From contig JBKKDM010000008.1 in NCBI GenBank assembly GCA_046707905.1, positions 3,367 to 67,366 of the forward strand: a stretch of 64,000 bases of DNA, written 5' to 3'. The translations under genes and the position numbers were made by a program. How positions within the stretch are numbered: the stretch's first letter is position 1; every line of letters starts with the position of its first letter. The DNA is from Candidatus Limnocylindrales bacterium. GTDB taxonomy: Bacteria > Chloroflexota > Limnocylindria > Limnocylindrales > CSP1-4. The notes beneath the pieces are model-generated. The model worked only from the letters and a program-made list of their open reading frames with translations. It was not told the origin of the DNA and did not search any database. Positions 1 through 64,000 of the stretch are shown one piece after another.

Positions 1-1110
1 CGTCGCGTGGGTCACTTCGCAATGGCCCGGGGACAGCGTCTCGGCAAAGTCGCATGCCTGCTGGCTCGTGGCAGCTTCACCGAAGTACACGGTGGCCATG
101 CCATTCGCCTCGGCCGACATCATGTGATCCATCCACATGAGCATGCAGTTCGGATTCGCGGCGTTCTTGTGCATCATCCAGGTGTCCGACCAGCCGGTGG
201 ACCCCTCCGCCGGGAGGATGCCTTCCACCTTGACGCCCTCGGCCTTGAGGAGGGCGACCTGGAGCGGCCACGTCGTGCCGATGACGACGTCACCGGAGGT
301 GTACGAGGCCATCTGGTCCGTGTACGACGCCCAGTACGTGGCACCGTTGGCGGCCTGGATCCCGAGAAGGGCGAGCGCGGCCGCGAACTGCGCATCGTTG
401 AGCTGGTAGGGGTTCGTGATCCCCAGCGCCGGCTGCTTCGTCATCAGGTGCAGCGCCGCGTCGGCGATGTAGATGGACGAGTCGTAGACGCTGATCTTGC
501 CCGAGTAGGGCGCGCCGCCCTCCCACACGCCGTCCCATGTGGTGGGGGCCGGGGTGACCGCTTCGGTGTTGTACATCAGGAGGTTTGCGCCGCGGCCGTG
601 CGGGACGCCGTAGTTGACGCCGTCGACGGTGTTGTGCGGCAGGTCCTTCAGGCCGGGGAAGACGTTGGCGTAGTTCGGCAGCAGCGATGTATCGACGGGC
701 GCAGCGAGGCCACCCTGGATCAGGCGGGTCGTCGCGTCACCCGACGCCGAGATGCCGTCGTACTGCCCGCCCTGCATGAGCGAGACGCCGTTGTTCGAGT
801 CGGTCATCGGTGTGGTGTTGACCTGGCAGCCGGTCTTCGTCTCGAACGGGGTGACCCAGTCAAAGGCTTCGAAGCCGGCCGTCTCGCCGCTCTCCGCGTA
901 GCCGGCCCAGATGATCAGGTTGAGCTCACCTTCGCCCTCGCCGATCGCTCCGGTCGTGGGCGCGGTCGTCGCCGGAGCAGTCGTCGCGGCGCCGGTCGCG
1001 GGCGCGCTCGTGGCGGCGCCGGTCGTCGGGGCCGTCGAGGGTGTTCCCGTGCCGCAGGCGGCGACGATGGCCGCCACTGCCATGGCTCCCCCAAGTTTCC
1101 GCTGGAACAT
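1..1110 (-). CDS. ABC transporter substrate-binding lipoprotein, spermidine/putrescine (PotD/PotF) type; C-terminal end runs off the window
   Basis: Absent from the ORF track because there is no stop in the window. Hand translation from ATG at 1110-1108 (GAGGAGG a few nt upstream) gives MFQRKLGGAMAVAAIVAACG (signal peptide plus lipobox). It continues NLIIWAGY, GVNYGVPHGRGANLLMYN, STGWSDTWMM. The frame stays open to base 1 (370 codons). Confidence 0.75.
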   Translation of the reverse strand, partial: MFQRKLGGAMAVAAIVAACGTGTPSTAPTTGAATSAPATGAATTAPATTAPTTGAIGEGEGELNLIIWAGYAESGETAGFEAFDWVTPFETKTGCQVNTTPMTDSNNGVSLMQGGQYDGISASGDATTRLIQGGLAAPVDTSLLPNYANVFPGLKDLPHNTVDGVNYGVPHGRGANLLMYNTEAVTPAPTTWDGVWEGGAPYSGKISVYDSSIYIADAALHLMTKQPALGITNPYQLNDAQFAAALALLGIQAANGATYWASYTDQMASYTSGDVVIGTTWPLQVALLKAEGVKVEGILPAEGSTGWSDTWMMHKNAANPNCMLMWMDHMMSAEANGMATVYFGEAATSQQACDFAETLSPGHCEVTHAT

Positions 1111-1136
1111 GTGTCCTCCTCTCAGCCCGCTCCGGG

Positions 1137-2405
1137 TCACTCCTGGACTCGGAGAACGTGCTGTCGCTTCCACACCAGCCGCACGGGTTGCCCCTGCGCG
1201 GCCAGCACCTCCATGGACGATGTCGTCAGGTTCTGCTGGGTGACCACCAGGTCCGAGCCGGCATCGAGCGCCACGATGTAGCGCGTGTCCGGCCCGAGGT
1301 AGACCACCGTGCGGATAGTGCCATCCGCGCCGACCTCGTCGTCGGCCACCCCAGCACCCGGTTCGGTCATCCGGATCTTCTCGGGTCGGACGGTGAACAG
1401 GCCTTCCTCGCCGACGAGCGCTTGCGCGACGTCGCCGCGCAGCAGGTTCGACGTCCCGACGAACCCGGCCACGAAGGCGGTCGACGGACGCTCGTAGAGG
1501 TCCGCCGGCGTTCCGATCTGCTCGATTCGCCCGCGGTTGAAGACAGCCAGACGATCGCTCATCGTCAGCGCCTCCTCCTGGTCGTGGGTCACGTACACGA
1601 ACGTGATCCCGACCTCCTGCTGGATCGCCTTCAGCTCGATCTGCATGTCCTCGCGGAGCTTCAGGTCGAGCGCACCGAGGGGCTCGTCGAGCAGCAGGAC
1701 GCGGGGGCGGTTCACGAGCGCGCGCGCGAGGGCGACGCGCTGCCGCTGCCCACCCGAGAGCTGCGACGGCTTGCGGCGCTCGTAGCCGGACAGCCGGACC
1801 ATCTCGAGCGCCTCGCCGACGCGGCGCTCGCGGTCGGCCCTCGGGACCTTCCGGACGGTCAGGCCGTAGGCGACGTTGTCGCCGACTGTCATGTGCGGGA
1901 ACAGCGCGTAGTCCTGGAAGACGGTGTTGACGTCGCGCTCGAACGGCGGCCGCCGGGTGACGTCCTCGCCGTGGAGCAGGACCCGGCCCTCGGTCGGCAG
2001 CTCGAAGCCCGCGATCAGCCGCAGGGTCGTGGTCTTGCCGGACCCCGATGGGCCAAGCATCGAGAAGAACTCGCCATCGGCGATGTCGAGGTTGATGGCG
2101 TCGACGGCCACCACGGCATCGCCGTCGGTCTTCGGGGCGCCCGAGCGCCCGGCTCGACGAGCGCCGTCGCTCGCGAAGCGTTTCGTCAGCTTCTCGAGGC
2201 GCACGGCGGGACGACTGGCAGCCGTCGTGGTTCCCGGCGCGTCGACGGGCGCAGCGACCTGCGAGTCCCCGCTGGTCAGGATGGCCAAGCATCTCCTCGC
2301 ACACCTCGCCGGACCGCGAGGTTCCGCGGAGTGTCCGGGCGCGGCAGACGCCGTGTCAAGGCCGCGAAACCCGTTGTACGCTACCGATCCCAATCGGAGC
2401 AGCAC
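1137..2405 (-). CDS. potA: ABC transporter ATP-binding protein, PotA-like with C-terminal TOBE-like region
   Basis: Walker A GPSGSGKTT, signature LSGGQRQRVALARAL, Walker B LLLDEP. Sits directly upstream of the binding-protein gene. The first ~40 aa of the ORF look non-native, so the true start is probably later (for example TTG near 2288). Confidence 0.85.
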   Translation of the reverse strand: MLLRLGSVAYNGFRGLDTASAAPGHSAEPRGPARCARRCLAILTSGDSQVAAPVDAPGTTTAASRPAVRLEKLTKRFASDGARRAGRSGAPKTDGDAVVAVDAINLDIADGEFFSMLGPSGSGKTTTLRLIAGFELPTEGRVLLHGEDVTRRPPFERDVNTVFQDYALFPHMTVGDNVAYGLTVRKVPRADRERRVGEALEMVRLSGYERRKPSQLSGGQRQRVALARALVNRPRVLLLDEPLGALDLKLREDMQIELKAIQQEVGITFVYVTHDQEEALTMSDRLAVFNRGRIEQIGTPADLYERPSTAFVAGFVGTSNLLRGDVAQALVGEEGLFTVRPEKIRMTEPGAGVADDEVGADGTIRTVVYLGPDTRYIVALDAGSDLVVTQQNLTTSSMEVLAAQGQPVRLVWKRQHVLRVQE

Positions 2406-2427
2406 ACGCGGAGGAGCTCAGCGCGTC

Positions 2428-2715
2428 ATGTCCTACGTCATCGCCGAGCCGTGCATCGACGTGCTGGATATCTCGTGCGTCTCCGTGTGCCCCGTCGACT
2501 GCATCCACTACGAGGAAGGCGTCGATCGGAAGCTGTTCATCGACCCGAACGAGTGCATCGACTGTGGGGCCTGCGAGCCGGAGTGTCCGGTGAACGCGAT
2601 CTTCCCGGAAGACCAGGTGCCGGCGGAGTGGGCGAACTTCACCCCCATCGACGCCCTCTGGTTCAACGACCGGGGGGCCGCGCGCGAAGCGGTGGACGCC
2701 GCGAAACCGCGCTGA
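2428..2715 (+). CDS. fdxA: 7Fe-type ferredoxin
   Basis: MSYVIAEPCIDVLDISCVSVCPVDCIH and CIDCGACEPECPVNAI cluster motifs. The ATG at 2428 lies inside the longer track ORF 1924-2715, whose upstream part overlaps potA antisense. Confidence 0.9.
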   Translation: MSYVIAEPCIDVLDISCVSVCPVDCIHYEEGVDRKLFIDPNECIDCGACEPECPVNAIFPEDQVPAEWANFTPIDALWFNDRGAAREAVDAAKPR

Positions 2716-2793
2716 GCCGAGGCGGCTCGGCCGCCTGATCGCCCCTCCCGCCCGATCGGGGCGCCCTGGACCTCGTGGCATACTGCCCGCCCC

Positions 2794-3687
2794 ATGTCAT
2801 CGCTCGCGCGCGCCACGATCGCAACGGTCGGCTCCGGCGTCATGGCCGAGGCGATCATCGCCGGCCTGCTCCGCGGCGACATCGTGACGCCCAGCCAGAT
2901 TGTCGCGAGCCACCCCCGCGGCGACCGGCGCGAGGCCCTCGAGCGGGCCCACGGCATCCGAACCGTTGATTCGAATGCGGCGGCGGTCGAGGGCGCGGAC
3001 GTCGTGCTGCTCGGGATCAAGCCCCAGATGCTCGGCCGGGTCGGGCGCGAGGTGCGGGGCCGGCTGCGGCCCGGGCAGCTCGTCATCAGCATCCTCGCCG
3101 GCGCGACCACCCGGGCGCTGATGGGCCACCTCGGCCACCGCGAGGTCGTCCGGAGCATGCCCAACACGCCGGCCCAGCTCGGCCGGGGGATGACCGTCTG
3201 GTTCGCGACCCCCGAGACCTCCGAGGCCCAGCGCGAGCAGGCCGGCGTGCTCCTGTCGGCCCTCGGCCACCAGATCGAGGTCGACGACGAGCGGCTCGTC
3301 GCCATGGCGACTGCGGTCTCCGGCACCGGCCCGACCTACGTCTTCCTCGTCATGGAGGCCCTCATCGACGCGGCCGTCCACCTCGGGTTCGCGCGCCACA
3401 TCGCGCACGACCTCGTGATCGAGACATTGGAGGGCTCGACACTCTTCGCGAAGCAGTCAGGAATGCACCCGGCGCAGCTTCGGAACATGGTCACGTCGCC
3501 GGGCGGCACCAGCGCGGCGGCGCTCCACGAGCTCGAGTCCGGGCGCCTCAGGACCGTCCTCTCGGAGGCCGTCTGGGCCGCGTTCCGCCGGACCGTGGAG
3601 CTGGGCGAGCAGCTGGAGGTCGGCGTCCCGTCCGGTGCCGACGTCGAGGCCGAGGAAGGCTCTCGGGCGACGGGGGATCGCCGCTAG
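2794..3687 (+). CDS. proC: pyrroline-5-carboxylate reductase
   Basis: N-terminal Rossmann motif VGSGVMAEAI; MPNTPAQLGRGMTVW; SPGGTSAAALHELE. Confidence 0.9.
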   Translation: MSSLARATIATVGSGVMAEAIIAGLLRGDIVTPSQIVASHPRGDRREALERAHGIRTVDSNAAAVEGADVVLLGIKPQMLGRVGREVRGRLRPGQLVISILAGATTRALMGHLGHREVVRSMPNTPAQLGRGMTVWFATPETSEAQREQAGVLLSALGHQIEVDDERLVAMATAVSGTGPTYVFLVMEALIDAAVHLGFARHIAHDLVIETLEGSTLFAKQSGMHPAQLRNMVTSPGGTSAAALHELESGRLRTVLSEAVWAAFRRTVELGEQLEVGVPSGADVEAEEGSRATGDRR

Positions 3688-4241
3688 GCCTGCGCCTCCG
3701 CGGCGGACGCCGCCTCCCTCGCGACCGGGCGCCGCATCGTCGCCACGATCGTCCAGAAGATCCCGACCGCGATCAGCACGTCGCCCACGCTGAACACGTT
3801 CGCCATCGGCAGCCACGCCGGCAGCGCGAGGATGTCCGTCAGCGGCCGCAACGCGGGGTCGACGAGCACGACGCTGTTGGCGTGATCGCCGGGCGGCAGA
3901 CCCGCGATCTCCATGGCCGTGGGATCAGCCGGCATGTAGCCGCCGTTCGCCGCGATCGCGAGCAGGTTGGACAGGGCGCCGACGAGCACCACCGGAATCC
4001 CCGGCAACCGGACGTTCCGCAGGACCGCGACGAACACTACGAGCGTCGACCCGAGGTAGATCGCCGGTGTGGCTGCTCCGGCCGCGGCCTCGACGCTCGG
4101 CGTGAACAGCACCACCTGGACCAGCAGGCCGCCGAGCGCCAGCCAGCCCCAGCGGAAGCCGAGGCTCGAGAGGTTCGAGAGCCGCCCGCCGAGCGCCAGG
4201 CCGACGAGCATGCCGGCCGGGATCGCCCACAGGAGGAACAT
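3684..4241 (-). CDS. polytopic membrane protein, DUF5317-like
   Basis: Hydrophobic throughout, with ANGGYMPADP and SVGDVLIAVG motifs as I recall them for DUF5317. Convergent 4-nt overlap with proC. Confidence 0.65.
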   Translation of the reverse strand: MFLLWAIPAGMLVGLALGGRLSNLSSLGFRWGWLALGGLLVQVVLFTPSVEAAAGAATPAIYLGSTLVVFVAVLRNVRLPGIPVVLVGALSNLLAIAANGGYMPADPTAMEIAGLPPGDHANSVVLVDPALRPLTDILALPAWLPMANVFSVGDVLIAVGIFWTIVATMRRPVAREAASAAEAQA

Positions 4242-4278
4242 AGATCAGGCCCCGGTTGTCGCCGGCCGGCCGGTGCGG

Positions 4279-4791
4279 CTAGCCCGCGCCTCCGACGGAC
4301 TCGCGAAGCTGGGTCACATGGCCCTCAGCATGCGCGACGATGAGCCGCTCGGCGAGGTCGGCGATCGAGAGGTCGCCACGCGTCGGGTGGCGGCCCAGCA
4401 GGCTGGCCTGCGGATCGAGCGCGCGCAGGCGGCGCGCCACGCGCCGACCCTCGACGTCGATCCGGCCCAGGAGCTCGCGCCCCGGGAACGCGCGATCGCG
4501 CCCGATGACCTGGACCCGGATCGGATCGTCCTCGAGGCGCCCGAAGGCCGGCGGCTCGCCACCATCTGGCCCCACCCCGGCGTCCACGATCCGCTCGATC
4601 TCCCCCAGCCAGAACGGCAACATCTCGGCCACGTGGGCGAGGACCTCGCGCGGGCCCCAGCTCGACTCGGGGCCGGGCCCGTAGACGTCCGCGAGCGCCC
4701 ACGGCTCTCCGGCCGCCACGGGCGGCCCCAGCGCTACGAGTTCTGCCGTCGCCCGTTCCAGCCGCCCACCAAGCTCGCCCATCGATGCCAT
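4279..4791 (-). CDS. DinB-fold protein (mycothiol-dependent maleylpyruvate isomerase-like N-terminal domain family)
   Basis: Starts at MASMGELGGRLERATAELV. Contains His-bearing helices (VLAHVAEMLPFWLGE, IVAHAEGHVTQL). The track ORF start at 5031 overlaps the neighbouring sigma gene and looks spurious. Confidence 0.55.
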   Translation of the reverse strand: MASMGELGGRLERATAELVALGPPVAAGEPWALADVYGPGPESSWGPREVLAHVAEMLPFWLGEIERIVDAGVGPDGGEPPAFGRLEDDPIRVQVIGRDRAFPGRELLGRIDVEGRRVARRLRALDPQASLLGRHPTRGDLSIADLAERLIVAHAEGHVTQLRESVGGAG

Positions 4792-4851
4792 GTCCGGAGT
4801 GTCGCACGCGTCGGCAGCGAGCACGCCGATGAGGGGCAGCGGGGGAATTAT

Positions 4852-4882
4852 TGAACCGCTCCGGCCGTGGCCCCGCCGTTTA
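4852..4882 (+). promoter_or_regulatory. ECF-type promoter candidate for sigma/partner pair 1 (TGAAC-N20-CGTTTA)
   Basis: One of six instances of GAAC-N20-hexamer at the same position upstream of each ECF sigma gene. An AT-rich patch (GGAATTATTGAAC) precedes it. Confidence 0.5.
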
Positions 4883-4924
4883 GGGTGTAGGGACCAGATC
4901 GGTCGCCTCCCACGAGGAGCGAGG

Positions 4925-5485
4925 GTGTTGCAGACAGATCTGGTCCAGCGGGCGCGTAGCGGAGACCGCGAGGCCTTCGCCGTGCTGGCGGCCGGGTCTG
5001 TCGATCGGTTGTATGCCATCGCTCGGCTCATCCTCCGCGACGCCGAACTCGCGGAAGATGCAGCCCAGGAAACGCTCGTCCGGGCCTGGCGCGATCTTCC
5101 ATCGCTGCGCGATGTGGACCGCTTCGATGCCTGGATCTACCGCCTTGCCGTCCGCGCGTGCGCGGACATCGGACGCCAGCGTCGACGCTGGCGCACCGAG
5201 CTCACCGTCGTACCGAACGAGCCCACCGAGCACGACCGAGCGGCGGAGCTTGCCGATCGCGACGAGCTCGAACGCGGGCTCAAACGCCTGAATGAGGCGC
5301 AGCGAACGATCCTCGTCCTCACCTACTACCTCGGCTTCGCGCCGGGCGACGTGGCTGAGGCCCTCGACATTCCCGTCGGGACGGCGAAGTCCCGCCTCCA
5401 CTACGCAATCGAAGCCCTGCGGGCGGCCCTCGAGGCCGATGCCCGAGCGCTGCCCACGGCGGCGCGGGGAGGACGGACGGCATGA
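4925..5485 (+). CDS. ECF (group IV sigma-70) sigma factor, paralog 1 of 6
   Basis: Region 2: DAAQETLVRAWRDLPSLRDVDRFDAWIYRL. Region 4: GTAKSRLHYAIEALR. GTG at 4925 follows GAGGAG. The track ORF begins at 4790. Confidence 0.85.
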   Translation: MLQTDLVQRARSGDREAFAVLAAGSVDRLYAIARLILRDAELAEDAAQETLVRAWRDLPSLRDVDRFDAWIYRLAVRACADIGRQRRRWRTELTVVPNEPTEHDRAAELADRDELERGLKRLNEAQRTILVLTYYLGFAPGDVAEALDIPVGTAKSRLHYAIEALRAALEADARALPTAARGGRTA

Positions 5486-6279
5486 TCACACTACGAAATC
5501 TCGAGCGCCGATTGGCGGAGCACCTCCATGGGGAGGCACCGAGCCGGGCGCCTGACTGGATCCTGCGGTCCGCGCTAACGACCATCGAAACGACCCGACA
5601 GCGGCGCGGCCCATTCGCGCCGCGGAGGAACCTCGACATGCCCACCTTTGCAAAGCTCGGCCTCGCTGCCGCGGCGGTGATCGCCGTCGGCGTGCTGGCC
5701 CTCTGGCGGTTCGCGCCGCCCGGCCCGGCCGCTCCCTCGAACCCGGCTGCCTCGCCATCTGCGTCACCGACGGCGCCGCGGACCCTCCCGCCGGCGCCGA
5801 CCGCGGCCACCTATGTGCCGCCTGCCCTGACCGAGACATTCACGTCGGACCGCCACGGCCTATCGCTCTCGGTCCCGGCCGGCTGGACGATGACGGCGGC
5901 CACGGAAGCGTGGACGGACGCCGATCCGCCGCAGTTCGGTGAAGCGTCGGGCGACCTCATCTACGACCCGGAGAAGGAAGATCACCTCTTCCTGGCGTTG
6001 GCTTCACAGCCGCTCGGCGGAACATCGTTCGACGCGTGGTTGACGGACTTCCTGGCCACCGAGGGCTGCGCGCGAACCGAGCGTGCGGTCATCGAAGGTG
6101 CGGACCGCGCCATCGGCACGGCCTGTGACATCGAGCTCTTCTCGAGCGGTGGCCGCGGCTACGCCATCGCCCTGTATGCGTCAGGAGACGACGCCGACCT
6201 TCGATCGTTCGACACGGCGGCTTTTCTCGAGGACATCCTCGCGACCGTGCAGCTGCAGCCCGTGACCGCGGTCGACTAG
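5482..6279 (+). CDS. single-pass membrane partner of ECF sigma 1 (putative anti-sigma/sensor)
   Basis: ATGA overlap with the sigma stop. Short cytoplasmic N-terminus with the T-x-Q-R-R motif, one TM helix (FAKLGLAAAAVIAVGVLAL), then a Pro/Ala linker and an ectodomain (FTSDRHGLSLSVPAGW). Confidence 0.6.
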   Translation: MITLRNLERRLAEHLHGEAPSRAPDWILRSALTTIETTRQRRGPFAPRRNLDMPTFAKLGLAAAAVIAVGVLALWRFAPPGPAAPSNPAASPSASPTAPRTLPPAPTAATYVPPALTETFTSDRHGLSLSVPAGWTMTAATEAWTDADPPQFGEASGDLIYDPEKEDHLFLALASQPLGGTSFDAWLTDFLATEGCARTERAVIEGADRAIGTACDIELFSSGGRGYAIALYASGDDADLRSFDTAAFLEDILATVQLQPVTAVD

Positions 6280-6327
6280 CGCGGAGGTCGCGCCCGATCC
6301 GTACCTGTACCCACGACCTGGAACCAC

Positions 6328-6360
6328 GCCGGCCTCGGCTTCGTCCGAGGCCGGCGTTGT
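6328..6360 (+). terminator. intrinsic-terminator-like hairpin
   Basis: Perfect 11-bp stem GCCGGCCTCGG / CCGAGGCCGGC with loop CTTCGT, followed by GTTGT. Lies after the stop of partner 1. Confidence 0.55.
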
Positions 6361-6422
6361 AGCCGGGTGAAAGGCGCTCGGGAGTACGATCAGCCGAAAC
6401 CGTGGCGACGGAGACCTGATCG

Positions 6423-7592
6423 ATGACCGACACGCTAACGAAGGGCGCCGCCAACCAGTCGGGCGCCCACCTCAACAAGGACGCCTACAAGGAGGCCAAG
6501 GACTTCCTGCCTCTGAACGGCGTCGACCACGTCGAGTTCTGGGTCGGGAACGCAAAGCAGGCGGCCCACTATTACCGGGCCCTCTGGGGCTTCACGCCCG
6601 TTGCCTATGCCGGCCTCGAGACGGGCGTCCGCGACCGGATCAGCTATGTCCTGCGCCAGAACGACATCACCCTCGTCGTGACCGGGGCGCTCCAGCCCGA
6701 CACGGAGATCGCCGAGCACGTCGCCAAGCACGGCGACGGCGTCAAGGACATCGCCTTCACGGTCGACGACGCGACCTCGTCATGGCGCGAGACCACGACC
6801 CGGGGCGCGACGTCGGCCATCGAGCCTGTCGAGCTGGACGGCGGCGAGGACGGCATCCTCCGCCGGAGTGCGGTCGGGACGTACGGCGAGGTCCGCCACT
6901 CGTTCATCGATCGTCGCGACTACCAGGGCGTTTTCGCGCCGGGCTACCGGAAGATCAAGAAGCCCGCGGCGGCGGCCCAGGGCCTGAGCCTCCTCGAGAT
7001 CGACCACTGCGTCGGTAACGTCGACCTCGGTGACATGAACCGCTTCGTGGACTACTACCGCGACGTCTTCGGCTTCGCCCAGCTCATCCACTACGACGAC
7101 AAGGTCATCCACACCGACTACTCGGCCCTGATGTCCAAGGTCATGACCAACGGCAACGGGCGGATCAAGTTCCCGATCAACGAGCCGGCCTCCGGCAAGA
7201 AGAAGAGTCAGATCCAGGAGTTCCTCGACTACTACCTCGACGCCGGCACGCAGCACGTCGCCCTCCGGACCGAGGACATCGTCTCCACCGTCCGCCAGCT
7301 GCGCGAGAACGGCATCGAGTTCCTGGGGATGCCGCACGCGTACTACGAGACCCTCGCCGACCGGGTCGGCGACGTGGGCGTGCCGATGGCGACGCTCGAG
7401 GAGCTGGGGATCGAGGCCGACCGGGACGAGGAGGGCTACCTCCTCCAGATCTTCACCCGCCCGATCCAGGACCGCCCGACGTTCTTCTTCGAGATCATCG
7501 AGCGCCACGGCTCGCGCGGGTTCGGCGTCGGCAACTTCAAGGCCCTGTTCGAGGCGATCGAGATTGAACAGGCCCGGCGCGGGAACCTCTAG
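6423..7592 (+). CDS. hppD: 4-hydroxyphenylpyruvate dioxygenase
   Basis: VDHVEFWVGNAKQAAHYY, GTQHVALRTEDI, LLQIFTRPIQDRPTFFFEIIERHGSRGFGVGNFKALFEAIE. Confidence 0.95.
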   Translation: MTDTLTKGAANQSGAHLNKDAYKEAKDFLPLNGVDHVEFWVGNAKQAAHYYRALWGFTPVAYAGLETGVRDRISYVLRQNDITLVVTGALQPDTEIAEHVAKHGDGVKDIAFTVDDATSSWRETTTRGATSAIEPVELDGGEDGILRRSAVGTYGEVRHSFIDRRDYQGVFAPGYRKIKKPAAAAQGLSLLEIDHCVGNVDLGDMNRFVDYYRDVFGFAQLIHYDDKVIHTDYSALMSKVMTNGNGRIKFPINEPASGKKKSQIQEFLDYYLDAGTQHVALRTEDIVSTVRQLRENGIEFLGMPHAYYETLADRVGDVGVPMATLEELGIEADRDEEGYLLQIFTRPIQDRPTFFFEIIERHGSRGFGVGNFKALFEAIEIEQARRGNL

Positions 7593-7627
7593 CTACGGGT
7601 AGCCACCGTCCAACCCCGCACCGAATC

Positions 7628-7661
7628 GGAACCGCCGCCGGCTGGTGCCGACGGCGGTTCC
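7628..7661. terminator. hairpin between convergent genes
   Basis: GGAACCGCCG ... CGGCGGTTCC, a 10-bp stem between the hppD stop and the stop of partner 2. Confidence 0.4.
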
Positions 7662-7695
7662 GTACAGCCGGTGCCGGTTCTTCAGGGGCCTTCGA

Positions 7696-8616
7696 TCACG
7701 GCGCAAACTCGAGCGAGTCGACGATGGCGATGCCGGCCCGAATGTCAGCCGCCGGCGTCTCGTCGTAACCCAGCCGGACGACGATCACCCGAGTCCCGTC
7801 GACGTCCAGGATGTACACGAACCAATAGTTGTTATTTCCCTGGGCGTACAGGCCTGCGTCTTTGCCCGAGAAGGGGAAGTAGCGGGCGTCGCCGCTTTCG
7901 TCCTGGTCGCACGTTCGGAGGTCCTCCCCGGTTGGGAGGAGGATCTCCACGAGGTAGCCTTGGTACCCATCGAGCGCGACCGGGCTCGGCGCCGACCTGG
8001 CGGGGTAAGCTGGATTCGCCGCGAGCGCGTTCGCGAGGTCGATCGCCGCAGGTCCGACCACGATATCGCCCGGCTGGTCGAAGGTACCGGAGCCGTTCCG
8101 ATCCCACTGGCAGGGGTCGCTGAACAGTCCGTCGGCGCGGATGATCGCGATGGCGATCCCGTTGGGACCCTCGGTCCCGACAGGACCGGACACCGCCCAC
8201 GGCGGGACCCCGTTCCAACCGGCAGGGATCTCGGCGAAGACGGAAAGCGTCGGATGGTCGGTGAGTGGCTGGAAGCGGTATCGCCCCGCTGCAAGCCCGC
8301 CCTCCGGAAGATCGCGGACAGTGACGCTCGGCTCCGGCGTCGGTGTCGAAGTCGACGCGGGAGATGCTTGCCCACCCGCGTCGGGCAGCCTCGGCAAGAG
8401 GCTGTAGCCGACCACGGCGACGATGAGGGCCGCGGCCAGAGCGGCAAGAAGCCTGATTGGGGTCACGTTGGTCCTCCATGGGAAGGGCCAAGGGCGCCGC
8501 TGGCGCTGGACGCCGATCCGGACAGCGACGACATCCACGACGCGATCGGAAATCGCATTTGGACCGTCAGCCATCCAGGTCGAGAGGACGCGGTCGATGT
8601 CGGACTGATGGTTCAT
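7696..8616 (-). CDS. single-pass membrane partner of ECF sigma 2
   Basis: ATGA overlap with the sigma stop. N-terminus WMADGPNAISDRVVDVVAVRIGVQRQRRPWPFPWR, then a TM helix. Ectodomain has DPCQW and ILDVDGTRVIVV and ends IVDSLEFAP. Confidence 0.65.
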   Translation of the reverse strand: MNHQSDIDRVLSTWMADGPNAISDRVVDVVAVRIGVQRQRRPWPFPWRTNVTPIRLLAALAAALIVAVVGYSLLPRLPDAGGQASPASTSTPTPEPSVTVRDLPEGGLAAGRYRFQPLTDHPTLSVFAEIPAGWNGVPPWAVSGPVGTEGPNGIAIAIIRADGLFSDPCQWDRNGSGTFDQPGDIVVGPAAIDLANALAANPAYPARSAPSPVALDGYQGYLVEILLPTGEDLRTCDQDESGDARYFPFSGKDAGLYAQGNNNYWFVYILDVDGTRVIVVRLGYDETPAADIRAGIAIVDSLEFAP

Positions 8617-9185
8617 CGCGAGATACCTCCGACGACCGAGACGCGTGCGTCAGCTTCAAGTGCGGCACGCATGGCGTTGTGGGCGTGATGGAGGCGGGAA
8701 CGGACCGTTCCCGCGGGGAGTCCGAGGACCTCGGCGATCTCGCTCGGCTCGTAGCCAACGTAATGGCGGAGCACGAGGATGGCGCGTTGGTCGGGGGTCA
8801 GCCGGCGAAAGCCGCGGTCGAGCTGGTCTCGATCCGCGATGCCCAACAGCTCGTCCCGAGCGGCGGGGCCTTCCACCGGGAGCACGTACAGGTTGTTGAT
8901 CCGCTTGCGCTCCCGGCCGGCCTGGGCAATGCAGACATGTGTGAGCAGCCGGTGGACCCAGGCGTCGAACCGGTCCGGATCGCGGAGGCTCGGCAGGTCA
9001 CGCCAGGCGATCACCAGTGCGTCCTGCAGGGCATCCTCGGCCCGGTCGACATCCCGAAGGATCCGATGCGCGATCGCAAGGAGGCGGCCGCCGCGGAGCT
9101 TGACCAGGTCGACGAACGCCGCCTGATCGCCTCGCTGTGCCGCCTCGACGAGATCGCGATCCACCGTCTCTCCCGTGGCTGGCAC
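8613..9185 (-). CDS. ECF sigma factor, paralog 2
   Basis: DALQDALVIAWRDLPSLRDPDRFDAWVHRL; GTVRSRLHHAHNAMR. A later GTG (VDRDLVEAA, at 9164) after GGGAGAG is an alternative start. Confidence 0.85.
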   Translation of the reverse strand: MPATGETVDRDLVEAAQRGDQAAFVDLVKLRGGRLLAIAHRILRDVDRAEDALQDALVIAWRDLPSLRDPDRFDAWVHRLLTHVCIAQAGRERKRINNLYVLPVEGPAARDELLGIADRDQLDRGFRRLTPDQRAILVLRHYVGYEPSEIAEVLGLPAGTVRSRLHHAHNAMRAALEADARVSVVGGISR

Positions 9186-9207
9186 CCGTCGGGGGTGCCG
9201 TCCACCT

Positions 9208-9238
9208 GTATCGGTGGATCGTGCGCCGCGAGCGTTGG
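9208..9238 (-). promoter_or_regulatory. ECF-type promoter candidate for pair 2 (CCAAC-N20-CGATAC)
   Basis: Same spacing and position as the other five. Preceded by a T-run on the coding strand. Confidence 0.45.
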
Positions 9239-9267
9239 AAAAACATCGCCGCCGGGTGACGAAATAT

Positions 9268-9290
9268 ATTGACTGCTGACGTCAGTCAAT
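9268..9290. promoter_or_regulatory. inverted repeat, candidate TetR operator
   Basis: ATTGACTG-N7-CAGTCAAT with an inner TGACGTCA palindrome, in a locally AT-rich patch 14 nt upstream of the tetR GTG. Confidence 0.5.
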
Positions 9291-9303
9291 CGATACTGCA
9301 CGG

Positions 9304-9930
9304 GTGACTCCGAGGACGTACAACCAGGACCGTCGCGCCGAGTCGGCCGCAGCAACGAGTCTGCGAATCCGTGTCGCCGCGCGTTCGTTGTACCGGGAGC
9401 TCGGCATCTCCGGCACGACGACGGCCGCGATCGCGAAACGAGCCGACGTTGCCCGCGGCACGATCCTCAATCACTTCGGTTCCGCCGATGGGCTTCTGGA
9501 GGCCGTCCTCGACGACGTCGCGATCACGATGGATATTCCGGATGCGCGGATCCAGGACGGGGTCGACGCAGAGCCTGATCGCATCCGGCGATACGTCGAT
9601 TCGATGTTCCGCTTCTACGTGCGCAGCGAGGAGGACTGGCCGGCCTTCGCCAGGGACATGGAGCACCCGGTGCTCCAGAAGCGAGCGGCTGTGTACTACG
9701 AGACCGCCGCACGGCTCTTCGAGGCGACGTTCCGCGATCTCGCCGCGGACCGGGTCGTGGCAGCGGCGACTCGGGCGTACGTGAACTACGCCCCGCTCCA
9801 TGACCTTCGGGCAGCCGGGCTGAACCTGGAGGAGTCCATCGAGGTCGTCGGGAACAGCCTCATCGCGCTCGCGCGGGAGCGCCGGAATCTGGCCGAGCAA
9901 CCAGCACAGCGAGAGGGGAGGGAGGTCTGA
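9304..9930 (+). CDS. TetR-family transcriptional regulator
   Basis: N-terminal HTH: RIRVAARSLYRELGISGTTTAAIAKRADVARGTILNHFGS. Confidence 0.85.
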   Translation: MTPRTYNQDRRAESAAATSLRIRVAARSLYRELGISGTTTAAIAKRADVARGTILNHFGSADGLLEAVLDDVAITMDIPDARIQDGVDAEPDRIRRYVDSMFRFYVRSEEDWPAFARDMEHPVLQKRAAVYYETAARLFEATFRDLAADRVVAAATRAYVNYAPLHDLRAAGLNLEESIEVVGNSLIALARERRNLAEQPAQREGREV

Positions 9931-9932
9931 CC

Positions 9933-10319
9933 ATGCGCCCACTGTTTCGACAGCTCCACGCCGCGGTGGCGTGGCTGCTCGTCGGCTCGATCGTCGTCCA
10001 GGTCTGGCTCGCCGGAACGGCGATCGTGCAGTTCGGCGGGAACGGCAACTTCGAGAACCATCGGAATCTCGGCTATTTGATCGGGCTGATCGCGCTCGTG
10101 CTCGTCCTCACGGCCATCCCGACCGGTCTCGGCCGGCGGCGGATCCTGCAGAGCCTCGGGATCCTCGGCCTATACATCGTGCAGTCGTCGCTGCCGTACA
10201 TCGGCGTCAACGCCATCGAGGCGCTCCACCCGGTCAACGCCGTCGTGATATTCCTCGTCTCGCTGGTCTACGCCCGCGCGGTTTCGCGCGAGCCGACGCC
10301 GGCGCTGGCCGCGGCGTGA
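9933..10319 (+). CDS. small integral membrane protein (4 predicted TM helices)
   Basis: Starts 3 nt after the tetR stop. Hydrophobic segments WLLVGSIVVQVWLAG, LIGLIALVLVLTAI, LGILGLYIVQ, VVIFLVSLVYA. Confidence 0.6.
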   Translation: MRPLFRQLHAAVAWLLVGSIVVQVWLAGTAIVQFGGNGNFENHRNLGYLIGLIALVLVLTAIPTGLGRRRILQSLGILGLYIVQSSLPYIGVNAIEALHPVNAVVIFLVSLVYARAVSREPTPALAAA

Positions 10320-10347
10320 GCCCAATGAAGACAGGAGGGAAACGAGG

Positions 10348-10851
10348 ATGGACCTGACGCCCTACATCCGCTGGATCGTGTTCCTGCACGTGCTTGGCGG
10401 ATTCGTGTTCGCGGCCGGCCATGGCGTTTCGATGCTCGTCGCGTTTCGAGTGCGGCGCGAGACGGATCGCGCCCGCATGGCGGCGTTGCTCGACCTTTCG
10501 GCAGTCTCCGTGGCCGTCGCCACCATCGCCCTGATCGTCCTGCTCATCGCCGGCATCCTCGCGGGCGTGGTCCTGAACTCGTGGTCGAAGACGTGGATCT
10601 GGGTCTCGCTCGTGCTCCTGGTCGCCATCGGATTCGCGATGACGCCGCTGGGGCTCGGTCATTTCAACCGGATCCGTGTCGCTCTCGGCCTGCGGACGCG
10701 AGACTTCAAGGAGGGTCAGCCCGACCCGATCCCGGCTTCGGACGAGGAGCTCGCGGCGGCCCTCGCCTCGCGGCGGCCTGAGCTCCTGCTCGCGATCGGC
10801 GGGGTCGGGTTCGTGGCGATCCTCTGGCTGATGATGTTCCGGCCGTTCTGA
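10348..10851 (+). CDS. integral membrane protein
   Basis: GGAGGGAAACGAGG precedes the ATG. At least four hydrophobic helices (IVFLHVLGGFVFAAGHGV and others). Confidence 0.6.
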   Translation: MDLTPYIRWIVFLHVLGGFVFAAGHGVSMLVAFRVRRETDRARMAALLDLSAVSVAVATIALIVLLIAGILAGVVLNSWSKTWIWVSLVLLVAIGFAMTPLGLGHFNRIRVALGLRTRDFKEGQPDPIPASDEELAAALASRRPELLLAIGGVGFVAILWLMMFRPF

Positions 10852-10907
10852 GAACCGGGCGGGTGCCGGGTTCGGGACGGCTCGTCGCCCTCCCGTAGAC
10901 TCCGGGC

Positions 10908-11951
10908 GTGCGAGTCGCCCACGTTCGCGAGCGGCATGGCGCGGCCGGTGCGCCGTGGCGTCTCGCCGCGGCCCGGACGTGGCAGGACGGGCCGTGGCTC
11001 GATCTCGAGGTGGTCCGACGGCGGCTGGTGGCCGCGGACCCGCAACGGACCCACAACGCGGTCCTGTTTCGCCAGCCGATCACCACGCTCGACGACCACC
11101 TTGCCCGTGGCCTTCGGATCGACGCGCTCGGCGAGCTCGTCGACGGGTTCAACGTCGCCGGCGGCCCTCGCGACGCCGACGACGATGCCGTCCTCGGGGA
11201 GCGGGATCTCGCCTTCGGTCCGCCCGTTCTTCGGCCGCCGTCGTTTCGCGACTTCTACGCTTTCGAGCAGCATGTCGCCACGATGTGGTCGCGGCGCCAG
11301 AACGAGATCCCGGAGGCCTGGTACCGCCTGCCGATCTTCTACTTCTCGAACGTCTCCGAGGTCCGCGGGCCCAACGACGCCGTGTGGGCGCCGCGGGACT
11401 CGAAGGAGCTCGACTTCGAGCTCGAGGTCGGCGCCATCGTGGATACGCCGGCATTCGACCTGCCGCCGGAGCGAGCCGCCGAGGCGATCGGTGGCTATCT
11501 CCTCCTCAACGACTGGTCGGCGCGGGACCTCCAGCGCGACGAGTCGACCGTCCGCCTGGGCCCGGCTAAGGGCAAGGACTTCGCGCTGAGCATCGGACCC
11601 TGGATCGTGACCCCGGATGAGCTCGCAGACCGCATCGGGGACGACGCGAAGGCGCCCGACCTCGAGCTGACCGCCACGGTCGCGGGAGCGGACGGAACGG
11701 TGGCCGAGGTCTCGCGGGGCTCGTGGTCGGTCGCGCGCTACTCGTTCGGGGAGATGCTCGCGCGCGCCTCGGCTGACGTCCACGTCCGCCCGGGCGACCT
11801 CCTCGGCAGCGGGACGCTCGGGACCGGCTGCCTGTTGGAGGTCAAGGACGCGACGCTCGGGCGGTGGCTGGAGCCGGGCGACCTCGTGACCCTCGCCGGC
11901 GACCGGCTCGGCCGGCTGGATACCCCGATCGTGGTGCGGCCCGGCCGGTAG
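10908..11951 (+). CDS. fumarylacetoacetate hydrolase (FAH) family protein
   Basis: PIFYFSNVSEVRGPND, ELDFELEVGAIV, LLNDWSARDLQ, GPAKGKDFALSIGPWIVT, GDLLGSGT. Confidence 0.8.
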   Translation: MRVAHVRERHGAAGAPWRLAAARTWQDGPWLDLEVVRRRLVAADPQRTHNAVLFRQPITTLDDHLARGLRIDALGELVDGFNVAGGPRDADDDAVLGERDLAFGPPVLRPPSFRDFYAFEQHVATMWSRRQNEIPEAWYRLPIFYFSNVSEVRGPNDAVWAPRDSKELDFELEVGAIVDTPAFDLPPERAAEAIGGYLLLNDWSARDLQRDESTVRLGPAKGKDFALSIGPWIVTPDELADRIGDDAKAPDLELTATVAGADGTVAEVSRGSWSVARYSFGEMLARASADVHVRPGDLLGSGTLGTGCLLEVKDATLGRWLEPGDLVTLAGDRLGRLDTPIVVRPGR

Positions 11952-12000
11952 TCCTTCCAAGGGGGTTGACGCGCCATCGTGCGATGGGCGACTATTCCGA

Positions 12001-12027
12001 CTAACTCCACTAAATCGGTGGACTTAG
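12001..12027. promoter_or_regulatory. imperfect inverted repeat in AT-rich leader of the TauE/Rrf2 operon
   Basis: CTAACTCCAC-N7-GTGGACTTAG (one central mismatch), about 60 nt upstream of the tauE-like ATG. TTGACG lies at 11966. Confidence 0.35.
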
Positions 12028-12088
12028 TGAACTGAATGTGCCGGCGCGCCACCACGGCGCCTATGCCTCGGTCCAGGAGGAGAACCGG

Positions 12089-13018
12089 ATGCCGACCCTC
12101 ATCGCGATCGCCTTCGCCGGCTTCATCGCTCAGCTGGTCGACGGCTCGCTGGGCATGGGATACGGGGTCACGTCGACCAGCCTGTTGCTGACGCTGGGGC
12201 TGGCGCCCGCGCTCGCGTCCGCCTCGGTCCATCTCGCGGAGATCGGCACCTCCGGGGTTTCGGGCATCTCCCACTGGCGGCTCGGGAACGTCAACGGAAG
12301 GGTGCTCCTGATGATCGGCATCCCAGGTGGCGTGGGGGCGTTCCTTGGCGCCGTGGTGCTCTCGAACCTGTCGCTCGATGCCGCGCGTCCATGGGTTTCG
12401 ATTGTCCTGCTGGTGCTCGGCGCGGTCATCCTGATCCGCTTTCTCCACGGCCGTCGGGTCGCGGCAGCGAAGGAGGCTGGTCTCGAAGCACCCGCCCCGA
12501 TCGGCTCGAAGGCCACCGCGACGCAACGCCGCTGGGCGCTCATCCCGCTTGGCCTCGTCGGCGGCTTCCTCGATGCCAGCGGTGGCGGTGGCTGGGGTCC
12601 GGTCACAACCTCCACGCTGATGGCCTCGAGCCGGATGCAACCGCGGAAGATCATCGGGACGGTCAGCGGCTCGGAGTTCATCGTCTCGATCTGCGCGAGC
12701 ATCGGTTTCCTGCTGGCGCTCGGTTCCGCCGGCCTCGACTTTGGGATCGTGGCGATGATGCTGCTCGGTGGCGTGATCGCGGCGCCGCTCTCCGCCTTTC
12801 TCGTGAGCCGGATGAACGACCAGGTGCTGGGGACCGGCGTCGGGGCGTTGATCATCTTCCTCAACGTCGATCGAGCGCTGTCGCTGTTCGGTGTCAATCC
12901 TTCGATCGGCCTCGCCCTGCGCGTCCTCGTGATCATCGTGGGCGTCGCCTTCGTTTCGTGGCTCTACGTTCGGAATCGCAGCCGGCGACTCGCGGCAGCA
13001 AGCACACCGGCGGCCTGA
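12089..13018 (+). CDS. TauE/SafE-family anion exporter
   Basis: AGGAGG precedes the ATG at 12089. FIAQLVDGSLGMGYGVTSTSLLL and GFLDASGGGGWGPV motifs; polytopic. Confidence 0.8.
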   Translation: MPTLIAIAFAGFIAQLVDGSLGMGYGVTSTSLLLTLGLAPALASASVHLAEIGTSGVSGISHWRLGNVNGRVLLMIGIPGGVGAFLGAVVLSNLSLDAARPWVSIVLLVLGAVILIRFLHGRRVAAAKEAGLEAPAPIGSKATATQRRWALIPLGLVGGFLDASGGGGWGPVTTSTLMASSRMQPRKIIGTVSGSEFIVSICASIGFLLALGSAGLDFGIVAMMLLGGVIAAPLSAFLVSRMNDQVLGTGVGALIIFLNVDRALSLFGVNPSIGLALRVLVIIVGVAFVSWLYVRNRSRRLAAASTPAA

Positions 13019-13080
13019 GGCCGGGACCGGGTGCCCGGCGTCGACCGCGTGGGGCAAATGTCGCTCCGAAGACTCGCGGG

Positions 13081-13536
13081 GTGAGAGTCTCCGCGAGGGC
13101 CGACTACGCGATCCGGGCGCTCCTGGAGCTGGCCTCGGCCGGGGAGGAGCCGGTTCGGGCCGAGGCCATCGCGCGCGCCCAGGCGATCCCGTCGAAGTTC
13201 CTCGAGAACCTGCTCGTCGACCTGCGTCGCTCACGCCTCGTGGTGAGCCAGCGGGGGCGGATCGGTGGCTACCGGCTCGCGAGGCCTGCCGGACAGATCA
13301 CCTTGGCGGACGTCATCCGGGCGATCGACGGGCCGCTGGCCGGCGTTCGCGACGACGCGCCCGAGGACGTCTCGTACGCAGGTGCCGCCACGGCCCTCCG
13401 GGACGTCTGGATCGCGCTCCGCGCGAGCATGCGGGCCGTGCTCGAGGCAACGACCCTGGCGGACGTGGCGACCGGGAAGCTGCCCGCGAACGTGCGGCGG
13501 CTCTTGAAGGACCCGGAGGCGTGGAGTCGCCGGTGA
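13081..13536 (+). CDS. Rrf2-family transcriptional regulator
   Basis: VRVSARADYAIRALLELA ... IPSKFLENLLVDLRRSRLVVSQRGRIGGYRLARP. GTG at 13081 is in frame within track ORF 12391-13536. Confidence 0.85.
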   Translation: MRVSARADYAIRALLELASAGEEPVRAEAIARAQAIPSKFLENLLVDLRRSRLVVSQRGRIGGYRLARPAGQITLADVIRAIDGPLAGVRDDAPEDVSYAGAATALRDVWIALRASMRAVLEATTLADVATGKLPANVRRLLKDPEAWSRR

Positions 13537-13565
13537 ACGCGCGACGTTAGCCCCGGAGCGTCGAC

Positions 13566-14111
13566 CTACTGCTCGGCGTCCTCGTCGGGCTGGCGCCGGC
13601 GGTAGAGCGGCAGCGCCCACCACAGGGCGGCGTACACGATGACCGTCACGACCGTTGCGATCGCCGCGGGGCCCGGGCCATAGACCACGTCGGTGATGAG
13701 GAAGATCGCGCAGGCGATCCCCAGCGCCACGAACGCGGTTCCGACGATAGCGAGCTGGTTCGCGTCCCGGAGCATCTGCTCCTTGCTCCGGCGTCGGAAG
13801 TTGAGCCGGTGGTAGACCGACGGCGCGATCAGCAACGCGCTCGCCAGCGCGCTCGCCGCCAGCGCAGCGAAGTACACATGCCGGGCGAGGTCCTCCAGGG
13901 CCGAGAAACCCTGCTGGAACGGCAGAATCAGGAGGAACGCGAACAGCACCTGGACGCCCGGGAGGGCCACCCGGAGCTCGTTCAGGAGCTCGATCAGCTC
14001 CCGATCCACTCGCTCCTTGCGGTTCTCGTCAGGCTTCAGGTGGCCGGTCTCGTCGATGGGCGATTGGTCTGGCACGCCCCAACTGTGCGCTACGCGGGGT
14101 TGCAAAGGCAC
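13566..14111 (-). CDS. membrane protein, DUF6328-like
   Basis: ELLNELRVALPGVQVLFAFLLILPF followed by two more TM helices. Confidence 0.6.
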   Translation of the reverse strand: MPLQPRVAHSWGVPDQSPIDETGHLKPDENRKERVDRELIELLNELRVALPGVQVLFAFLLILPFQQGFSALEDLARHVYFAALAASALASALLIAPSVYHRLNFRRRSKEQMLRDANQLAIVGTAFVALGIACAIFLITDVVYGPGPAAIATVVTVIVYAALWWALPLYRRRQPDEDAEQ

Positions 14112-14125
14112 GTGGGCGCCGTCAC

Positions 14126-14156
14126 TGAACGTTTCGAGGCAACCGCCCCGTCATAG
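14126..14156 (+). promoter_or_regulatory. ECF-type promoter candidate for pair 3 (TGAAC-N20-TCATAG)
   Basis: Same motif and spacing. The hexamer ends 4 nt before the GTG at 14160. Confidence 0.5.
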
Positions 14157-14198
14157 GCAGTGATCGTGGCGACTACGCTGCGACGCCGGAGGGGTCGA

Positions 14199-14750
14199 GT
14201 GGAACGAGACCTGGTCGAGCGGGCCCGTACAGGGGATCGCGAGGCATTCGCCGTCCTAGTGCACCAGGTAAGCGACTCGCTTTACGCGGTGGCCTACCGG
14301 ATCCTGCGCGACACGGGCCTCGCCGAGGACGCGCTGCAGAACGCCCTCGTCCTTGCCTGGCGCCGGCTGCCCAGGCTCCGGGATCCGGACCGTTTCGAGG
14401 CCTGGATCCATCGGATCCTCGTCCACGCCTGCTACGACGAGTCCCAGCGGACCCGGTCGTGGCGAACCAACGTGACCGTCCTGCCGATCGAAGGCCCGGG
14501 ACGCAGCGACGAGTCCGCGGCGATCGCCGATCGCGACGAGCTCGAGCGCGCGTACCGCCAGCTCACCGTCGAGCAGCGCGCGGTCTTCGTCCTGCACCAC
14601 TACCTCGGGCTGCCGCTCGTGGAGGTCGCCGAGCTGCTCGGCATCCCCGCCGGCACGGCTCGATCGCGACTCCACTACGCCATCGCCGGGCTCCGGCGGG
14701 CCCTCACGGCCAGGCCCGAGCCCCTCGCCCGGGAAGGACGACTCGCATGA
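14199..14750 (+). CDS. ECF sigma factor, paralog 3
   Basis: GTG at 14199 after GGAGGGG gives VERDLVERARTGDREAF, aligned with the paralog N-termini. The track start at 14160 is a possible leaderless alternative. Confidence 0.85.
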   Translation: MERDLVERARTGDREAFAVLVHQVSDSLYAVAYRILRDTGLAEDALQNALVLAWRRLPRLRDPDRFEAWIHRILVHACYDESQRTRSWRTNVTVLPIEGPGRSDESAAIADRDELERAYRQLTVEQRAVFVLHHYLGLPLVEVAELLGIPAGTARSRLHYAIAGLRRALTARPEPLAREGRLA

Positions 14751-15637
14751 CCGACGATCGAACGCTCGAACGCGCCGCGCGATCGTGGCTGGATGAGGGC
14801 CCGACCCGGGCCCCCGACCGACCCGTCGAGGACGCCCTCGCCCGGATCCAGACGACATCCCAGGAACGCGGGCTCGCACTCCGATGGAGGACTCCACCAA
14901 TGCTGTCTCGACTCGCGGTCGCCGCCGCCGTCACGGTGCTCACCGTCGGCGGGATCTATGCGGCCGGCGGCTTTACCAATCACGCCCTCCCGAGCGCGGG
15001 TGCCTCACCCACGGCGACCGCGCTCGCGAGTGTCCCGCGGCCGTGCAACTCGCAGCTGATCCCGAACTTGCTGTTGACCTCGGGCTGCACCTATGCGTCT
15101 AGCGAGTTCGTGCATCCCTTCACGGTCCGGGGAGATGCTCGTTGGCTGTCGGGCGGCGAGTTTGCCTCCGGTGCCGAGTTCACTGGCTCCGGCGCGACCG
15201 TGGAATACGCCATCGTGCAGCTCATCGTCCTCACGGCGGTCCAGGCTCCGATCTCCTGCGATGGGGGCAGCGCTCCGCCGCCACCGACCGTCGTGCCGAC
15301 GTCCGCCGTCGAGTACCTCGCCTGGCTCGACACGATCGCGGGCGTTGCCCTGCCTCGACAATCGACGACCTTCGGGGGGCTGCCGGCCACACGTGTCGAC
15401 ATCACGTCGCGGGAGACCGAGTGTCCACCAGATTCCTACCCAGGCTGGGTTGGCCAGTCTGGCGTCGGCGCAAACGGGGAGATGCTCGAAGCGAGTTGCT
15501 TCGGTTCGTGCGCGGTGTATGTCGTGGAGGACGGCGACCTGCTGCTTGTCGCGACGGTCAGCGTCCAAGGCCACGAAGGCATCCAATTGAGCCCGCCGGT
15601 CGCCGCGTTCCTCGACGGTCTCCGCTTCGCTCCCTGA
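14747..15637 (+). CDS. single-pass membrane partner of ECF sigma 3
   Basis: ATGA overlap. WLDEGPTRAPDRPVEDALARIQTTSQERGLALRWR plus one TM helix. Cys-rich ectodomain ending LDGLRFAP. The track ORF start at 14459 overlaps the sigma gene. Confidence 0.65.
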   Translation: MTDDRTLERAARSWLDEGPTRAPDRPVEDALARIQTTSQERGLALRWRTPPMLSRLAVAAAVTVLTVGGIYAAGGFTNHALPSAGASPTATALASVPRPCNSQLIPNLLLTSGCTYASSEFVHPFTVRGDARWLSGGEFASGAEFTGSGATVEYAIVQLIVLTAVQAPISCDGGSAPPPPTVVPTSAVEYLAWLDTIAGVALPRQSTTFGGLPATRVDITSRETECPPDSYPGWVGQSGVGANGEMLEASCFGSCAVYVVEDGDLLLVATVSVQGHEGIQLSPPVAAFLDGLRFAP

Positions 15638-15716
15638 GAAGGAGCCCGCTGGTCGGGCGACCCACATGCCACAGCCATAGACTGGCCTTCGCAGATCGCG
15701 GAGGCCAGTCGAGTCC

Positions 15717-16940
15717 ATGTACTACGTCCGCCACGGTTCGATCCCCCAGCAGCGCCACACCCAGCACCGCCAGCCCGATGGCAGCCTCTACGCCGAGGAG
15801 CTGTTCGGGGTCGAGGGGTTCTCGGGCCGCAGCTCGCTGCTCTACCACCTCGTGCCGCCGACGCGGACGCACAAGATCGAGCCGGTCCGGGAGATCAAGC
15901 TCGAGGCCGCGGACGACAAGGCCCATCGCCACCACCTGACCAAGACCGGCGCAGTCGAGCCCAAGGGCGACGCGATCTCGGGGCGGATCCCCCTGTACTT
16001 CAACCACGACGTCGTGTTCGGGATCGTCCGACCGGCCGAGGCGATGCCCGAGAACCAGTTCTACCGCAACGGCGTCGCGGACGAGATGCTCTTCATCCAT
16101 GAGGGCTCGGGCGTCTGCGACACCGTCTTCGGGCCGCTGCGGTACGGCCCCGGCGCCTACCTCGTCCTGCCCATCGGCACGACCTGGCGGCTCGAGCCCG
16201 ACGTTGGCTCAGCGCAGCGAATCCTGTACCTCGAGGCGCCGTCGGAGATCGAGCCGCCGAAGCGCTATCGAAACGACTACGGCCAGCTGCTCGAGCATTC
16301 GCCGTACTCGCAGCGCGACCTCGACGCGCCCGAGGATGTCGCGCCGCGTGACGAGCGCGGGGAGTTCGTGGTCCACGTCCGCTCGACCGACCGACTGACG
16401 GCCTACCACTTCGAGCATCACCCGTTCGACGTCGTCGGCTGGGACGGCTACCTCTGGCCGTTCCGGTTCAACATCGCGAACTTCCAGCCGATCACCGGCA
16501 GAGTCCACCAGCCGCCGCCGGTCCACCAGACGTTCCAGGCCCGGAACTTCGTCGTCTGCTCGTTCGTGCCCCGGAAGTTCGACTACCACCCCCTCGCGAT
16601 CCCGGCGCCCTACAACCACTCGAACATCAACAGCGACGAGGTCATCTACTACGTCGCCGGTAACTTCATGAGCCGCCGCGGGGTCGACATCGCCTCGTTC
16701 ACGCTCCACCCCGCCGGGATCCCGCACGGACCGCACCCGGGCTCGGTGGAGGCGTCGATCGGCAAGGAGGGGACGGAGGAGCTCGCCGTGATGGTCGACA
16801 CGTTCCATCCGCTCCATCTCACGAAGGCGGCGATGGAGCTCGACGACGACCGCTACCCGTACTCGTGGATCCCGCCGGAGGATGCTGAAGGACACGCCTC
16901 CGAGCTCGCGGAGCGAGGCCCGGAGGCATTTCCCGACTGA
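15717..16940 (+). CDS. hmgA: homogentisate 1,2-dioxygenase
   Basis: MYYVRHGSIPQQRHTQHR, FVPRKFDYHPLAIPAPYNHSNINSDEVIYY, HPAGIPHGPHPG. Confidence 0.9.
   Translation: MYYVRHGSIPQQRHTQHRQPDGSLYAEELFGVEGFSGRSSLLYHLVPPTRTHKIEPVREIKLEAADDKAHRHHLTKTGAVEPKGDAISGRIPLYFNHDVVFGIVRPAEAMPENQFYRNGVADEMLFIHEGSGVCDTVFGPLRYGPGAYLVLPIGTTWRLEPDVGSAQRILYLEAPSEIEPPKRYRNDYGQLLEHSPYSQRDLDAPEDVAPRDERGEFVVHVRSTDRLTAYHFEHHPFDVVGWDGYLWPFRFNIANFQPITGRVHQPPPVHQTFQARNFVVCSFVPRKFDYHPLAIPAPYNHSNINSDEVIYYVAGNFMSRRGVDIASFTLHPAGIPHGPHPGSVEASIGKEGTEELAVMVDTFHPLHLTKAAMELDDDRYPYSWIPPEDAEGHASELAERGPEAFPD
16830..16940 (+). repeat. direct repeat copy 1, the native 3' end of hmgA including an embedded hairpin
   Basis: 111 nt that re-occur at 24286-24396, with about 15 mismatches by my hand count. 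Hairpin GCCTCCG..CTCGC-GGA-GCGAG..CGGAGGC. Confidence 0.8.
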
Positions 16941-17267
16941 CCTTCGCGGCGTACGCTCGCCGGGATGGACTCTCGAGCCGATGCGCCCGCCGTTGATGAC
17001 GCGCCTGCCGCATCCGAGACGAGCGATATCCGCAGTTCCGGTCGGGACGTGGACCTGGCCGGCCGCGACCTCCTCGAGCTTGCGCGTCTCGCTGCTGCTG
17101 CTGGCGACGCGGGCGCCGCACAGGCGTTGGTAACAGGCGCGCTGGGCTCCACCGAACCCGCCGTGGCAGGCGAGGCTGCCACGCTTTCGCTGCGGGCCGA
17201 TGGAACCCCCGAGGGCGCCCGACCGCGACTGCGGCGCGGACGGCGCGGCGAGGCAGAGCCCCGCTAG

Positions 17268-19463
17268 CTATCTCGGCGCCAAACCCTCGCCCCGCTCGGG
17301 CTTCGCGTCGGCCGCCGGTCCGCCGCCGTCCGGGCGATTGCTCGCGTTGCGTCGCCCGATCTCGGCATCGGTCTTGTTGTCGCCAACGTTCTTCAACGTG
17401 GCTTGCCGGGTAACCTCGTCGAGTCCGCGAATGTATTCCGACATCTCCGACGCGATGCCCGCAATCGACGCCCCCGAGGGTTCGGCGCTCCCGCCGCGAG
17501 GGTCACCGCCCTCATTCAATTGCGGTCGGTCCCTTCCGTTCGGGCCGAGACCTTCATTTGGCGTCGCCGGACTTGTCTTGGCGACGTCGGTGGGCGTGGC
17601 AACTTTTGTCTGTTCACCGGTGGGCGAGGTCGTTTCGGGACGCTGCCCGCTGGTCTTTGGAGCTCCCGAGCCGCCTGCCGGCAGCGTCCACGCGTACCGG
17701 CCGAGCGCGAGCTTCTCCCTGAGCAGCGCGTTGCCCTCGGATCGAAGCTCGGCCCTCTCCTGGACCGTGGCAGCGGTCTGACCGGATTCCGCCTCGCGTG
17801 CTTCCACTGCGGCGATCCGTTCTTGCACATTCGCGATCTTGCTGTCGACCTCGGCTCGCATCTCCTGCGGCGTCTTCGCGGGATCCGCGGCTTTCGGGGC
17901 CTCGGCCGTCGTCGGGGCCCCATTCCGCTCGGTCGGCGGATCTGCGGCGTTCCCCTCGGTCGGCGTGCCGGCGGGCGTGCGCTCCGTCGGCGCGGCCGCT
18001 GGATCGCGTTCGGTGGGCGGGGCGGAGTCCGAAGGCGCCGGCCGTTCTCCTGGCATTGCCGAAGGCGCGTCTGTACCCGAGCCGGCAACCGTCGGTGGTC
18101 CTGCTTCGGCATTTGGTCCAGCAGGCGCCTGCGAAGCCCCGGCCCCATCCGTCGTCTTCGGAGCCGCTGAAGTGACCTCGGTCACCGCGCCCCCGGGACC
18201 GATTTCGGGTCCGCCGCGGACCTGGGCGTGGATCGGCCCATCTGCAGCGCCCGCCTCAACGGCAGTTCGCGCTTCCTGCGTCTTGCCGAGCGGGTCCACG
18301 GCCTGAGGCGCTTCCTGCGTCTTGCCGAGCGGGTCGACGGGCTTGGGGCCTTCGGCCTTCGGGCCTTCCGGTTTCGGTGCTTCGGGAGCGGGGCTGCCAC
18401 CGGGCTTGACCGCTTCCGTCCGGGCGCCATCGACCATCAGGGTGGTGTCCCGGACCTCTTTGGTGAACCCTCCCACGAGCTCGGCCGCACCCTTGAAGCC
18501 GCCCTTGATATCGCCGCGATCGAATGCCGTGAGGGTCTGATCGAGCTTCTCCGCGGAGCCGCCGAACGGAACATGCTTCATTCCTTCGTCCGCAGCCGCC
18601 AGAGCCGCGTCAGCGGTGGTTGAACCCTTCGACTTCTCCTGGATGAACGTGATGGCAGCTTCTCGAGCGCTTCCGCCGACCACGGCGCCGTCCAACGCCC
18701 TTGCCCGCTTCTCAGCGATCTCGCCGATCGTTGCCGGTGAGGCGATGGCCTGCTTCAGGTCCTTCACGTCCTGGGCGATCCCGGCGCCAGGAGTGCTCTG
18801 CCAGGCGACATTGGCCGAGCCCTCCACGATGCCCTCGACAGCGGCCTTCGGGTTTTCCGCCGTCTGTTGGGCGACGGTCGCGACGGGGTCGACTACGGAC
18901 GCCACCTTGCCTGCAGCGGCGTCGTAGGTCTTCTTGTCCCAATCGCGGAGTTCCTGCGCTTTGCTCGCGACGACTTGGCCGGCGCGCTCGAGCTTCTCGC
19001 CCGCGACCCTCAAGGGACTGTCCTGGCCGCCGACGCCCCGAGCGAGGCCGTCTGACGCCGGTCCGCCCTTGTACTTGTCGGCCCGCCCCGGGCCAGAAGG
19101 CGGGGCGTCCGCGGACTTCGGCGCTGGGTTCAGATCCGCCTTTGTATTCTGCTCTTCACGCCCACGGGGGCCTTGACTGAGCTGCGCATCCCGGCCGTTG
19201 GGGCGGCCGGGACCGGCGTCACCCTTGGCGCCCCCCGGCGCCGGGCGGTCGGTTCTCGCCTGCCGCTCGGCTTCACCGCCCTTTGTCCCGCCCGAAGCGG
19301 CGGACGGGTTGCGGTCTCCCGACGACTTGGCGTCACCGGACGGCCTGCCATCACCCGGGGACTTCGGGCCCAGATTGCTGTCCCGTTGCTGCGGACCGCT
19401 TTCGCGGCCGGACGGGGCATGCTCCGCTTCCTGGTGCCTGCCCTCCGAGGGTGAGTCAGGCAC
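17268..19463 (-). CDS. 731-aa low-complexity, predicted disordered protein with a central helical region (operon gene D)
   Basis: Rich in K/E/G/P/S/T/A. Lys, Asn and Gln are unusual for GC-driven spurious ORFs. No TM helix or signal peptide. Central ~200 aa (EKLERAGQVVASKAQELRDW ... FTKEVRDTTLMVDG) looks helical. GTG start. Confidence 0.7.
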   Translation of the reverse strand: MPDSPSEGRHQEAEHAPSGRESGPQQRDSNLGPKSPGDGRPSGDAKSSGDRNPSAASGGTKGGEAERQARTDRPAPGGAKGDAGPGRPNGRDAQLSQGPRGREEQNTKADLNPAPKSADAPPSGPGRADKYKGGPASDGLARGVGGQDSPLRVAGEKLERAGQVVASKAQELRDWDKKTYDAAAGKVASVVDPVATVAQQTAENPKAAVEGIVEGSANVAWQSTPGAGIAQDVKDLKQAIASPATIGEIAEKRARALDGAVVGGSAREAAITFIQEKSKGSTTADAALAAADEGMKHVPFGGSAEKLDQTLTAFDRGDIKGGFKGAAELVGGFTKEVRDTTLMVDGARTEAVKPGGSPAPEAPKPEGPKAEGPKPVDPLGKTQEAPQAVDPLGKTQEARTAVEAGAADGPIHAQVRGGPEIGPGGAVTEVTSAAPKTTDGAGASQAPAGPNAEAGPPTVAGSGTDAPSAMPGERPAPSDSAPPTERDPAAAPTERTPAGTPTEGNAADPPTERNGAPTTAEAPKAADPAKTPQEMRAEVDSKIANVQERIAAVEAREAESGQTAATVQERAELRSEGNALLREKLALGRYAWTLPAGGSGAPKTSGQRPETTSPTGEQTKVATPTDVAKTSPATPNEGLGPNGRDRPQLNEGGDPRGGSAEPSGASIAGIASEMSEYIRGLDEVTRQATLKNVGDNKTDAEIGRRNASNRPDGGGPAADAKPERGEGLAPR
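18261..18338 (-). repeat. 2 x 39-nt in-frame tandem repeat inside gene D
   Basis: Encodes VDPLGKTQEAPQA / VDPLGKTQEARTA. Nearby are degenerate PTER/PTEG repeats (APPTERDPAAAPTERTPAGTPTEGNAADPPTERNGAPT). Confidence 0.85.
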
Positions 19464-19490
19464 GAGGGCCGCCGCGACCGGATCGGCCGA

Positions 19491-19820
19491 TCATCGCTTT
19501 GGCCTTGGTATGCCGGTGGACTGCTCACTCTGCGGGTGGCGGAACCTCTCCTTCTCTTCCTCTTCCCTTCTCTTGGAGCCTTCGCTGAGCTTGTCCCCGA
19601 CCGACGTATCGACCCCCACGTTCCCACCGCCCGGACCGCCGCTCCCGAGGGCAGGCCCGGGGCTGTCGAGCTTGGTGCCGCGCTCGAGGTCGTTCGACGG
19701 CGAAGACGGACCCTCCTTGCCGGTGAGCGAGTCGCGTTCCCGGCGGCCCGCCTCGTCGGCGGCAGGCGTCTCGGACTTGCCACTCGGGGGTGTTTCCGGA
19801 ACCTTGTCGCTGTTGGTCAC
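19491..19820 (-). CDS. ~109-aa predicted disordered protein (operon gene C)
   Basis: The GTG at 19820 overlaps the TGA of the ATPase gene (GTGA). Sequence VTNSDKVPETPPSGKSETPAADEAGRRERD ... SKRREEEEKERF. The track ORF (19491-19913) extends into the ATPase gene. Confidence 0.45.
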   Translation of the reverse strand: MTNSDKVPETPPSGKSETPAADEAGRRERDSLTGKEGPSSPSNDLERGTKLDSPGPALGSGGPGGGNVGVDTSVGDKLSEGSKRREEEEKERFRHPQSEQSTGIPRPKR

Positions 19821-22800
19821 AGCCCGGCCTCCGCCATGACCCGAGCCAGGATGCGTCGCGAGGTCCTGGGCACCTTCCGGTCGTCGTCGGCAAGCATCTG
19901 CTGCTCGAAGCACAGGCAGACCTTGCGCGCCGTCGCCTCGACGGTCGCCTTGACGCTCTCGGCCATGTCCGGATCGGGGAACTCAACGAGCTCGAAGGCA
20001 GCGTCCTGGCAAACCTCCCAGGTCTCGGCCCTGGTGTTGCCCTCCGACCTTGCGTCGTTGGCATCGGCTTCGCGCCATGACGCCCGGTACCGGCCGGCGA
20101 CCACGAGGTCAGCGACGGCAGATCGGTAGAGGCAGACCCGCGGCACCTCGGTGCAGACGAGGTGACACGCGACATACGGATCGAACTCCCGCATGTCCAG
20201 CCGCCGCGCTGATTGCTGGAACGCCGCGATCCGGTCGACCGGTGCCGTCGGACCGACGAGCTTCCCGAGAAACATTTCCCGAAGCCGATTGCGGTACTCC
20301 GACGTATCCGCGTACGACCACACGCCCTGGACGCCGCGTCGGGTCGCGATCCAGTCCGAGGCGTGGCCCGCGAAGGCCCGCAGCAGATCCGTGTCAGGCA
20401 CCCTGACCGGCCGTCGGGCCCGGACCACGGCGGTGAGGTCTTCCCAGAGGCGATCGACCGCCCCGCCCTCGTCGATGCTGGACAGGACCGTCCGTGTAAC
20501 GGTCCGCTGGACGTATTCGTCCTCCGCGAGCCTCCGCGCTGCCTCGCACGCCGCGGGGGTCAGGCACGTTTCCGGGCAAAAGGGCTGCGGGAAGAACAGC
20601 GCGTCGAACCCTGCGGAGCTCCTCCAGCCCGCCATGTGCTCCCGAACCCGGCCGTCGGTCGGGGGAACCTTTGCCAGCCCATCCTTGACCAGCGGGATGC
20701 GGACCAGCAGCGGCGCGTCGTCGCCGCCGCTGAACACGACGGCCTCACCCACTTCGAGCGAGGCGAGCGCCTTGGACTGCGGCTCGTCCATCGCCATGGC
20801 CCCAGCGAGGGCCTCGCGATCGTCGGCGGACACGACGCGATGCGCGATCTTGAGGTTCGTGTTCTTCATCACGTCCGGTGCGAGCCGCACCGGGACCTGA
20901 TCGGCGATGATGACGCCCTGGCCGTACGCCCGAATCTCGGAGAGGAGGTTCGAGAAGGTCTGGACGGCCTCGCCCCGGGGATTTGCCGACTCCTCCGAAG
21001 CCTGCATCGGCACGTTCGCCAGGAGGCGGTGCGCCTCCTCGATGACGAGGAGATGGGCGAGCTCGCTCGACTGGCCCTTAGCCCGCCGGTATTCGGCAAG
21101 TCGGATCAGCAGCAGGCCGGCGAAGAAGGCCTTGTCGCCTTCGTCCCCGAGTGCCTCGAGCTCGACAACGGTCGGATGCTCGAACAGCTCCTCCGCCGGC
21201 AGCGACCGAGCGACGTCGAGCATCGCTCCCTTCGCCCCTTGTCGCAGAGATTCCAGCCGCGTGACGAGCGCGGCGCGGAGGTCTCCGGTCACCTTGTCGT
21301 CGTACCCCAGGCCCGGGATGACCTCGCCAACCTTCGCAATCAGGTCGGAGATGGTCGGGAACGCGCCCGCTGTGTCCCCGGCGTCCGAGAGGCGGGCGTT
21401 GGCGTTCGTGCGGAGGTCCCAGCCGCGGTCGGTGTAAACGTCGTGAAGGCAGCGCTCGAGGATCTGCGGCAGCGGCGTCCACATGCCGAAGGCCGCGGTG
21501 AACGCGGCGCGGAGCAGGTTGAGGTGCTCGCTGACCGTCGTTCCCGGCGGCACCTCGAACGGGTTGAGGACGAATGGCGCGACGGTCGCCTTGCCCGCCG
21601 TGAAAACGCGCACGAGCGGCCCAATGGTGGGGTGGTCTACCAGCGCGCGGTACTCGGCCTTCGCCGGCTCGATCACCATGAATGGGATGTCGTGGGCTGC
21701 CGCCTCCGACAGGAGCGACATGATCGTGTTCGTCTTGCCGGATCCGGTCAGGCCCGCGACGAACACGTGGCGCGTCAGCGACTTGAGCGTGATGCCGTAT
21801 GTCCCGGCGGTCGCTTGTCGGTGCTGGAGCACCGTACCGAGCGCGATGTTCGTGCCATCCGCGCCGTTGCTCGACGCGACGACGTCGAACCGTGGCACGA
21901 GGTTCACGTTGAAGCCCGGCGACTCGAGCTCGGGTAGATGGACGTACGCGCCCAGGCTGGCCGTCGAGAGCAGGGTCTGATACTCGAACGGTCGCCGGTA
22001 GAAGCCCGGTCCTGGCGCGCCCTCGTCATCCGGGAGCGCCCAGGCGTCGGCGAGCGCGCCTGCCTCGGGACGGTCGAAGACGCGAACCGGCTCGGGCAAC
22101 GAACCCTCACCCGACATGACACTCCGCCACGCGCTCGCCAGGCGCGGATACGAGTCCTCGGTCCCGAGGAGATAGACGCCTGTTCGCCATGCGCCGGTCG
22201 CCATGCCTTCGCCCGCGGCGCTCAGCGACGACTTCAGCAGCTCCACGTACTGCTCCATGAGCGGACTGGGTGCGAGCTCGCTCTTCGCCGCCGATTGGAC
22301 CGCGCGCATCTCGTTGAGGACGGAGTCACGGATCCGAGCAATCGCCGGCTCGGCCGCTGGATAGGCGAGCACGAGGACCGCCCATGAGCCTCCCGTCATG
22401 GACCGGATCACGCGATCGATCGGGGCCGCGCCGTCACTCTCGTCCACGCCGGTCGGAGACGGCACTCCGAGCGCGAGGCCGGCATATGGCCACGGAAGCG
22501 GGACGACCTCCGCTTCGTCGAGGTCAACGACGGGGTGAAGGCCTCGCAAGACGGAGGCAATGACGCCCACCCGACGCGACTGCACGGCGTCCGACGCCGC
22601 ACGAGCCGACCACGTACCGAGGTGGATCCGGACGCCGTCCTCGGAGCCCGTTACGAGGTACGCGATTGGAATGCGGTAGCCGTACAGCCCCGTGATGAGC
22701 TCGACGGTGGCGGGGCGCCATCGCTCGCTCCGGACCGGCCCTTGGCGCTGGCGGTACTTCTCGGACCGCCCGACGCCGCGAACACGCAGCAGGCGCCTCC

Positions 22801-22918
22801 CGCCGGGACTGGCCTCCGTCCTCGCTCCGTATGCCGGCTCGAGCTCCAGGCCCGACCGCTGGAGGTAGTCGACCTTCGCCGTCGTGACGGACTCCGTTGG
22901 CGGCGGTCGAGTCAGCAC
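19817..22918 (-). CDS. 1033-aa P-loop NTPase of the HerA/FtsK (DUF87-like) superfamily with unassigned N- and C-terminal regions (operon gene B)
   Basis: Walker A HVFVAGLTGSGKTNT (21731-21757). Walker B LLVIEEAHRLL (21029-21052). VIIADQVP, LKIAHRV. About 380 aa N-terminal and 280 aa Cys-rich C-terminal (CPETC..C, C..C..C, CLC) that I cannot assign. Confidence 0.85.
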   Translation of the reverse strand: MLTRPPPTESVTTAKVDYLQRSGLELEPAYGARTEASPGGRRLLRVRGVGRSEKYRQRQGPVRSERWRPATVELITGLYGYRIPIAYLVTGSEDGVRIHLGTWSARAASDAVQSRRVGVIASVLRGLHPVVDLDEAEVVPLPWPYAGLALGVPSPTGVDESDGAAPIDRVIRSMTGGSWAVLVLAYPAAEPAIARIRDSVLNEMRAVQSAAKSELAPSPLMEQYVELLKSSLSAAGEGMATGAWRTGVYLLGTEDSYPRLASAWRSVMSGEGSLPEPVRVFDRPEAGALADAWALPDDEGAPGPGFYRRPFEYQTLLSTASLGAYVHLPELESPGFNVNLVPRFDVVASSNGADGTNIALGTVLQHRQATAGTYGITLKSLTRHVFVAGLTGSGKTNTIMSLLSEAAAHDIPFMVIEPAKAEYRALVDHPTIGPLVRVFTAGKATVAPFVLNPFEVPPGTTVSEHLNLLRAAFTAAFGMWTPLPQILERCLHDVYTDRGWDLRTNANARLSDAGDTAGAFPTISDLIAKVGEVIPGLGYDDKVTGDLRAALVTRLESLRQGAKGAMLDVARSLPAEELFEHPTVVELEALGDEGDKAFFAGLLLIRLAEYRRAKGQSSELAHLLVIEEAHRLLANVPMQASEESANPRGEAVQTFSNLLSEIRAYGQGVIIADQVPVRLAPDVMKNTNLKIAHRVVSADDREALAGAMAMDEPQSKALASLEVGEAVVFSGGDDAPLLVRIPLVKDGLAKVPPTDGRVREHMAGWRSSAGFDALFFPQPFCPETCLTPAACEAARRLAEDEYVQRTVTRTVLSSIDEGGAVDRLWEDLTAVVRARRPVRVPDTDLLRAFAGHASDWIATRRGVQGVWSYADTSEYRNRLREMFLGKLVGPTAPVDRIAAFQQSARRLDMREFDPYVACHLVCTEVPRVCLYRSAVADLVVAGRYRASWREADANDARSEGNTRAETWEVCQDAAFELVEFPDPDMAESVKATVEATARKVCLCFEQQMLADDDRKVPRTSRRILARVMAEAGL

Positions 22919-24174
22919 GTGGCGACCAGCGTCACGACACTGCCCTCCGGCACAAGGGTGTCAGCCGCGGGGTCCGTCCGGACCGCAAGCGGCGGGGTGC
23001 CCAGGCAGAAGCCCTCGGTGATGATCGCCACGCCAAGGCCGGCTGCGACAATGTTCGCCTCGGCGTCCGCCTGCGCCATCCCGGCCACGGCGGGGACCGG
23101 CACATCCGCGGCCGGAGCCTGGGTCTCGGCGACCTCCGCGGGTCCGCTCGAGATGAAGAGCATCACCTTGGCGTCCAGGTCGAGCATGGAACCCGCTCCC
23201 GGGTCCGTTCTGATGACCGCACCCTCGGGTACCGTTTCGCTGGACTCCGTCGTTGTGCGCGACGATAGTCCCGCATCCGCGAGGGCCGATACGGCTGCCG
23301 CCTCGTCGAGGCCGGCGAGCCCGGGAACCGGGACGAGCACTGGCGCCGGCGCTGGAGGCTCGGTCGGCGGTGGAGGAGGCGGGGCGAACGTGGCTGCGCC
23401 CTGACCACCCGCGCCGGACGACACGACGACCAAGACCGAGCTCGCGCGATCTACCTCGACCGCTGCCTGGGGAGTCGTCCGGATCACCAGGCCTTGGGCG
23501 ACGGAGTCGCTGGACTCGGTCGTGGAATCGGGGATCAGGCCAGCTTGGCCGAGCTTGGAGAACGCCGCCATCTCGTTCAGCCCGACGACGTCCGGGACCA
23601 CCACGCGGCCCGCAAGGAGTGCCGGAAGCCCACCGGACATGACCGCGGCGGCCCCGCCTGCGATGACAGCGAGGAACACCGCAAGGACGGCCCATTTCAG
23701 CCAGCGCGGGAAGCCGATGACCTCCGAGGCCGTCGTCAGGTTCTTGATCTTCGAGGCATGGAGCGTCCCTCGGGACCAGCGACCAACGACCTCGACCTCG
23801 TCGCCATCCGTGACGCGACCTGCCCGACGCGCGCGCATCTCGACCGCGACGGGCGGCAGGCGGTTGCCGGCGCCGTCGTAGCGATCGACGCGCAGGAGGA
23901 GGGTCGTGACACCGTTCTCGACGGGCCGGAGCTCAACGCTTCTTGCGACGCCCCGGACCCGCCGCTTCGACGGCTCCTCGGCCGCCGCGCCGGGATCGGG
24001 GGACCGCTGCGGTCCATTGCCGCCACCGGACCTCGGCCTGCGAGCGTCAACCGGGGCGGGCTGACTCGGCGTAGCGCCAGCGGCCCATTCCTCGCGGAGA
24101 TCGAGGGGGTCACCACGCGCCCCGACCGGTTCCGCTGGCGCCTCGCCAGCTGATCCGCTTCGCCCGTCAGCCAT
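22912..24174 (-). CDS. membrane protein with cytoplasmic beta-rich module, one TM helix and three extracytoplasmic PASTA repeats; no kinase or PBP domain (operon gene A)
   Basis: ATG at 24174 (MADGRSGSAG). TM helix WLKWAVLAVFLAVIAGGAAAVM. Three ~65-aa repeats of the form VP(D/A)V(V/A)G..........AGL....T.ESS..V..G.VIRT.P. A 7-nt overlap (GTGCTGA) with gene B. The track start at 24351 runs through the hmgA remnant. Confidence 0.75.
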   Translation of the reverse strand: MADGRSGSAGEAPAEPVGARGDPLDLREEWAAGATPSQPAPVDARRPRSGGGNGPQRSPDPGAAAEEPSKRRVRGVARSVELRPVENGVTTLLLRVDRYDGAGNRLPPVAVEMRARRAGRVTDGDEVEVVGRWSRGTLHASKIKNLTTASEVIGFPRWLKWAVLAVFLAVIAGGAAAVMSGGLPALLAGRVVVPDVVGLNEMAAFSKLGQAGLIPDSTTESSDSVAQGLVIRTTPQAAVEVDRASSVLVVVSSGAGGQGAATFAPPPPPPTEPPAPAPVLVPVPGLAGLDEAAAVSALADAGLSSRTTTESSETVPEGAVIRTDPGAGSMLDLDAKVMLFISSGPAEVAETQAPAADVPVPAVAGMAQADAEANIVAAGLGVAIITEGFCLGTPPLAVRTDPAADTLVPEGSVVTLVATC

Positions 24175-24228
24175 GCTGGTCCACCGTCGCTCCCGTCCGA
24201 GGACGCGGCGCCAGGTGGGCCGTCGCGT

Positions 24229-24396
24229 GATCGCCGTGATCCACCATAGCCACCCAGTGCCCCGCTGGCTACGCCGATCCGGCAGGCGATGGAGCTGCAC
24301 GACGACCGCTGCCCGTACTCGTGGCTGCCGCCTGAGGACGAGCATGGGCACGCCTCCGAGCTCGCGGAGCGAGGCCCGGAGGCGTTTCCGGACTGA
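24229..24396 (+). pseudogene. displaced 3'-terminal fragment of a homogentisate dioxygenase gene (direct repeat copy 2)
   Basis: 24286-24396 reads in frame AMELHDDRCPYSWLPPEDEHGHASELAERGPEAFPD*. The hmgA end reads AMELDDDRYPYSWIPPEDAEGHASELAERGPEAFPD*. Weaker frameshifted similarity (tcgccgtgat) extends back to about 24229. Confidence 0.75.
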
Positions 24397-24417
24397 CGAC
24401 GCATTCCCGGGATCAGG

Positions 24418-25338
24418 TCACTCGAAGCGAACCGAGTCGATGATCGAGTTGATCTCGTCATCAAAGGTCGCGATCGGGTCGCCGTAGAGGACCTCGATGA
24501 CCAGGCGAGTCCCGCGGACGTCCACCACGACCAGGCGTTGGGCCGCGCCCGGGAGGGTGACGCCACCCACATCGCCCGTGCTCCAAACCTGAATCAGGGC
24601 GTCGCCTGTGCAGCCGGCTCCGTCCGACGGCACGGAGTTGGTGAAGTCGAATTCCTTGCCTGGCAGGCCATCGACGAGTACGTCCGTGACGGGTCCGACG
24701 GTGAACTTCGGGAGATTCGACAGCGCGGTGATGAAATCGTCGACCGTCGGGCCGAGATCGGGGACGACGATCGTGTTTCGACAGGGGTCAGCGAAGACGG
24801 CGAGTGGCACTTCGAAGTTGACGAACGCCCCGTTGGAGCCTTCCTCCGTCCGTGAGTCGATCACCATGCTGATGACGCGTGACTTGACTCCCGTCCACGC
24901 CTTCCACCCGGCGGGGACATCGAATGTCAGATCGGGCAGCTGGAAGGGCGCGCCGGCTCGATAGGTACCAGCCAGGGCGGCCCCCTCCGGCGGGAAGGTG
25001 GGAGCTGCGGCGGTGGCGCTGGCCGGCGGCAGCGTGGCTGGAGACGTGGTTGGGGAGGTGATCGGCGACGAGGTCGGGGCGGTCGTCGGGCCGCCGACGT
25101 CGCCGCCGCGGAACAGGTTCAGACCCGCCACGCCAACGATCGCGACGATCGCGATCGCGGCGGCGAGCCGTAGGGGGGTGCTCAAGGGGGAAGTCCTCCA
25201 CGGCACCGTTGCGCGGCGCCGCTGATTGGTCGTATGAATCTCGGCGAGGGCAGCCTCGAGCACGCGATCGTTCAGCTCCGTCGGTCCAGCAGTCAGCCAG
25301 CTGGATGTGATCCGATCAAAGTCACGATTCGTGGTCAT
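24418..25338 (-). CDS. single-pass membrane partner of ECF sigma 4
   Basis: ATGA overlap. WLTAGPTELNDRVLEAALAEIHTTNQRRRATVPWR plus one TM helix. Ectodomain with FADPCR and VVDVRGTRLVIEV, ending IDSVRFE. Confidence 0.65.
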   Translation of the reverse strand: MTTNRDFDRITSSWLTAGPTELNDRVLEAALAEIHTTNQRRRATVPWRTSPLSTPLRLAAAIAIVAIVGVAGLNLFRGGDVGGPTTAPTSSPITSPTTSPATLPPASATAAAPTFPPEGAALAGTYRAGAPFQLPDLTFDVPAGWKAWTGVKSRVISMVIDSRTEEGSNGAFVNFEVPLAVFADPCRNTIVVPDLGPTVDDFITALSNLPKFTVGPVTDVLVDGLPGKEFDFTNSVPSDGAGCTGDALIQVWSTGDVGGVTLPGAAQRLVVVDVRGTRLVIEVLYGDPIATFDDEINSIIDSVRFE

Positions 25339-25889
25339 GCCGAGTGCTCCCGCGAGGTATCGGTTGACGAGCGCGAGTCCGCCTCGAGGGCGGCCCGCAG
25401 CGTGTTGGTGGCGTAGTGGAGCCGCGACTTGACGGTTCCGAGCGGCACGCCGAGCTCGGCGGCCACCTCGTTCAACGTCAGGCCGAGGTAGTGGTGGAAG
25501 ACGAAGACTGCTCGCTGCTCCGGCGGCAATCGTCGGAAGCCGCGATCCAGCTGATCACGCTGGACGACACCCGCGTAGTCGTCGGTGCTCGACGCAAGGT
25601 CCGGGAGGACACGGACGTTGGCCGTCCAGCGACGGCCCCGTTTGGCTTCCCGGTAGCAGGCGTTGACGAGGAGGCGCCGCAGCCAGGCATCGAAGCGATC
25701 GACGTCCCGCAGCGTGGGCAGCTCCCGCCAGGCGAGGACGAGCGTCTGCTGGACGGCGTCTTCCGCGAGCCCGAGATCGCGCAGGATCCGAAACGCGATC
25801 GCGAGGAGTCGGTCACCAGCGGCGCGCGCCAGGCTGGCAAAGGCTTCCTCATCTCCGGCTCTCGCTCGCTCGACGAGGGCAACCTGCAC
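25335..25889 (-). CDS. ECF sigma factor, paralog 4
   Basis: GTG at 25889 after GGGAG gives VQVALVERARAGDEEAF. The promoter-like motif lies inside the longer track ORF (TTG at 25976), which favours the shorter start. Confidence 0.8.
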   Translation of the reverse strand: MQVALVERARAGDEEAFASLARAAGDRLLAIAFRILRDLGLAEDAVQQTLVLAWRELPTLRDVDRFDAWLRRLLVNACYREAKRGRRWTANVRVLPDLASSTDDYAGVVQRDQLDRGFRRLPPEQRAVFVFHHYLGLTLNEVAAELGVPLGTVKSRLHYATNTLRAALEADSRSSTDTSREHSA

Positions 25890-25933
25890 CCTCGACTCCC
25901 TTCCGCGATGCGTCCGACCTGGACGCCTACCGT

Positions 25934-25964
25934 AGATGAGACCGGAGGTGCCCGGGATGGTTCG
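25934..25964 (-). promoter_or_regulatory. ECF-type promoter candidate for pair 4 (CGAAC-N20-TCATCT)
   Basis: Same motif and spacing as the other five. Confidence 0.5.
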
Positions 25965-26010
25965 ATCCTCGGTCAACGCGCGTCAAGGACTTCGACCGTG
26001 ACGCGAGGAA

Positions 26011-27126
26011 TCAGCCGCCGTTCAGAACACCCAGCAGCGTGTCTTCTGCCGCGGCCTGGTCGACGGTGGCCACGTACTCGATGTTCGGCTCGCCGGACGT
26101 CGGACGGGTGAAACCCGACTCGGGGCCCTCCGCCTCCTCGACCTCGATTGCTGCCGGCGCGAACGCCCCGACCGGGTAGCCGGCCGCGAGCTCGGCTGCC
26201 AGGGGGTCCCAGAGGAAGGACGCGCCATCGGTCATGAACGGGTTTGCGGCGAACAGCTCTGCCACGAGCTTTGCGGCCGGACTGTCGGCTCGCTCCATCG
26301 CTCGAGCTGCGAACGCAGGGGTCAGCGGCACCTGGTTTGTCGCGTCGAGCGAGACGAAGAACGGTCGGAGCCCGCTGTCGACGACGACCTGCGCGGCGCG
26401 CGGATCGACGTAGATGTTCCATTCCGCAACATCGTTGTCTTCGGGCGCGCCGCAACACACGAGGTTGCCCGGGACGTGCAGCGCGCCGCCCATGACGTAG
26501 ACGGACGTGAGCTGCTCTCCCAGCGCAGGGTCAGCCTGGAGGGCATCCGCGAGATTCGTCAGCGGCCCGGTGGCCAGGATGACGAGATTCGGATGTTCCG
26601 CGGCGAGGCGCGAGATCAGCGCGCCCGCCGTTGCATCCGCGGCGGTTCGGTCGGTCGGCGGCAGATCGAGCTGGGAGCCCCCGTCGACGCCTTCTCGCCA
26701 GGCATCCGGAAACCTATGACTGCCAGCGAGGGGCGTCTCACGCCCGCAGGCGACGGGGATATCCGGCGCGGAGAGCCGCTCGAGCACTCGTAGCACCACG
26801 TCGACGCCCTCCGGGCAGTGCGCCTCGCCGGTCCCGGAAACCGTGATCGCGACGAGGTCGACTCCCGGCGCGCTGAGCAGGAACGCGAGCGCGACCAGGT
26901 CGTCCGGGGCGACGTCCGTGTCGAAGAGCATCGTCCGCGCGGCGGGTGTAGCGACCGACGGGACCGGAGCCATCGTCGCTTGGGGTTCGGTCGTCGCCGG
27001 CGCAGTTCCCAGCGTTCCGGTCGGACCCGGCGCCGATGGCGCCGGGCCGGTCGGGGAAGCATTGGAACAGCCCGCGAGCGCGAGGCCCAGCAGGACGGTG
27101 GCAAGCCGCGAGTCCGAACCTGGCAT
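26011..27126 (-). CDS. nucleoside hydrolase (inosine/uridine-preferring family) lipoprotein
   Basis: AAGGAG precedes the ATG at 27126. MPGSDSRLATVLLGLALAGCS (lipobox). FDTDVAPDDLVALAFLL matches the DxDxxxDD motif of nucleoside hydrolases. ILATGPLTNLA. Confidence 0.8.
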   Translation of the reverse strand: MPGSDSRLATVLLGLALAGCSNASPTGPAPSAPGPTGTLGTAPATTEPQATMAPVPSVATPAARTMLFDTDVAPDDLVALAFLLSAPGVDLVAITVSGTGEAHCPEGVDVVLRVLERLSAPDIPVACGRETPLAGSHRFPDAWREGVDGGSQLDLPPTDRTAADATAGALISRLAAEHPNLVILATGPLTNLADALQADPALGEQLTSVYVMGGALHVPGNLVCCGAPEDNDVAEWNIYVDPRAAQVVVDSGLRPFFVSLDATNQVPLTPAFAARAMERADSPAAKLVAELFAANPFMTDGASFLWDPLAAELAAGYPVGAFAPAAIEVEEAEGPESGFTRPTSGEPNIEYVATVDQAAAEDTLLGVLNGG

Positions 27127-27159
27127 GCGATGGAACTCCTTCTGGGCGAGGATCTCATC

Positions 27160-27245
27160 CCATACGGGTGTGGCGGCGACACCGAATCGTTGAAGAGTGC
27201 CCAACGGATCGCCTCCGAGGTCGCGTGGCGAGCCTCGGAGGCGTT
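27160..27245 (+). repeat. degenerate copy of the hmgA-3'-end element; core hairpin 27211-27242
   Basis: GCCTCCGAG-gtcgcgtggcgagc-CTCGGAGGC. Upstream cccatacgggtgtgg / gttgaagag resembles hmgA cccgtactcgtgg / gctgaagga. Lies just after the stop of partner 5. Confidence 0.55.
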
Positions 27246-27276
27246 GTGTTCGAACGGCCGCGGGCGGCTCCTCAGG

Positions 27277-28212
27277 TCACGGCTGGATGACGATCGACTC
27301 GATCACCGCGTCGAGCCGCGCGCGGTCGGCAGCCGTCGTGCCGGGAAAGTCCTGCGCGACCACCACGAGCCGCGTCCCGTCGACGTCGAGGATGTTCGCC
27401 TGCCAGCGGTTCGCAGGCCCCTGCAGGTAGATGCCGGTCGGGCCGTGCTCGCGGGTGCTCCACAGCCGCGCCACGCCCTCGTCACAGGCGGGGGCCTCGC
27501 CGTCGGGATCGAAGGGCTCGGTCGGTCCGACCATGTCGACGCGCTGGCCGCTGTAGCCCCCGATCGTCACGTCGACCGGATCGGATACGGCGTACGCCGT
27601 CTGCGCCCCGAGCGCCGCGACGAGGTCGCCGACCGTCGTGCCGGCGTCGGCGTCGCCGTCCGTGCCGCGCCACTGACACGGGTCCTGGTTGAGGCTGGTG
27701 ACGTCGAGGAACTGGATCGCGATGCCGCCAGGTCCCCCAGGCCCAGGCCGCTCGGGAAAGAGCGAGTTGCCGAACCACTCCCACGGCTCGGTCAAGGTGA
27801 AAGTGACTGTCAGCCCCGGGTCCGTGGCCCAGGTTGCCTGGACGGCATAGCCGCCCGGACCGATGAGCCCGTCACTCACCGGCGTGGGGGTCGATGCGGG
27901 TGTCGGGCTGGGCGGAGGTGATGCGGGCGTCGGCGCGGTCGTTGGTGTCGGCGGGACACCGGGGCCGCCCGTGGAGTTGAGGTACATGACGCCGCCGGCC
28001 CCGACGACGGCCACGAGGGCCACGGCCGCAATGCCGGTCGCGCGTGTGAGTGCAGGCATGGTGGGAAACCTCCACGGCACGCGAATGGCGCGCCGCTGTG
28101 GGGTCCGCGCGATGTCGGCGAGGGCAGCGTCAAGCACACGGTCAGGGAGCCGGTCGGCCTCGGATGCCAGGTAGGCATCGAGGATTCGCTCGGCGTCGAT
28201 TGGCGTGTTCAT
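27277..28212 (-). CDS. single-pass membrane partner of ECF sigma 5
   Basis: ATGA overlap. RLPDRVLDAALADIARTPQRRAIRVPWR plus one TM helix. Ectodomain with DPCQW and ILDVDGTRLVVV, ending IESIVIQP. Closest in sequence to partner 2. Confidence 0.65.
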   Translation of the reverse strand: MNTPIDAERILDAYLASEADRLPDRVLDAALADIARTPQRRAIRVPWRFPTMPALTRATGIAAVALVAVVGAGGVMYLNSTGGPGVPPTPTTAPTPASPPPSPTPASTPTPVSDGLIGPGGYAVQATWATDPGLTVTFTLTEPWEWFGNSLFPERPGPGGPGGIAIQFLDVTSLNQDPCQWRGTDGDADAGTTVGDLVAALGAQTAYAVSDPVDVTIGGYSGQRVDMVGPTEPFDPDGEAPACDEGVARLWSTREHGPTGIYLQGPANRWQANILDVDGTRLVVVAQDFPGTTAADRARLDAVIESIVIQP

Positions 28213-28778
28213 GACGACTGTCCTCCCGCTACGGCCGTCGGCCGTGCGTCTGCTTCGAGCAGGGCCCGCATCGCGCGGTGGGCATAGTGGAGCCTCGAGC
28301 GGGCCGTCCCGGCGGGGACGTCAAGCACCTCCCCGATCTCGTTCAGGCCCAGCCCGAGGTAGTGATGGAGCACGAGGATTGCCCGCTGCTCGGGCGGCAG
28401 CCGCCGAAAGCCTCGGTCGACCTGGTCGCGATCAGCGAGCGCGGCGAGCTCATCCGGTCCCGCCGGCCCGGCGACCGGGAGGGTCCGAATGGACGTGATC
28501 CAGGCGCGCCGCTTGCGCGCCTCGGCATAGCAGGTGCGGACGAGCATCCGGTGGAGCCAGACGTCGAACCGCTCCGGATCGCGGAGGCGGGGCAGCTCGC
28601 GCCAGGCGATCACCAGCGCCTGCTGCACCGCGTCCTCGGCGAGGCCGACGTCACGGAGGATGCGTCGCGCGACGCCGAAGAGCACGTCCCCACGCGAGCG
28701 CGCCAGGATGGCGAATGCCTCCTGGTCGCCACGCCGGGCCTGCTCGACGAGGTCGCGATCCACTCGCTCCGCCCTCAA
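28209..28778 (-). CDS. ECF sigma factor, paralog 5
   Basis: TTG start. VDRDLVEQARRGDQEAF, DAVQQALVIAWRELPRLRDPERFDVWLHRM, GTARSRLHYAHRAMR. Confidence 0.85.
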   Translation of the reverse strand: MRAERVDRDLVEQARRGDQEAFAILARSRGDVLFGVARRILRDVGLAEDAVQQALVIAWRELPRLRDPERFDVWLHRMLVRTCYAEARKRRAWITSIRTLPVAGPAGPDELAALADRDQVDRGFRRLPPEQRAILVLHHYLGLGLNEIGEVLDVPAGTARSRLHYAHRAMRALLEADARPTAVAGGQSS

Positions 28779-28809
28779 AGGTGGCGCGCATCGGGTGCGC
28801 CGTCCGAGC

Positions 28810-28840
28810 CTACAGAGGGGCGAGCGTCACCCAGTGTTCA
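28810..28840 (-). promoter_or_regulatory. ECF-type promoter candidate for pair 5 (TGAAC-N20-CTGTAG)
   Basis: Same motif and spacing. Sits immediately next to the hairpin repeat at 28847-28885. Confidence 0.5.
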
Positions 28841-28846
28841 AAGAGA

Positions 28847-28885
28847 ACGCCTCCGAGCTCGCGGTGCGGGGCTCGGAGGCATTCC
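28847..28885 (+). repeat. short degenerate copy of the hmgA-3'-end hairpin element
   Basis: acGCCTCCGAGCtcgcggtgcgggGCTCGGAGGCattcc. It shares 18 and 10 identical nt with the hmgA copy on either side of the loop. Lies after the stop of partner 6. Confidence 0.55.
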
Positions 28886-28936
28886 AGAATGCGAGGACTA
28901 CTTGGGACCCGTGACCTCGACCCCACGAGGGACGAT

Positions 28937-30295
28937 TTATGGAGCCGGCACCTCGGGCGACGGCGGGGGCCAGACGACGCCTACCTCGTACGACTTCCGG
29001 GCCTCGGGCCAGACGTTCATCGTCTCGAGAAATCCCTCGAGCAGGCGCGACGACCCTCCGTACCGCGCCGTCGCAGGGGCATCTTCGTGCCACCAGACAC
29101 TGACCACGGTCATCCCGCCTGGGGTCGCGACGCCGCCGAAGAAGTACGCTTGCACGCCGTTGTCGAAGGGCACGAGCAGCCCCGGGTGGCAATCGCGGCT
29201 CTCCACGCAGAGGTGCTCCGCCCTCGAGGCGATCCCGGCGCAGGACGTCATGTCCGTCCGCGGGCAGTACTCATCGATCCAGGCCTGGACGGTCTCCCAG
29301 CTCTGCTCGGGCTCGGCGCCGCCCTCGAACGGCACGACCCATGCGCTGACACGAACGTCCCCCTGCGGGGCGCGGAAGGCGTCCGCTGCGCTGGTGAGGA
29401 AGTCGCCACCGTCCCGCCCGAACGTCCAGGCGCGGGTGGCCGGGGTGTTCGACCACCCGGGTGGGACACCGAGCACGAAGCCGTACTCCGCCGAGGTGTA
29501 GGCCGTCCAGTCGCCCGTGTACAGGCGCCCCGCGGACCCTTCGTTGAGGCGGACGGTCGAGAGGAATCCCTGCATGAGGGGTAGCTGGTTCTCACGTCCC
29601 ATCGTGAAGACGTACATCCGAGGGTCCTGGAAGACGAAGGCGATCGTGTCGCACGGGAGCCCGTCCAGGAGCCTGGCCTCGTGCCCGGCGACCGTGATCA
29701 CCTCCATGTCTGCAAGGGTGCAAGCCGGATCCGCGCCCTCGCGGTAGGCGTCGATCCACTCGTCCCCCGACATGCCGGACGGCAGGTCGACGGCGAAGAC
29801 ATGGACCCCGATCTGGTACGACGCTTCGCCATCGATGAACTCGTCCTGGGCCGGCGAGAGCCAGTCCAAGCGGTCCACGTCCATGACCCAGTCCCGGGTT
29901 GCAGGGGTGACTTCCCATTCCGGCGGGTACTTGAGCTCGTAACCGTAGCGGTCAGACGTGAATCGCTTCCAGGAGCCGGTGTCGACGGCAGCCGCCGAGG
30001 GCGATGCCTGAGACACGGCGGTTGGGGCCGTGGTTGGAGCGGCGGTCGGCAGGGGCATCGGCGCTCCGCCGAAGAATGCAAAGGCTCCGACGCCGACGAT
30101 CGCGGCGAGCGCGACCGCGGCAGCGAGCCGCATGTTGAGCGACATGAAGGTTGACCTCCGCGGGATCCGGAGATCCCGCTCTTGGGGAGTCGTCTTGATC
30201 GCGAGGAGGACGGCATCGACGGTGGCCGGGGGCGTGCGGTCGGATCCGCTCTCAAGCCAGCCGTGCATGGCGTTTACGAACGATCGATCGCTCAT
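28937..30295 (-). CDS. single-pass membrane partner of ECF sigma 6 with duplicated ectodomain
   Basis: ATGA overlap. WLESGSDRTPPATVDAVLLAIKTTPQERDLRIPRR plus one TM helix. Two tandem ectodomain copies (WKRFTSDRYGYELKYPPEWEVTPATRDW and WTAYTSAEYGFVLGVPPGWSNTPATRAW). Confidence 0.65.
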   Translation of the reverse strand: MSDRSFVNAMHGWLESGSDRTPPATVDAVLLAIKTTPQERDLRIPRRSTFMSLNMRLAAAVALAAIVGVGAFAFFGGAPMPLPTAAPTTAPTAVSQASPSAAAVDTGSWKRFTSDRYGYELKYPPEWEVTPATRDWVMDVDRLDWLSPAQDEFIDGEASYQIGVHVFAVDLPSGMSGDEWIDAYREGADPACTLADMEVITVAGHEARLLDGLPCDTIAFVFQDPRMYVFTMGRENQLPLMQGFLSTVRLNEGSAGRLYTGDWTAYTSAEYGFVLGVPPGWSNTPATRAWTFGRDGGDFLTSAADAFRAPQGDVRVSAWVVPFEGGAEPEQSWETVQAWIDEYCPRTDMTSCAGIASRAEHLCVESRDCHPGLLVPFDNGVQAYFFGGVATPGGMTVVSVWWHEDAPATARYGGSSRLLEGFLETMNVWPEARKSYEVGVVWPPPSPEVPAP

Positions 30296-30843
30296 GCGAG
30301 CCGCTCCTCGAGGCGTTGAGCCGCCGCGGCCGCCTCGAAGGCGGTTCGCAGCGCGCGGGTTGCGTAATGCAGTCGCGAGCGCGCGGTGCCGTCCGGGATG
30401 CCGAGCGTCTCGGCCACCGCCACGAGGGGCAGGCCCACGTGGTGGTGCAAGACGAACACCGCGCGCTGGTCGAGTGGGAGCCCGCGAAACGCGCGCTCCA
30501 GCTCGTCGCGATCGTCGACCGATTGGAAGTCGTCGGTCGAGTCAGCCCGCCCCAGCGGGAGCACCCGAACCGTCGCTGCCCACTGCCGGTTCCGCGGTGC
30601 GACCGCGTAACAGGCATGAACGAGAATCTTGAATGCCCAGCCGTCGAAGCGGTCGACCTCTCGAAGGTGCGGGAGCTTCCGCCAGATGGTCACGAGGGTG
30701 TTCTGCAGAACATCCTCGGCGAGCCCCGGATCGCGCAGGATCCGCCGGGCGACGCCGAAAAGCGTGTCGCTGACCTGGTGCACCAGATCCGCGAACGCCT
30801 CGTGGTCCCCCGAGCGTGCCCGCTCGACGAGGTCTCGGTCCAT
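30292..30843 (-). CDS. ECF sigma factor, paralog 6
   Basis: MDRDLVERARSGDHEAF, DVLQNTLVTIWRKLPHLREVDRFDGWAFKI, GTARSRLHYATRALR. Confidence 0.85.
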   Translation of the reverse strand: MDRDLVERARSGDHEAFADLVHQVSDTLFGVARRILRDPGLAEDVLQNTLVTIWRKLPHLREVDRFDGWAFKILVHACYAVAPRNRQWAATVRVLPLGRADSTDDFQSVDDRDELERAFRGLPLDQRAVFVLHHHVGLPLVAVAETLGIPDGTARSRLHYATRALRTAFEAAAAAQRLEERLA

Positions 30844-30888
30844 CTACCGCCTGGGTAGCGCCAAGGCCGAACGGCCTCGGTCTACCCA

Positions 30889-30919
30889 TGATGAGGGCGG
30901 GCGTCCGGCGAATCGTTCA
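30889..30919 (-). promoter_or_regulatory. ECF-type promoter candidate for pair 6 (TGAAC-N20-TCATCA)
   Basis: Same motif and spacing as the other five. Confidence 0.5.
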
Positions 30920-30962
30920 GCGGCCGGCTTTGCGTCCCGCGCCGAGGTCTGGCTACGGAGCG

Positions 30963-31394
30963 CTACGGAGCGGCGGACATCAGCTCGCGGGCCCGGGTCG
31001 CCATCTCAACCACGACGGCAAGGTCGACGTCTGCGAGGTGGCGGAAGGTCGCGGAACCGCTTCCGAGCTTTGCCTTCCCGAGCCGCGGCCCCCGGCGCTT
31101 GATGATCGACTCGCCGTCCTCGGTGCCGGTCACGTAGAGGGTCAGGTGGTCCTTCTGAACGGCGATACCGACGACGAACCACTCGCCCTCCGCCCCCGAG
31201 CGACCGCGGTATTGGTACAGGCCGTAGCCGAGTATTCGCTGGGTTGTCCCGCCATAGAACACGCCTTCCCAGAGCACGCGTTCCTGGCCCTCGAAGACCG
31301 GATCGATCGCGGCGTCCAGAGCCCGCATCTCCTCGCGCCTGACCTCCGGGAGCGATTCGAGGAACTCCTCTGGCGGTGTCGTGGTTCGCTGCAT
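30963..31394 (-). CDS. DUF1801 (YdhG-like) domain protein
   Basis: MQRTTTPPEEFLESLPEVRREEMRALD ... YQYRGRSGAEGEWFVVGIAVQKDHLTLYV. The ATG at 31394 is in frame with track ORF 30963-31478. Confidence 0.6.
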   Translation of the reverse strand: MQRTTTPPEEFLESLPEVRREEMRALDAAIDPVFEGQERVLWEGVFYGGTTQRILGYGLYQYRGRSGAEGEWFVVGIAVQKDHLTLYVTGTEDGESIIKRRGPRLGKAKLGSGSATFRHLADVDLAVVVEMATRARELMSAAP

Positions 31395-31416
31395 GTCGAG
31401 AGCGTCCTCCCTGTTC

Positions 31417-32376
31417 CTATTCGTCGGCGATTCGGAACTTGGATGTGGCGGCTCGCCCGCCCGTCTGGGCGATGACAACTCCGGCGAGGATCATCGCCCC
31501 ACCGACAAGCTGCAACGGGCCGAGCGATTCGCCGAACAGGATGCTCGCGAGCGCGATGGTCCAGATCGGCTCCACGGTGCTCACCAGCGATGCTCGTGCC
31601 GCGCCGATGCGGTGGGCGCCAGCGTAGAAAGCCTGGACCGCGATGAACGTCGAGACGATGCCGACCCCGGCGATCCCGAACCACGCCGCCTCCGGAATCT
31701 GGGCCGGGAGGACCGGCCGTCCGAGGACCAGCGCGCTGAGCCAGTAGGTGGTCGCTGTGGCGGTGAGCATGATCGCCCCCGCGACCGTCGGGTCAGCTCC
31801 GGCTCGCGCCTCGCTGCCGGTGTCCTCGCGATCCTCGCCGGACAGGCGCGCCGCGAGCACGATCCAGACGGAGTAGATGAGCGGCGACGCGACCATCAGG
31901 ACGAGCCCTTCGATTGGCGGGGCCGACCCCTGGTCGATGTTGCCGACGGCCAGGGCCACGCCTGCGAGGGCGATCGCCAGGGCCAGCCACGCCCGGCGCC
32001 CCCGCAGCGGCTGGCCGATCTGCAGCGAGATCACCGCGACCACCGCGGGGTAGATGTAGACGATCAGCGCCGCGAGCGAGGCCGACACGGTCTCGAGTCC
32101 GGCGAAGTACGTCGCCGAGTTGCCCGTGTACAGGACACCGAGACCGATCGATACGGCCACGGCGCGCCTGTCCATCCGCCGGAGCGCGGCCCGCGCCTCC
32201 GGCCGCGCGGAAATGAGCAGCCACGCCAGCCCGGCCCCGATGAGGAAGCGCCAGGCCATGAAGACATGCCAGCCGACGCCGGCCGCGTAGACCGGCTTCG
32301 CGAACAGTGCGCCCGACCCGAACGCGAACGCGGACACGATCGTCAGCGCGATTCCGATCGCGAGGGCTCGGGGCAT
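31417..32376 (-). CDS. EamA/DMT-family transporter
   Basis: Ten hydrophobic segments. FAFGSGALFAKPVY and the internal duplication typical of DMT carriers. Confidence 0.8.
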   Translation of the reverse strand: MPRALAIGIALTIVSAFAFGSGALFAKPVYAAGVGWHVFMAWRFLIGAGLAWLLISARPEARAALRRMDRRAVAVSIGLGVLYTGNSATYFAGLETVSASLAALIVYIYPAVVAVISLQIGQPLRGRRAWLALAIALAGVALAVGNIDQGSAPPIEGLVLMVASPLIYSVWIVLAARLSGEDREDTGSEARAGADPTVAGAIMLTATATTYWLSALVLGRPVLPAQIPEAAWFGIAGVGIVSTFIAVQAFYAGAHRIGAARASLVSTVEPIWTIALASILFGESLGPLQLVGGAMILAGVVIAQTGGRAATSKFRIADE

Positions 32377-32429
32377 CGCGAGAGGCTAGCAGCGGGTCGT
32401 GCGAAGCCGGCACGAGGATCGCGCATCAT

Positions 32430-33402
32430 TCCCGCAAGGCCGAGGAACGCCGCCTCGTCACCGTCCTTTTCGCCGACGTGGTCGGTTCGACCGCCCTGGG
32501 CGAGGCCCTGGATCCCGAGGACGTCCGCGCAAGTCAAGGAGCGTCACGCGATCCAGGACCGGGTCTCCACGCCGGAGCGAGCCGACGCCTGGATCGTGAA
32601 CGCCTGGGCGGAGACGATCCGCGGGAACCTCGGCGCTGCCGAGCAGGCGGCCGAGCAGTCACGGGCCGGCTTCGGCACCGGGCAGGCCGCCTCCTTCGTG
32701 CTCGGGGCGACGTGCTGGCGCATCGTGGCCTTGCACGCCCTTGGCCGCTGGGACGAGGTCATGGTCGAAGCCGTGCGGGCAGAGCGAGCCCTCGAGGAAT
32801 CCCAGCTGACTGCGCCGTGGTACGCCTACAACGGCTTCCTCTCGATCCTGGCCACCGCTCGCAGTCGGGGTGACATCGTCAGGGCCGAGCACTGGAAGCG
32901 GGTGATGCTCCGGATCACGGACAAGGTCGAGCCCGATGGCCGGATCAGGCGCATCCTCGGGTACCTCTCGGACGACCTGGAGGCGCTCGAGCAGGGCGTC
33001 CTCCATGACTTCCGGTTCTTCACGCCGCGCCTCGACTACGTGCACCTCGCCGCGGGGCTCCTCGCCGATCGGCGCTTCCCGGCTTCCGTCGACGCCCTCT
33101 CCGCGGTCATCGACTACACGGAGGCGCGGGACCTGCTGCTCCCGTCGTCGCAGGTGCGACGGCTGCGCGGGATCGTGACCCGGAGTCGCGACGACCTCCA
33201 GCGGGCGCTCGATGGATTCACCACGATGGGCGCCGCGCCATTCGCGGCCCGGGCACGAACGGAGCTGGGCCTGCTGGACGAGCGGCCGGAGCTCCTCGAC
33301 GCGGGGCTCGACGAGCTCGAGCGACTCGGCGACGTCGAGCACGCGACGCGGGTCGCCGCGGAGCGACGCGCCGGCGCGCTGGCCGGGGCGCCGGCCGGCT
33401 GA
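32430..33402 (+). pseudogene. remnant of an adenylate/guanylate-cyclase-AAA-TPR regulator (cyclase start fused out of frame to a C-terminal helical-repeat region)
   Basis: One frame reads KAEERRLVTVLFADVVGSTALGEALDPEDV (compare HREVTLVTSDLKGSTALGERLDPEAL in the 1300-aa protein). It breaks near 32525. A second frame continues about 290 aa of helical repeats to the stop at 33402. No start codon precedes the cyclase fragment. Confidence 0.45.
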
Positions 33403-34080
33403 TCAGGCGCCCGGCTTCGGCTCCAGCCCGAACAACGAGCGGCACGCCTCCAGCCCTTCGACGTTGACCGCCGGTCGCGGCCGCCCCCGCCAGGCCTCGA
33501 GCGTCAATCGGAATCGCTGCGTCTCGCGCGGTGCGTCCCGCGGCGCGAGCCGGCCGAAGCCGTTCGCCTCGTAGCCGACCGCCAGGCTGACCTTGTTCGA
33601 GGCAGGGTTGTCGAGGAAGGCCTCGGTCTCGGCGACCTCCGCCCCGAGGTGGTCGAAGGCCAGCGCCAGGACCGCCTGGCGCATCAGCTTGCCGACGCCG
33701 CGGCCCTGGTGGGCCTGCCCGAGCCAGGAACCCGTCGATACGGTCCGATAGAGCTTGAAGCGTTCACCGCGGAGGTCCTGGAACCCGATCGCGCGACCGT
33801 TCTCCCAGACGCCCATCGTCAGGAACCACTCGTCGGCGGACCAGCGCCCCCGGCTGCCCATCCACCACTGGTAGGAAGCGAGGTTGCGTGCCGCGGGCGG
33901 CTCGTCGGTCCAGGCGATCCCGAACGGCATCTCGCCCGGCGGGTGGATGCCGGCCTCGATGATGTCGACGAAGGCGGGCAGCTCGGCCTCGGTCGGGTAG
34001 CGCAGCTCCAGGTCGCCCGTCGTCAGGCGCAGGGCGTAGAGCGGCCACAGGTCGCGAAGCTCCGACGAAGGCCCGATCAT
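33403..34080 (-). CDS. GNAT-family N-acetyltransferase
   Basis: QGRGVGKLMRQAVLALAFDHLGAEVAETEAFLDNPASNKVSLAVGYEANG (acetyl-CoA binding core). Confidence 0.8.
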   Translation of the reverse strand: MIGPSSELRDLWPLYALRLTTGDLELRYPTEAELPAFVDIIEAGIHPPGEMPFGIAWTDEPPAARNLASYQWWMGSRGRWSADEWFLTMGVWENGRAIGFQDLRGERFKLYRTVSTGSWLGQAHQGRGVGKLMRQAVLALAFDHLGAEVAETEAFLDNPASNKVSLAVGYEANGFGRLAPRDAPRETQRFRLTLEAWRGRPRPAVNVEGLEACRSLFGLEPKPGA

Positions 34081-34097
34081 CGCGGCATCATACGGAC

Positions 34098-34877
34098 GTG
34101 ACCCCTCCAGCCTGGCCGGGCGCCCAGCTGCGCCGACGGATCCTCGCGGGCGAGACGCTGTTCGGCGCCTGGGCGAGCCTTGCCTCGCCGGGCTCGGCCG
34201 AGCTGATGGGCCGCGCCGGCCTCGATTGGGTCGTCGTCGACCTCGAGCACGGCAACACCACGGAGTCCGAGCTCCTCGCCCACCTGACCGCGATCGAGGC
34301 GAGCGGCTCGGTGGCGCTGGTCCGGCCGCCGTCGGGGGAGCGGCTCCGGATCGGGCGCGCGCTCGATCTCGGAGCGGCCGGCATCGTCGTTCCCCGCCTG
34401 GACACCGCCGAGCAGGTCCGCGAGGCCGTGACGTTCCTGCGCTACCCGCCGACCGGCCAGCGCGGCGTGGCCCTCCTCACCCGCGGCGCCCGCCTGGGAA
34501 CGGTGACCCACGCCGGCGTTGCGGCCCTCAACGACGACATCGTCGGGATCGTGCAGATCGAATCGCCGAGCGCGGTCGAGGAGGCCGAGGCGATCGCGGC
34601 CACCGACGGGGTCGACGTGCTGTTCGTGGGCCCCGCCGACCTGTCGCACTCGCTCGGCGTCCCAGGGCAGTTCGCCGACGCCGGGTACCAGGACGCGCTC
34701 CGGCGGGTCGTCGAGGCCTGTCGCGCCCACGGAAAGGCGCCGGGGATCCTGCTCTACGACCACGCCTCGTTCCGGCCCCACCTCGGGCTGGGGTTCACGT
34801 TCGTCGGGATCGGCGCGGACATCTCGTTCGTGAACGACGGGGTCAAGGCCGCGCTGGCAGCCGCCCGCGGAGGCTAG
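34098..34877 (+). CDS. HpcH/HpaI-family aldolase
   Basis: GLDWVVVDLEHGN, GAAGIVVPRLDTAEQ, YPPTGQRG, VQIESPSAVEEAEAIAATDGVDVLFVGPADLS. Confidence 0.85.
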   Translation: MTPPAWPGAQLRRRILAGETLFGAWASLASPGSAELMGRAGLDWVVVDLEHGNTTESELLAHLTAIEASGSVALVRPPSGERLRIGRALDLGAAGIVVPRLDTAEQVREAVTFLRYPPTGQRGVALLTRGARLGTVTHAGVAALNDDIVGIVQIESPSAVEEAEAIAATDGVDVLFVGPADLSHSLGVPGQFADAGYQDALRRVVEACRAHGKAPGILLYDHASFRPHLGLGFTFVGIGADISFVNDGVKAALAAARGG

Positions 34878-34887
34878 GCGCCGGCCC

Positions 34888-35799
34888 GTGACGGAGCTCG
34901 GGGGCGTCGATCTCGAGGCGGCCGAGGCCTGGATCCGCGAGACCATCCGGCCGACCGGGCCGCTCGAGCTTGAGAAGGAACGTCCCTGGGCCACGGTCCT
35001 GCGCGTGCCGATCCACGGAGGCCGGGCGTTCTTCAAGGCCTGCCGGCCCGTCCAGGCGTTCGAGCCGGGACTGACCGCGCTGCTCGCCGACCGCTGGCCG
35101 AGCCTGGTCGCCGAGGTCCTGGCCCACGACCCGGATCGGGCTTGGCTGTTGACCGCCGACGCCGGCTCGCCGCTCGACGACCTGGGCAACCCGCCGGAGC
35201 GTTGGCTCGACGTCCTGCCGCGCTACGCGGAGCTCCAGCGCGGGCCCTACGACCTCAGCGATCTGCTCGGGCTCGGGATGCCGCCGCTGCTGTCGAGCGA
35301 GCTCCCGCGAAGCTTCGAGGCGATGGTCGCCCGCGACCTGCCGCTGGAGCGCGAGGAGCTCGCGGCCGCTCGGCGCCTCGGGCCGAGGCTCGAAACGCTC
35401 CTCGACGAGCTCGCCGCCGCTCCAGTCCGCGACACGATCGAGCATGCCGACCTCCACCACCGGAGCGTCTTCAGCCGGGACGGCGAGCTGCGGATCCTCG
35501 ATTGGGGGGACGCATCGGTGAGTCACCCGTTCTTCTCGCTCGTCGTCACCTTCCACTGGTTGCACGAGGCCAACGGACTCGCCGCCGACGACCCCTGGTT
35601 CGGCCGCCTGCGCGACGCCTACCTGGAGCCATGGGGCCCTGGGCTCGGGTCCGTCTTCGAGGTCGCGCAGCGGCTCGGAAAGGTCGCGCGCGCCCTCGCC
35701 TGGCTCCGCCACCACGACGCGATGGGCCCGGGCGCCTTCCCGGCCTTCGACGAGGAGCTCCCCGCCGTCCTGCGGGAGGCGTTCGCGGCGGTCGCTTGA
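34888..35799 (+). CDS. phosphotransferase (APH/choline-kinase fold) family protein
   Basis: IEHADLHHRSVFSRDGELRILDWGDASVSHPFF (Brenner-like catalytic loop plus DWG). Confidence 0.65.
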   Translation: MTELGGVDLEAAEAWIRETIRPTGPLELEKERPWATVLRVPIHGGRAFFKACRPVQAFEPGLTALLADRWPSLVAEVLAHDPDRAWLLTADAGSPLDDLGNPPERWLDVLPRYAELQRGPYDLSDLLGLGMPPLLSSELPRSFEAMVARDLPLEREELAAARRLGPRLETLLDELAAAPVRDTIEHADLHHRSVFSRDGELRILDWGDASVSHPFFSLVVTFHWLHEANGLAADDPWFGRLRDAYLEPWGPGLGSVFEVAQRLGKVARALAWLRHHDAMGPGAFPAFDEELPAVLREAFAAVA

Positions 35800-35872
35800 G
35801 GCCCACGGCTTCGCGCTCGCGGAGGACGATGCCCGAACGGGCCGCGAACAGCAGGTCCACTACACTTTCCGC

Positions 35873-36373
35873 GTGACTGAACTCTCCGAGCGCGCGGTGG
35901 CGTCGCGCGTCCCGAGCCTCATCGACGAGAAGCTCAAGGCCCTGACCCGGCGCGACCCGCTGACGGTCCGCCCGGGTGCCTCGCTCCAGGCCTGCCTCGA
36001 CTTGATCCGGGAAACCGGCACCGCCGATTCCGTCTTCGTGACCGACGAGGGCGGGCGGCTGATGGGCGTCCTCACCGAGCGCGACATCTTCGGCCGGCTC
36101 GTCGGGCCCAGCGTCGACCTTTCGCAGCCCGTCGACACCTTCATGATCGACCACCCGTTCACGCTCCACCTCGACGAGCCGATCCGGCACGCGATCGAGC
36201 TGATGCAGACGGGCCGCTACCGGAACGTCCCCCTGATCGACGACGCGTCCGTGCTCGTCGGCGTCGTCCGGCCCGTCGACGTCCTGCAGTACCTCGCCGA
36301 GGCCTTCCCGGAGGAGCTCCTCAACCTCCCGCCGCGGCCCCTCCAGCGCATGGACGCCACCGAGGGCGCGTGA
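35873..36373 (+). CDS. CBS-pair domain protein
   Basis: Two CBS-like repeats (VFVTDEGGRLMGVLTERDIF; VPLIDDASVLVGVVRPVDVL). 4-nt overlap with korA. Confidence 0.75.
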   Translation: MTELSERAVASRVPSLIDEKLKALTRRDPLTVRPGASLQACLDLIRETGTADSVFVTDEGGRLMGVLTERDIFGRLVGPSVDLSQPVDTFMIDHPFTLHLDEPIRHAIELMQTGRYRNVPLIDDASVLVGVVRPVDVLQYLAEAFPEELLNLPPRPLQRMDATEGA

Positions 36374-38328
36374 CGACCGAAGCGCCGACTCGCCAGGGCC
36401 CGCCACCGACCGAGCGCACCCTCGACCGGGTCACGATCCGCTTCGCCGGCGATTCCGGCGACGGCATGCAGCTGACGGGGACCCAGTTCACGCGAACGGC
36501 CGCAGCCTTCGGCAACGACATCAGCACCTTCCCGGACTACCCCGCGGAGATCCGGGCGCCAGCCGGATCGCTGCCCGGCGTCTCCGGGTTCCAGCTGAGC
36601 TTCTCGAGCAGCGAGATCCACACGCCCGGCGACGCCCCGGACGTCCTCGTCGCGATGAACCCGGCGGCCCTCAAGGCCAACCTCGGCGAGCTGCCCGCGG
36701 GCGGCGCGCTCATCGTCAACGAGGACGCGTTCACCACCCAGAACCTGACCAAGGTCGGGTATGCCGCGAACCCCCTGACCGACGACTCCCTCAAGCAGTG
36801 GAACGTCTTCGCGGTCCCGATCTCGACCCTGAACAGCCGCGCGCTGGAGGGGCTCGGGCTCACCAACAAGCAGGTCGACCTCACGAAGAACTTTTTCGCG
36901 CTGGGCCTCATGTTCTGGCTGTACGAGCGCGACATGGCCGCGACCATCGCCTGGATCGACGACAAGTTCGGGAAGCGTCCGGAGATCGGTGAGGGCAACA
37001 AGCGGGCCCTGAAGGCCGGCTACAACTTCGGCGAGACGACCGAGATCTTCCACGAGCGCTACATCGTCCCGCCCGCGAAGCTCGCACCCGGGAACTACCG
37101 GAACATCACGGGCAACGAGGCGACCGCCCTGGGCCTCGTCGCCGCGTCGAAGCTCGCGGGCCGGGACCTGTTCTACGGCTCGTACCCGATCACGCCCGCC
37201 TCGGACATCCTGCACCAGCTCGCGGGCTACAAGAACTTCGGCGTCAAGACGTTCCAGGCCGAGGATGAGATCGCCGCCATCGGCGCGGCCATCGGGGCCA
37301 GCTACGGCGGGGCGATGGGGCTCACCGCGTCGTCCGGACCGGGCATCGCGCTCAAGATGGAAGCACTGGGCCTCGCCGTCATGGTCGAGCTGCCGCTCGT
37401 CGTCATCGACGTCCAGCGCGCCGGCCCGTCGACCGGGATGCCGACCAAGAACGAGCAGGCCGACCTGCTCCAGGTCATGTTCGGCCGGAACAGCGACTCG
37501 CCCGTCCCGATCGTCGCCCCCGCGACCCCCGGCGAGTGCTTCGAGTTCGCGATCGAGGCGTGGCGGCTCGCGCTCAAGTACATGACCCCTGTCGTGTACC
37601 TCTCGGACGCGTTCCTCGCGACGGGTGCGGAGCCATGGCACATCCCGAACGCAGACGACCTGCCCTCGATCGCGGTCCCGAATCGGACCGAGAAGGACGG
37701 CTTCTACCCGTACCTCCGCGACGAGACGACGTTGGCGCGACCATGGGCCGTGCCGGGCACGCCCGGGCTGGAGCACCGGATCGGCGGCCTCGAGAAGGCC
37801 GACATCCTTGGCAACGTCAGCTACGACCCGGACAACCACCACCGGATGCAGCTCCTGCGCCAGGCCAAGGTCGCCGGGATCGCCAACGACATCCCGCCCC
37901 TGGACGTCTTCGGGCCTGCGGAGGGCGACCTGCTCGTCCTCGGCTGGGGCTCGACGTACGGCGCGATCCGGAGCGCGGTCGAGCGCCTGCAGGAGAAGGG
38001 CCACTCGGTGGCCCATGCACATCTCCGCTACCTGAACCCGCTGCCCGCGAACACCGGCGACGTCCTGAAGGCCTTCAAGCGTGTCCTGATCCCGGAGGTG
38101 AACCTCGGGCAGCTGCTCCTGCTCATCCGGGCGAAGTACCTGATCGACGCCCAGGGTTACAACCGGGTCCGGGGCAAGCCGTTCCGGATCGCTGAGCTCG
38201 AGGCCGAGGCCGAGCGGATGCTCGCCGGCGGCGGCGCGGTCGTCGAGCAGGTGATGGCGCATCGGCCGGCGCCACGAACCGTCGCCGCCGCGGCGCCGAA
38301 TCCGACGGCATCGGGGGACGGGGCATGA
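36370..38328 (+). CDS. korA: 2-oxoacid:ferredoxin oxidoreductase, alpha subunit
   Basis: IRFAGDSGDGMQLTG, GSYPITPASDILH, AEDEIAAIGAAIGASYGG, PSTGMPTKNEQADL. Confidence 0.9.
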   Translation: MTTEAPTRQGPPPTERTLDRVTIRFAGDSGDGMQLTGTQFTRTAAAFGNDISTFPDYPAEIRAPAGSLPGVSGFQLSFSSSEIHTPGDAPDVLVAMNPAALKANLGELPAGGALIVNEDAFTTQNLTKVGYAANPLTDDSLKQWNVFAVPISTLNSRALEGLGLTNKQVDLTKNFFALGLMFWLYERDMAATIAWIDDKFGKRPEIGEGNKRALKAGYNFGETTEIFHERYIVPPAKLAPGNYRNITGNEATALGLVAASKLAGRDLFYGSYPITPASDILHQLAGYKNFGVKTFQAEDEIAAIGAAIGASYGGAMGLTASSGPGIALKMEALGLAVMVELPLVVIDVQRAGPSTGMPTKNEQADLLQVMFGRNSDSPVPIVAPATPGECFEFAIEAWRLALKYMTPVVYLSDAFLATGAEPWHIPNADDLPSIAVPNRTEKDGFYPYLRDETTLARPWAVPGTPGLEHRIGGLEKADILGNVSYDPDNHHRMQLLRQAKVAGIANDIPPLDVFGPAEGDLLVLGWGSTYGAIRSAVERLQEKGHSVAHAHLRYLNPLPANTGDVLKAFKRVLIPEVNLGQLLLLIRAKYLIDAQGYNRVRGKPFRIAELEAEAERMLAGGGAVVEQVMAHRPAPRTVAAAAPNPTASGDGA

Positions 38329-39380
38329 CCGAGATCGCGACGACGAACGGCAAGGGCGAGGCGACACCCGCGACCGAGCTGCCGGTGCTGACCCGGAAGG
38401 ACTTCGTGTCCGACCAGGAGGTCCGCTGGTGCCCGGGCTGCGGCGACTATTCGATCCTGGCCCAGACCCAGAAGGTGATGCCGGACTTCGGCTACGCCAA
38501 GGAGAACATCGTCTTCATCTCCGGGATCGGGTGCTCGGGGCGGCTGCCGTACTACATGAACACCTACGGTTTCCACACGATTCACGGCCGGGCGCCCGCG
38601 ATCGCGACGGGCCTCAAGGCGGCGCGGCCGGACCTCATGGTCTGGGTCATCACGGGCGATGGCGATGCGCTCTCGATCGGTGGCAACCACCTGATCCACT
38701 CGCTGCGACGGAATGTCGACATCCGGATCGTGATGTTCAACAACCGGATCTACGGGCTCACGAAGGGCCAGGCCAGCCCGACCTCGGAGCTGGGCAAGGT
38801 CACGAAGTCATCGCCGTATGGCACCGTCGACTTCCCGATCAGCCCGCTCGCGATCGCGCTGGCTGCCGAGGCGACGTTCATCGCCCGGTCCGTCGACACG
38901 TTCACGGAGCACATGCAGCAGACCCTGGACGCCGCCGGACGGCATCGCGGCGCCGCCTTCCTCGAAGTCCTCCAGAACTGCAACATCTTCAACGACGGCG
39001 CCCATCGGGAGTTCACCGACCGCGAGGTCCGGGAGGAGCGGACGCTCAACCTCGAGCACGGCAAGCCGATGATCTTCGGCAAGGACAAGGACAAGGGCCT
39101 CCGGCTCAACGGCCACCAGCCCGAGATCGTGACCATCGGCGAGAACGGCATCACCGAGGGGGACCTCCTGGTCCATGACGAGACCGACCCGCTGATCTCG
39201 TTCATGCTCGCCCACATCTACTGGCCGGAGTTCCCGGTCCCGGTCGGGGTCCTCCGCCGGATCGCCCGCCCGACCCACGATCAGATGCTCAACGACCAGC
39301 TCGTGCAAGCCACGGCCACGCGGGGCGCCGGGGACCTCAAGAAGCTGCTCAACGCGGGAGAGACCTGGACGGTCGAATAG
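38325..39380 (+). CDS. korB: 2-oxoacid:ferredoxin oxidoreductase, beta subunit (TPP-binding)
   Basis: WCPGCGDYSIL, GIGCSGRLPYY, GDGDALSIGGNH, NNRIYGLTKGQ. 4-nt overlap with korA. Confidence 0.9.
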   Translation: MTEIATTNGKGEATPATELPVLTRKDFVSDQEVRWCPGCGDYSILAQTQKVMPDFGYAKENIVFISGIGCSGRLPYYMNTYGFHTIHGRAPAIATGLKAARPDLMVWVITGDGDALSIGGNHLIHSLRRNVDIRIVMFNNRIYGLTKGQASPTSELGKVTKSSPYGTVDFPISPLAIALAAEATFIARSVDTFTEHMQQTLDAAGRHRGAAFLEVLQNCNIFNDGAHREFTDREVREERTLNLEHGKPMIFGKDKDKGLRLNGHQPEIVTIGENGITEGDLLVHDETDPLISFMLAHIYWPEFPVPVGVLRRIARPTHDQMLNDQLVQATATRGAGDLKKLLNAGETWTVE

Positions 39381-39412
39381 CCCCGAACGAGGGCTCGAAG
39401 GAGGTTCGCGCG

Positions 39413-39913
39413 GTGATCTGCCCGGTTTGTCGGTTCGGCAACTTCCCCGGGGACGACACATGCGCCAACTGCGGCGCCGACCTCTGGAGCGCGGACACGC
39501 CCCAGCCGGTCACGACGTTCCGAGGTCGCCTGCTCGGCCTCCATCTCGACGAGCTGGGTGCGCCGCCGCCCAACCTGATCGATGCGGGCGCGCGTGTCGA
39601 CGACGCGATCGCCCGAATGCAGGCGGAGGGCCTCGACTGCCTCCTCGTGACGGAAGGTGAGGCGCTGGTGGGCATCTTCACCGACCGCGACGCGATCCTG
39701 AAGGTCGCCGGCCAGGGCGACGGCGCCCGAGCCGTCCGCGAGGTGATGACCCACGACCCGGTGATCCTTCGAAGCGGCGATCCGGTCGCGGTCGCGATTC
39801 ACAAGATGGCGGTCGGCGGGTTCCGGCACGTCCCGATCGTCAAAGGTGGGGTGCCCGTGGCCGTGGTCTCCGCGAAGGACGTCTTCCGGCACCTCGCGGC
39901 CGGGATTGAGTGA
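39413..39913 (+). CDS. zinc-ribbon plus CBS-pair domain protein
   Basis: MICPVCRFGNFPGDDTCANCG followed by two CBS-like repeats (LLVTEGEALVGIFTDRDAIL; VPIVKGGVPVAVVSAKDVF). Confidence 0.75.
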   Translation: MICPVCRFGNFPGDDTCANCGADLWSADTPQPVTTFRGRLLGLHLDELGAPPPNLIDAGARVDDAIARMQAEGLDCLLVTEGEALVGIFTDRDAILKVAGQGDGARAVREVMTHDPVILRSGDPVAVAIHKMAVGGFRHVPIVKGGVPVAVVSAKDVFRHLAAGIE

Positions 39914-40307
39914 TTCGGGCGCCGGCGCGGCGTCCGGCGATCACGAGACGCTACGCACCGTCGCGGCACCGATCGTCCTCGTCCTTGCGGACGACCTCAT
40001 CTGGGCGACGCGCCTCGCCGACGCGGTGACCGCGGCTGGCGGCCAGCCGAAGCGGGCCCGGCGGCTCGAAGGGCTGGAAGACGTCGGGGCCTCACACGCG
40101 ATCGTGGACCTCACGGCGCGCTCCTACGACGGCGTCGCCGCGGTCCGCCAGGTTGCCGGCACGGGAGCGAGGGTCGTCGCGGTGGGGCAGCACGACGACG
40201 CCGAGCTCCGGCGGGCGGCCATGGAGGCCGGTGCCGAGCGCGTCTACACGTACCGGGCGCTCTTCGAGGACGGACCTCGCTCGATCGCCCGCTGGCTCGC
40301 GTCATGA
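39906..40307 (+). CDS. receiver-like (CheY-fold-like) hypothetical protein; start uncertain
   Basis: IVLVLADDLIW ... AIVDLTARS ... VVAVGQHDD pattern. ATGA overlap with the M24 peptidase gene. TTG at 39906 is only one candidate start. Confidence 0.35.
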   Translation: MSDSGAGAASGDHETLRTVAAPIVLVLADDLIWATRLADAVTAAGGQPKRARRLEGLEDVGASHAIVDLTARSYDGVAAVRQVAGTGARVVAVGQHDDAELRRAAMEAGAERVYTYRALFEDGPRSIARWLAS

Positions 40308-41464
40308 CCGCCCACGCCCATCGCCGCGAGCGCGCGCGCGGCTCGCTCGCGGCCAACGGTGCCGCCGCGCTCCTGCTCGGCCTTGGGGCCGACCTTCGCT
40401 ACCTCACGGGCTACACGGCGCACGCCCTCGAACGGCTGACGCTGCTGGTGCTTCGTCCGGACGGCCCGGCGACGCTGTTGGCGCCGCGTCTCGAGGCAAT
40501 GGCGGCTGCCAAAAGCCCCGCGGCCACGGGCGGCCTCCTGGAGATCGAGGCCTGGGACGAGACGGAGGATCCGTACGCGTTGGTCGGCGCGCGGCTTCGC
40601 GACGCGGACGAGGCGCACGGCCGAGACGCCCGCCGCGGCGCGGGTGGACGGCTCCTGGTCGACCCGTTGCTCCCGGCGCGCCATCTGCTCGGGCTGCAGC
40701 GCGTGTTCGCCGGCCGGCCGTTCGCGCTGTCTACGGAGGTGATGCGGGACCTCCGGATCGTCAAGGCCGACGACGAGATCGAGCTCCTTCGCCGGGCGGC
40801 TCATTCCGCGGATCGGGTCGTGGCGCGGATCGCCACCGGCCGGCTCGTCGGGCGGACCGAGGCCGAGGTCAGCCGCGAGGTTCGTGACCAGCTGATTGCC
40901 GAGGGCCACGACGAGGCCAGCTTCGCGATCGTCGCCTCCGGTCCGAACAGCGCATCGCCCCACCACGTTGCCGGCGAGCGGCGGATCCAGCCCGGCGACC
41001 CGGTCGTCCTGGATATCGGCGGCACGATCGATGGCTACGGCTCGGACATCACGCGGATGCTGTGGGTCGCGGGCGCGCACGGCGGCGTGCCCCCAGCGCC
41101 GGAGTTCCTCGCGGTCTTCGACCTCGTGCAGGAGGCGCAGGCCGCCGCGACGGCAGCTGTTCGACCCGGCGCAGGTGCCGGCGAGCTCGACGAGGTCGCT
41201 CGCTCGGTCATCCGCGAAGGCGGCTTCGGCGAAGCGTTCATCCACCGGCTGGGCCACGGGATCGGCCTCGAGGCGCACGAGGACCCGTACCTCGTCGCCG
41301 GCAACGAGGAGACCCTCGACGTCGGGCACGCCTTCAGCATCGAGCCAGGGATCTACCTCGAAGGCCGATTCGGCGTCCGGATCGAGGACATCGTCGTTTG
41401 CGGGAGCGATGGTCCCGACGTCCTGAACGACGCGCCGCGGGGGCTGCTGGTCGTCCCGGGCTGA
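40304..41464 (+). CDS. M24-family Xaa-Pro aminopeptidase/dipeptidase
   Basis: VVLDIGGTIDGYGSDITR, HRLGHGIGLEAHEDPY, FSIEPGIYLEGRFGVRIEDIVV. Confidence 0.85.
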   Translation: MTAHAHRRERARGSLAANGAAALLLGLGADLRYLTGYTAHALERLTLLVLRPDGPATLLAPRLEAMAAAKSPAATGGLLEIEAWDETEDPYALVGARLRDADEAHGRDARRGAGGRLLVDPLLPARHLLGLQRVFAGRPFALSTEVMRDLRIVKADDEIELLRRAAHSADRVVARIATGRLVGRTEAEVSREVRDQLIAEGHDEASFAIVASGPNSASPHHVAGERRIQPGDPVVLDIGGTIDGYGSDITRMLWVAGAHGGVPPAPEFLAVFDLVQEAQAAATAAVRPGAGAGELDEVARSVIREGGFGEAFIHRLGHGIGLEAHEDPYLVAGNEETLDVGHAFSIEPGIYLEGRFGVRIEDIVVCGSDGPDVLNDAPRGLLVVPG

Positions 41465-41693
41465 CCCTCGACGGCCCGGGTATGATCCCGGGAACGTCCG
41501 CGAGGCTCGTGGGCGCCGGGCACCTGCCCAAGCTCCGACAAGCCAGGCCCGACATGAGCACCACCTCCACGCGGCGCTCCGGCGCCGCCGCCGCCGGTCG
41601 ATGAGCCGGCGCTGTCATCACGGTTCGCCCGGTCATGCCCGTCGAGGGCAGGAACGACGGCGCCCCGGCATCGAGCCCCAGCGTGGGCCCATC

Positions 41694-42449
41694 ATGCCCG
41701 AGTCGACGGACGCGGCCTCCGCGTTCATCCGTCCGAGACCCGCGCCCGCGCCGGCGTCGAGGCCCCTGCGGCCGTCGATGCCACCCGCCGAGGCGACACC
41801 CTTCAGCCCGCGCCTCGAGCCGGCGGCACAGCAGGATGCTCGTCCGACGGCGCCCGCCAGCGTTGGGCCAACGCCCGCCGCCCCGGCGGCCCCGGTGGAG
41901 CCCGGGCCGGCGGTCGCGCCGGCCACTGAGCGTGCCGTAGCGCGGCACGCCGAAGCTCAGCCCGCCGAAACGACGCATGCCGCGCCCGCCTTCGAGGCGC
42001 CACGCATCCCTGACTCGGTCCGGCCACGCGACGCCTGGAGCATCTCCCGCGAGAGCGTGCATCCGCTGCGCCGGCCGTCACCGCTCCCGGGCCAGGCCAG
42101 CCCGCCCCAGCCCGTAGCCCTGGAGCACCGGCTGAACCAGAACGGCGGCGCGCTCGACGACGAGGGCGACCGCGGCGCCACCGGGCCACAGCTCCGACGG
42201 TTCATCAAGAGTCGCGCCTACGTGCCGATGCACGAGCTGCGGCGGCGCTTCGCGATCAACGGCCACGACGATGACGTCACCGCCGTCGACCTCGAGAAGC
42301 GCCGTGTCTTCGTGGGTCTGCCGGACCGCGAGGGCCGCCTCCTGGGCGAGCTCCTCCGTGGCGGCGACATCGGCTACGAGCTGTCAATGGACCCGATCAC
42401 GCCCATCGTCGTCGGCGTGTACCCGATGCGACCCATCACTCGCCCGTAG
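41694..42449 (+). CDS. hypothetical protein, Pro/Ala-rich N-terminus with compact C-terminal domain
   Basis: C-terminal ~90 aa: QLRRFIKSRAYVPMHELRRRFAINGHDDDVTAVDLEKRRVFVGLPDREGRLL. Start uncertain (the track gives 41601). Confidence 0.45.
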   Translation: MPESTDAASAFIRPRPAPAPASRPLRPSMPPAEATPFSPRLEPAAQQDARPTAPASVGPTPAAPAAPVEPGPAVAPATERAVARHAEAQPAETTHAAPAFEAPRIPDSVRPRDAWSISRESVHPLRRPSPLPGQASPPQPVALEHRLNQNGGALDDEGDRGATGPQLRRFIKSRAYVPMHELRRRFAINGHDDDVTAVDLEKRRVFVGLPDREGRLLGELLRGGDIGYELSMDPITPIVVGVYPMRPITRP

Positions 42450-42634
42450 TCCGCGTAGCAGCGCCGGTGCCTCGCCGCACCACCGGCGCGTCCCGAGCCT
42501 GTCCTGCCCTTGACCCCGCCGCGTCAAGTCTGCGACGCTCGTTCTTTGTACTTTAGTTCATACTCATTGCACAGAAGTACCAGCCACCAGCCAACAGCAC
42601 GTCGGCACGGGTTCCGACGAGAGGAGTTCCCAAG

Positions 42635-43645
42635 GTGAATCGTTCGCAGTTGCGCTTTATCGGCGTCACCGTGGCGGCGTTGCTCACGTTTGCTATCGTG
42701 AGCGCGGGGCCCGCGGCCGCCAGGCCGCCCGGTTGGGGCTTCGATCCCATCGTCGCGGTTCCGGGCACGGTCAGTCCGTCGAAGCTCGCGGCATTCGACG
42801 TCAGGATCAACAACACGGGCAGGAGCAACATCTCGTCGGTCCTGATGTCGACCGACCTCGGCTCGAGCAACCCGCTCGCCCTTCCTGCCTACATCTCCGA
42901 CGCAACCTGGCAGGGTCAGCCCGCTCCGCTCATCGTCCGGCCGTGTGGCAGCGCGCCATACACGGCGGCGCTGTCGTGCAACTTCGGCAGCCTCGTCGCC
43001 GGCGCCAGCGTCTCGCTCCGGATCGCCCTCCCTGTCCCGGCGACTGCCGGCACCCATAGCTTCAACTTCCTGCTGACGGGCAACGGCAACACCCCGTCCG
43101 ACACGGGCGGCACGAGCCACGGCGACACCAAGAAGGGTCTCGCCTCGGTCAGCGTCAGCAACAGCGCGGAATTCGCGGGCGGCTTCGTCCTCGACGCGGA
43201 GACGTTCTCCACGGTCGAGAGCCTCACCAGGCAGAACCCCCAGGCCGCGTCGGTCACGACGACCCAGGACTTCGCGGCGTCGACCGTCCAGGAGAGCAAC
43301 ACCTATAGCGGTACGGGCAGCCCCTGCGCGACCGTCAACTGCATCGGGCAGTGGGCGACCGTGAACGCACCGAACCCGGCCGGCGACAAGATCAAGGTCA
43401 ACCTGTTGATCCTCGGCAAGGGCATGCCAGGCTCCGTCGGGCCAGAGGACATCGTCCTCTACCACCTCGGCGGGACGGACCTTGAGCGCCAGGACGACGG
43501 CATAATCGGTGACGAGGCCAGCGAACGCTGCGCCTCCGCGACCTCGTCGGCCTCGGCCCCGTGCATCTACGTGACCGAGGAAGGCCAGAACTTCCGGATC
43601 GTCGCGTGGCTGCTCCGCAACGGGACGCTCCGCGGGACCTGGTAG
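42635..43645 (+). CDS. secreted beta-rich hypothetical protein
   Basis: GTG after GAGAGGAG. Signal peptide MNRSQLRFIGVTVAALLTFAIVSAGPAAA. Ser/Thr/Gly/Asn-rich mature part. Preceded by an unusually AT-rich ~95-nt leader. Confidence 0.6.
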   Translation: MNRSQLRFIGVTVAALLTFAIVSAGPAAARPPGWGFDPIVAVPGTVSPSKLAAFDVRINNTGRSNISSVLMSTDLGSSNPLALPAYISDATWQGQPAPLIVRPCGSAPYTAALSCNFGSLVAGASVSLRIALPVPATAGTHSFNFLLTGNGNTPSDTGGTSHGDTKKGLASVSVSNSAEFAGGFVLDAETFSTVESLTRQNPQAASVTTTQDFAASTVQESNTYSGTGSPCATVNCIGQWATVNAPNPAGDKIKVNLLILGKGMPGSVGPEDIVLYHLGGTDLERQDDGIIGDEASERCASATSSASAPCIYVTEEGQNFRIVAWLLRNGTLRGTW

Positions 43646-43655
43646 GACCAGAGCC

Positions 43656-46600
43656 TCAGGCGGGCTGGGCGACCAGCTCCCGGATCCGGGCGGCGGACAC
43701 CGTGTCGCCCTTCGCTTCGTACAGGTCCAGGGCCTCCCGCAAGGGGGGCCCTGACTGGTCTTCGGGATCCCCGGCGATCTGATGGGCCTGCCCGAGCGCG
43801 GCCAGGGCGTTGGCCTGGAGGAGCGGGCGCTCCGTGGAGCGGGCGATCTCGACGGCCACCTGCGCCAGGGCCAGCCCTTCCTCGGCGCGCCCCCCTGCGG
43901 CCAACGCGAGGCCCCTCGCCATGCGCCAGAGAGTCCCGAGCTCTGGATCGTCGTCCTCGCCGATCGATTCAGCGATCTCCGAGTACCGCACGGCCTCGGC
44001 GAGATCCCCGGCGAGCCAGCGGACGTAGGCGAGGAACGCGGCGATCGACGACCGGAAGAAAGTCTCGTCGATCCCGAGGAGCACGTCGTAGTCGCGCCGC
44101 AGCTCCCGCTCGGCGGCGGTGGCATCGCCGGCCAGGAGCTCGACGCGGTGGGAGTCGACGGAGGTGGATGCTGCGTCGATCCCGCCACCGAGCTCCTCGA
44201 GCATCTCCTGGCCGCGTCGGTAGAGGTCCCGGGCCGCCTCGAAGTCGCCGGCCATCGCCCGCAGCACCGCCAGCGTGCTGCCGATCACGGCCTCGGTCTT
44301 CCGGTCGCCGGACACTGACCCCAGGAGCTCGTCGCACTGTGGGATCGCGCTGGCCACCGGGGTCGGTCCGTGCAGGAGGATGTAGGCCACGCCGGGTGCC
44401 GCGCGCGACGCGATCCGGGCGTCACCGGCCTCCTGGGCGTGGTGGATGACCTTCTGCGTTGCCTGCGACGCCGCCGTGAACCGGCCCTGGACGACCTCGA
44501 CGAGGACGAGGGTCCGCCACGCCCTGGCCAGCCCCGCGTCATCGCTGAGCGGCTCGAGGACCTCGATGGCCGCCCGCGCCGCCCGCGCCGCGTTCGCCAT
44601 GGCGCCCTCGACGCCCCGGAATCGGTCGACCTGGGCCCGTTCGAGTCGAGCCCGAACCTCCAGACGCGCATCGCCGGTCGCGGTGGCCTGCTCGATCGCG
44701 CCGTCGAGCACGGTGGCGGCGTCCTCAAACCGACCGCTCTGGGCGTACGTCTCGCCGAGATCGACCAGCAGCTCCAGGCGGAACGCCGACTCCGTGGCGA
44801 GGAGGTCGACGCTGCGCTTCAGGAGGCTCGCGGCGGCCGAGAGGTCGCCCCGGCCGAGGGCTCGGCGCCCGGCATTCGACAACTTCTCCGCGGCGCGCAC
44901 GCCAACGGCGCGAGCCTCGGCGTCGACGATGCCCAGCCCTGTGCGGTAGACGTAGGCCTGCTCGAGGTGGTAGCCGAGGATCTCCTCGAACTCGAGCTCC
45001 CGGCCGCGCTCCCGGTTGACCCGCTCGGCCCAGGCCACGAAGCGCTCATGGAGGGCAGCACGGGCGCGCTTCAGGAGGCTGCCGTACGCGGTGTCGCGAA
45101 TGATCTGGTGCCCGAAGCGGTAGATGATGTCGTCCTCGGCGAGGCGGCGAACGAGCTGCTTGGACTCCAGGACGCCGAGATCGGATTCGAGGCGTGGCCG
45201 GAACTCGTCGTCGAGGAGCTCCTCCACCGCGTCCATCGGGAACGACAGCCCGATGACCGATGCAGGATCGACGACCGCGCGCTCCTCGCTCTTGAGCGCA
45301 TCGAGACGTGACGCGACGAGCGCCTGGACCGTGGGCGGGATCTGCAGCTGGGCGGCGCCAGCGCGCGCCACCCAGCCATCGATGCCCCGCTCGATGGCCC
45401 CGGTCTCAACGAGCATCGACACGATCTGCTCGACGTACAGCGGATTGCCCTCGGCGGCCTCCGCGATCCTCGCGCGGACGCTCGCCTCGAGCGATCCCAA
45501 GAGCTCCTCGACGATCCGACCGGCATCGGCCTCGCTCAGCGGGTGGAGGTTGATCAGCATCGATTCGTGTGCCGCGGTCCACTCCGCGTGGCGCTCGGCG
45601 ATCTCGTGCCGCGCCGAGCCCAGGATCAGGATCGACGAGTCCGTGACCGACTCGAGCAGCTGGTCGAGGAAGTCGAGGAACGTCGCCTCGGCCCAATGGA
45701 GGTCGTCGACGAGCATGACGATGGGCCACCCGGCCGCTAGCGACTCCAGGAACCGGCGACCACCCCACATCAGCTCGGCGACCGGGAACTGGGCGGCACT
45801 GAGGTTGATCGCCGCCGCGACCCGCTCCACGATCGCCTCGCGATCCTCGGCTCCGGCCCGCTCCAGCAACCGGTCGATGCGACGCGTGGCGACACGCGGG
45901 GTGTCGTCGCTGGTGATCCCGGCCGCGTCCCGGACGACCTCGGCCAGGGGCCAGAACGTGATGCCATCGCCATAGGGCAGGCAGCGGCCCCGAACGAGGC
46001 GCGCCCGCTCCTCCGTGGCCGCGGCGAACTCGCGGATCAGCCGCGACTTGCCCACCCCGGCATCCCCGACGACCGTGACGAGCCGTGCCCCGCGTTCGGC
46101 GATCGCTTCGTCCAGGCCGCCGCCCAGCCGACCCATCTCGTCCTCGCGGCCCACGAACGGCGTCCGCGTGCCCTGGTCCGCGGACAGCGCTGCGGCCGAC
46201 CCGGACGCCCGCACGAGGCGATAGGCTGGCACCGGCTCGGCCTTGCCCTTCAGCTCGAGGGGCGGCATGAACTCGACCTCGATCTGGTCGCGAGCCAGGC
46301 GGTACGTAAGGTCCCCGAGGACGACCTCCCCGGCGCCCGCCGCCTGCTCTAGCCGCGCCGCGGTGTTGACGGCGTCGCCGGTCACCATCCGCTGCGCCGT
46401 GGCCGCGTCGCCGGCGATGACCTCCCCGCTGTTGACCCCGATGTGATTCGAGAGCTCCAGCGCGAACTGGTCCCTGAAGCCTGGGTTCAGGGCGTCGAGC
46501 GAGGCCTGCATATCCGCAGCGGCGCGGACCGCGCGAAGGGCGTCGTCTACGTGCCGGACCGGCAGCCCGAAGCCGGCCATCACCGCATCGCCGAGGACCT

Positions 46601-47558
46601 TCTCCACCGTGCCGCCGTGGCGCTCCAGGGCCGTGCGCATGCCGTCGAAGTAGCGCGACATCACGGCGCGCATCGTCTCCGGGCTCGGCGGCGCGGCTGA
46701 CGCGTCGGTCGTGTGGACCTTGGGCATCGCGAAGACGATCGTCACCGTGCGCCGGCTCTCGCGAGCGACCCTCGTTGCGAGGGCGGCCCCGCACGTGTTG
46801 CAGAACCGCATCCGCGCGGGGCTCTGCTCACCGCACGACGGGCAGTGGCGCAAGCCCGGCACGGCCTCCGGGAGCTGGGCCTCGGATTCCTCGCCGCGGT
46901 CATGGACGGCCACCAGGCGCCATGCCTCGAGCAACTGGGTTGAGCCCTTGGGGCTGGCGGGCGGCTGGGCCTCGAACTCGGCCTGGTCGCCGACCAGCGC
47001 CTTGGTGGAGGCATGGACCAGGACCTCGAGCGGCGGCGAGTTCTGCTCCATCACCGTGGAGGTGTCGACCGGATCGCCGAGCAGCACGTGCTGGCCGCCC
47101 TCGGCCTTGCCAAAGGTCACCACGCCTGTCGCGACGCCGGTGCGAACGATCAGCCGGACGCCCCAGCCCTGCTCGAGCTCGTCGTTGAGGGTCGCCAGCG
47201 CGCGCTGCGATTCCGCCGCGGCCTCGAGGGCCCGGAGCGGGTCGTCGTCGTGCCGGAACGGCAGCCCGAAGACCGCCACGATGGCGTCCCCGATGATCTT
47301 CTCGATGGTCCCGCCGTGCGACTCGAACACCGCCCGCATGACGTCGAAATAGCGGTTCAGGACCTCGCGGAGGGCCTCGGGGTCGAGCCGCTCGCCGAGG
47401 GCCGTGGAACCCTTGAGATCGGACGTGACGAGGGTGACCTCGCGGTGGACCTCACCGACCGCCTCGTCCTCGCGGAGCGTTGAGCCGCACATTCCGCACA
47501 GGCGGGCCTCGACGGGATTGGCCTCGCCACAGGCCGGGCAGGTCTGGGAGGCGTCCAC
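43656..47558 (-). CDS. 1300-aa signalling protein: Zn-ribbon, class III cyclase domain, Zn-ribbon, second cyclase domain, AAA/STAND-like P-loop, TPR-like repeats
   Basis: CPACGEANPVEARLCGMCG; VTLVTSDLKGSTAL ... GDAIVAVFG; CPSCGEQSPARMRFCNTCG; VTIVFAM ... GDAVMAGFG ... IGVNSGEV; P-loop VVGDAGVGKSRL; long helical-repeat C-terminus. Confidence 0.85.
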   Translation of the reverse strand: MDASQTCPACGEANPVEARLCGMCGSTLREDEAVGEVHREVTLVTSDLKGSTALGERLDPEALREVLNRYFDVMRAVFESHGGTIEKIIGDAIVAVFGLPFRHDDDPLRALEAAAESQRALATLNDELEQGWGVRLIVRTGVATGVVTFGKAEGGQHVLLGDPVDTSTVMEQNSPPLEVLVHASTKALVGDQAEFEAQPPASPKGSTQLLEAWRLVAVHDRGEESEAQLPEAVPGLRHCPSCGEQSPARMRFCNTCGAALATRVARESRRTVTIVFAMPKVHTTDASAAPPSPETMRAVMSRYFDGMRTALERHGGTVEKVLGDAVMAGFGLPVRHVDDALRAVRAAADMQASLDALNPGFRDQFALELSNHIGVNSGEVIAGDAATAQRMVTGDAVNTAARLEQAAGAGEVVLGDLTYRLARDQIEVEFMPPLELKGKAEPVPAYRLVRASGSAAALSADQGTRTPFVGREDEMGRLGGGLDEAIAERGARLVTVVGDAGVGKSRLIREFAAATEERARLVRGRCLPYGDGITFWPLAEVVRDAAGITSDDTPRVATRRIDRLLERAGAEDREAIVERVAAAINLSAAQFPVAELMWGGRRFLESLAAGWPIVMLVDDLHWAEATFLDFLDQLLESVTDSSILILGSARHEIAERHAEWTAAHESMLINLHPLSEADAGRIVEELLGSLEASVRARIAEAAEGNPLYVEQIVSMLVETGAIERGIDGWVARAGAAQLQIPPTVQALVASRLDALKSEERAVVDPASVIGLSFPMDAVEELLDDEFRPRLESDLGVLESKQLVRRLAEDDIIYRFGHQIIRDTAYGSLLKRARAALHERFVAWAERVNRERGRELEFEEILGYHLEQAYVYRTGLGIVDAEARAVGVRAAEKLSNAGRRALGRGDLSAAASLLKRSVDLLATESAFRLELLVDLGETYAQSGRFEDAATVLDGAIEQATATGDARLEVRARLERAQVDRFRGVEGAMANAARAARAAIEVLEPLSDDAGLARAWRTLVLVEVVQGRFTAASQATQKVIHHAQEAGDARIASRAAPGVAYILLHGPTPVASAIPQCDELLGSVSGDRKTEAVIGSTLAVLRAMAGDFEAARDLYRRGQEMLEELGGGIDAASTSVDSHRVELLAGDATAAERELRRDYDVLLGIDETFFRSSIAAFLAYVRWLAGDLAEAVRYSEIAESIGEDDDPELGTLWRMARGLALAAGGRAEEGLALAQVAVEIARSTERPLLQANALAALGQAHQIAGDPEDQSGPPLREALDLYEAKGDTVSAARIRELVAQPA

Positions 47559-47598
47559 CGATTCAGTCTAACGGCGAGACCCGCCGGATCAGGCCGGA

Positions 47599-49446
47599 TC
47601 AGGCTGGAGTTGGCTCCGGGGTAGGCGTCTCGTCGGCCGGGGCCGTTGTCCGGCGCCGGCGGAGGTCGCGCATGTCGCGCTGGTCGAGACCGGCAAGGCG
47701 GACGAGGTCGGCGTTGTTGGTGCGCGTGAGCCGCTCGGAGAGCTTGAGATTGATCAGCCGGTCCATGGCCGGCACGCCCTTCAGCTCCCGCAGGGTCGCC
47801 GCCGGAATCTCGAGCACCTCGGTGAAGTCCTCAGCGACGACATTCGCGGTCCGGGGGCTCCCGGTGAGCGCCGCGATCTCCCCGAAGAAGTCACCGGCGC
47901 CCATCTCGGCTAGCGAGGTGACTTCGCCGGACGCGTTGGGGATGCCCGCGACGGCCTTGCCGCCCAGGACGAAGTAGGCCGCGGTGCTCGCGTCGCCCGC
48001 GCGGACGATGGCGCACCCGGGCGGGGCCTTGGCGACCGTCGCGCCCTCGAGGAAGGCGCTCCGGCGCTCCATCGCCAGCGCCCCCAGCTCGGGCAGGACG
48101 TCGATGAGGCGGTCGAGGTCGAGCATGTTCGCCGGGCGGCCCGTGCCGATGCCGGGCGCGGTTGGCGCGGTTCGCAGAAGCTGGAGGCTCTTGCGCCACT
48201 CGGCGGCCGGCTGGCCGATGCCCGGGGCGAACTGCGTCGCGATGCCCGCGAAGATGAGGATGACCGACGCGGCCACGACGAGGTCGCGGACGGGGAAGAT
48301 GTCGGCCAGTCCCGCGCCGGCCATGCCCACCAGGAACAGGACGTCGCGCGACACGTACATCGCCGAGAACACCCGGCCCCGCAGGTCGCGCGGGATATGG
48401 CGCTGCAGCAGCAGTCGCCGCGCGATCGACTGGGGCGCGTTCAGGAATCCGGTGATCGTGACCATGACGATCGCGACGGCCATCGTGGGCGACAGGCCGT
48501 AGATCGCGCCGAAGACGCCCATGGCGATGGTCGAGGCAACGACCCACGTGCCCTCGGCCAGCCGATCTCCGACCTTGGCCATCAGGAAGCTGCCGACCAC
48601 GAACCCGACCGACGTCAGGCCCTCCTGGAGGCCGTACTCGAACTCCGTGCCGCCGAGGACGCGGATCGCCATCGGGAGCAGCAGCACGTTCCAGAGCCCG
48701 AACGACAGGAAGACGGGCGCGCCCGTCAGGAAGGCCGAGCGGAGGACCGGCGTCCGCCACATGTAGGCGGCCCCGCTCTTGAGGTTCTCGACGACGACGC
48801 CGATGGACGTCGGCTCCGCGTCCCCGGCGTTCTTCCTGACGATGATGGGCAGCAGCAGCGCGAAGGCGACGAAGTAGGTCGCCGCGTCGATGTAGAAGGC
48901 CAGCAGCGGGTTGCCCGTCGACGCCAGGAAGCCTGCCGCCGCGAACCCGACCGCGGTCGAGCCGAACGAGCTCACCGCGAGGAACGAGTTGGCCTGGGTC
49001 AGCTCCTCCTCCGTCGCGATCTCCGGGAGGACGGACTCCCAGGCCGGATCGAAGAACTGGCGGACCGTCGCCGAGATGAAGATCAGGCCGTAGAGCGAGA
49101 ACACGAACAGGTCCTGGTTCGCCGGCATGAACGTCACGTACGCCAGCGGGATCCCCAGGACGATGAACCCCCGCAGCAGGTTCGCCAGCAGCAGGATCCG
49201 CTTCTTGTCGAAGCGGTCGACGAACACGCCCGCGAACAGCCCAACGAACAGCGTCGGGATCGCGGTCACCATGAGCACGGCGCCGACCGCGAACGCCGAG
49301 TTCGTGATCTGGAAGATCAGGATCGCCGCGGCGAGGTCGGTGAGGGATTCGCCGATCGTGGACGTCAGCTGCGCCAGCCACATCAGGCTGAAGTCGCGCT
49401 TCTTGAAGATGGCGAACATCGCGGCCGAGTTTACCGGCGCCGGCAC
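47599..49446 (-). CDS. MFS transporter fused to a C-terminal cyclic-nucleotide-binding domain
   Basis: Twelve hydrophobic segments (FVDRFDKKRILL loop motif). C-terminus IVRAGDASTAAYFVLGGKAV ... GDFFGEIAALTGSPRTANVVA (cNMP-binding beta-barrel signature). Confidence 0.8.
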   Translation of the reverse strand: MPAPVNSAAMFAIFKKRDFSLMWLAQLTSTIGESLTDLAAAILIFQITNSAFAVGAVLMVTAIPTLFVGLFAGVFVDRFDKKRILLLANLLRGFIVLGIPLAYVTFMPANQDLFVFSLYGLIFISATVRQFFDPAWESVLPEIATEEELTQANSFLAVSSFGSTAVGFAAAGFLASTGNPLLAFYIDAATYFVAFALLLPIIVRKNAGDAEPTSIGVVVENLKSGAAYMWRTPVLRSAFLTGAPVFLSFGLWNVLLLPMAIRVLGGTEFEYGLQEGLTSVGFVVGSFLMAKVGDRLAEGTWVVASTIAMGVFGAIYGLSPTMAVAIVMVTITGFLNAPQSIARRLLLQRHIPRDLRGRVFSAMYVSRDVLFLVGMAGAGLADIFPVRDLVVAASVILIFAGIATQFAPGIGQPAAEWRKSLQLLRTAPTAPGIGTGRPANMLDLDRLIDVLPELGALAMERRSAFLEGATVAKAPPGCAIVRAGDASTAAYFVLGGKAVAGIPNASGEVTSLAEMGAGDFFGEIAALTGSPRTANVVAEDFTEVLEIPAATLRELKGVPAMDRLINLKLSERLTRTNNADLVRLAGLDQRDMRDLRRRRTTAPADETPTPEPTPA

Positions 49447-49517
49447 CGCGATTTCCGTCCAGCGTGCTGGTCGGTCATGCGCGAGCGCTCAGCGGCCGAT
49501 CGCTCAGCGCCGACCGC

Positions 49518-50108
49518 TCAGCGGTCGATCGAGACGCCCTCGCGTGCGAGCAGCTCCCGCTTGAGATCGAGGCCGGCCTGCCGGCCGCCCCACCAGCCGC
49601 CGCCGTAGCCGCCGAGCGTCCCGTCGCCGGCGATGACGCGGTGGCAGGGGATCGCGAGGCCGATGGGGCAGCGCCCGACGGCACCGCCCACCGCTCGAGC
49701 CGCACCAGGCTTAGCGATCATCCGCGCGACGTCGCCGTAGCTCGCGGTGCTGCCCGGTGGGATCGCCCGGACCGCGTCGAAGACGGCCCGGTCGAAGGCC
49801 GACCGGTCGGCGAGGTCGAGGGGCAGATGGTCGAGGGCATCGAGGTCGCCGTCCGTGAACGCCCGCAGCGCTGCGATCGCCCGTCGGAGGTTGGCGGCCG
49901 CCTCGCTGCCAGGCCCGTCGACCGGAGCCCCGAGCACGGCGGCGCCGAAGCGGCTCGCGAGGCGTGCCAGAAAGTCCTCCTCGGTGACGAGGTTCTCCAT
50001 CGCGACGATGCCCAGCCCGGAGGCCGCAACGCGCACCGGGCCCCAGGGGGCCGCCGAGCTGCCGATCGCCAGGCCGAGTGTCACTGAGCGAGCATGCCAC
50101 GCGCCCAT
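49518..50108 (-). CDS. ogt: methylated-DNA--protein-cysteine methyltransferase
   Basis: [44 protein letters not shown] (PCHR active site). ATG at 50108; the track ORF start at 50351 overlaps copA. Confidence 0.85.
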
Positions 50109-50157
50109 TGCGCCTTCAGGGACGGCCTGCGAGAATACTCCCGGGGAGTATCCAGAG

Positions 50158-52515
50158 ATGACCACCACCGCGCCATCTGCAAAGCCGATCGAGATCGTGT
50201 CGTTCCCGGTCGAGGGAATGACATGCGCCTCGTGCGTCAACCGCATCACGCGCTTCCTCGAGCAGGTCGACGGCGTGGACGGGGCCAACGTGAATCTCGC
50301 CACCGAGTCCGCGACCGTCCGGTTCGATCCTGGGCGCGTCTCCGTGGGCACACTGGCGGAGGCCGTGGACGCGGCCGGCTACGTTGCCCTGGTCGAGCGG
50401 GCCAGCGCGGCCGACAAGCCCACAGATCTCTCGACGGCGACGGAGCACCGGGAGGAGCGGGACGAGGCGGCGGCACGCCATCTCGCCGGACTTCGCCTGC
50501 GCCTGCTCGTAGCGGCGGCCCTGACCCTGCCACTCCTCCTCGGGCTCGCGCGGATGACGTTCGCCCCGTGGCTGCCCGCCTTCCTGACCGATCCGCTCAT
50601 CCAGCTGGCCCTCGCGACGCCCGTCCAGCTGTGGGCCGGCTGGCAGTTCTACGCCGGGGCATGGAACGCCCTCCGCCACCGGACCGCCGACATGGACACG
50701 CTCATCGCCGTTGGCACCACGGCGGCGTACGGCTTCTCCCTGGCCACGATCCTCGCGCCCGAATTCTTCCGGGCGGCCGGGCTCGAGGCGCCGGACGGCG
50801 CGCTGCCGCTGTACTTCGATACGGCCGCCGTGATCGTCACCCTGATCCTGCTGGGGCGCTACCTCGAGGCCCGGGCACGGGGCCACACCTCCGATGCGAT
50901 CCGGCGGATCCTCCGCCTGGCGCCACGAACGGCCCGGGTCGTTCGCGGGGCGATCGACGTCGATGTCCCGATCGCCGAGGTCCGTCCGGGCGACATCGTC
51001 CGCGTCCGGCCGGGGGAGACCGTCGCGGTCGACGGGGTCGTGGTCGAGGGCGCCTCGTCCGTCGACGAGAGCATGCTCACCGGCGAGAGCCTGCCCGCCG
51101 CGAAGGGCGCCGAGGACCTCGTCATCGGCGGCACGCTGAACGGGTCTGGTGCGTTTAGCTTCCGGGCGACCCGGGTGGGCTCGGAGACGGTCCTCGCGCG
51201 AATCGTCCGCATGGTCGCCGACGCGCAGGGCTCGCGAGCCCCCATCCAGCGTCTCGCCGACGTCGTCACTGCCTCCTTCGTCCCGGCCGTCCTCGGGCTC
51301 GCGGCGCTCACGTTCGTGGCCTGGCTGGCGTTCGGACCGACGCCCGCGCTCAACCTGGCCCTCCTGAACACCGTCGCCGTCCTGATCATTGCCTGCCCCT
51401 GCGCGCTGGGGCTCGCGACCCCGACCTCGATCATGGTCGGAACCGGCAAGGGCGCCGAGGCCGGGATCCTGTTCCGTGACGCCGAGGCGCTGGAGCGGCT
51501 CGGTGGCGTCCGCACGGTGGTCCTCGACAAGACCGGAACGCTGACGGAAGGTCGGCCCAGGGTGACCGACATCGTCCTGGCCGACGGCGCGCCACCCGAG
51601 GACGAGCTCCTCGCCCTCGCCGCCGCCGCCGAGCGGGGCTCGGAGCATCCGCTCGGCGAAGCGATCGTCCGCGAAGCCCTCGAGGCCCGAGCCCTGGTAC
51701 TCCGGCACGCGGACCACTTCCGCGCGATCGCCGGCGATGGTGTCGAAGCGGTCGTGGATGGGCGGCTCGTGACGGTCGGACGGGCGGGCTGCATCGACCC
51801 GACCGGCAGCGCCGCGATGCTGGTCGCGGCGGCGGCGCGTCTCGCAGCCGAAGGCCGGTCCGCGGTCTTCGTCGCACTCGACGGCCGCCCGTCGGCCGTG
51901 CTGGGGATCGCGGACACCCTCAAGCCCGGGTCGTCTGCCGCCGTCGCAGGGCTGCGCCGCCAGGGCCTCGACATCGTCCTTCTGACGGGCGACGGCCGGA
52001 CAACGGCCGAGGCGATCGCGCGAGCGGCGGGCATCGACCGCGTCCTGGCGGATGTCCGGCCCGACGGCAAGGCCGCGGCCATCCGCGCCCTGCAGGCGGA
52101 GGGTCGCTCGGTCGCAATGGCCGGCGACGGGATCAACGACGCGCCCGCCCTCGCCGCCGCTGACGTCGGGATCGCCATGGGCACCGGGACGGACATCGCC
52201 ATCGAGTCCGCGCCCGTCACCCTCCTGTCCGGCGACCTGCGGGGCCTCGTGACCGCCGTCGCACTCTCGCGAGCGACGATGCGGAACATCCGCCAGAACC
52301 TGTTCTGGGCATTCGCCTACAACGTCGTCCTCATCCCGGTGGCGATGGGCGTGCTCTTCCCGGTCTTCGGGCTCCTCCTCGACCCGATCCTGGCCGCCGC
52401 GGCGATGGCCCTGAGCTCCGTGACCGTCGTCTCGAACGCCCTGCGGCTGCGCGGGTTCCGGACCGGGGCGCCCACCACGATCGAAACCCCCGGGCGGCGC
52501 CTCGCGGCCTCCTGA
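50158..52515 (+). CDS. copA: copper-translocating P1B-type ATPase
   Basis: HMA domain [49 protein letters not shown] at 50158 within track ORF 49747-52515. Confidence 0.9.
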
Positions 52516-52541
52516 GCGAGGCTCGCTCCTACACTTCGAGC

Positions 52542-53846
52542 GTGCCAACGAGCCCGATGGGCCAGGCGCCCGGAGCGGCGCCAGACGAGATCGCCGCGGC
52601 GACCCGGGCCACCGCCGCGACTGGATCCCCAACGGTGCCCACGAGCAGGCTCCGGCAGATCTTCGTGGCCCTCCACGAGCGCGACTTCCGGATCTTCTGG
52701 CTCGGCCAGCTGGTGTCGGTCACCGGCACGTGGATGCAGACCGTTGCCCAGGGCTGGCTGATCCTCCAGCTGACCGGCTCGCCGTTCATCCTCGGCGTCG
52801 CGGCGGCCGCCCGCTCCGTGCCGGTGCTGCTGCTCGTGGTCCCCGCCGGGATCGTCGCGGACCGCTTCGATCGCCGGCGAATCGTGATCGCGACGAGCGT
52901 CGTGGCGATGGTCGCGTCCGGGCTCATGGGCTTCCTGGCGGTCACCAATCGGATCGACGTGCCGACCGTCCTCGTCATCGCCGCGATCCTCGGCATCAGC
53001 AACGCCTTCGAGATGCCGGCCCGCCAGAGCTACGTCTCCGAGCTCATCGGCAAGCGCCACCTCGCCAACGCCATCGCGCTCAACTCCCTGCTCTTCAATG
53101 CGGCCCGGGTCGTCGGGCCGGCGATCGCGGGCGTGCTCGTCGCGCTCGTGGGGCCGGGCTGGGCCTTCCTGCTCAATGGCTTCAGCTTCGTTCCGGTGAT
53201 CATCGGGTTGCTCCTGATCAGCCGGGTCCACGTGCCGCGCGTCGGCGTCGGGGCGCGGACCGCCCTGCCTGAGGTCGCTCGTTACCTCCGCGGCGAGCCC
53301 CGGGTCACGGCGCTGCTGGCGCTGCTCGCCGCGCAGACGATCTTCGCGTCGGGGAACTACATCCTGGGCCCATCGCTCGCGGAGGACCTCGGACAGGGGG
53401 CGGAGGGGCTGGGCGTCCTGCTGTCGGCGGCGGGCGTGGGCGCCGTCGTTGGTGGGATCGGCCTCGCCGCAACGTCCGATCGAAAGGAGCGGTGGCGCAT
53501 CCTCCTGCTATCGGGCCTGGCGATCAGCCTCGGGCTGGTCGGCGTCGGGCTGACCACCTCCTACCCGATCACGCTGCTGTGCTTCGTGGTGGCCGGCTGG
53601 GGCGTGGTCACGTTCAACGCGTCGTCGAACACCCTCATCCAGATGATCGCGCCGGACCGGCTTCGCGGCCGCGTCATGAGCATGTACACCCTGATGCTGC
53701 TCGGGCTCATGCCTGTCGGCGGGTTGCTGATGGGCTCGCTGGCGACCGCCTACGGGTCCGCGTCCGCGATCGCGCTGGGCGGCGTCGCCTACGCGGCGAT
53801 CATCGTGGCAGCGTTCGCCGCGATCCGGCCCCTGCGGCGGCTCTGA
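52542..53846 (+). CDS. MFS transporter (EntS/DUF894-like)
   Basis: FRIFWLGQLVSVTGTWMQTVAQGWL, IVADRFDRRRI; 12 hydrophobic segments. The N-terminal ~35 aa and the start are uncertain. Confidence 0.75.
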   Translation: MPTSPMGQAPGAAPDEIAAATRATAATGSPTVPTSRLRQIFVALHERDFRIFWLGQLVSVTGTWMQTVAQGWLILQLTGSPFILGVAAAARSVPVLLLVVPAGIVADRFDRRRIVIATSVVAMVASGLMGFLAVTNRIDVPTVLVIAAILGISNAFEMPARQSYVSELIGKRHLANAIALNSLLFNAARVVGPAIAGVLVALVGPGWAFLLNGFSFVPVIIGLLLISRVHVPRVGVGARTALPEVARYLRGEPRVTALLALLAAQTIFASGNYILGPSLAEDLGQGAEGLGVLLSAAGVGAVVGGIGLAATSDRKERWRILLLSGLAISLGLVGVGLTTSYPITLLCFVVAGWGVVTFNASSNTLIQMIAPDRLRGRVMSMYTLMLLGLMPVGGLLMGSLATAYGSASAIALGGVAYAAIIVAAFAAIRPLRRL

Positions 53847-53866
53847 GCAGCCCCTAGATTCCGTCC

Positions 53867-54367
53867 ATGCCCCAGCCCCGCTCCCGCATCGAGACGCCCG
53901 TGGATCCCCGCGACATCGGCGGCGACTTCGCCCACCGCCATCTCGTCGAGGTTCGCCTCGCCGACACCGACGCGATGGGCCACGTCAACAACGCCAACTA
54001 CCTGACCTACGTCGAGATCGCGCGCGTCGCCTACTACGAGCAGGTCACCGGCAATGCCCTGCCGATCGGTGCCCACGGCGCGGAAGAGGGGATGATCCTG
54101 GCCGAGATTCGGGTGGCCTATCGAAGCCCGGCGTTCTACGGCGAGACGATCACGGTCGAGACGCGGGTAGAGCGGATCGGGCGGACGAGCTTCGGGATGG
54201 TCCATCGGATGACCGCCCCGGAAAGCCGCTACGGCGCCGCCCGCCTGATCGCGGTCGCCGACTCCACCCTGGTCTCGTACGACTACACCGATGAGCGCCC
54301 CATCCCGGTGCCCGACGAGTGGCGCGCCGCCATGGAGGCATTCGAGGGCCGAAGCCTGGGAGGCTAA
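53867..54367 (+). CDS. acyl-CoA thioesterase, 4HBT (hotdog) family
   Basis: VRLADTDAMGHVNNANYLTYVEIARVAYY. Confidence 0.75.
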   Translation: MPQPRSRIETPVDPRDIGGDFAHRHLVEVRLADTDAMGHVNNANYLTYVEIARVAYYEQVTGNALPIGAHGAEEGMILAEIRVAYRSPAFYGETITVETRVERIGRTSFGMVHRMTAPESRYGAARLIAVADSTLVSYDYTDERPIPVPDEWRAAMEAFEGRSLGG

Positions 54368-55629
54368 GCCTCGAAGCGGCGGAAGATCGCGACCGCGTTC
54401 TGGCCGCCGAAGCCGAAGCCGTTGATCATCGCCGTGTCGACCCGCTGCTCGCGCTTGACGTTGGGGACGTAGTCGAGGTCGCACTCCGGGTCGGGCTCGC
54501 GGTAGTTGATCGTCGGGGCGATCACGCCGTCACGGATCGAGCCGACCGCCGCGATGGCCGCGGCCGCGCCCGCCGCGCCCAGCATGTGCCCGACCATCGA
54601 CTTCGGCGCCGAGATCGCGACCTTGTAGGCCTGGTCGCCGAAGGCCCGCTTGATCGCCTTCGTCTCGGTGACGTCGTTGAGCCACGTCGAGGTTCCGTGG
54701 GCGACGATGTGATCGACCTCGTCCGGCGCAACGCCCGCCTGGCGCATGGCGTTGGTCATGGCCATGGCCGCACCGCGGCCGGTCGGCTCGGGAGCGGAGA
54801 TGTGGTACGCGTCAGCGGTCAGCGACGCGCCGACGATCTCGGCGAGGATGGTCGCGCCGCGGGCCATCGCGTGCTCCGCGGACTCGACGACCATGATCCC
54901 GGCGCCCTCGGCAAAGACGAAGCCGTCGCGCGTCCGGTCGAACGGGCGCGAGGCGCCCTCGGGGTCGTCGTTGTTCTTCGAGAGCGCGGTCATGTTCGCG
55001 AGCGCCGCAAAGGCCATCGGGAGCAGCGGCGCCTCGGAGCCGCCGGCGAGGACGACGTCGCATTCGCCCATGGCGATCAGCCGGAGCGCGTCCTGGTAGG
55101 CGATCACGCCGGAGGCGCACGCCGCGACCTGGGTGATCACGGGACCGGTGATCCCGTACTTCATCGAGACCTGGGCGGCGGCCATCGAGCCCGACAGGGC
55201 CGGGATCGCGAACGGGCTGACCTGGCCGGGACCCTTGTCGCGGATCATGTCCGCGCCGTCGATGACCTGCTCCATGCCCCCGCCGCCGGTGTTGACCACC
55301 ACGGCGACGCGGTCGCGCTGCTCCGGCGACATCGATTCGAAGTCGATGCCCGACCGGTCCACGGCCTCCGTGCCGGCCGCCACGCCGAAATGGATGAACC
55401 GGCTCATCCGCCTGACCATCTTGCGGTCCATCGTCGTCGACGGATCGAAGCCCTTGACCTCCGCGGCGATCTTCACGTCGTGGCGGGTCGTGTCGAAGGT
55501 CGTGATCGGCCCTCCGCCGGGCGTCCCCGCGTAGAGGTTCGTCAGGAACGTCTCCGCGTCGTTGCCGATCGGCGTCACAGCGCCCATGCCGGTGACGACC
55601 GCGCGACGCGCAGGATCAGAGCTGAGCAT
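54364..55629 (-). CDS. fabF: beta-ketoacyl-ACP synthase II
   Basis: VAACASG (active Cys), HGTST, SMVGHMLGAAG, NGFGFGGQNA. Confidence 0.9.
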   Translation of the reverse strand: MLSSDPARRAVVTGMGAVTPIGNDAETFLTNLYAGTPGGGPITTFDTTRHDVKIAAEVKGFDPSTTMDRKMVRRMSRFIHFGVAAGTEAVDRSGIDFESMSPEQRDRVAVVVNTGGGGMEQVIDGADMIRDKGPGQVSPFAIPALSGSMAAAQVSMKYGITGPVITQVAACASGVIAYQDALRLIAMGECDVVLAGGSEAPLLPMAFAALANMTALSKNNDDPEGASRPFDRTRDGFVFAEGAGIMVVESAEHAMARGATILAEIVGASLTADAYHISAPEPTGRGAAMAMTNAMRQAGVAPDEVDHIVAHGTSTWLNDVTETKAIKRAFGDQAYKVAISAPKSMVGHMLGAAGAAAAIAAVGSIRDGVIAPTINYREPDPECDLDYVPNVKREQRVDTAMINGFGFGGQNAVAIFRRFEA

Positions 55630-56903
55630 CAGTCTCCGTCATACCTCTTGAAGATGACCGCCCCATTGTGGCCGCCGAGGCCGATGTTGTTGGAGAGGGC
55701 GTAGCGGACCGGCATCGGGATGGTTTCGTCGACGACCCAGAGGTCGCAGGCGGGGTCGAAGTCGCGATAGTTGAGCGTCCCCGGGACGGTCTGCTCGGCG
55801 ACCGTCATCACGCTCGCGAAGGCCTCGAAGGCTCCGGCCGCGCCCATCATGTGGCCGGTCATCGACTTGGTGCCCGAGATCGCGAGCGACTTCCGATCGC
55901 GCGCCGAGCGATCCCCGAAGACCGCCCAGATCGCCTCCGCCTCGCGGGCGTCGCCGACGGGCGTCGAGGTGCCGTGGGGGTTCATGACGTCGACCTCGTC
56001 GGCCGGGACGCCGCGGCGCTCGAGGGCCATCTTCATCGCCCGCGCCGAGCCGGTCCCACCCTCGATCGGCTGGATCATGTCCCAGCCGTCGGCGGCCGAG
56101 CCGTACCCGACGACTTCCGCGTAGATCTTCGCGCCACGCTTCTTCGCGACCTCGAGGTCCTCGAGGAACAGCGAGCCCGCGCCCTCACCGAGGACAAAGC
56201 CGTTGCGCGTGGCGTCGAACGGTCGCGAGACGGTCTGGAGGGGCTCGCCCGGGCGGGGCATGCCCATGCCGCGCATGTTCGAGAAGCCGGCGTGGGCAAC
56301 CTCGAGGAGCGGCGCCTCGGTCGAGCCCGAGATCACCGCGATGCAGTCGCCGCGGCGGATGGCCTCGGCCCCCTCGGCGACGTTGTGGGTCCCCGTCGAG
56401 CAGGCCGAGACGATCGCGATGTTGTGCCCGATCGCCCCGGTCTCGATCGCGATCATCCCCGACGTCGAGTCGACGAGGGCGTTGGCGATGAACGTCGGCT
56501 GGACGCGGCTGGGGCCCTTCTCCATGAGCGTCATGAAGTTGTCGATCATCAGCTGCTGGCCGCCGGCGCCCGAGCCGAACACGATTCCGACGTCGGTCCG
56601 GTTCGCGTCGTCGATCTCGAACCCGGAGTCGGCCAGAGCCTGCTTCGCGGCGGCCACACCGTAATGCATCTCGCGCTCGCTGCGGCGCACCGCTTTCGGA
56701 TCCATCCAGGCCGCGGCCTCGAAATCCTTGACCTCGCCCGCGACCTTGGCCTCGTACGCCGCGGGGTCGAAGCGCGTCAGGATGTCGAGCCCCGACCGGC
56801 CCTCGGTCAGGCTCCTCCACGCGGCGTCGCGATCGTTGCCGACGGGGCTGACGACGCCGAGGCCGGTCACGGCGACGCGGCGCGTGTGGTCGGGGCTGCG
56901 CAC
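55629..56903 (-). CDS. beta-ketoacyl-ACP synthase (second tandem KAS)
   Basis: GTG at 56903 after AAGGAG gives VRSPDHTRRVAVTGLGVVSP. SACSTG, HGTSTPVGD, SMTGHMMGAAG. 1-nt stop/start overlap (TGATG) with fabF. Confidence 0.85.
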   Translation of the reverse strand: MRSPDHTRRVAVTGLGVVSPVGNDRDAAWRSLTEGRSGLDILTRFDPAAYEAKVAGEVKDFEAAAWMDPKAVRRSEREMHYGVAAAKQALADSGFEIDDANRTDVGIVFGSGAGGQQLMIDNFMTLMEKGPSRVQPTFIANALVDSTSGMIAIETGAIGHNIAIVSACSTGTHNVAEGAEAIRRGDCIAVISGSTEAPLLEVAHAGFSNMRGMGMPRPGEPLQTVSRPFDATRNGFVLGEGAGSLFLEDLEVAKKRGAKIYAEVVGYGSAADGWDMIQPIEGGTGSARAMKMALERRGVPADEVDVMNPHGTSTPVGDAREAEAIWAVFGDRSARDRKSLAISGTKSMTGHMMGAAGAFEAFASVMTVAEQTVPGTLNYRDFDPACDLWVVDETIPMPVRYALSNNIGLGGHNGAVIFKRYDGD

Positions 56904-56919
56904 GAAGGAGCTCCTTGGC

Positions 56920-57927
56920 TCAGGTGGGCGTTGCGGCCCGGCTCGGCTGGTCCGAGGCGCCGGGGCCGGTCGGGACGAGGAATGGGAGGTCGATGCCGTC
57001 GCCCGCCAGGACGTCGTCGAGGGCGATGGCGGTCGCCTCGGGAGCAATCCGCTTGATCAGGTTGGTGAGGACCTTGCCGGGCCCGACCTCGAGGAAGGTG
57101 TCGACGCCGTCGGCGGTCATCCGCTGGACCGCACCGACCCAGTCGACGCCTGCGGTGAGATGCTCCACGAGCTCGCCGCGCGCGCCCTCGCCGTCGAGGA
57201 TCGCATGGGCATCGGCGTTTGCGAGGAGCGCGGCGGTCGGCTCCCGGAACTCCACCTCCGCCAGGACGGCACGCAGGCCCTCGGCAGCCTCCGCCATGAG
57301 CGGCGAGTGGGCGGCGACGCTGACGGGCAGCACCACGGCACGCTTCGCCCCGAGCTCCTTCGCGATCTCGGCCGCTGCCTCGATGGCGGCCCGCTCGCCG
57401 GAGACCACGACCTGGCCCGGGGAGTTGCGGTTGGCGACGGCGAACACGCCGTGCTCGGACGCGCGTCGGACGAGCTCGGGTAGCTGGACATCGTCGAGGC
57501 CGAGGACGGCGGCCATCGCCCCGTCGCGACCCGCGCCGCTGGCCTGCATCAGGCGGCCGCGCTCGCGAACGAGCCGGATGCCGTCCGGCAGGTTGAGCGC
57601 GCTGGACGCGACCATCGCGGAGTACTGGCCCATCGAATGGCCGGCGTAGAACCGCGGGTTCGGGAAGGTCTTGCCCACCGCGGACGCCCGCTCGTTGGCG
57701 GCCACGAGGTAGGCGATGGATGTCGCGAGGAGCGCCGGCTGGGCGTTCTCGGTCCGGTTGAGCTGGTCCTCGGGACCCTCGAACGCGAGGTTCGAGATGG
57801 GCTCGCCCAGGGCCTCGTCGGCGGTCGCGAAGATCGCTGCGGCCGCAGGTGAAGCGTCGACGAGGGCGCGGCCCATGCCGACGGACTGGGATCCCTGGCC
57901 GGGAAAGACGAAGGCGAAGTTGCTCAT
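56920..57927 (-). CDS. fabD: malonyl-CoA:ACP transacylase
   Basis: MSNFAFVFPGQGSQSVGMG, AGHSMGQYSA. ATG at 57927 within track ORF 56920-57990. Confidence 0.9.
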   Translation of the reverse strand: MSNFAFVFPGQGSQSVGMGRALVDASPAAAAIFATADEALGEPISNLAFEGPEDQLNRTENAQPALLATSIAYLVAANERASAVGKTFPNPRFYAGHSMGQYSAMVASSALNLPDGIRLVRERGRLMQASGAGRDGAMAAVLGLDDVQLPELVRRASEHGVFAVANRNSPGQVVVSGERAAIEAAAEIAKELGAKRAVVLPVSVAAHSPLMAEAAEGLRAVLAEVEFREPTAALLANADAHAILDGEGARGELVEHLTAGVDWVGAVQRMTADGVDTFLEVGPGKVLTNLIKRIAPEATAIALDDVLAGDGIDLPFLVPTGPGASDQPSRAATPT

Positions 57928-58093
57928 GGACCTCTGGGTTCGGGTGATCGGCCTGATCTGGGCGACACGGGACGCGGCGGCGCGAGCCATCGGGGGCCGC
58001 GAGTGCGCCTATCGTCGGTCGTCTCGGCGGTCGCGAGCGTGGAATGTGTGCGCGCGTGCATGCAACGGCCGTTCCGCCTAGCATTCATCGCGG

Positions 58094-58651
58094 ATGCCAG
58101 CGCCGTCCCGCCGAGCCACCACCGTCCGCGCCATCGCCCGCCGCTTCGAGGCGGACCTGGGAGCGTCGGTCCTCGCCTCCGGGCCACGCATCCCGAACGT
58201 CCGCCAGATCTCCGAGCGGGTTGCGATGGGCCGGGCCCTGTGGCGCGATCTCGTCGTCGGATTTGCCTCGCAGCTCGGGGAGCTGCGGCTCGGGTTCACC
58301 CAGCTGGCGGCCCTGTACGTGCTCGCCGACGGCTCGACGACCACGGTCGGGGAGCTGGCGGAGGCGCTCGGTCGCTCGCCCTCCGCAACGAGCCGCCTGG
58401 TGGACGGTCTCGCCAAGCGGCGCCTCGTCGAGCGCCACGAGGAGCCGGAAGACCGACGGCAGCGCTCGCTGACGCTGACGCAGCGCGGCCAGGCATTGCT
58501 GCGAGCGGTCGATCGGGCGCGGGCGGATCAGTTCCTGACGACGGTCAGGCCGATGCCGACGCCGGAACGGGCCCTGGTCGCGATGGGCGTCGCTGCGCTC
58601 GCGACCCACGCGATCTCGCGCCGTGGCCGCCTGATCAAGGGCTCGCGCTAG
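58094..58651 (+). CDS. MarR-family transcriptional regulator, divergent from fabD
   Basis: LAALYVLADGSTTTVGELAEALGRSPSATSRLVDGLAKRRLVERHEEPEDRRQRSLTLTQRG. A later ATG (MGRALWRD) is an alternative start. Confidence 0.8.
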   Translation: MPAPSRRATTVRAIARRFEADLGASVLASGPRIPNVRQISERVAMGRALWRDLVVGFASQLGELRLGFTQLAALYVLADGSTTTVGELAEALGRSPSATSRLVDGLAKRRLVERHEEPEDRRQRSLTLTQRGQALLRAVDRARADQFLTTVRPMPTPERALVAMGVAALATHAISRRGRLIKGSR

Positions 58652-58684
58652 ACGGGTACTCGGTCGTCCCTCGCGGCCGCCCGG

Positions 58685-59236
58685 TCAGGCGGGGTTCATC
58701 CTCCGCCAGACCCAGGCCATCAGGAACATCAGGACGAGCGAGACGGCCAGGATCGTGCCGGCGAGCACCTTGCGTTCCGTGGACACCGGGGCGTGCTCCT
58801 CGGCTGGCTCGCCTGGCTCCCCCGAAGGCGACGCGCTGGATGGCGGCGCGCTCGCACCCTCCGCAAGGACCAGAACCTTGCCGGTCATCTCCACCGGGTG
58901 GACGCTGCAGTAGTAGAGGTACTCACCCGGCTCGTTGAACGTGTGCTGGAAGGACTGGCCGTCGTCCCGCAGGGTCGGGCTGTCGCCCGTGCCGACCCCC
59001 GAGTCGAAGATCTTGCCCGAATCCGCGAGTGTGCCGGACGTCACCGAGTGGGGCTCCCCGGCCGACGTGATGACCGTCCAGGTCACCGTGTCGCCGACAG
59101 CGATCGTGATCTCCGACGGCGAGAACTGCTTCTTGACGAGCTGGACGTCGCCGTTCGCGGCCAGGACCGGCGCGACGACGGCCCCCGCGAGCAGGAGCAT
59201 CGGGACAACGATCGCGATTCGGGCTGTCAGCCTCAT
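58685..59236 (-). CDS. cupredoxin (plastocyanin/azurin-like) with signal peptide and C-terminal membrane anchor
   Basis: GGAGG precedes the ATG at 59236. MRLTARIAIVVPMLLLAGAVVAPVLA; type-1 Cu ligand pattern HSV ... YYCSVHPVEM; C-terminal TM helix LAGTILAVSLVLMFLMAWVW. Confidence 0.75.
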   Translation of the reverse strand: MRLTARIAIVVPMLLLAGAVVAPVLAANGDVQLVKKQFSPSEITIAVGDTVTWTVITSAGEPHSVTSGTLADSGKIFDSGVGTGDSPTLRDDGQSFQHTFNEPGEYLYYCSVHPVEMTGKVLVLAEGASAPPSSASPSGEPGEPAEEHAPVSTERKVLAGTILAVSLVLMFLMAWVWRRMNPA

Positions 59237-60669
59237 CCGCAGAACCTCCGGACGGCATCGTAGAGGACGGGAAGCCCCCACCGCAGGCCCTCGATCGAGA
59301 CCCGCTCGTCGATCCCGTGCCAGCGCTCGATGTAGGTCTCGCCGGGCGGCTGGCGGAGCGGCGAGAAGCCGTACGTCGGGACGCCGAGCCGGACCAGGTG
59401 CTTGGCGTCGGTGCCGAATGGCGCCATCGCGGGCAGGGGGATCCCGTCGGGGTCGTGATCGCGGATGACCGCCTCGAGGATCGGGTAGAGGCCCTCGGGG
59501 TCCTCGTAGGCGTGGACGACGGCGTCGGACGTCACGACGATCTCGATGTCGGTCACGGCGGAAAGCGCCGGGCCGAGCCGCTCCCGGATCCGCGCCTCGA
59601 TCTCGTCGTCGCTCGTGCCGGGCAGGCGACGGACGTCGACCTCCAGGCTGGCCGTGCCGGGGATGATGTTGTACTTCACGCCGCCGTGGAGGATGTTCGG
59701 CGAGAGGGTGTCGCGGAGCATCGCGTCGAGGGCCCGGGCGTACACCGGCAGGCACATCGCGCCGAGCCCCAGCGCCGACGCGCGCGAGTCGCCGGACGCC
59801 GCCGCGCGGAGCACGCGGAGCGCCTCGGGCGGCAGGCCGTCCGTCCCGTCGAGGGCCTCGATCGTCCGCTCGAGGAGGGCTCGCGTGACGTCGGTGAGGC
59901 GGGCCGGCCACGGGGGCGAGAGCCGGGCAACCGCGTCGGTCGCCAGGAGGATGGCGTTCTCGGCGCGGGGCATCGAGCCGTGGCCCCAGATGCCGTTGAA
60001 GGTCAGCCGGTAGACGGTCACGCCTTTCTCGGCGACCTGGATCGGGTAGAGCCGCTTCGAACCCAAGTCGACCGCGACGCCGCCGGCCTCGTTGATCGCG
60101 GCCGCGGCGCGAACGGTGTCCGGCTCGGCCAGCGCGAGGTAGGCCGCTCCGGCGAGGCCGCCCGCCTCCTCGTCGGCGGCCGAGGCGAAGAGCACGTCCC
60201 GCGTCAGGCCCGGCACCGGGTCCGAGGCCGGGTCGCGACCGGCGGCCCGCGCCTCCCCTGCCAGGAGCCGCATGACCTCCAGCTCCATCGCGACGAGGTC
60301 CTTCATGTCGACCGCGCCGCGCCCGTAGATCCAGCCGTCCGCGACGTCCGCCGCGAAGGGCTGATGGGTCCAGCCGGCGATCGGGGCCGGCACGACGTCG
60401 AGGTGCGACATCAGCAGCAGCGGCGCCCCGCCGCTGCCGTCGCCACGCAACCGGGCGGTCACCGAGCCGCGGCCCGGCACCGGCTCGTGGATCGTGGCCG
60501 AGATCCCCGCGTCCTCGAGCGCTCCTGCGAGGTAGCGGGCGGCGTCGAGCTCGGGACCCGCCGGGTCCGGCGGGTTGATCGACGGGATGCGGATCAGGTC
60601 GCGAAGCGTCTCGACCAGCCGATCGTGGGCCGCGTCGACCTCGGGAGGCAGCGCAGGGCGTCCAGCCAC
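59233..60669 (-). CDS. M20-family metallopeptidase/deacylase
   Basis: LLLMSHLDVVPA, ADEEAGG, WGHGSMP. ATGA overlap with the cupredoxin gene. Confidence 0.8.
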   Translation of the reverse strand: MAGRPALPPEVDAAHDRLVETLRDLIRIPSINPPDPAGPELDAARYLAGALEDAGISATIHEPVPGRGSVTARLRGDGSGGAPLLLMSHLDVVPAPIAGWTHQPFAADVADGWIYGRGAVDMKDLVAMELEVMRLLAGEARAAGRDPASDPVPGLTRDVLFASAADEEAGGLAGAAYLALAEPDTVRAAAAINEAGGVAVDLGSKRLYPIQVAEKGVTVYRLTFNGIWGHGSMPRAENAILLATDAVARLSPPWPARLTDVTRALLERTIEALDGTDGLPPEALRVLRAAASGDSRASALGLGAMCLPVYARALDAMLRDTLSPNILHGGVKYNIIPGTASLEVDVRRLPGTSDDEIEARIRERLGPALSAVTDIEIVVTSDAVVHAYEDPEGLYPILEAVIRDHDPDGIPLPAMAPFGTDAKHLVRLGVPTYGFSPLRQPPGETYIERWHGIDERVSIEGLRWGLPVLYDAVRRFCG

Positions 60670-60670
60670 G

Positions 60671-60901
60671 TCAGCCGCCGAGGAGGTTCTGGAGGATGCC
60701 GAGCACGAAGCCCGAGAGCACCACCGCGATGACCATGGCCACCAGGAGGACCTTGTAGCGACGCTCCTCCCGCCGCGTCCGCTCCGGGTTCGGGTCCTCG
60801 CCGCCGGCGATGTATGGCGCGCCCAGCCCGCGAGCCCGCGCCTGCGTCGCGCGCGGCGAGTCGTAGGCCTCGGGGTCAGGTGGGAGCTGCTCCTCCGTCA
60901 T
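60671..60901 (-). CDS. small membrane protein
   Basis: 76 aa with charged N-terminus and one C-terminal TM helix (VLLVAMVIAVVLSGFVLGIL). The start overlaps the ilvD stop. Confidence 0.45.
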   Translation of the reverse strand: MTEEQLPPDPEAYDSPRATQARARGLGAPYIAGGEDPNPERTRREERRYKVLLVAMVIAVVLSGFVLGILQNLLGG

Positions 60902-62694
60902 CAGCCGCCGGTGATCGGCGACGGCTCCGCCACGACGGAGACCTGCGCGGCGTCCCGCGCCGCGGCCGCCGCGGTCATTCGACGCCCGGTCGTGACCGCG
61001 CCCTCGCTCGCCGATGAGACGAGGGCCGCGTACTTCGCCATGACGCCGCCGGCGTAGCGAGGTGCCGGCCCCTGCCAGGCCGCGCGCCGCTCGGCGAGGA
61101 CGGCGTCGTCGACCACCAGGTCCAGCCGCCGCGCGGTCACGTCGATCGAGATCTCGTCACCCTCCGCGACGAGGCCGATCGGGCCGCCCAGGGCCGCCTC
61201 GGGCGCGACATGGCCGATCATCAGCCCGTGCGTCCCACCGGAGAACCGGCCGTCGGTGAGCAACGCCACGGACTCCCCGAGGCCCTCGCCCACGAGCGCG
61301 GCCGTGACCGAGAGCATCTCCTGCATCCCCGGCCCACCGACGGGCCCCTCGTAGCGAATCACCACCACGTCGCCGGGCTTGATCTGACGGGCGCTCACGG
61401 CCTCGAAGCAGGCCGTCTCCGAGTCGAAGACGCGGGCCGGACCGCGGTGCTCCGTCCGTTCGTGGCCGGCGAGCTTCACGACGCAGCCCTCCGGTGCGAG
61501 GCTGCCGTGGAGGATGGCGAGGCCGCCCGTCTCCTTGAGCGGTGACTCGATCGGCAGGATGACCTTCTGCCCGGGCGTCTCGGTCGCCCCCTCCGCGATC
61601 TTCGCCAGCGTCTGGCCGTCGACCGTCTTCTGCTCGCCGTCGATCAGGCCCCGCTTCAGGAGCTCGCGCATGACCAGCGAGATGCCGCCGGCGTCGTACA
61701 GGTCGGACGCGGTGTAGCGACCGCCCGGCGTCATGTCCGCGACGATCGGGGTTCTGGCGGCGATCGCGTCGAACTCGTCGATCGAGAGCGGGATGTTCAT
61801 CTCGTGCGCGAGGGCGAGAAGGTGGAGCACCGCATTGGTGGACCCGCCCGTGGCGGCGACGGCCGCGATCGCGTTGTCGATCGCGCCGCGGGTGACGATC
61901 GACGACGGCCGGATGTCGTGCCGGACCAGGGTCATCGCCAGCTCGCCGGCCTGGCGCGCCGCCGCGTCCTTCGCGGGATCCTCGGCCGGAATCCCGTTGA
62001 GGCCGGCAGGCGAAAGCCCCAGGAACTCCATGACCATCGACATCGTGTTGGCCGTGAACTGGCCGCCGCAGGCGCCGGCGCCGGGGCAGGCCGCGCTCTC
62101 GATGTCGTACAGCTCCTCGAGGCTGATCTTGCCGGCGCGGTAGGCGCCGACCGCCTCGAACACGGACACCACCGTCAGGTCCCGGCCCTTGTACGTACCG
62201 GGATAGATCGTGCCGTTGTAGAGGATCAGGCCCGGGACATCGAGCCGGGCCAGGGCCATCGACGCGCCGGGGATCGTCTTGTCGCAGCCGACGAGGCAGA
62301 CGACGCCGTCCAGGAGGTGGCCGCGCACCACGAGCTCGATCGAGTCCGCGACGACCTCCCGGCTCACGAGGGACGCCTTCATGCCCTCGGTGCCCATCGA
62401 GACGCCGTCAGAGACCGCGATGGTGTTGAACTCCATCGGCGTCCCGCCGCCTGCCCGGATGCCCTCCTTCACGAACTCCGCCAGCCGCCGCTGGTTGTAG
62501 TTGCAGGGCATCGTCTCGATCCACGTCGTCGCGACGCCGACGAGAGGTCGGGCCAGGTCGTCGTCCGTGAAGCCGATGGCCTTGAGCATGGCGCGGGCGG
62601 GAGCGCGATCCGGCCCGTCCGTCAGGGCGTGCGAGTGGCGCTTCGCCCCATCCGTCGGCCGGTCGTAGGGGAGCCGGCGGCCGTTGTCGCTCAT
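60901..62694 (-). CDS. ilvD: dihydroxy-acid dehydratase
   Basis: ATG at 62694 ([42 protein letters not shown]). [32 protein letters not shown]. The track start at 62925 looks spurious. Confidence 0.9.
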
Positions 62695-62701
62695 CGGCGC
62701 G

Positions 62702-62707
62702 AGTGTA
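62702..62707 (-). promoter_or_regulatory. -10-like hexamer TACACT 7 nt upstream of the ilvD ATG (possible leaderless transcript)
   Basis: TANNNT hexamer. No Shine-Dalgarno sequence lies between it and the ATG. Confidence 0.3.
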
Positions 62708-62965
62708 AAGTCGCGGGGACGGTCGGGCTCTGCCGCCAGTTCTCGCCACCGCCCCGGGTGGCGCCCTGGTCGATCAGGCCAGGGCCCGCGCGAATATCGA
62801 CGCCGCCGCTCCGCCCATCGCTCGAGGGGCCGGAGGGCACGGTCGCCGGCGACAACACGGTCCTCGTTCTGTTCGCGGACGGGGCGCGCCTCGTTCGCTG
62901 GCGTGACCGGCCCGCCGACATGCACCGGCAGGTGACCGGGTAGTCGGCCGGCACACGCCGCCAGG

Positions 62966-63607
62966 TCAGACCTCCGGGTCGGGCCCGCCGCTCCCGGCGC
63001 CGCCGCTCCCGGCGCGCGCCCGGGCCTGCAGCACGTCGATCACCTGCGTCGGCGAGACGCCGCGCTCGGCCAGCACCACGAGCTCGTGATACAGCAGGTC
63101 GGCGACCTCGCAGGCGAGCGCTGCGCGGGTGGCCGTCCGGTCCTGTTGGGCGGATTCCGCTACCGCGTCATTCTTCGCGGCGATGAGGACCTCGGTGGCC
63201 TCCTCCACGACCTTGCGCGAGGCGGCGTCGACGCCGCCGGCCAGGAGGCTCGCGGTGTACGAACCGGCCGGCGCCGCGGCAGCCCGGGCCTCGATCGTTG
63301 CCCACAGCTCGCCGAGCCAGGCGAACCCCGGCCCGGGCCCCGGCTCCCGGTGCGCCGCGCCTGCCCCATCGGGTGCACCGGCGCGATCGAAGCACGATCG
63401 AGTCTCGCGGTGGCATGTGGGGCCCGCGGGATCCACCTCCAGCAGGATCGCGTCGCGGTCGCAGTCGAGCGAAACACGCCGGAGCCGGAGGACGTTGCCC
63501 GACGTCTCGCCCTTCCGCCACAGCCGGTTCCGGGACCGCGAATGGAAGTGGACCTCGCCGGTCTCGAGCGTGGCCGCGTAGGCCTCGCCGTCCATCCAGC
63601 CAAGCAT
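62966..63607 (-). CDS. hisI: bifunctional phosphoribosyl-AMP cyclohydrolase / phosphoribosyl-ATP pyrophosphatase; true N-terminus probably upstream of 63607
   Basis: [40 protein letters not shown] (HisI), then [15 protein letters not shown] ... [13 protein letters not shown] (HisE). The frame continues upstream as [16 protein letters not shown] with no ATG/GTG/TTG. Confidence 0.8.
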
Positions 63608-64000
63608 CAGGACGGTTCCGTCGGCCGCATCCTGGACGATCGCCGGGGCCAGGCCGCCGCTGTCCCAGGCCGGCCCGGTAACGCCGCGCCCGCCACGGCG
63701 CGGAAGGCCAGGCCCGCTCCGGCCAGCGCCCGCTTGGCATCGGCGATCGAGACGAGGCGGCGATGGAAGATGGAGGCGGCGAGGACCGCGTCCGCACCGC
63801 CCTCGACGATCGCGGCGACCATGTCGGCCGGACCCGCGGCCCCGCCCGACGCGATGACCGGCACCCGGACTCGATCGACGATCGCCCGCAGGAGCGCGGT
63901 GTCATAGCCCGTCCCCGTGCCGTCGCGGTCGATGGACGTGACCAGCAGCTCGCCGGCCCCGAGCTCGACGGCCCGCTCCGCCCAGGCGATCGCGTCCAGC
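63607..64000 (-). CDS. hisF: imidazole glycerol phosphate synthase cyclase subunit, C-terminal part (5' end outside the window)
   Basis: [22 protein letters not shown] (hand translation of 63901-64000), then [33 protein letters not shown]. About 30 aa non-conserved tail before the stop. Confidence 0.85.

Follow-up and report, generated by a model that had tools for sequence, protein, structure and literature searches.

Pairs of ECF sigma and anti-sigma factors form a major bacterial signalling system and supply orthogonal parts for synthetic biology. Anti-sigma domains of class I are four-helix domains of ~100 aa, matched by zf-HC2, RskA or related models. Class II domains are built of two helices, of which the first contacts sigma-4 and the second contacts sigma-2; anti-sigma domains of <50 aa may belong to this class (PMC7406223). 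In the SigI/RsgI systems of Clostridium thermocellum, release proceeds through RseP, which cleaves within the transmembrane (TM) helix, and ClpXP, which recognizes xAA motifs (PMC12203970).

Here, we analyzed six ECF sigma/membrane partner modules in a 64,000-nt stretch of DNA (the window) from a 3.3-Mb Limnocylindria (Chloroflexota) MAG. We think it likely, with a probability of roughly 0.7, that these modules are autoregulated switches in which a membrane anti-sigma factor acts through a short two-helix, class-II-like domain. The switch made of an ECF sigma and a one-pass partner is itself standard; what is new here are the promoter-like sites, the conservation gradient and the apparent replacement of ectodomains as cassettes.

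Gene pairs and promoter-like sites

Each of the six ECF sigma genes (183-190 aa) overlaps, as ATGA, the gene of its partner, a membrane protein with a single TM pass. All six pairs named in a preliminary description of the window were found where it had placed them, with the ATGA overlap of sigma stop and partner ATG in 6/6. S1 (186 aa, 4925..5485, + strand), recognized by Pfam Sigma70_r2 and r4_2 and by a 90%-identity ortholog at a Limnocylindria MAG locus (L002), is followed by A1 (265 aa, 5482..6279, +). S3 (183 aa, 14199..14750, +) and A3 (296 aa, 14747..15637, +) lie on the same strand. The other four pairs are on the minus strand: S2 (190 aa, 8613..9185) with A2 (306 aa, 7696..8616), S4 (184 aa, 25335..25889) with A4 (306 aa, 24418..25338), S5 (189 aa, TTG start, 28209..28778) with A5 (311 aa, 27277..28212), and S6 (183 aa, 30292..30843) with A6 (452 aa, 28937..30295). 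Pfam domains identify S4, for which >120 database clusters exist at >=82% identity; S2, S3, S5 and S6 were assigned by Pfam domains and orthologs, S6 having a further ortholog in a second genus of its family. The assignments of A2 and A5 rest on the ATGA overlap, the N-terminal alignment and pairwise scores. A Shine-Dalgarno-like GGAGG, GGGAG or GAAGGA precedes the partner ATG by 8-13 nt in every pair (6/6). The ATGA coupling, highlighted earlier as identical in the six pairs, proved generic, since 22/29 ECF genes of the genome have it, those of ZAS-type pairs among them.

Pfam detected Sigma70_r2 and Sigma70_r4_2 in 6/6 sigmas (E 1e-9 to 1e-14), and TIGR02937 scored above its cut-off. With sigma-2 and sigma-4 domains only, they are ECF (group 4) sigma-70 factors, a group defined by these two domains alone in about 180-200 aa. 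Their domains and a pairwise identity of 48-64% bear out the view of the six modules as paralogous ECF sigma/partner pairs. The motifs quoted for the sigmas are present, except that only S1, S2 and S5 have an exact EADAR near the end.

The N-terminal module of the partner directly follows an ECF sigma in 40/40 assessable cases (14 loci in this and related genomes), and the same sigma-then-partner order is found for 8/8 metagenomic S4 orthologs. This association is not due to chance. Strict co-inheritance and translational coupling would suit any obligate partner, positive or negative, such that the partner might be required for sigma activity, in a pro-sigma role like that of FecR-type regulators, or be inhibitor and activator both. 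We consider this improbable: Pfam and NCBIfam revealed no similarity to FecR-type proteins, and the one-pass partners described directly after an ECF sigma are nearly all inhibitors (PMC7826278).

A conserved ECF-type promoter-like site lies 5′ of each sigma gene, its footprint consisting of TGAAC, ~19 nt and a lineage-specific -10 box. Within the group, the TGAAC box stands 69-78 nt upstream of most sigma genes; among orthologs of these predicted promoters, the boxes are kept and the spacers vary. The S1 site (4852..4885, +, ~71 nt upstream of the start) comprises TGAACC, 19 nt and CCGTTTAGGG; it is unique in the genome, and its ortholog conserves both boxes around a different spacer. Ortholog comparison and a genome pattern search gave the remaining sites: TTCCAACGC ... 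CCGATAC for S2 (9208..9240, -), TGAACGTTTC ... GTCATAG for S3 (14126..14156, +), ATCGAAC ... CTCATCTACGG for S4 (25930..25966, -), TTGAACAC ... CTCTGTAGG for S5 (28809..28841, -) and TGAACG ... CCTCATCATG for S6 (30887..30919, -). When the genome was searched for regulons, strict lineage-specific patterns matched each sigma's own operon only. Relaxed S4 and core patterns returned mostly intragenic matches, 21 against 6 in the reversed sequence used as control, and these formed no coherent set of targets.

The cytoplasmic domain of the partners

The partners begin with some 52-56 cytoplasmic residues, none of them Cys, followed by a TM helix that starts with an LAA or AAA motif, a Pro/Thr/Ala linker and an ectodomain. 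In AlphaFold2 models of A1 and A4 (pLDDT 82 each), two cytoplasmic helices (residues 4-17 and 24-34 in A4) precede the TM helix (55-77 in A1, 54-76 in A4) and a PsbP-like ectodomain (116-265 in A1, 115-306 in A4); the N-terminal helices are modelled at pLDDT 55-73. M1, I34, Q39, R41 and R48 are invariant in an alignment of the six N-termini. The partners had been described as distinct from zinc-binding anti-sigma (ZAS) proteins and as shorter inside the cell than a classical domain. Both statements hold: no partner has a Cys in residues 1-56, and HxxxCxxC is therefore absent, and 52-56 aa compare with ~100 aa for the four-helix domain.

A class I domain is not what we found, as two helices are predicted and Pfam and NCBIfam give no matches above noise. 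Partner residues 1-55 alone have zero Pfam matches and hit no anti-sigma family, and an N-terminal profile searched against solved structures at E up to 10 revealed similarity to no anti-sigma factor, not even CnrY. Among the matches of this search discarded as noise (E 0.2 or worse) were a death domain and a ribosomal protein. The RsgI type, which combines RsgI_N with a SigI sigma, does not fit either, there being no Pfam RsgI_N match and the sigma being of ECF type. For class II (two helices, less than about 50 aa), helix number and length fit by model, and a solved-structure match is absent. Short two-helix anti-sigma domains are the known class II, as in CnrY (PMC7406223), so that a short domain as such is no novelty.

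The N-terminal family comprises 3,737 clusters at 50% identity, nearly all beginning at residue 1, and carries no database annotation. Among 301 Chloroflexota genomes sampled, its profile is confined to the Limnocylindria class. Public gene calls truncate the cytoplasmic domain, so that the defining feature of the family escapes automated annotation. We note that apparent sigma-partner fusions (P0250, P0254, P0167, P0329, P0369, P0379) lend no support because their out-of-frame Arg-rich stretches mark them as frameshift artefacts.

The cytoplasmic part might instead be a strongly diverged class I domain that has lost helices, in which case the partner type would already be described though uncharacterised. 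The best curated match of all six sigmas is TIGR02983, the Streptomyces SigE family (97.5-113.7 bits), whose clade reportedly has one common one-pass anti-sigma type (bioRxiv 10.1101/2019.12.11.873521), and weak NCBIfam matches to the 'antisigma' NF052375 and to CU044_5270 occur in the partners (E 0.002-0.06). Yet every TIGR02983 score falls below the curated cut-off of 141.55 bits, and the partner matches cover the TM helix and the low-complexity linker. ECF Hub grouping (e.g., the ECF38/39/51/222 clade) combines group HMMs with the cognate anti-sigma type. In a tblastn search of S4 against plasmids, the best matches were actinobacterial sigmas only 30-36% identical and in unrelated contexts, for example adjoining Asp23. 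Given also the restriction of the N-terminal profile to Limnocylindria, we regard a class I origin as doubtful and favor the class-II-like domain.

Ectodomains and their probable turnover

The proposed ectodomain classes {2,4,5}, {1,6} and {3} were reproduced by pairwise scores, and their motifs are present (DPC...DVDGTR in A2 and A5, for instance); the modelled classes turned out to share one fold. The PsbP/Mog1-like fold is an alpha-beta-alpha sandwich that superposes on PsbP, and the two independent models, A1 and A4, both with a confident beta-rich ectodomain (pLDDT >90), match PsbP and its relatives. Foldseek matched the A4 ectodomain to 3lyd, PsbP, Apa, MTC28 and LpqN and the A1 ectodomain to PsbP (E 1e-5); DcrB was also matched, and overall the probability was 1.0, with E 1e-5 to 1e-3 and TM-scores of 0.45-0.6 on target. 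By these models, the classes are divergent versions of a single PsbP/Mog1-like fold. At the sequence level, 1/113 family members matches Pfam PsbP_2 and 1/113 matches DUF3558. A literature search gave no paper tying anti-sigma factors to this fold.

Partner 3 is divergent. A3 aligns over its full length with the A2/A4/A5 profile (hhalign probability 99%, a score largely driven by the N-terminus), and its ectodomain looks like a distant relative of the PsbP/Mog1-like classes; the sole BLAST relative of this ectodomain is carried by an S4-lineage module. A6 has two tandem ectodomain units, which match one-unit partners as two separate BLAST segments, and its second unit shares 45-47% identity with ectodomains that S4-, S5- and S6-lineage modules carry in other genomes.

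The six modules had been taken for a striking lineage-specific expansion. The expansion proved neither recent nor specific to this genome: every one of the six has orthologs in further species of the genus, whose other genomes also contain clusters of 3-6 modules, and the homogentisate-pathway genes flanking the cluster are syntenic. On sequence comparison, the six paralogs are old.

Orthologous modules are mosaic and show a steep conservation gradient. Identity is 78-93% in the sigma, 54-83% in the cytoplasmic domain, 21-50% in the TM helix and 9-43% (about 20%) in the ectodomain, one ectodomain pair reaching 67%; for neighbouring genes of these genomes the figure is 60-96%. In a nearest-neighbour test of 45 modules, the sigma and the cytoplasmic domain each kept to their own lineage in 45/45, the ectodomain in 16/45.

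These results bear on the notion that the partner is no anti-sigma factor but belongs to the envelope and is co-transcribed with the sigma as one of its targets, the N-terminus being a mere signal anchor. No anti-sigma family in Pfam or NCBIfam recognizes the partner, stand-alone lipoprotein versions of the ectodomain are encoded in the same genome, and the PsbP-like LpqN, MTC28 and DcrB are ordinary envelope proteins. A signal anchor, however, would have no need of a conserved 50-aa cytoplasmic domain, least of all one that defines thousands of clusters from residue 1, exceeds the TM helix and ectodomain in conservation and tracks the sigma lineage without exception. We consider this notion very unlikely.

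Between S4-, S5- and S6-lineage modules, ectodomains share 45-67% identity. DNA identity between orthologous loci drops at the linker from 84-98% to 34-47% and is back to 78-83% 3′ of the stop codon in 3/7 loci. For A4, it returns around a 32-nt GC-rich hairpin directly 3′ of the stop (24352..24383); the same hairpin lies 3′ of the A5 stop (27211..27242) and 3′ of the A6 stop, immediately ahead of the S5 promoter-like site (28849..28880), none with a strand assigned. The genome has four copies only, all within the 64-kb window.

The occurrence of one ectodomain type on different sigma lineages and the return of DNA identity after the stop codon point to cassette replacement. Very fast divergence in place, under relaxed or diversifying selection, would agree with the distant homology of all ectodomains tested, which belong to one fold, and with the generally faster evolution of extracytoplasmic domains. 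It is hard to reconcile with the abruptness of the identity drop and with ectodomains more alike across sigma lineages than between orthologous modules, and we give it little credence. The comparisons indicate that the sigma and the short inner part of its partner are inherited together and that the outer sensor has repeatedly been replaced as a cassette between related species.

Proposed mechanism and closest known systems

In the switch that we propose, the partner would span the membrane, its N-terminus in the cytoplasm. The ~50 cytoplasmic residues, two predicted amphipathic helices and then a membrane-adjacent basic T-x-Q-R-R...P-W-R stretch, would bind the cognate sigma and keep it inactive in the class II (CnrY-type) manner, and the TM helix and Pro/Thr/Ala linker would join them to the extracytoplasmic PsbP/Mog1-like sensor. 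Release of the sigma would be triggered by a signal at the ectodomain and would presumably take the usual route of cleavage outside the membrane, site-2 (M50) cleavage in the Ala-rich TM helix and Clp degradation. The freed sigma would then transcribe its own operon from the TGAAC-N~19-CTCAT-type promoter, together with a further regulon. Lineage-specific -10 boxes and cytoplasmic domains may insulate the six paralogs from one another. The genome has three M50 protease loci. Since M50 proteases occur everywhere and high-GC genomes commonly encode Ala-rich TM helices, both lend weak support to regulated proteolysis.

Over evolutionary time, the sigma and cytoplasmic domain would behave as one fixed unit, and recombination between conserved flanks could swap the ectodomain-coding segment, linking a given sigma to a new signal. 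A further, tentative reading, which we hold to be rather unlikely as a whole, is a receptor repertoire with sensor turnover, where a fixed core (sigma, promoter and two-helix domain) is refitted with PsbP-like ectodomains by recombination. The core would be the 5′ flank and a cluster-specific hairpin or neighbouring gene the 3′ flank, and the cassette pool would include other modules and the stand-alone lipoproteins. If true, such turnover within a genus would imply diversifying selection by fast-changing ligands, e.g., competitor or phage proteins, and not ordinary envelope stress.

The family, which has many members in an uncultured Chloroflexota class from soil and sediment, offers a very compact putative anti-sigma domain (~50 aa) annotated in no database. 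As six natural paralogs, each with its own -10 box and cytoplasmic domain, the modules are a ready set for tests of how close relatives avoid cross-talk. One sigma lineage with unrelated ectodomains in sister species, and one ectodomain on different lineages, amount to a natural sensor-rewiring experiment, which makes it testable whether the ectodomain alone sets the signal.

Among described systems, RpoE/RseA of E. coli and SigW/RsiW of Bacillus share the autoregulated operon, proposed here, with the anti-sigma gene directly after the sigma, and the one-pass, N-in partner; a site-2 protease is encoded in this genome too. They differ in their four-helix ~100-aa domains, compared with ~52 aa and two predicted helices here, and the present partners have no ZAS motif. 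By Foldseek and models, the ectodomain has the fold of PsbP, M. tuberculosis Apa/MTC28/LpqN, Salmonella DcrB and Jonesia 3lyd, envelope proteins with only 9-16% sequence identity to it, none fused to an anti-sigma module.

CnrY of the CnrY/CnrH system (Cupriavidus metallidurans) likewise has a very short two-helix cytoplasmic domain, predicted in our case, before a single TM helix. The two CnrY helices wind around the sigma, one along sigma-4 and the following one along sigma-2 (PMC7406223). The present partners, whose binding mode would be alike, have no detectable sequence similarity to CnrY. CnrY has almost no ectodomain and needs a separate sensor; the partners carry their own putative sensor domain, of 150-350 aa. 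SigI/RsgI of C. thermocellum resembles the locus in having several paralogous sigma/anti-sigma pairs per genome, and RsgI in its ~54-aa cytoplasmic N-terminal domain, one TM helix and divergent extracellular sensor (PMC12203970); its xAA motifs recall the LAA/AAA starts of the TM helices. Unlike that system, the sigma here is a two-domain ECF factor and not SigI, the partners lack RsgI_N and the autoproteolytic periplasmic domain, and PsbP-like sensors stand in place of the carbohydrate-binding modules of RsgI.

Six ECF sigma/partner pairs and their predicted promoters

The six pairs reported in the preliminary description were confirmed by translation and Pfam searches. The sigmas (S1-S6) are 183-190 aa long, share 48-64% pairwise identity and match both Sigma70_r2 and Sigma70_r4_2 (6/6; E 1e-9 to 1e-14), identifying them at the sequence level as two-domain ECF sigma factors. 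Their top curated family was TIGR02983 (Streptomyces SigE family), with scores of 97-114 bits under its curated cut-off of 141.55. A placement close to the actinobacterial ECF38/39/51/222 clade is possible; members of that clade are said to have one common one-pass anti-sigma type (bioRxiv 10.1101/2019.12.11.873521).

In 6/6 pairs the sigma stop codon overlaps the ATG of the downstream partner gene (A1-A6) as ATGA, and a Shine-Dalgarno-like GGAGG, GGGAG or GAAGGA lies 8-13 nt 5′ of every partner ATG, within the 3′ end of the sigma gene. The metagenome-assembled genome (3.3 Mb, 240 contigs, 90% complete, ~70% G+C; window on contig C8) contains 29 ECF-type sigma ORFs, 22 of which share ATGA with the start of a following ORF of ≥90 aa, ZAS-type partners among them. 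The ATGA coupling singled out earlier is therefore real, but generic in this genome.

Upstream of the start codon by ~70-76 nt, all six sigma genes carry a TGAAC box (CCAAC in S2, CGAAC in S4), followed by an unconserved ~19-nt spacer and a -10-like box. Both boxes are kept at orthologous loci in other genomes, with a variable spacer, while the -10 box and early leader are lineage-specific: CCGTTTAGGGTGTAGG for S1, (G/C)TCATAG for S3, CTCATCTA(C/G)GGTAGGCGTCCA for S4, CTCTGTAGGCTCGGACGGCGCACC for S5 and CCCTCATCATGGGTAGACCG for S6. A predicted promoter pattern of this kind is typical of ECF autoregulation. Within this genome, strict versions of the patterns hit each sigma's own operon only, and no regulon emerged from the search.

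A compact cytoplasmic domain family

The partners are 265-452 aa long; a Pfam search matched them to no family, and NCBIfam returned noise-level matches only. Residues 1 to 52-56, which precede the TM helix, can be aligned across all six, with M1, I34, Q39, R41 and R48 invariant. This segment contains no cysteine in any partner, which bears out the earlier statement that the zinc anti-sigma motif is absent. ZAS-type Cys/His motifs such as HLETCADC do occur elsewhere in this genome, in the partners of further ECF sigmas (C240:9770-10528, C17:3706-4224 and C159:20758-21444), and thus both partner types coexist there. An HMM search located a seventh copy of the N-terminus on contig C206; remoter partners on C87, C187, C11 and C14 have the short format and the T-x-Q-R motif in common. 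We note that the public gene calls for A4 (P0003, 255 aa; window 24418-25338) and A1 (P0121, 213 aa; 5482-6279) begin at the TM helix and leave out the conserved cytoplasmic domain.

A 64-position N-terminal profile, run on a set of 1.84 billion representative proteins, matched 3,737 clusters at E ≤0.001 and 1,173 at E ≤1e-10, with the match almost always beginning at residue 1. Named relatives of the partners and sigmas are 'Candidatus Limnocylindria bacterium' or 'Chloroflexota bacterium'. Within the genus, 14/18 genomes encode the family, in 1-16 copies each that are often clustered. Among 301 genomes drawn from the phylum, only this class yielded matches, in 6/15 and 12/15 genomes of two families and in none of the other families sampled. 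Within the class, it is present in genomes of 2-3.8 Mb and was hardly found in those of 1.1 Mb (one marginal match in 12), a distribution that agrees with the published contrast between the CSP1-4 family and the Limnocylindraceae, which are streamlined and poor in sigma factors (PMC13212565, 2026). The partner N-termini form a compact family of putative anti-sigma domains that is without annotation in any database.

A fixed core and replaceable putative sensors

AlphaFold2 models of A4 and A1, built on ~50-sequence alignments, each reached a mean pLDDT of 82. In the A4 model, helices at residues 4-17 and 24-34 precede the TM helix (54-76), and a disordered linker leads on to a beta-rich ectodomain modelled with pLDDT >90. 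The A1 model has its helices at 5-17 and 25-37 and its TM helix at 55-77, with the ectodomain spanning 116-265. Foldseek against the PDB assigned both ectodomains a PsbP/Mog1-like fold (E 1e-5 to 1e-3; target TM-scores 0.45-0.6), with matches including PsbP, Jonesia 3lyd, M. tuberculosis Apa/MTC28/LpqN and DcrB. A profile comparison connected the two ectodomain classes through a shared '(V/Y)P-x-GW' strand. The grouping proposed from the sequence ({2,4,5}, {1,6} and {3}) was reproduced and stands, but the models indicate that the two modelled classes are divergent members of one fold. A3 can be aligned end to end to the A2/A4/A5 profile, with a score that comes largely from the N-terminus, and its ectodomain probably belongs to the same fold. 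Pfam-recognized ectodomains are rare among 113 family representatives (PD40 in four; META, DUF3558 and PsbP_2 in one each), and our literature search found no paper tying anti-sigma factors to the PsbP/Mog1-like fold. Stand-alone lipoproteins whose mature parts resemble these ectodomains are encoded elsewhere in the genome at C75:2997-3773 (-) and C110:10744-11637 (+), with lipoboxes VVAGC and LIVGC, respectively; the C110 gene lies directly downstream of another ECF/partner pair.

The preliminary description read the six modules as a striking lineage-specific expansion. A maximum-likelihood phylogeny of 45 sigmas places every window sigma with orthologs of congeneric species, and S6 additionally with an ortholog of another genus. 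All six paralogs must therefore be old, and the expansion is neither recent nor confined to this genome.

Between orthologs, identity falls along the module, from 78-93% in the sigma to 54-83% in the cytoplasmic domain, 21-50% in the TM helix and 9-43% (mostly ~20%) in the ectodomain; genes adjoining the modules are 60-96% identical between those genomes. The ectodomain has stayed the same (67%) in a single pair, the closest one (sigma 93%). Conversely, the ectodomain of an S4-lineage partner in one genome is 62-67% identical to that of an S5-lineage partner in another, and each of the two is 45-55% identical to ectodomains of the S6 lineage, the second unit of window A6 among them. The nearest neighbor fell within a protein's own lineage for 45/45 sigmas and 45/45 cytoplasmic domains, compared to 16/45 ectodomains.

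We also compared the DNA of the window S4 module (S4, 25335-25889 (-); A4, 24418-25338 (-)) with that of seven orthologous loci. The sigma gene is 84-98% identical over most of its length, apart from a dip at the inter-domain linker; identity is 70-75% in the cytoplasmic domain and 34-47%, unalignable, from the partner linker on, and in 3/7 loci it returns to 78-83% right after the stop codon. Database cluster counts (>120 for S4 at ≥82% identity, only 19 for full-length A4 at ≥57%) are consistent with replacement of the sensor on a fixed core. These comparisons indicate an arrangement in which the core is fixed and putative PsbP-like sensors are exchanged between modules and species. At loci L008, L009, L010, L011 and L012, from a second family of this class, paralogous modules that lie side by side in one genome have ectodomains 45-58% identical to each other, although their sigmas are of different deep lineages, which suggests exchange or gene conversion between neighboring modules.

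The region 3′ of the A4 stop where identity returns holds a 32-nt hairpin, GCCTCCGAG...CTCGGAGGC. Its four copies in the whole genome all lie in the window, after hmgA (16896-16927), A4 (24352-24383), A5 (27211-27242) and A6 (28849-28880), and it may serve as a shared terminator and a 3′ anchor for cassette replacement. Comparable hairpins also separate modules in congeneric genomes.

Homogentisate-pathway genes (HPPD, 6423-7592; FAA hydrolase, 10908-11951; HgmA, 15717-16940) are interspersed with the modules, and several congeneric genomes show synteny for this arrangement. At two metagenomic loci (L015 and L019) the S4/A4 ortholog directly adjoins hmgA, convergently, whereas in the window a ~7.5-kb block (16940-24418) encoding a PASTA protein, a 1033-aa HerA/FtsK-like ATPase and a 731-aa protein separates them, suggesting an insertion. 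In another genome, an S2-lineage sigma (L005, ~16510) sits on a long branch, and an ORF scan there found no intact partner ORF overlapping it; this module may be decaying.

Proposed mechanism and known analogues

The best-supported reading is that the modules act as autoregulated ECF sigma/anti-sigma switches. The 50-aa cytoplasmic domain is the predicted sigma-binding part, since it is strictly co-inherited with the sigma and better conserved than the TM helix or ectodomain. ECF literature regards domains of <50 aa as possibly class II, and in CnrY helix 1 binds sigma-4 and helix 2 binds sigma-2 (PMC7406223). The partner N-terminus is like the CnrY class II domain in architecture only, namely in length and its two predicted helices; sequence similarity between them was not found.

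Release of the sigma could plausibly proceed through regulated intramembrane proteolysis. The genome has three M50 loci, and the partner TM helices start with LAA/AAA motifs resembling the ClpXP degrons carried by RsgI (PMC12203970), features that by analogy hint faintly at such a route. Without being members of the SigI/RsgI family, the window proteins find their closest functional analogue in the nine SigI/RsgI pairs of C. thermocellum, where RsgI likewise combines an N-terminal domain of ~54 aa and one TM helix with divergent sensors.

Follow-up and report, generated by a model that had tools for sequence, protein, structure and literature searches.

The window analysed here, a 64-kb stretch of a Limnocylindrales contig, contains a divergent hmgA-like gene whose 3' end is present twice, on either side of a block of five other genes. 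The hmgA-like product matches the Pfam HgmA_N family (27 bits, cutoff 20.2), and its score against TIGR01015 is only 41 bits, far under the cutoff of 510. An FAA hydrolase gene (10899-11951) and an HPPD-like gene (6420-7592) lie nearby. The gene is a tyrosine-breakdown gene of a soil Chloroflexota host, and orthologues with 79-93% amino acid identity are found in 80 Limnocylindria genomes. There is a weak hint that it is mosaic, as judged by its matches to the relatives L143 (297/327), L015 (294) and L001 (282). A converging ECF sigma/anti-sigma pair, sigB-antiB, borders the block on the right. The N-terminus of antiB is 56-58% identical to genes of L071, L076 and L081, and its C-terminal domain differs in each genome compared.

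Table. Features of the hmgA region (window coordinates)
Feature	Position	Strand	Description
hmgA-like gene	15717..16940	+	divergent homogentisate 1,2-dioxygenase, 407 aa
Copy A	16829..16941	+	final 37 hmgA codons, stop codon and one further base
Hairpin core A	16896..16927	-	within hmgA coding sequence, where it encodes ASELAERGPEA
sp_p1	16965..17267	+	small conserved ORF, 100 aa; inside the supposed spacer, part of the block
g731	17268..19463	-	large protein, low in complexity and evolving fast; ends the operon
g140	19491..19820	-	small disordered protein, 109 aa; GTG start at 19820 overlaps ATPase stop as GTGA
ATPase	19817..22918	-	HerA/FtsK superfamily, 1033 aa; Pfam DUF87 and FtsK_SpoIIIE
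PASTA membrane protein	22912..24174	-	Pfam PASTA x3; first gene of operon; most likely start ATG 24174
Copy B	24285..24397	+	non-coding relic of hmgA 3' end; sharp left edge
Hairpin core B	24352..24383	-	identical to core A; 35 nt past antiB stop (24418); -35.1 kcal/mol, z -4.65
antiB	24418..25338	-	anti-sigma gene of right flank
sigB	25335..25976	-	ECF sigma gene of right flank; Pfam Sigma70_r2/r4 (sigB-antiB pair)
Hairpin copy C	27211..27242	-	35 nt past antiC stop; improved stem; -33.9 kcal/mol, z -3.9
Hairpin copy D	28849..28880	-	57 nt past antiD stop; improved stem; -31.1 kcal/mol, z -4.6

The interval between the repeats is 7.3 kb long and was originally described as a four-gene operon plus a 327-bp spacer. 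The operon runs on the minus strand, and the spacer is not empty but contains sp_p1, which has homologues adjoining the operon in two relatives: an ORF in L141 (65% identity over 57 aa) and a 103-aa gene called at the equivalent position in L143. No homologue of sp_p1 occurs in 80 operon-less hmgA loci. The operon itself encodes g731, g140, the ATPase and the PASTA membrane protein. The g731 product has no match in Pfam, NCBIfam or PADLOC and is only 33% identical to its L081 homologue, and g140 has homologues in L081, L139 and L143. NCBIfam matches to the ATPase all fall far under their cutoffs, and PADLOC yields only weak partial HerA matches. This protein is 85-89% identical to those of L081 and L143, 70% to one from Parafrankia and about 60% to those of Streptomyces; its nearest named relatives are thus actinobacterial, at 60-70%. 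The block is of an actinobacterial type, a kind common in Actinobacteria. The PASTA protein consists of a cytoplasmic N-domain, one transmembrane segment and three PASTA domains, and a 57% amino acid match to the L081 region directly upstream of the ATPase gene begins near its most likely start. Use of this start places copy B in intergenic DNA, between the anti-sigma gene and the PASTA operon.

Base composition does not set the block apart from its flanks. Overall GC content is flat (0.68-0.71), and GC3 is 0.76 for g731, 0.80 for g140, 0.86 for the ATPase gene and 0.81 for the PASTA gene. The flanks span 0.79-0.93, and the lower GC3 originally claimed for the distal genes is therefore borne out only in part.

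Copies A and B are the top-ranked direct repeat of the window in a direct-repeat search (113 nt, 88% identity), and blastn within the window aligns them with 87.6% identity over 113 nt (E 4.5e-36). The repeat reported in the original prediction is real, although formal alignment lengthens it from 111 to 113 nt and counts 14 mismatches rather than about 15. The central 36 nt carry none of these differences, compared to 11/62 in the 5' part. On the right, similarity ends one base past the stop codon, close to where it had been placed. The left boundary is sharp, because local and global alignments of the DNA upstream of 24285 score no better than shuffles, and the frameshifted decay described there is not seen. 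Copy B retains the hmgA frame and TGA stop, as had been noted, but the two peptides were swapped: copy A, in the hmgA gene, encodes AMELDDDRYPYSWIPPEDAEGH, and copy B encodes AMELHDDRCPYSWLPPEDEHGH. Copy B has about five private changes, two of them at residues that are invariant in hmgA (D376H and Y380C). Copy A has derived states in common with hmgA of the operon-bearing L143. Copy B retains majority states, apart from its few private, constraint-breaking changes, and is as close to the hmgA ends of other species as it is to copy A.

The hmgA loci of other Limnocylindria species, 80 in all and taken with 10 kb flanks, provide a reference for this arrangement. No protein or nucleotide homology to positions 16942-24284 is found in any of them, flanks included. 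This absence, together with the closeness of the ATPase to actinobacterial proteins, supports the proposal that the interval was inserted at the 3' end of hmgA. In L071, L076 and L064, hmgA is followed directly by a sigB orthologue (84-85% amino acid identity) and an anti-sigma gene that shares the antiB N-terminus, and in L005, L022 and the P0253 contig a nucleoside hydrolase gene takes this position. Such loci lack the operon, but none is an exact empty site, because the DNA directly right of copy B has no homologue in any relative and the antiB C-terminal domain is likewise unmatched. In L081 and L143, two other anciently diverged lineages, these genes again occupy the same junctions, also without a recombinase. 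The left junction is seen in L143 (hmgA, sp_p1, g731 and onward to the ATPase gene), and the right junction in L081 (PASTA gene, hairpin and tail, antiB-sigB).

The repeat core is also a hairpin, and further copies of it lie at other operon boundaries beyond the hmgA 3' end, a feature that was missed originally. The repeat family has four members within the window, not two, since a 37-nt core is also present at 27209-27245 and 28847-28883; 100 shuffles produced no core matches. A 32-nt version is found again behind other ECF sigma/anti-sigma operons on the downstream side of hmgA, both here and in relatives, and L002 has a counterpart of copy D at the same place, upstream of a sigC homologue. 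The fold is strand specific. Core A is predicted to reach -34 kcal/mol as minus-strand RNA (z -3.6), compared to -25 kcal/mol on the plus strand (z -1.2). The stem is improved in the extragenic copies C and D, with compensatory changes at two pairs. The hairpin is a feature of only a subset of hmgA orthologues, with core A matched at 0-4 mismatches in about 45 of 80, and third-position conservation of its codons is not elevated over all 61 same-length orthologues. An ECF sigma gene converges from downstream on 21/32 hairpin-form hmgA ends versus 6/23 of the others (p 0.006, Fisher test with kinship ignored).

Some of these hairpins remain intact where the surrounding DNA has decayed. The hairpin and tail of copy B are kept at the same place in L081, with 45-46/51 positions identical even though 4-fold sites of the neighbouring ATPase gene are saturated. 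This persistence suggests that the element is probably a terminator-like stem-loop, which would also provide homology for recombination. A consensus terminator scan finds no match at the hairpin because it lacks a U-tract. High-GC bacteria use 'I-shaped' intrinsic terminators without a U-tract, as well as bidirectional terminators between convergent genes. The hairpins resemble these in being stable GC-rich stem-loops located 35-57 nt past stop codons, stronger on the converging operons' strand, shared with the opposite gene's 3' end and subject to compensatory or stem-improving changes. They differ in that one lies inside a coding sequence, that near-identical copies serve several operon ends and that a 13-nt tail is conserved.

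The reading preferred here, at a probability of roughly 0.6, is that a foreign block was inserted at the hmgA end by host recombination and that a terminator-like hairpin was kept. The data show the repeat, the insertion, the foreign affinity of the operon, the lack of recombinases and a strand-specific, recurring hairpin; the terminator role and the route of recombination are inferred. The five genes entered between the hmgA stop codon and the converging sigB-antiB operon, through the hmgA 3' end, such that the complete end (copy A) stayed with the gene and a second, 113-nt end (copy B) was left at the far side of the block. The hairpin may act as a U-tract-poor terminator or 3'-end stem-loop for operons running towards hmgA. 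Such a role would explain why the remainder of copy B is decaying but the hairpin is unchanged in copies A and B and persists at the ends of two more operons.

The joint itself was presumably made by host recombination using the homology of the hmgA end, above all the 36-nt identical hairpin stretch. One possible route is a single crossover with a circular intermediate bearing an hmgA end. Another is homology-facilitated illegitimate recombination in which the incoming DNA came from a relative whose own hmgA gene already had the block beside it. This process, like Campbell-type integration by a single crossover through host RecA, is reportedly known from natural transformation studies. Both kinds of event resemble the arrangement seen here, in which one hmgA anchor and a non-homologous joint, or a single crossover, could yield foreign DNA bordered by a partially duplicated anchor without an element-encoded enzyme. 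Such events would explain why copy B has a sharp left edge and why its right edge falls where the shared homology ends. In departure from these models, the donor arrangement is documented only in part, in L143. A neutral relic that dated from the split of this lineage from L081 and L143 should have decayed far more than the 5' 62 nt of copy B have, and the history must therefore include later conversion or re-insertion.

An unlikely alternative, though the best placed of the others, is that a unit comprising the hmgA 3' end, anti-sigma and sigma genes was duplicated locally in tandem, perhaps when hairpin copies underwent unequal crossing-over, and that the proximal module was then replaced by the foreign operon. 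Such crossing-over is probably how the sigma/anti-sigma array arose. Paralogous ECF sigma/anti-sigma modules do lie in tandem downstream of hmgA, each ending in an hmgA-derived hairpin and tail, here and in L001, L002, L005 and L038. Extra hairpin copies are confined to the region downstream of hmgA and to its orientation (none in 566 kb upstream versus four, or seven by blastn rather than a no-indel scan, in 539 kb downstream). However, this history needs two events, and the replacement must start exactly one base past the hmgA stop. No sigma/anti-sigma remnants are present in 16942-17267 or 24175-24284, and other extragenic copies begin at the hairpin edge, whereas copy B has 67 more nucleotides of hmgA.

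Some genomic islands and integrative elements target the 3' end of a gene for a tRNA, tmRNA or protein and bring a replacement for that end, creating attL and attR direct repeats. The original prediction saw such an element at hmgA, defective or mobilised in trans. Site-specific exchange between an attP bearing an hmgA end and the hmgA attB, with an integrase now lost or encoded elsewhere, would account for direct repeats of a gene end around foreign DNA, the intact target gene, the restored frame and stop, and relatives without the insert. The identical 36-nt core between diverged flanks could host the crossover. Scans of about 45 GC3-supported ORFs across the window, and of ten alternative-frame ORFs of at least 210 aa in the interval, revealed no integrase, excisionase or transposase domain. 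No tRNA or tmRNA gene was found, nor any viral contig carrying the hairpin core. The cargo is an ordinary chromosomal operon. In other genomes it resides among ordinary chromosomal genes, including housekeeping genes on Actinomycetes-type contigs, and shows no association with genes of mobile elements. Three lineages with saturated synonymous sites have these five genes between the repeats and nothing more, and this is therefore not a recently decayed element. These observations, with the absence of an integrase from the two other carriers and of any compositional anomaly, do not support a self-mobile or degraded element and make this explanation slightly less plausible than local duplication. 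The insertion is old, has been vertically retained or exchanged, and gives no sign of current mobility. The recurring hairpin offers a simpler reason than an integrative element for its own upkeep in duplicate.

It is more doubtful still that the hairpin and its 13-nt tail form a dedicated recombination site at which a putative enzyme inserts, removes or exchanges modules such as this operon, in the manner of integron attC sites or REP/IS200-type hairpins. The hairpin and tail mark module boundaries in the hypervariable hmgA-EamA region of many genomes, the tail is conserved in non-coding copies, the operon is patchily distributed across lineages, and the hairpin is far better conserved in sequence (81-100%) than the modules that it separates (sigma paralogues are 55-60% identical in amino acid sequence). 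As in attC arrays, a hairpin repeat follows each tandem unit beside a fixed anchor gene, and unit content varies. Against this, no recombinase is found nearby, there is no IntI or attI, and inspection reveals no R''-L''/L'-R' box pattern or extrahelical bases. The hairpin matches no Rfam or other known family, its extragenic copies number only 4-7 over 80 loci, and each unit is an entire operon that has its own promoter. A terminator function accounts for the conservation and post-stop position, and host homologous recombination for the rearrangements. Finally, chance similarity or chimeric assembly has nothing in its favour except that the contig is probably metagenome-assembled, and it has a negligible probability given the E value, the empty shuffles and the independent occurrence of both junctions in contigs of other samples, which rules out an assembly artefact.

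Overall, the locus is an insertion scar of a fairly ordinary kind and not a mobile element. The repeats that flank the block would also permit its clean loss.

The largest direct-repeat family in the window is a pair of 113-nt sequences (88% identity in a repeat search), copies A and B, that flank a block of genes. Copy A comprises the final 37 codons and the stop codon of a 407-aa hmgA-like gene, and copy B retains the same frame and stop. Within the window, blastn aligns the two copies at 87.6% identity over 113 nt (E 4.5e-36). None of their 14 mismatches falls in the central 36 nt, and 11 are found among the 62 nt of the adjacent 5' part. The target gene is itself intact, in frame and with its stop codon, beside these repeats and their 36-nt identical core. 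The original prediction of a second hmgA 3' end in direct orientation, with frame and stop preserved, is therefore confirmed, but the two peptide strings it quoted were assigned to the wrong copies. Its frameshifted decay of homology upstream of 24285 is ruled out: the left edge of copy B is sharp, and aligning the upstream DNA gives scores no higher than those of shuffled sequences. The most likely start of the PASTA gene is the ATG at 24174, which places copy B in intergenic DNA.

The hmgA-like gene, named homogentisate 1,2-dioxygenase by the sources, is very divergent. It scores 41 bits against TIGR01015, for which the cutoff is 510, and is matched only in part by Pfam HgmA_N. Pathway context supports the name for the predicted product, as HPPD-like and FAA-hydrolase genes in the window, together with hmgA, suggest tyrosine catabolism. 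A scan of species-representative genomes yielded 80 related loci, with proteins 79-93% identical in amino acid sequence to that of hmgA. They are labelled mostly as Chloroflexota, Chloroflexia or Limnocylindria/Limnocylindrales MAGs. Within the 90% protein cluster, the nearest protein reached 91%.

Comparison with these relatives supports the reading that 16942-24284 is an insertion at the hmgA end. The interval has no protein or nucleotide homology at any of the 80 loci, each taken with up to 10 kb of flank. In three of them (L071, L076 and L064) the genes immediately after hmgA are a convergent anti-sigma gene and an orthologue (84-85% aa) of sigB, the first ECF sigma gene beyond copy B. The N-terminus of antiB, its anti-sigma partner, is 56-58% identical to the anti-sigma proteins of L071 and L076. 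A nucleoside hydrolase gene takes the place directly after hmgA in L005, L022 and the contig of P0253 (hmgA 91%). The DNA immediately to the right of copy B is conserved in none of the relatives compared, and because the antiB C-terminal domain differs in every genome, no relative offers an exact empty site. The predicted insertion is thus supported by absence of the block from 80 of 80 relatives and by the actinobacterial affinity of its ATPase; the three loci where hmgA abuts sigB and antiB orthologues come close to the expected empty site but do not share the sequence right of copy B.

On the minus strand, the genes 3' of hmgA are, in order, g731, g140, a HerA/FtsK-like ATPase (1033 aa) and a PASTA membrane protein, followed by antiB-sigB, a nucleoside hydrolase, antiC-sigC and antiD-sigD. 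The stretch described earlier as a 327-bp spacer holds a 100-aa open reading frame, sp_p1, with homologues in the operon-bearing contigs L141 and L143. In L141, the frame adjoining the operon is 65% identical to sp_p1 over 57 aa, and in L143 a gene is called at the equivalent position. This product is apparently a fifth component of the cluster, and its conservation beside the operon makes the block one of five genes.

Features of the hmgA region (window coordinates)
Feature	Position	Strand	Remarks
ECF sigma/anti-sigma pairs	7696-9281; 14160-15637; 24418-30843	-; +; -	
hmgA-like gene	15717-16940		
Copy A	16829-16941		
sp_p1	16965-17267	+	100 aa, motif RDVDLAGRDL..AAAAGDAGAA, convergent with g731
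Gene cluster	17268-24174	-	g731 to PASTA membrane protein
Tandem repeats in g731	17923-17974; 18256-18376		in-frame 39-nt, 15-nt and 27-nt units
GTGA overlap	19817-19820		g140 start, ATPase stop
Copy B	24285-24397		
Anti-sigma gene beside sigB	24418-25338	-	
Further core copies (C, D)	27211-27242; 28849-28880		
TTGAAC-like hexamers	27190-27210; 28830-28848	-	
EamA transporter gene	31417-32385		

The cluster, also present in L081-L083 and L125-L144, is conserved and uncharacterised and is widespread in Actinobacteria. It combines a membrane or signalling partner (PASTA or FHA, depending on the genome), a HerA/FtsK-superfamily ATPase of about 1030 aa and two further proteins, one small and disordered, the other large and of low complexity. 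The large one evolves very fast, with 33% amino acid identity where the ATPase keeps 85-89%. The short tandem repeats in g731 are consistent with a repetitive, disordered protein. The GTG start of g140 overlaps the ATPase stop as GTGA, an identical 4-nt overlap occurs in L081, and this arrangement suggests translational coupling. Every curated family match to the cluster falls far below its cutoff. Assignment as a defence system was rejected, since its PADLOC matches are limited to weak, partial ones to HerA and PASTA domains. Apart from a few metagenome contigs, the ATPase has its nearest relatives in Actinobacteria (Parafrankia 70%, Nocardia 67%, Streptomyces about 60%). In those genomes the operon, with its PASTA or FHA partner, sits amid ordinary chromosomal genes and is free of mobile-element genes.

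Two metagenome contigs from other samples, L081 (sample 3300015084) and L143 (sample 3300015371), carry the block at the hmgA locus. L143 preserves the left junction, reading ATPase (89% aa), g103, g654, an sp_p1 homologue and the hmgA 3' end. L081 preserves the right junction, reading EamA, sigB (79% aa), antiB, hairpin plus tail, PASTA and ATPase (85% aa by tblastn). The arrangement is not an assembly artefact. Nucleotide identity among the three carriers is 76-79%, and 4-fold sites in the ATPase gene are essentially saturated (0.42-0.49 identity against a random expectation of 0.38), so the arrangement is either old or has been exchanged. The window's sigB matches its orthologues in the operon-less L071, L076 and L064 more closely (84-85%) than it does the one in L081 (79%). 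The other operon-bearing contigs (L082, L083, L125-L142 and L144) have neither hmgA nor the hairpin and are therefore uninformative about the junction. In L141, a more distant carrier, open reading frames beyond the sp_p1 homologue (3442-4706, minus strand) appear transposase-like by eye, with an HTH and then a DDE-like segment.

Over its 5' 62 nt, copy B is too well kept for a neutral relic that dates to the divergence of the three carriers. This preservation must reflect either selection of an unnamed kind or some subsequent event in the window lineage; gene conversion, re-insertion and exchange of the right-hand block are candidate events. Copy A shares derived states, such as the Ile codon ATC, with the hmgA gene of L143. 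Copy B has majority states and about five private changes, of which two affect residues invariant in hmgA. Its nearest neighbours do not distinguish a self from a foreign origin, as copy A is level with several other species at 50-51 of 62 positions. A mosaic test of hmgA gives a weak hint only.

The central 32 nt of the repeat, GCCTCCGAGCTCGCGGAGCGAGGCCCGGAGGC, at 16896-16927 in copy A and 24352-24383 in copy B, occurs twice more in the window, as copies C and D. As minus-strand RNA, all four copies fold into hairpins of -31 to -35 kcal/mol (z -3.6 to -4.7); copies A and B, which include G-U pairs, reach -34 to -35 kcal/mol over the same range of z, far below the -25 kcal/mol (z -1.2) of RNA from the sense strand of hmgA. 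Copies C and D carry changes that lengthen the stem. The three extragenic hairpins lie 35, 35 and 57 nt past the stops of antiB, antiC and antiD. Across 25 distinct hairpin sequences, pairing holds in 95.4% of cells, and compensatory double changes are seen in two pairs; this support is modest, as 3-12 of 500 shuffles reach the observed values. Rfam gives no match at E <=1 in 13000-32000.

Conservation of the hairpin in hmgA is bimodal. About 45 of the 80 orthologues show 0-4 mismatches and fold strongly as minus-strand RNA, and the other 35 or so have at least five mismatches and no hairpin, yet still encode a similar peptide. The last 15 hmgA codons of L001-L080 fall into two classes: a EASELAERGPEAFPD class with a near-invariant hairpin, and a EARELSERGPEAFPD-like class with many synonymous changes, some amino-acid changes and no hairpin. 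Universal nucleotide invariance was rejected on this bimodality, and third-position entropy is not lowered over all orthologues; among all orthologues of equal length, third positions of the hairpin codons show no unusual conservation. The hairpin form accompanies a convergent ECF sigma gene less than 3 kb downstream in 21 of 32 cases, versus 6 of 23 otherwise (Fisher p 0.006, in a comparison that ignores phylogeny). Extra copies in L001, L002, L005 and L038 consist of the hairpin and the hmgA tail (RTTYCCSGACTGA), starting at the hairpin's 5' edge. All those in relatives lie downstream of hmgA, in the same orientation, between sigma/anti-sigma modules. Across the 80 loci, 539 kb of downstream sequence contains four in a scan without indels (seven by blastn), compared to none in 566 kb upstream.

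These features point to a putative terminator poor in uridines, or a 3'-end stem-loop, of the operons that converge on hmgA. Like an intrinsic terminator, the hairpin is a stable GC-rich stem-loop soon after a stop codon on the transcribed strand, but the U-tract is absent: a consensus terminator scan finds none, and a U-rich run follows copy D only. Terminators that dispense with a U-tract have been reported in high-GC phyla. The hairpin is kept in L081, where the remaining spacer is unalignable. A terminator role would explain the strand asymmetry, the position after stop codons and the retention in copy B and L081. A TTGAAC-like hexamer lies on the minus strand about 10-25 nt past most extragenic hairpins, in the window as in L005 and L038, upstream of the next, mostly sigma, gene. 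It is possibly the -35 element of each module's promoter.

The DNA from hmgA to the EamA transporter gene is a hot spot of rearrangement. A 25-kb stretch contains at least five ECF sigma/anti-sigma pairs, of which three stand in tandem downstream of hmgA, and module number and order differ in every related genome examined. Anti-sigma proteins beside sigB keep their N-terminal 60-100 residues at 56-58% identity (the window, L071 1912-2754, L076 11237-11953 and L081 1003-1866). Their C-terminal domains, which are presumably sensory, show no relationship from one genome to the next, a pattern that looks like swapping of sensors next to the hairpin.

The ancestral arrangement would have had the hairpin inside the hmgA coding end. 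Insertion could have proceeded independently of any element-encoded enzyme, by host recombination on homology in the hmgA end, chiefly in the identical hairpin stretch. One single-step route would be a single crossover with a circle bearing an hmgA end. Another would be homology-facilitated illegitimate recombination with DNA from a relative already arranged as hmgA, sp_p1 and operon. The second route would account for both edges of copy B: the sharp left one would be the illegitimate joint, and the right one would fall at the stop codon, as the shared homology stops there in a hypervariable region. It would also explain why copy A shares derived states with L143 while copy B keeps majority states plus private changes, and why the window's sigB is closer to those of operon-less relatives than to that of L081.

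Tandem duplication of the hmgA end with its adjoining module, followed by replacement of the proximal module, would account for the array of hairpin copies. It requires two events and a coincidental boundary, with no trace of the lost module, and is unlikely. Slightly less probable still is an integrase-mediated element, which the original prediction had favoured in a defective or trans-mobilised form. The repeat geometry fits: attL/attR-like direct repeats of a target-gene end and an intact target are features of integrative elements and genomic islands. An encoded tyrosine or serine recombinase and atypical composition are absent here, and the reading fails on recombinase, composition and ordinary chromosomal cargo in all three carriers. 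As predicted from inspection, Pfam scans of about 45 GC3-supported ORFs of the 64 kb window, of the four large operon genes and the spacer ORF, and of ten alternative-frame ORFs of at least 210 aa between the repeats detect no recombinase domain, whether integrase, transposase or other. L081 and L143 carry no recombinase gene, and none of the three carriers has one between the repeats. The window contains no tRNA or tmRNA target gene. The block is not marked by composition as had been supposed, and a compositional island was rejected: GC is 0.68-0.71 throughout, and operon GC3 runs from 0.76 (g731) to 0.86 (ATPase), compared with flank values of 0.79-0.93. A viral attP was likewise rejected, since the exact hairpin core is in no viral contig searched; a looser inverted-repeat pattern matches 41 unrelated viral contigs and is uninformative.

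It is improbable that the hairpin and its 13-nt tail form a dedicated strand-specific recombination site of an integron-like cassette platform served by a putative enzyme encoded elsewhere. On that reading, Limnocylindria would gain, lose and swap whole operons, both ECF sigma/anti-sigma modules and the actinobacterial ATPase operon, in the variable region downstream of hmgA. No enzyme or defined cleavage site is apparent, and a simpler explanation is available. Unlike an integron, the window, with no recombinase, lacks IntI with adjacent attI and cassette promoter. Inspection of the four copies and their flanks reveals AAC/GTT-like triplets that abut the stem, but not the paired R and L boxes of attC (RYYYAAC...GTTRRRY). 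Dispersal in many copies, as for REP or MITE sequences, is not matched either, as the four core copies in the 64 kb window all lie at hmgA or less than 12 kb downstream. Chance or chimerism as the source of the repeat can be excluded for practical purposes.

The locus is a new example of a known sort of insertion scar, in which a duplicated gene end lies on both sides of foreign genes. What it adds is a duplicated core that is a functional-looking hairpin, common to a coding 3' end and to convergent operons in a module-reshuffling locus. An uncultured soil Chloroflexota lineage has gained horizontally an uncharacterised actinobacterial-type operon that pairs a PASTA or FHA partner with a 1030-aa HerA/FtsK-like ATPase, and duplication of a gene end around foreign DNA need not imply a mobile element. 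The hairpin seems to be both a conserved RNA stem-loop and portable homology in a rearrangement hot spot. If true, this dual role would help explain how sigma/anti-sigma arrays are built and reshuffled beside hmgA in this class.
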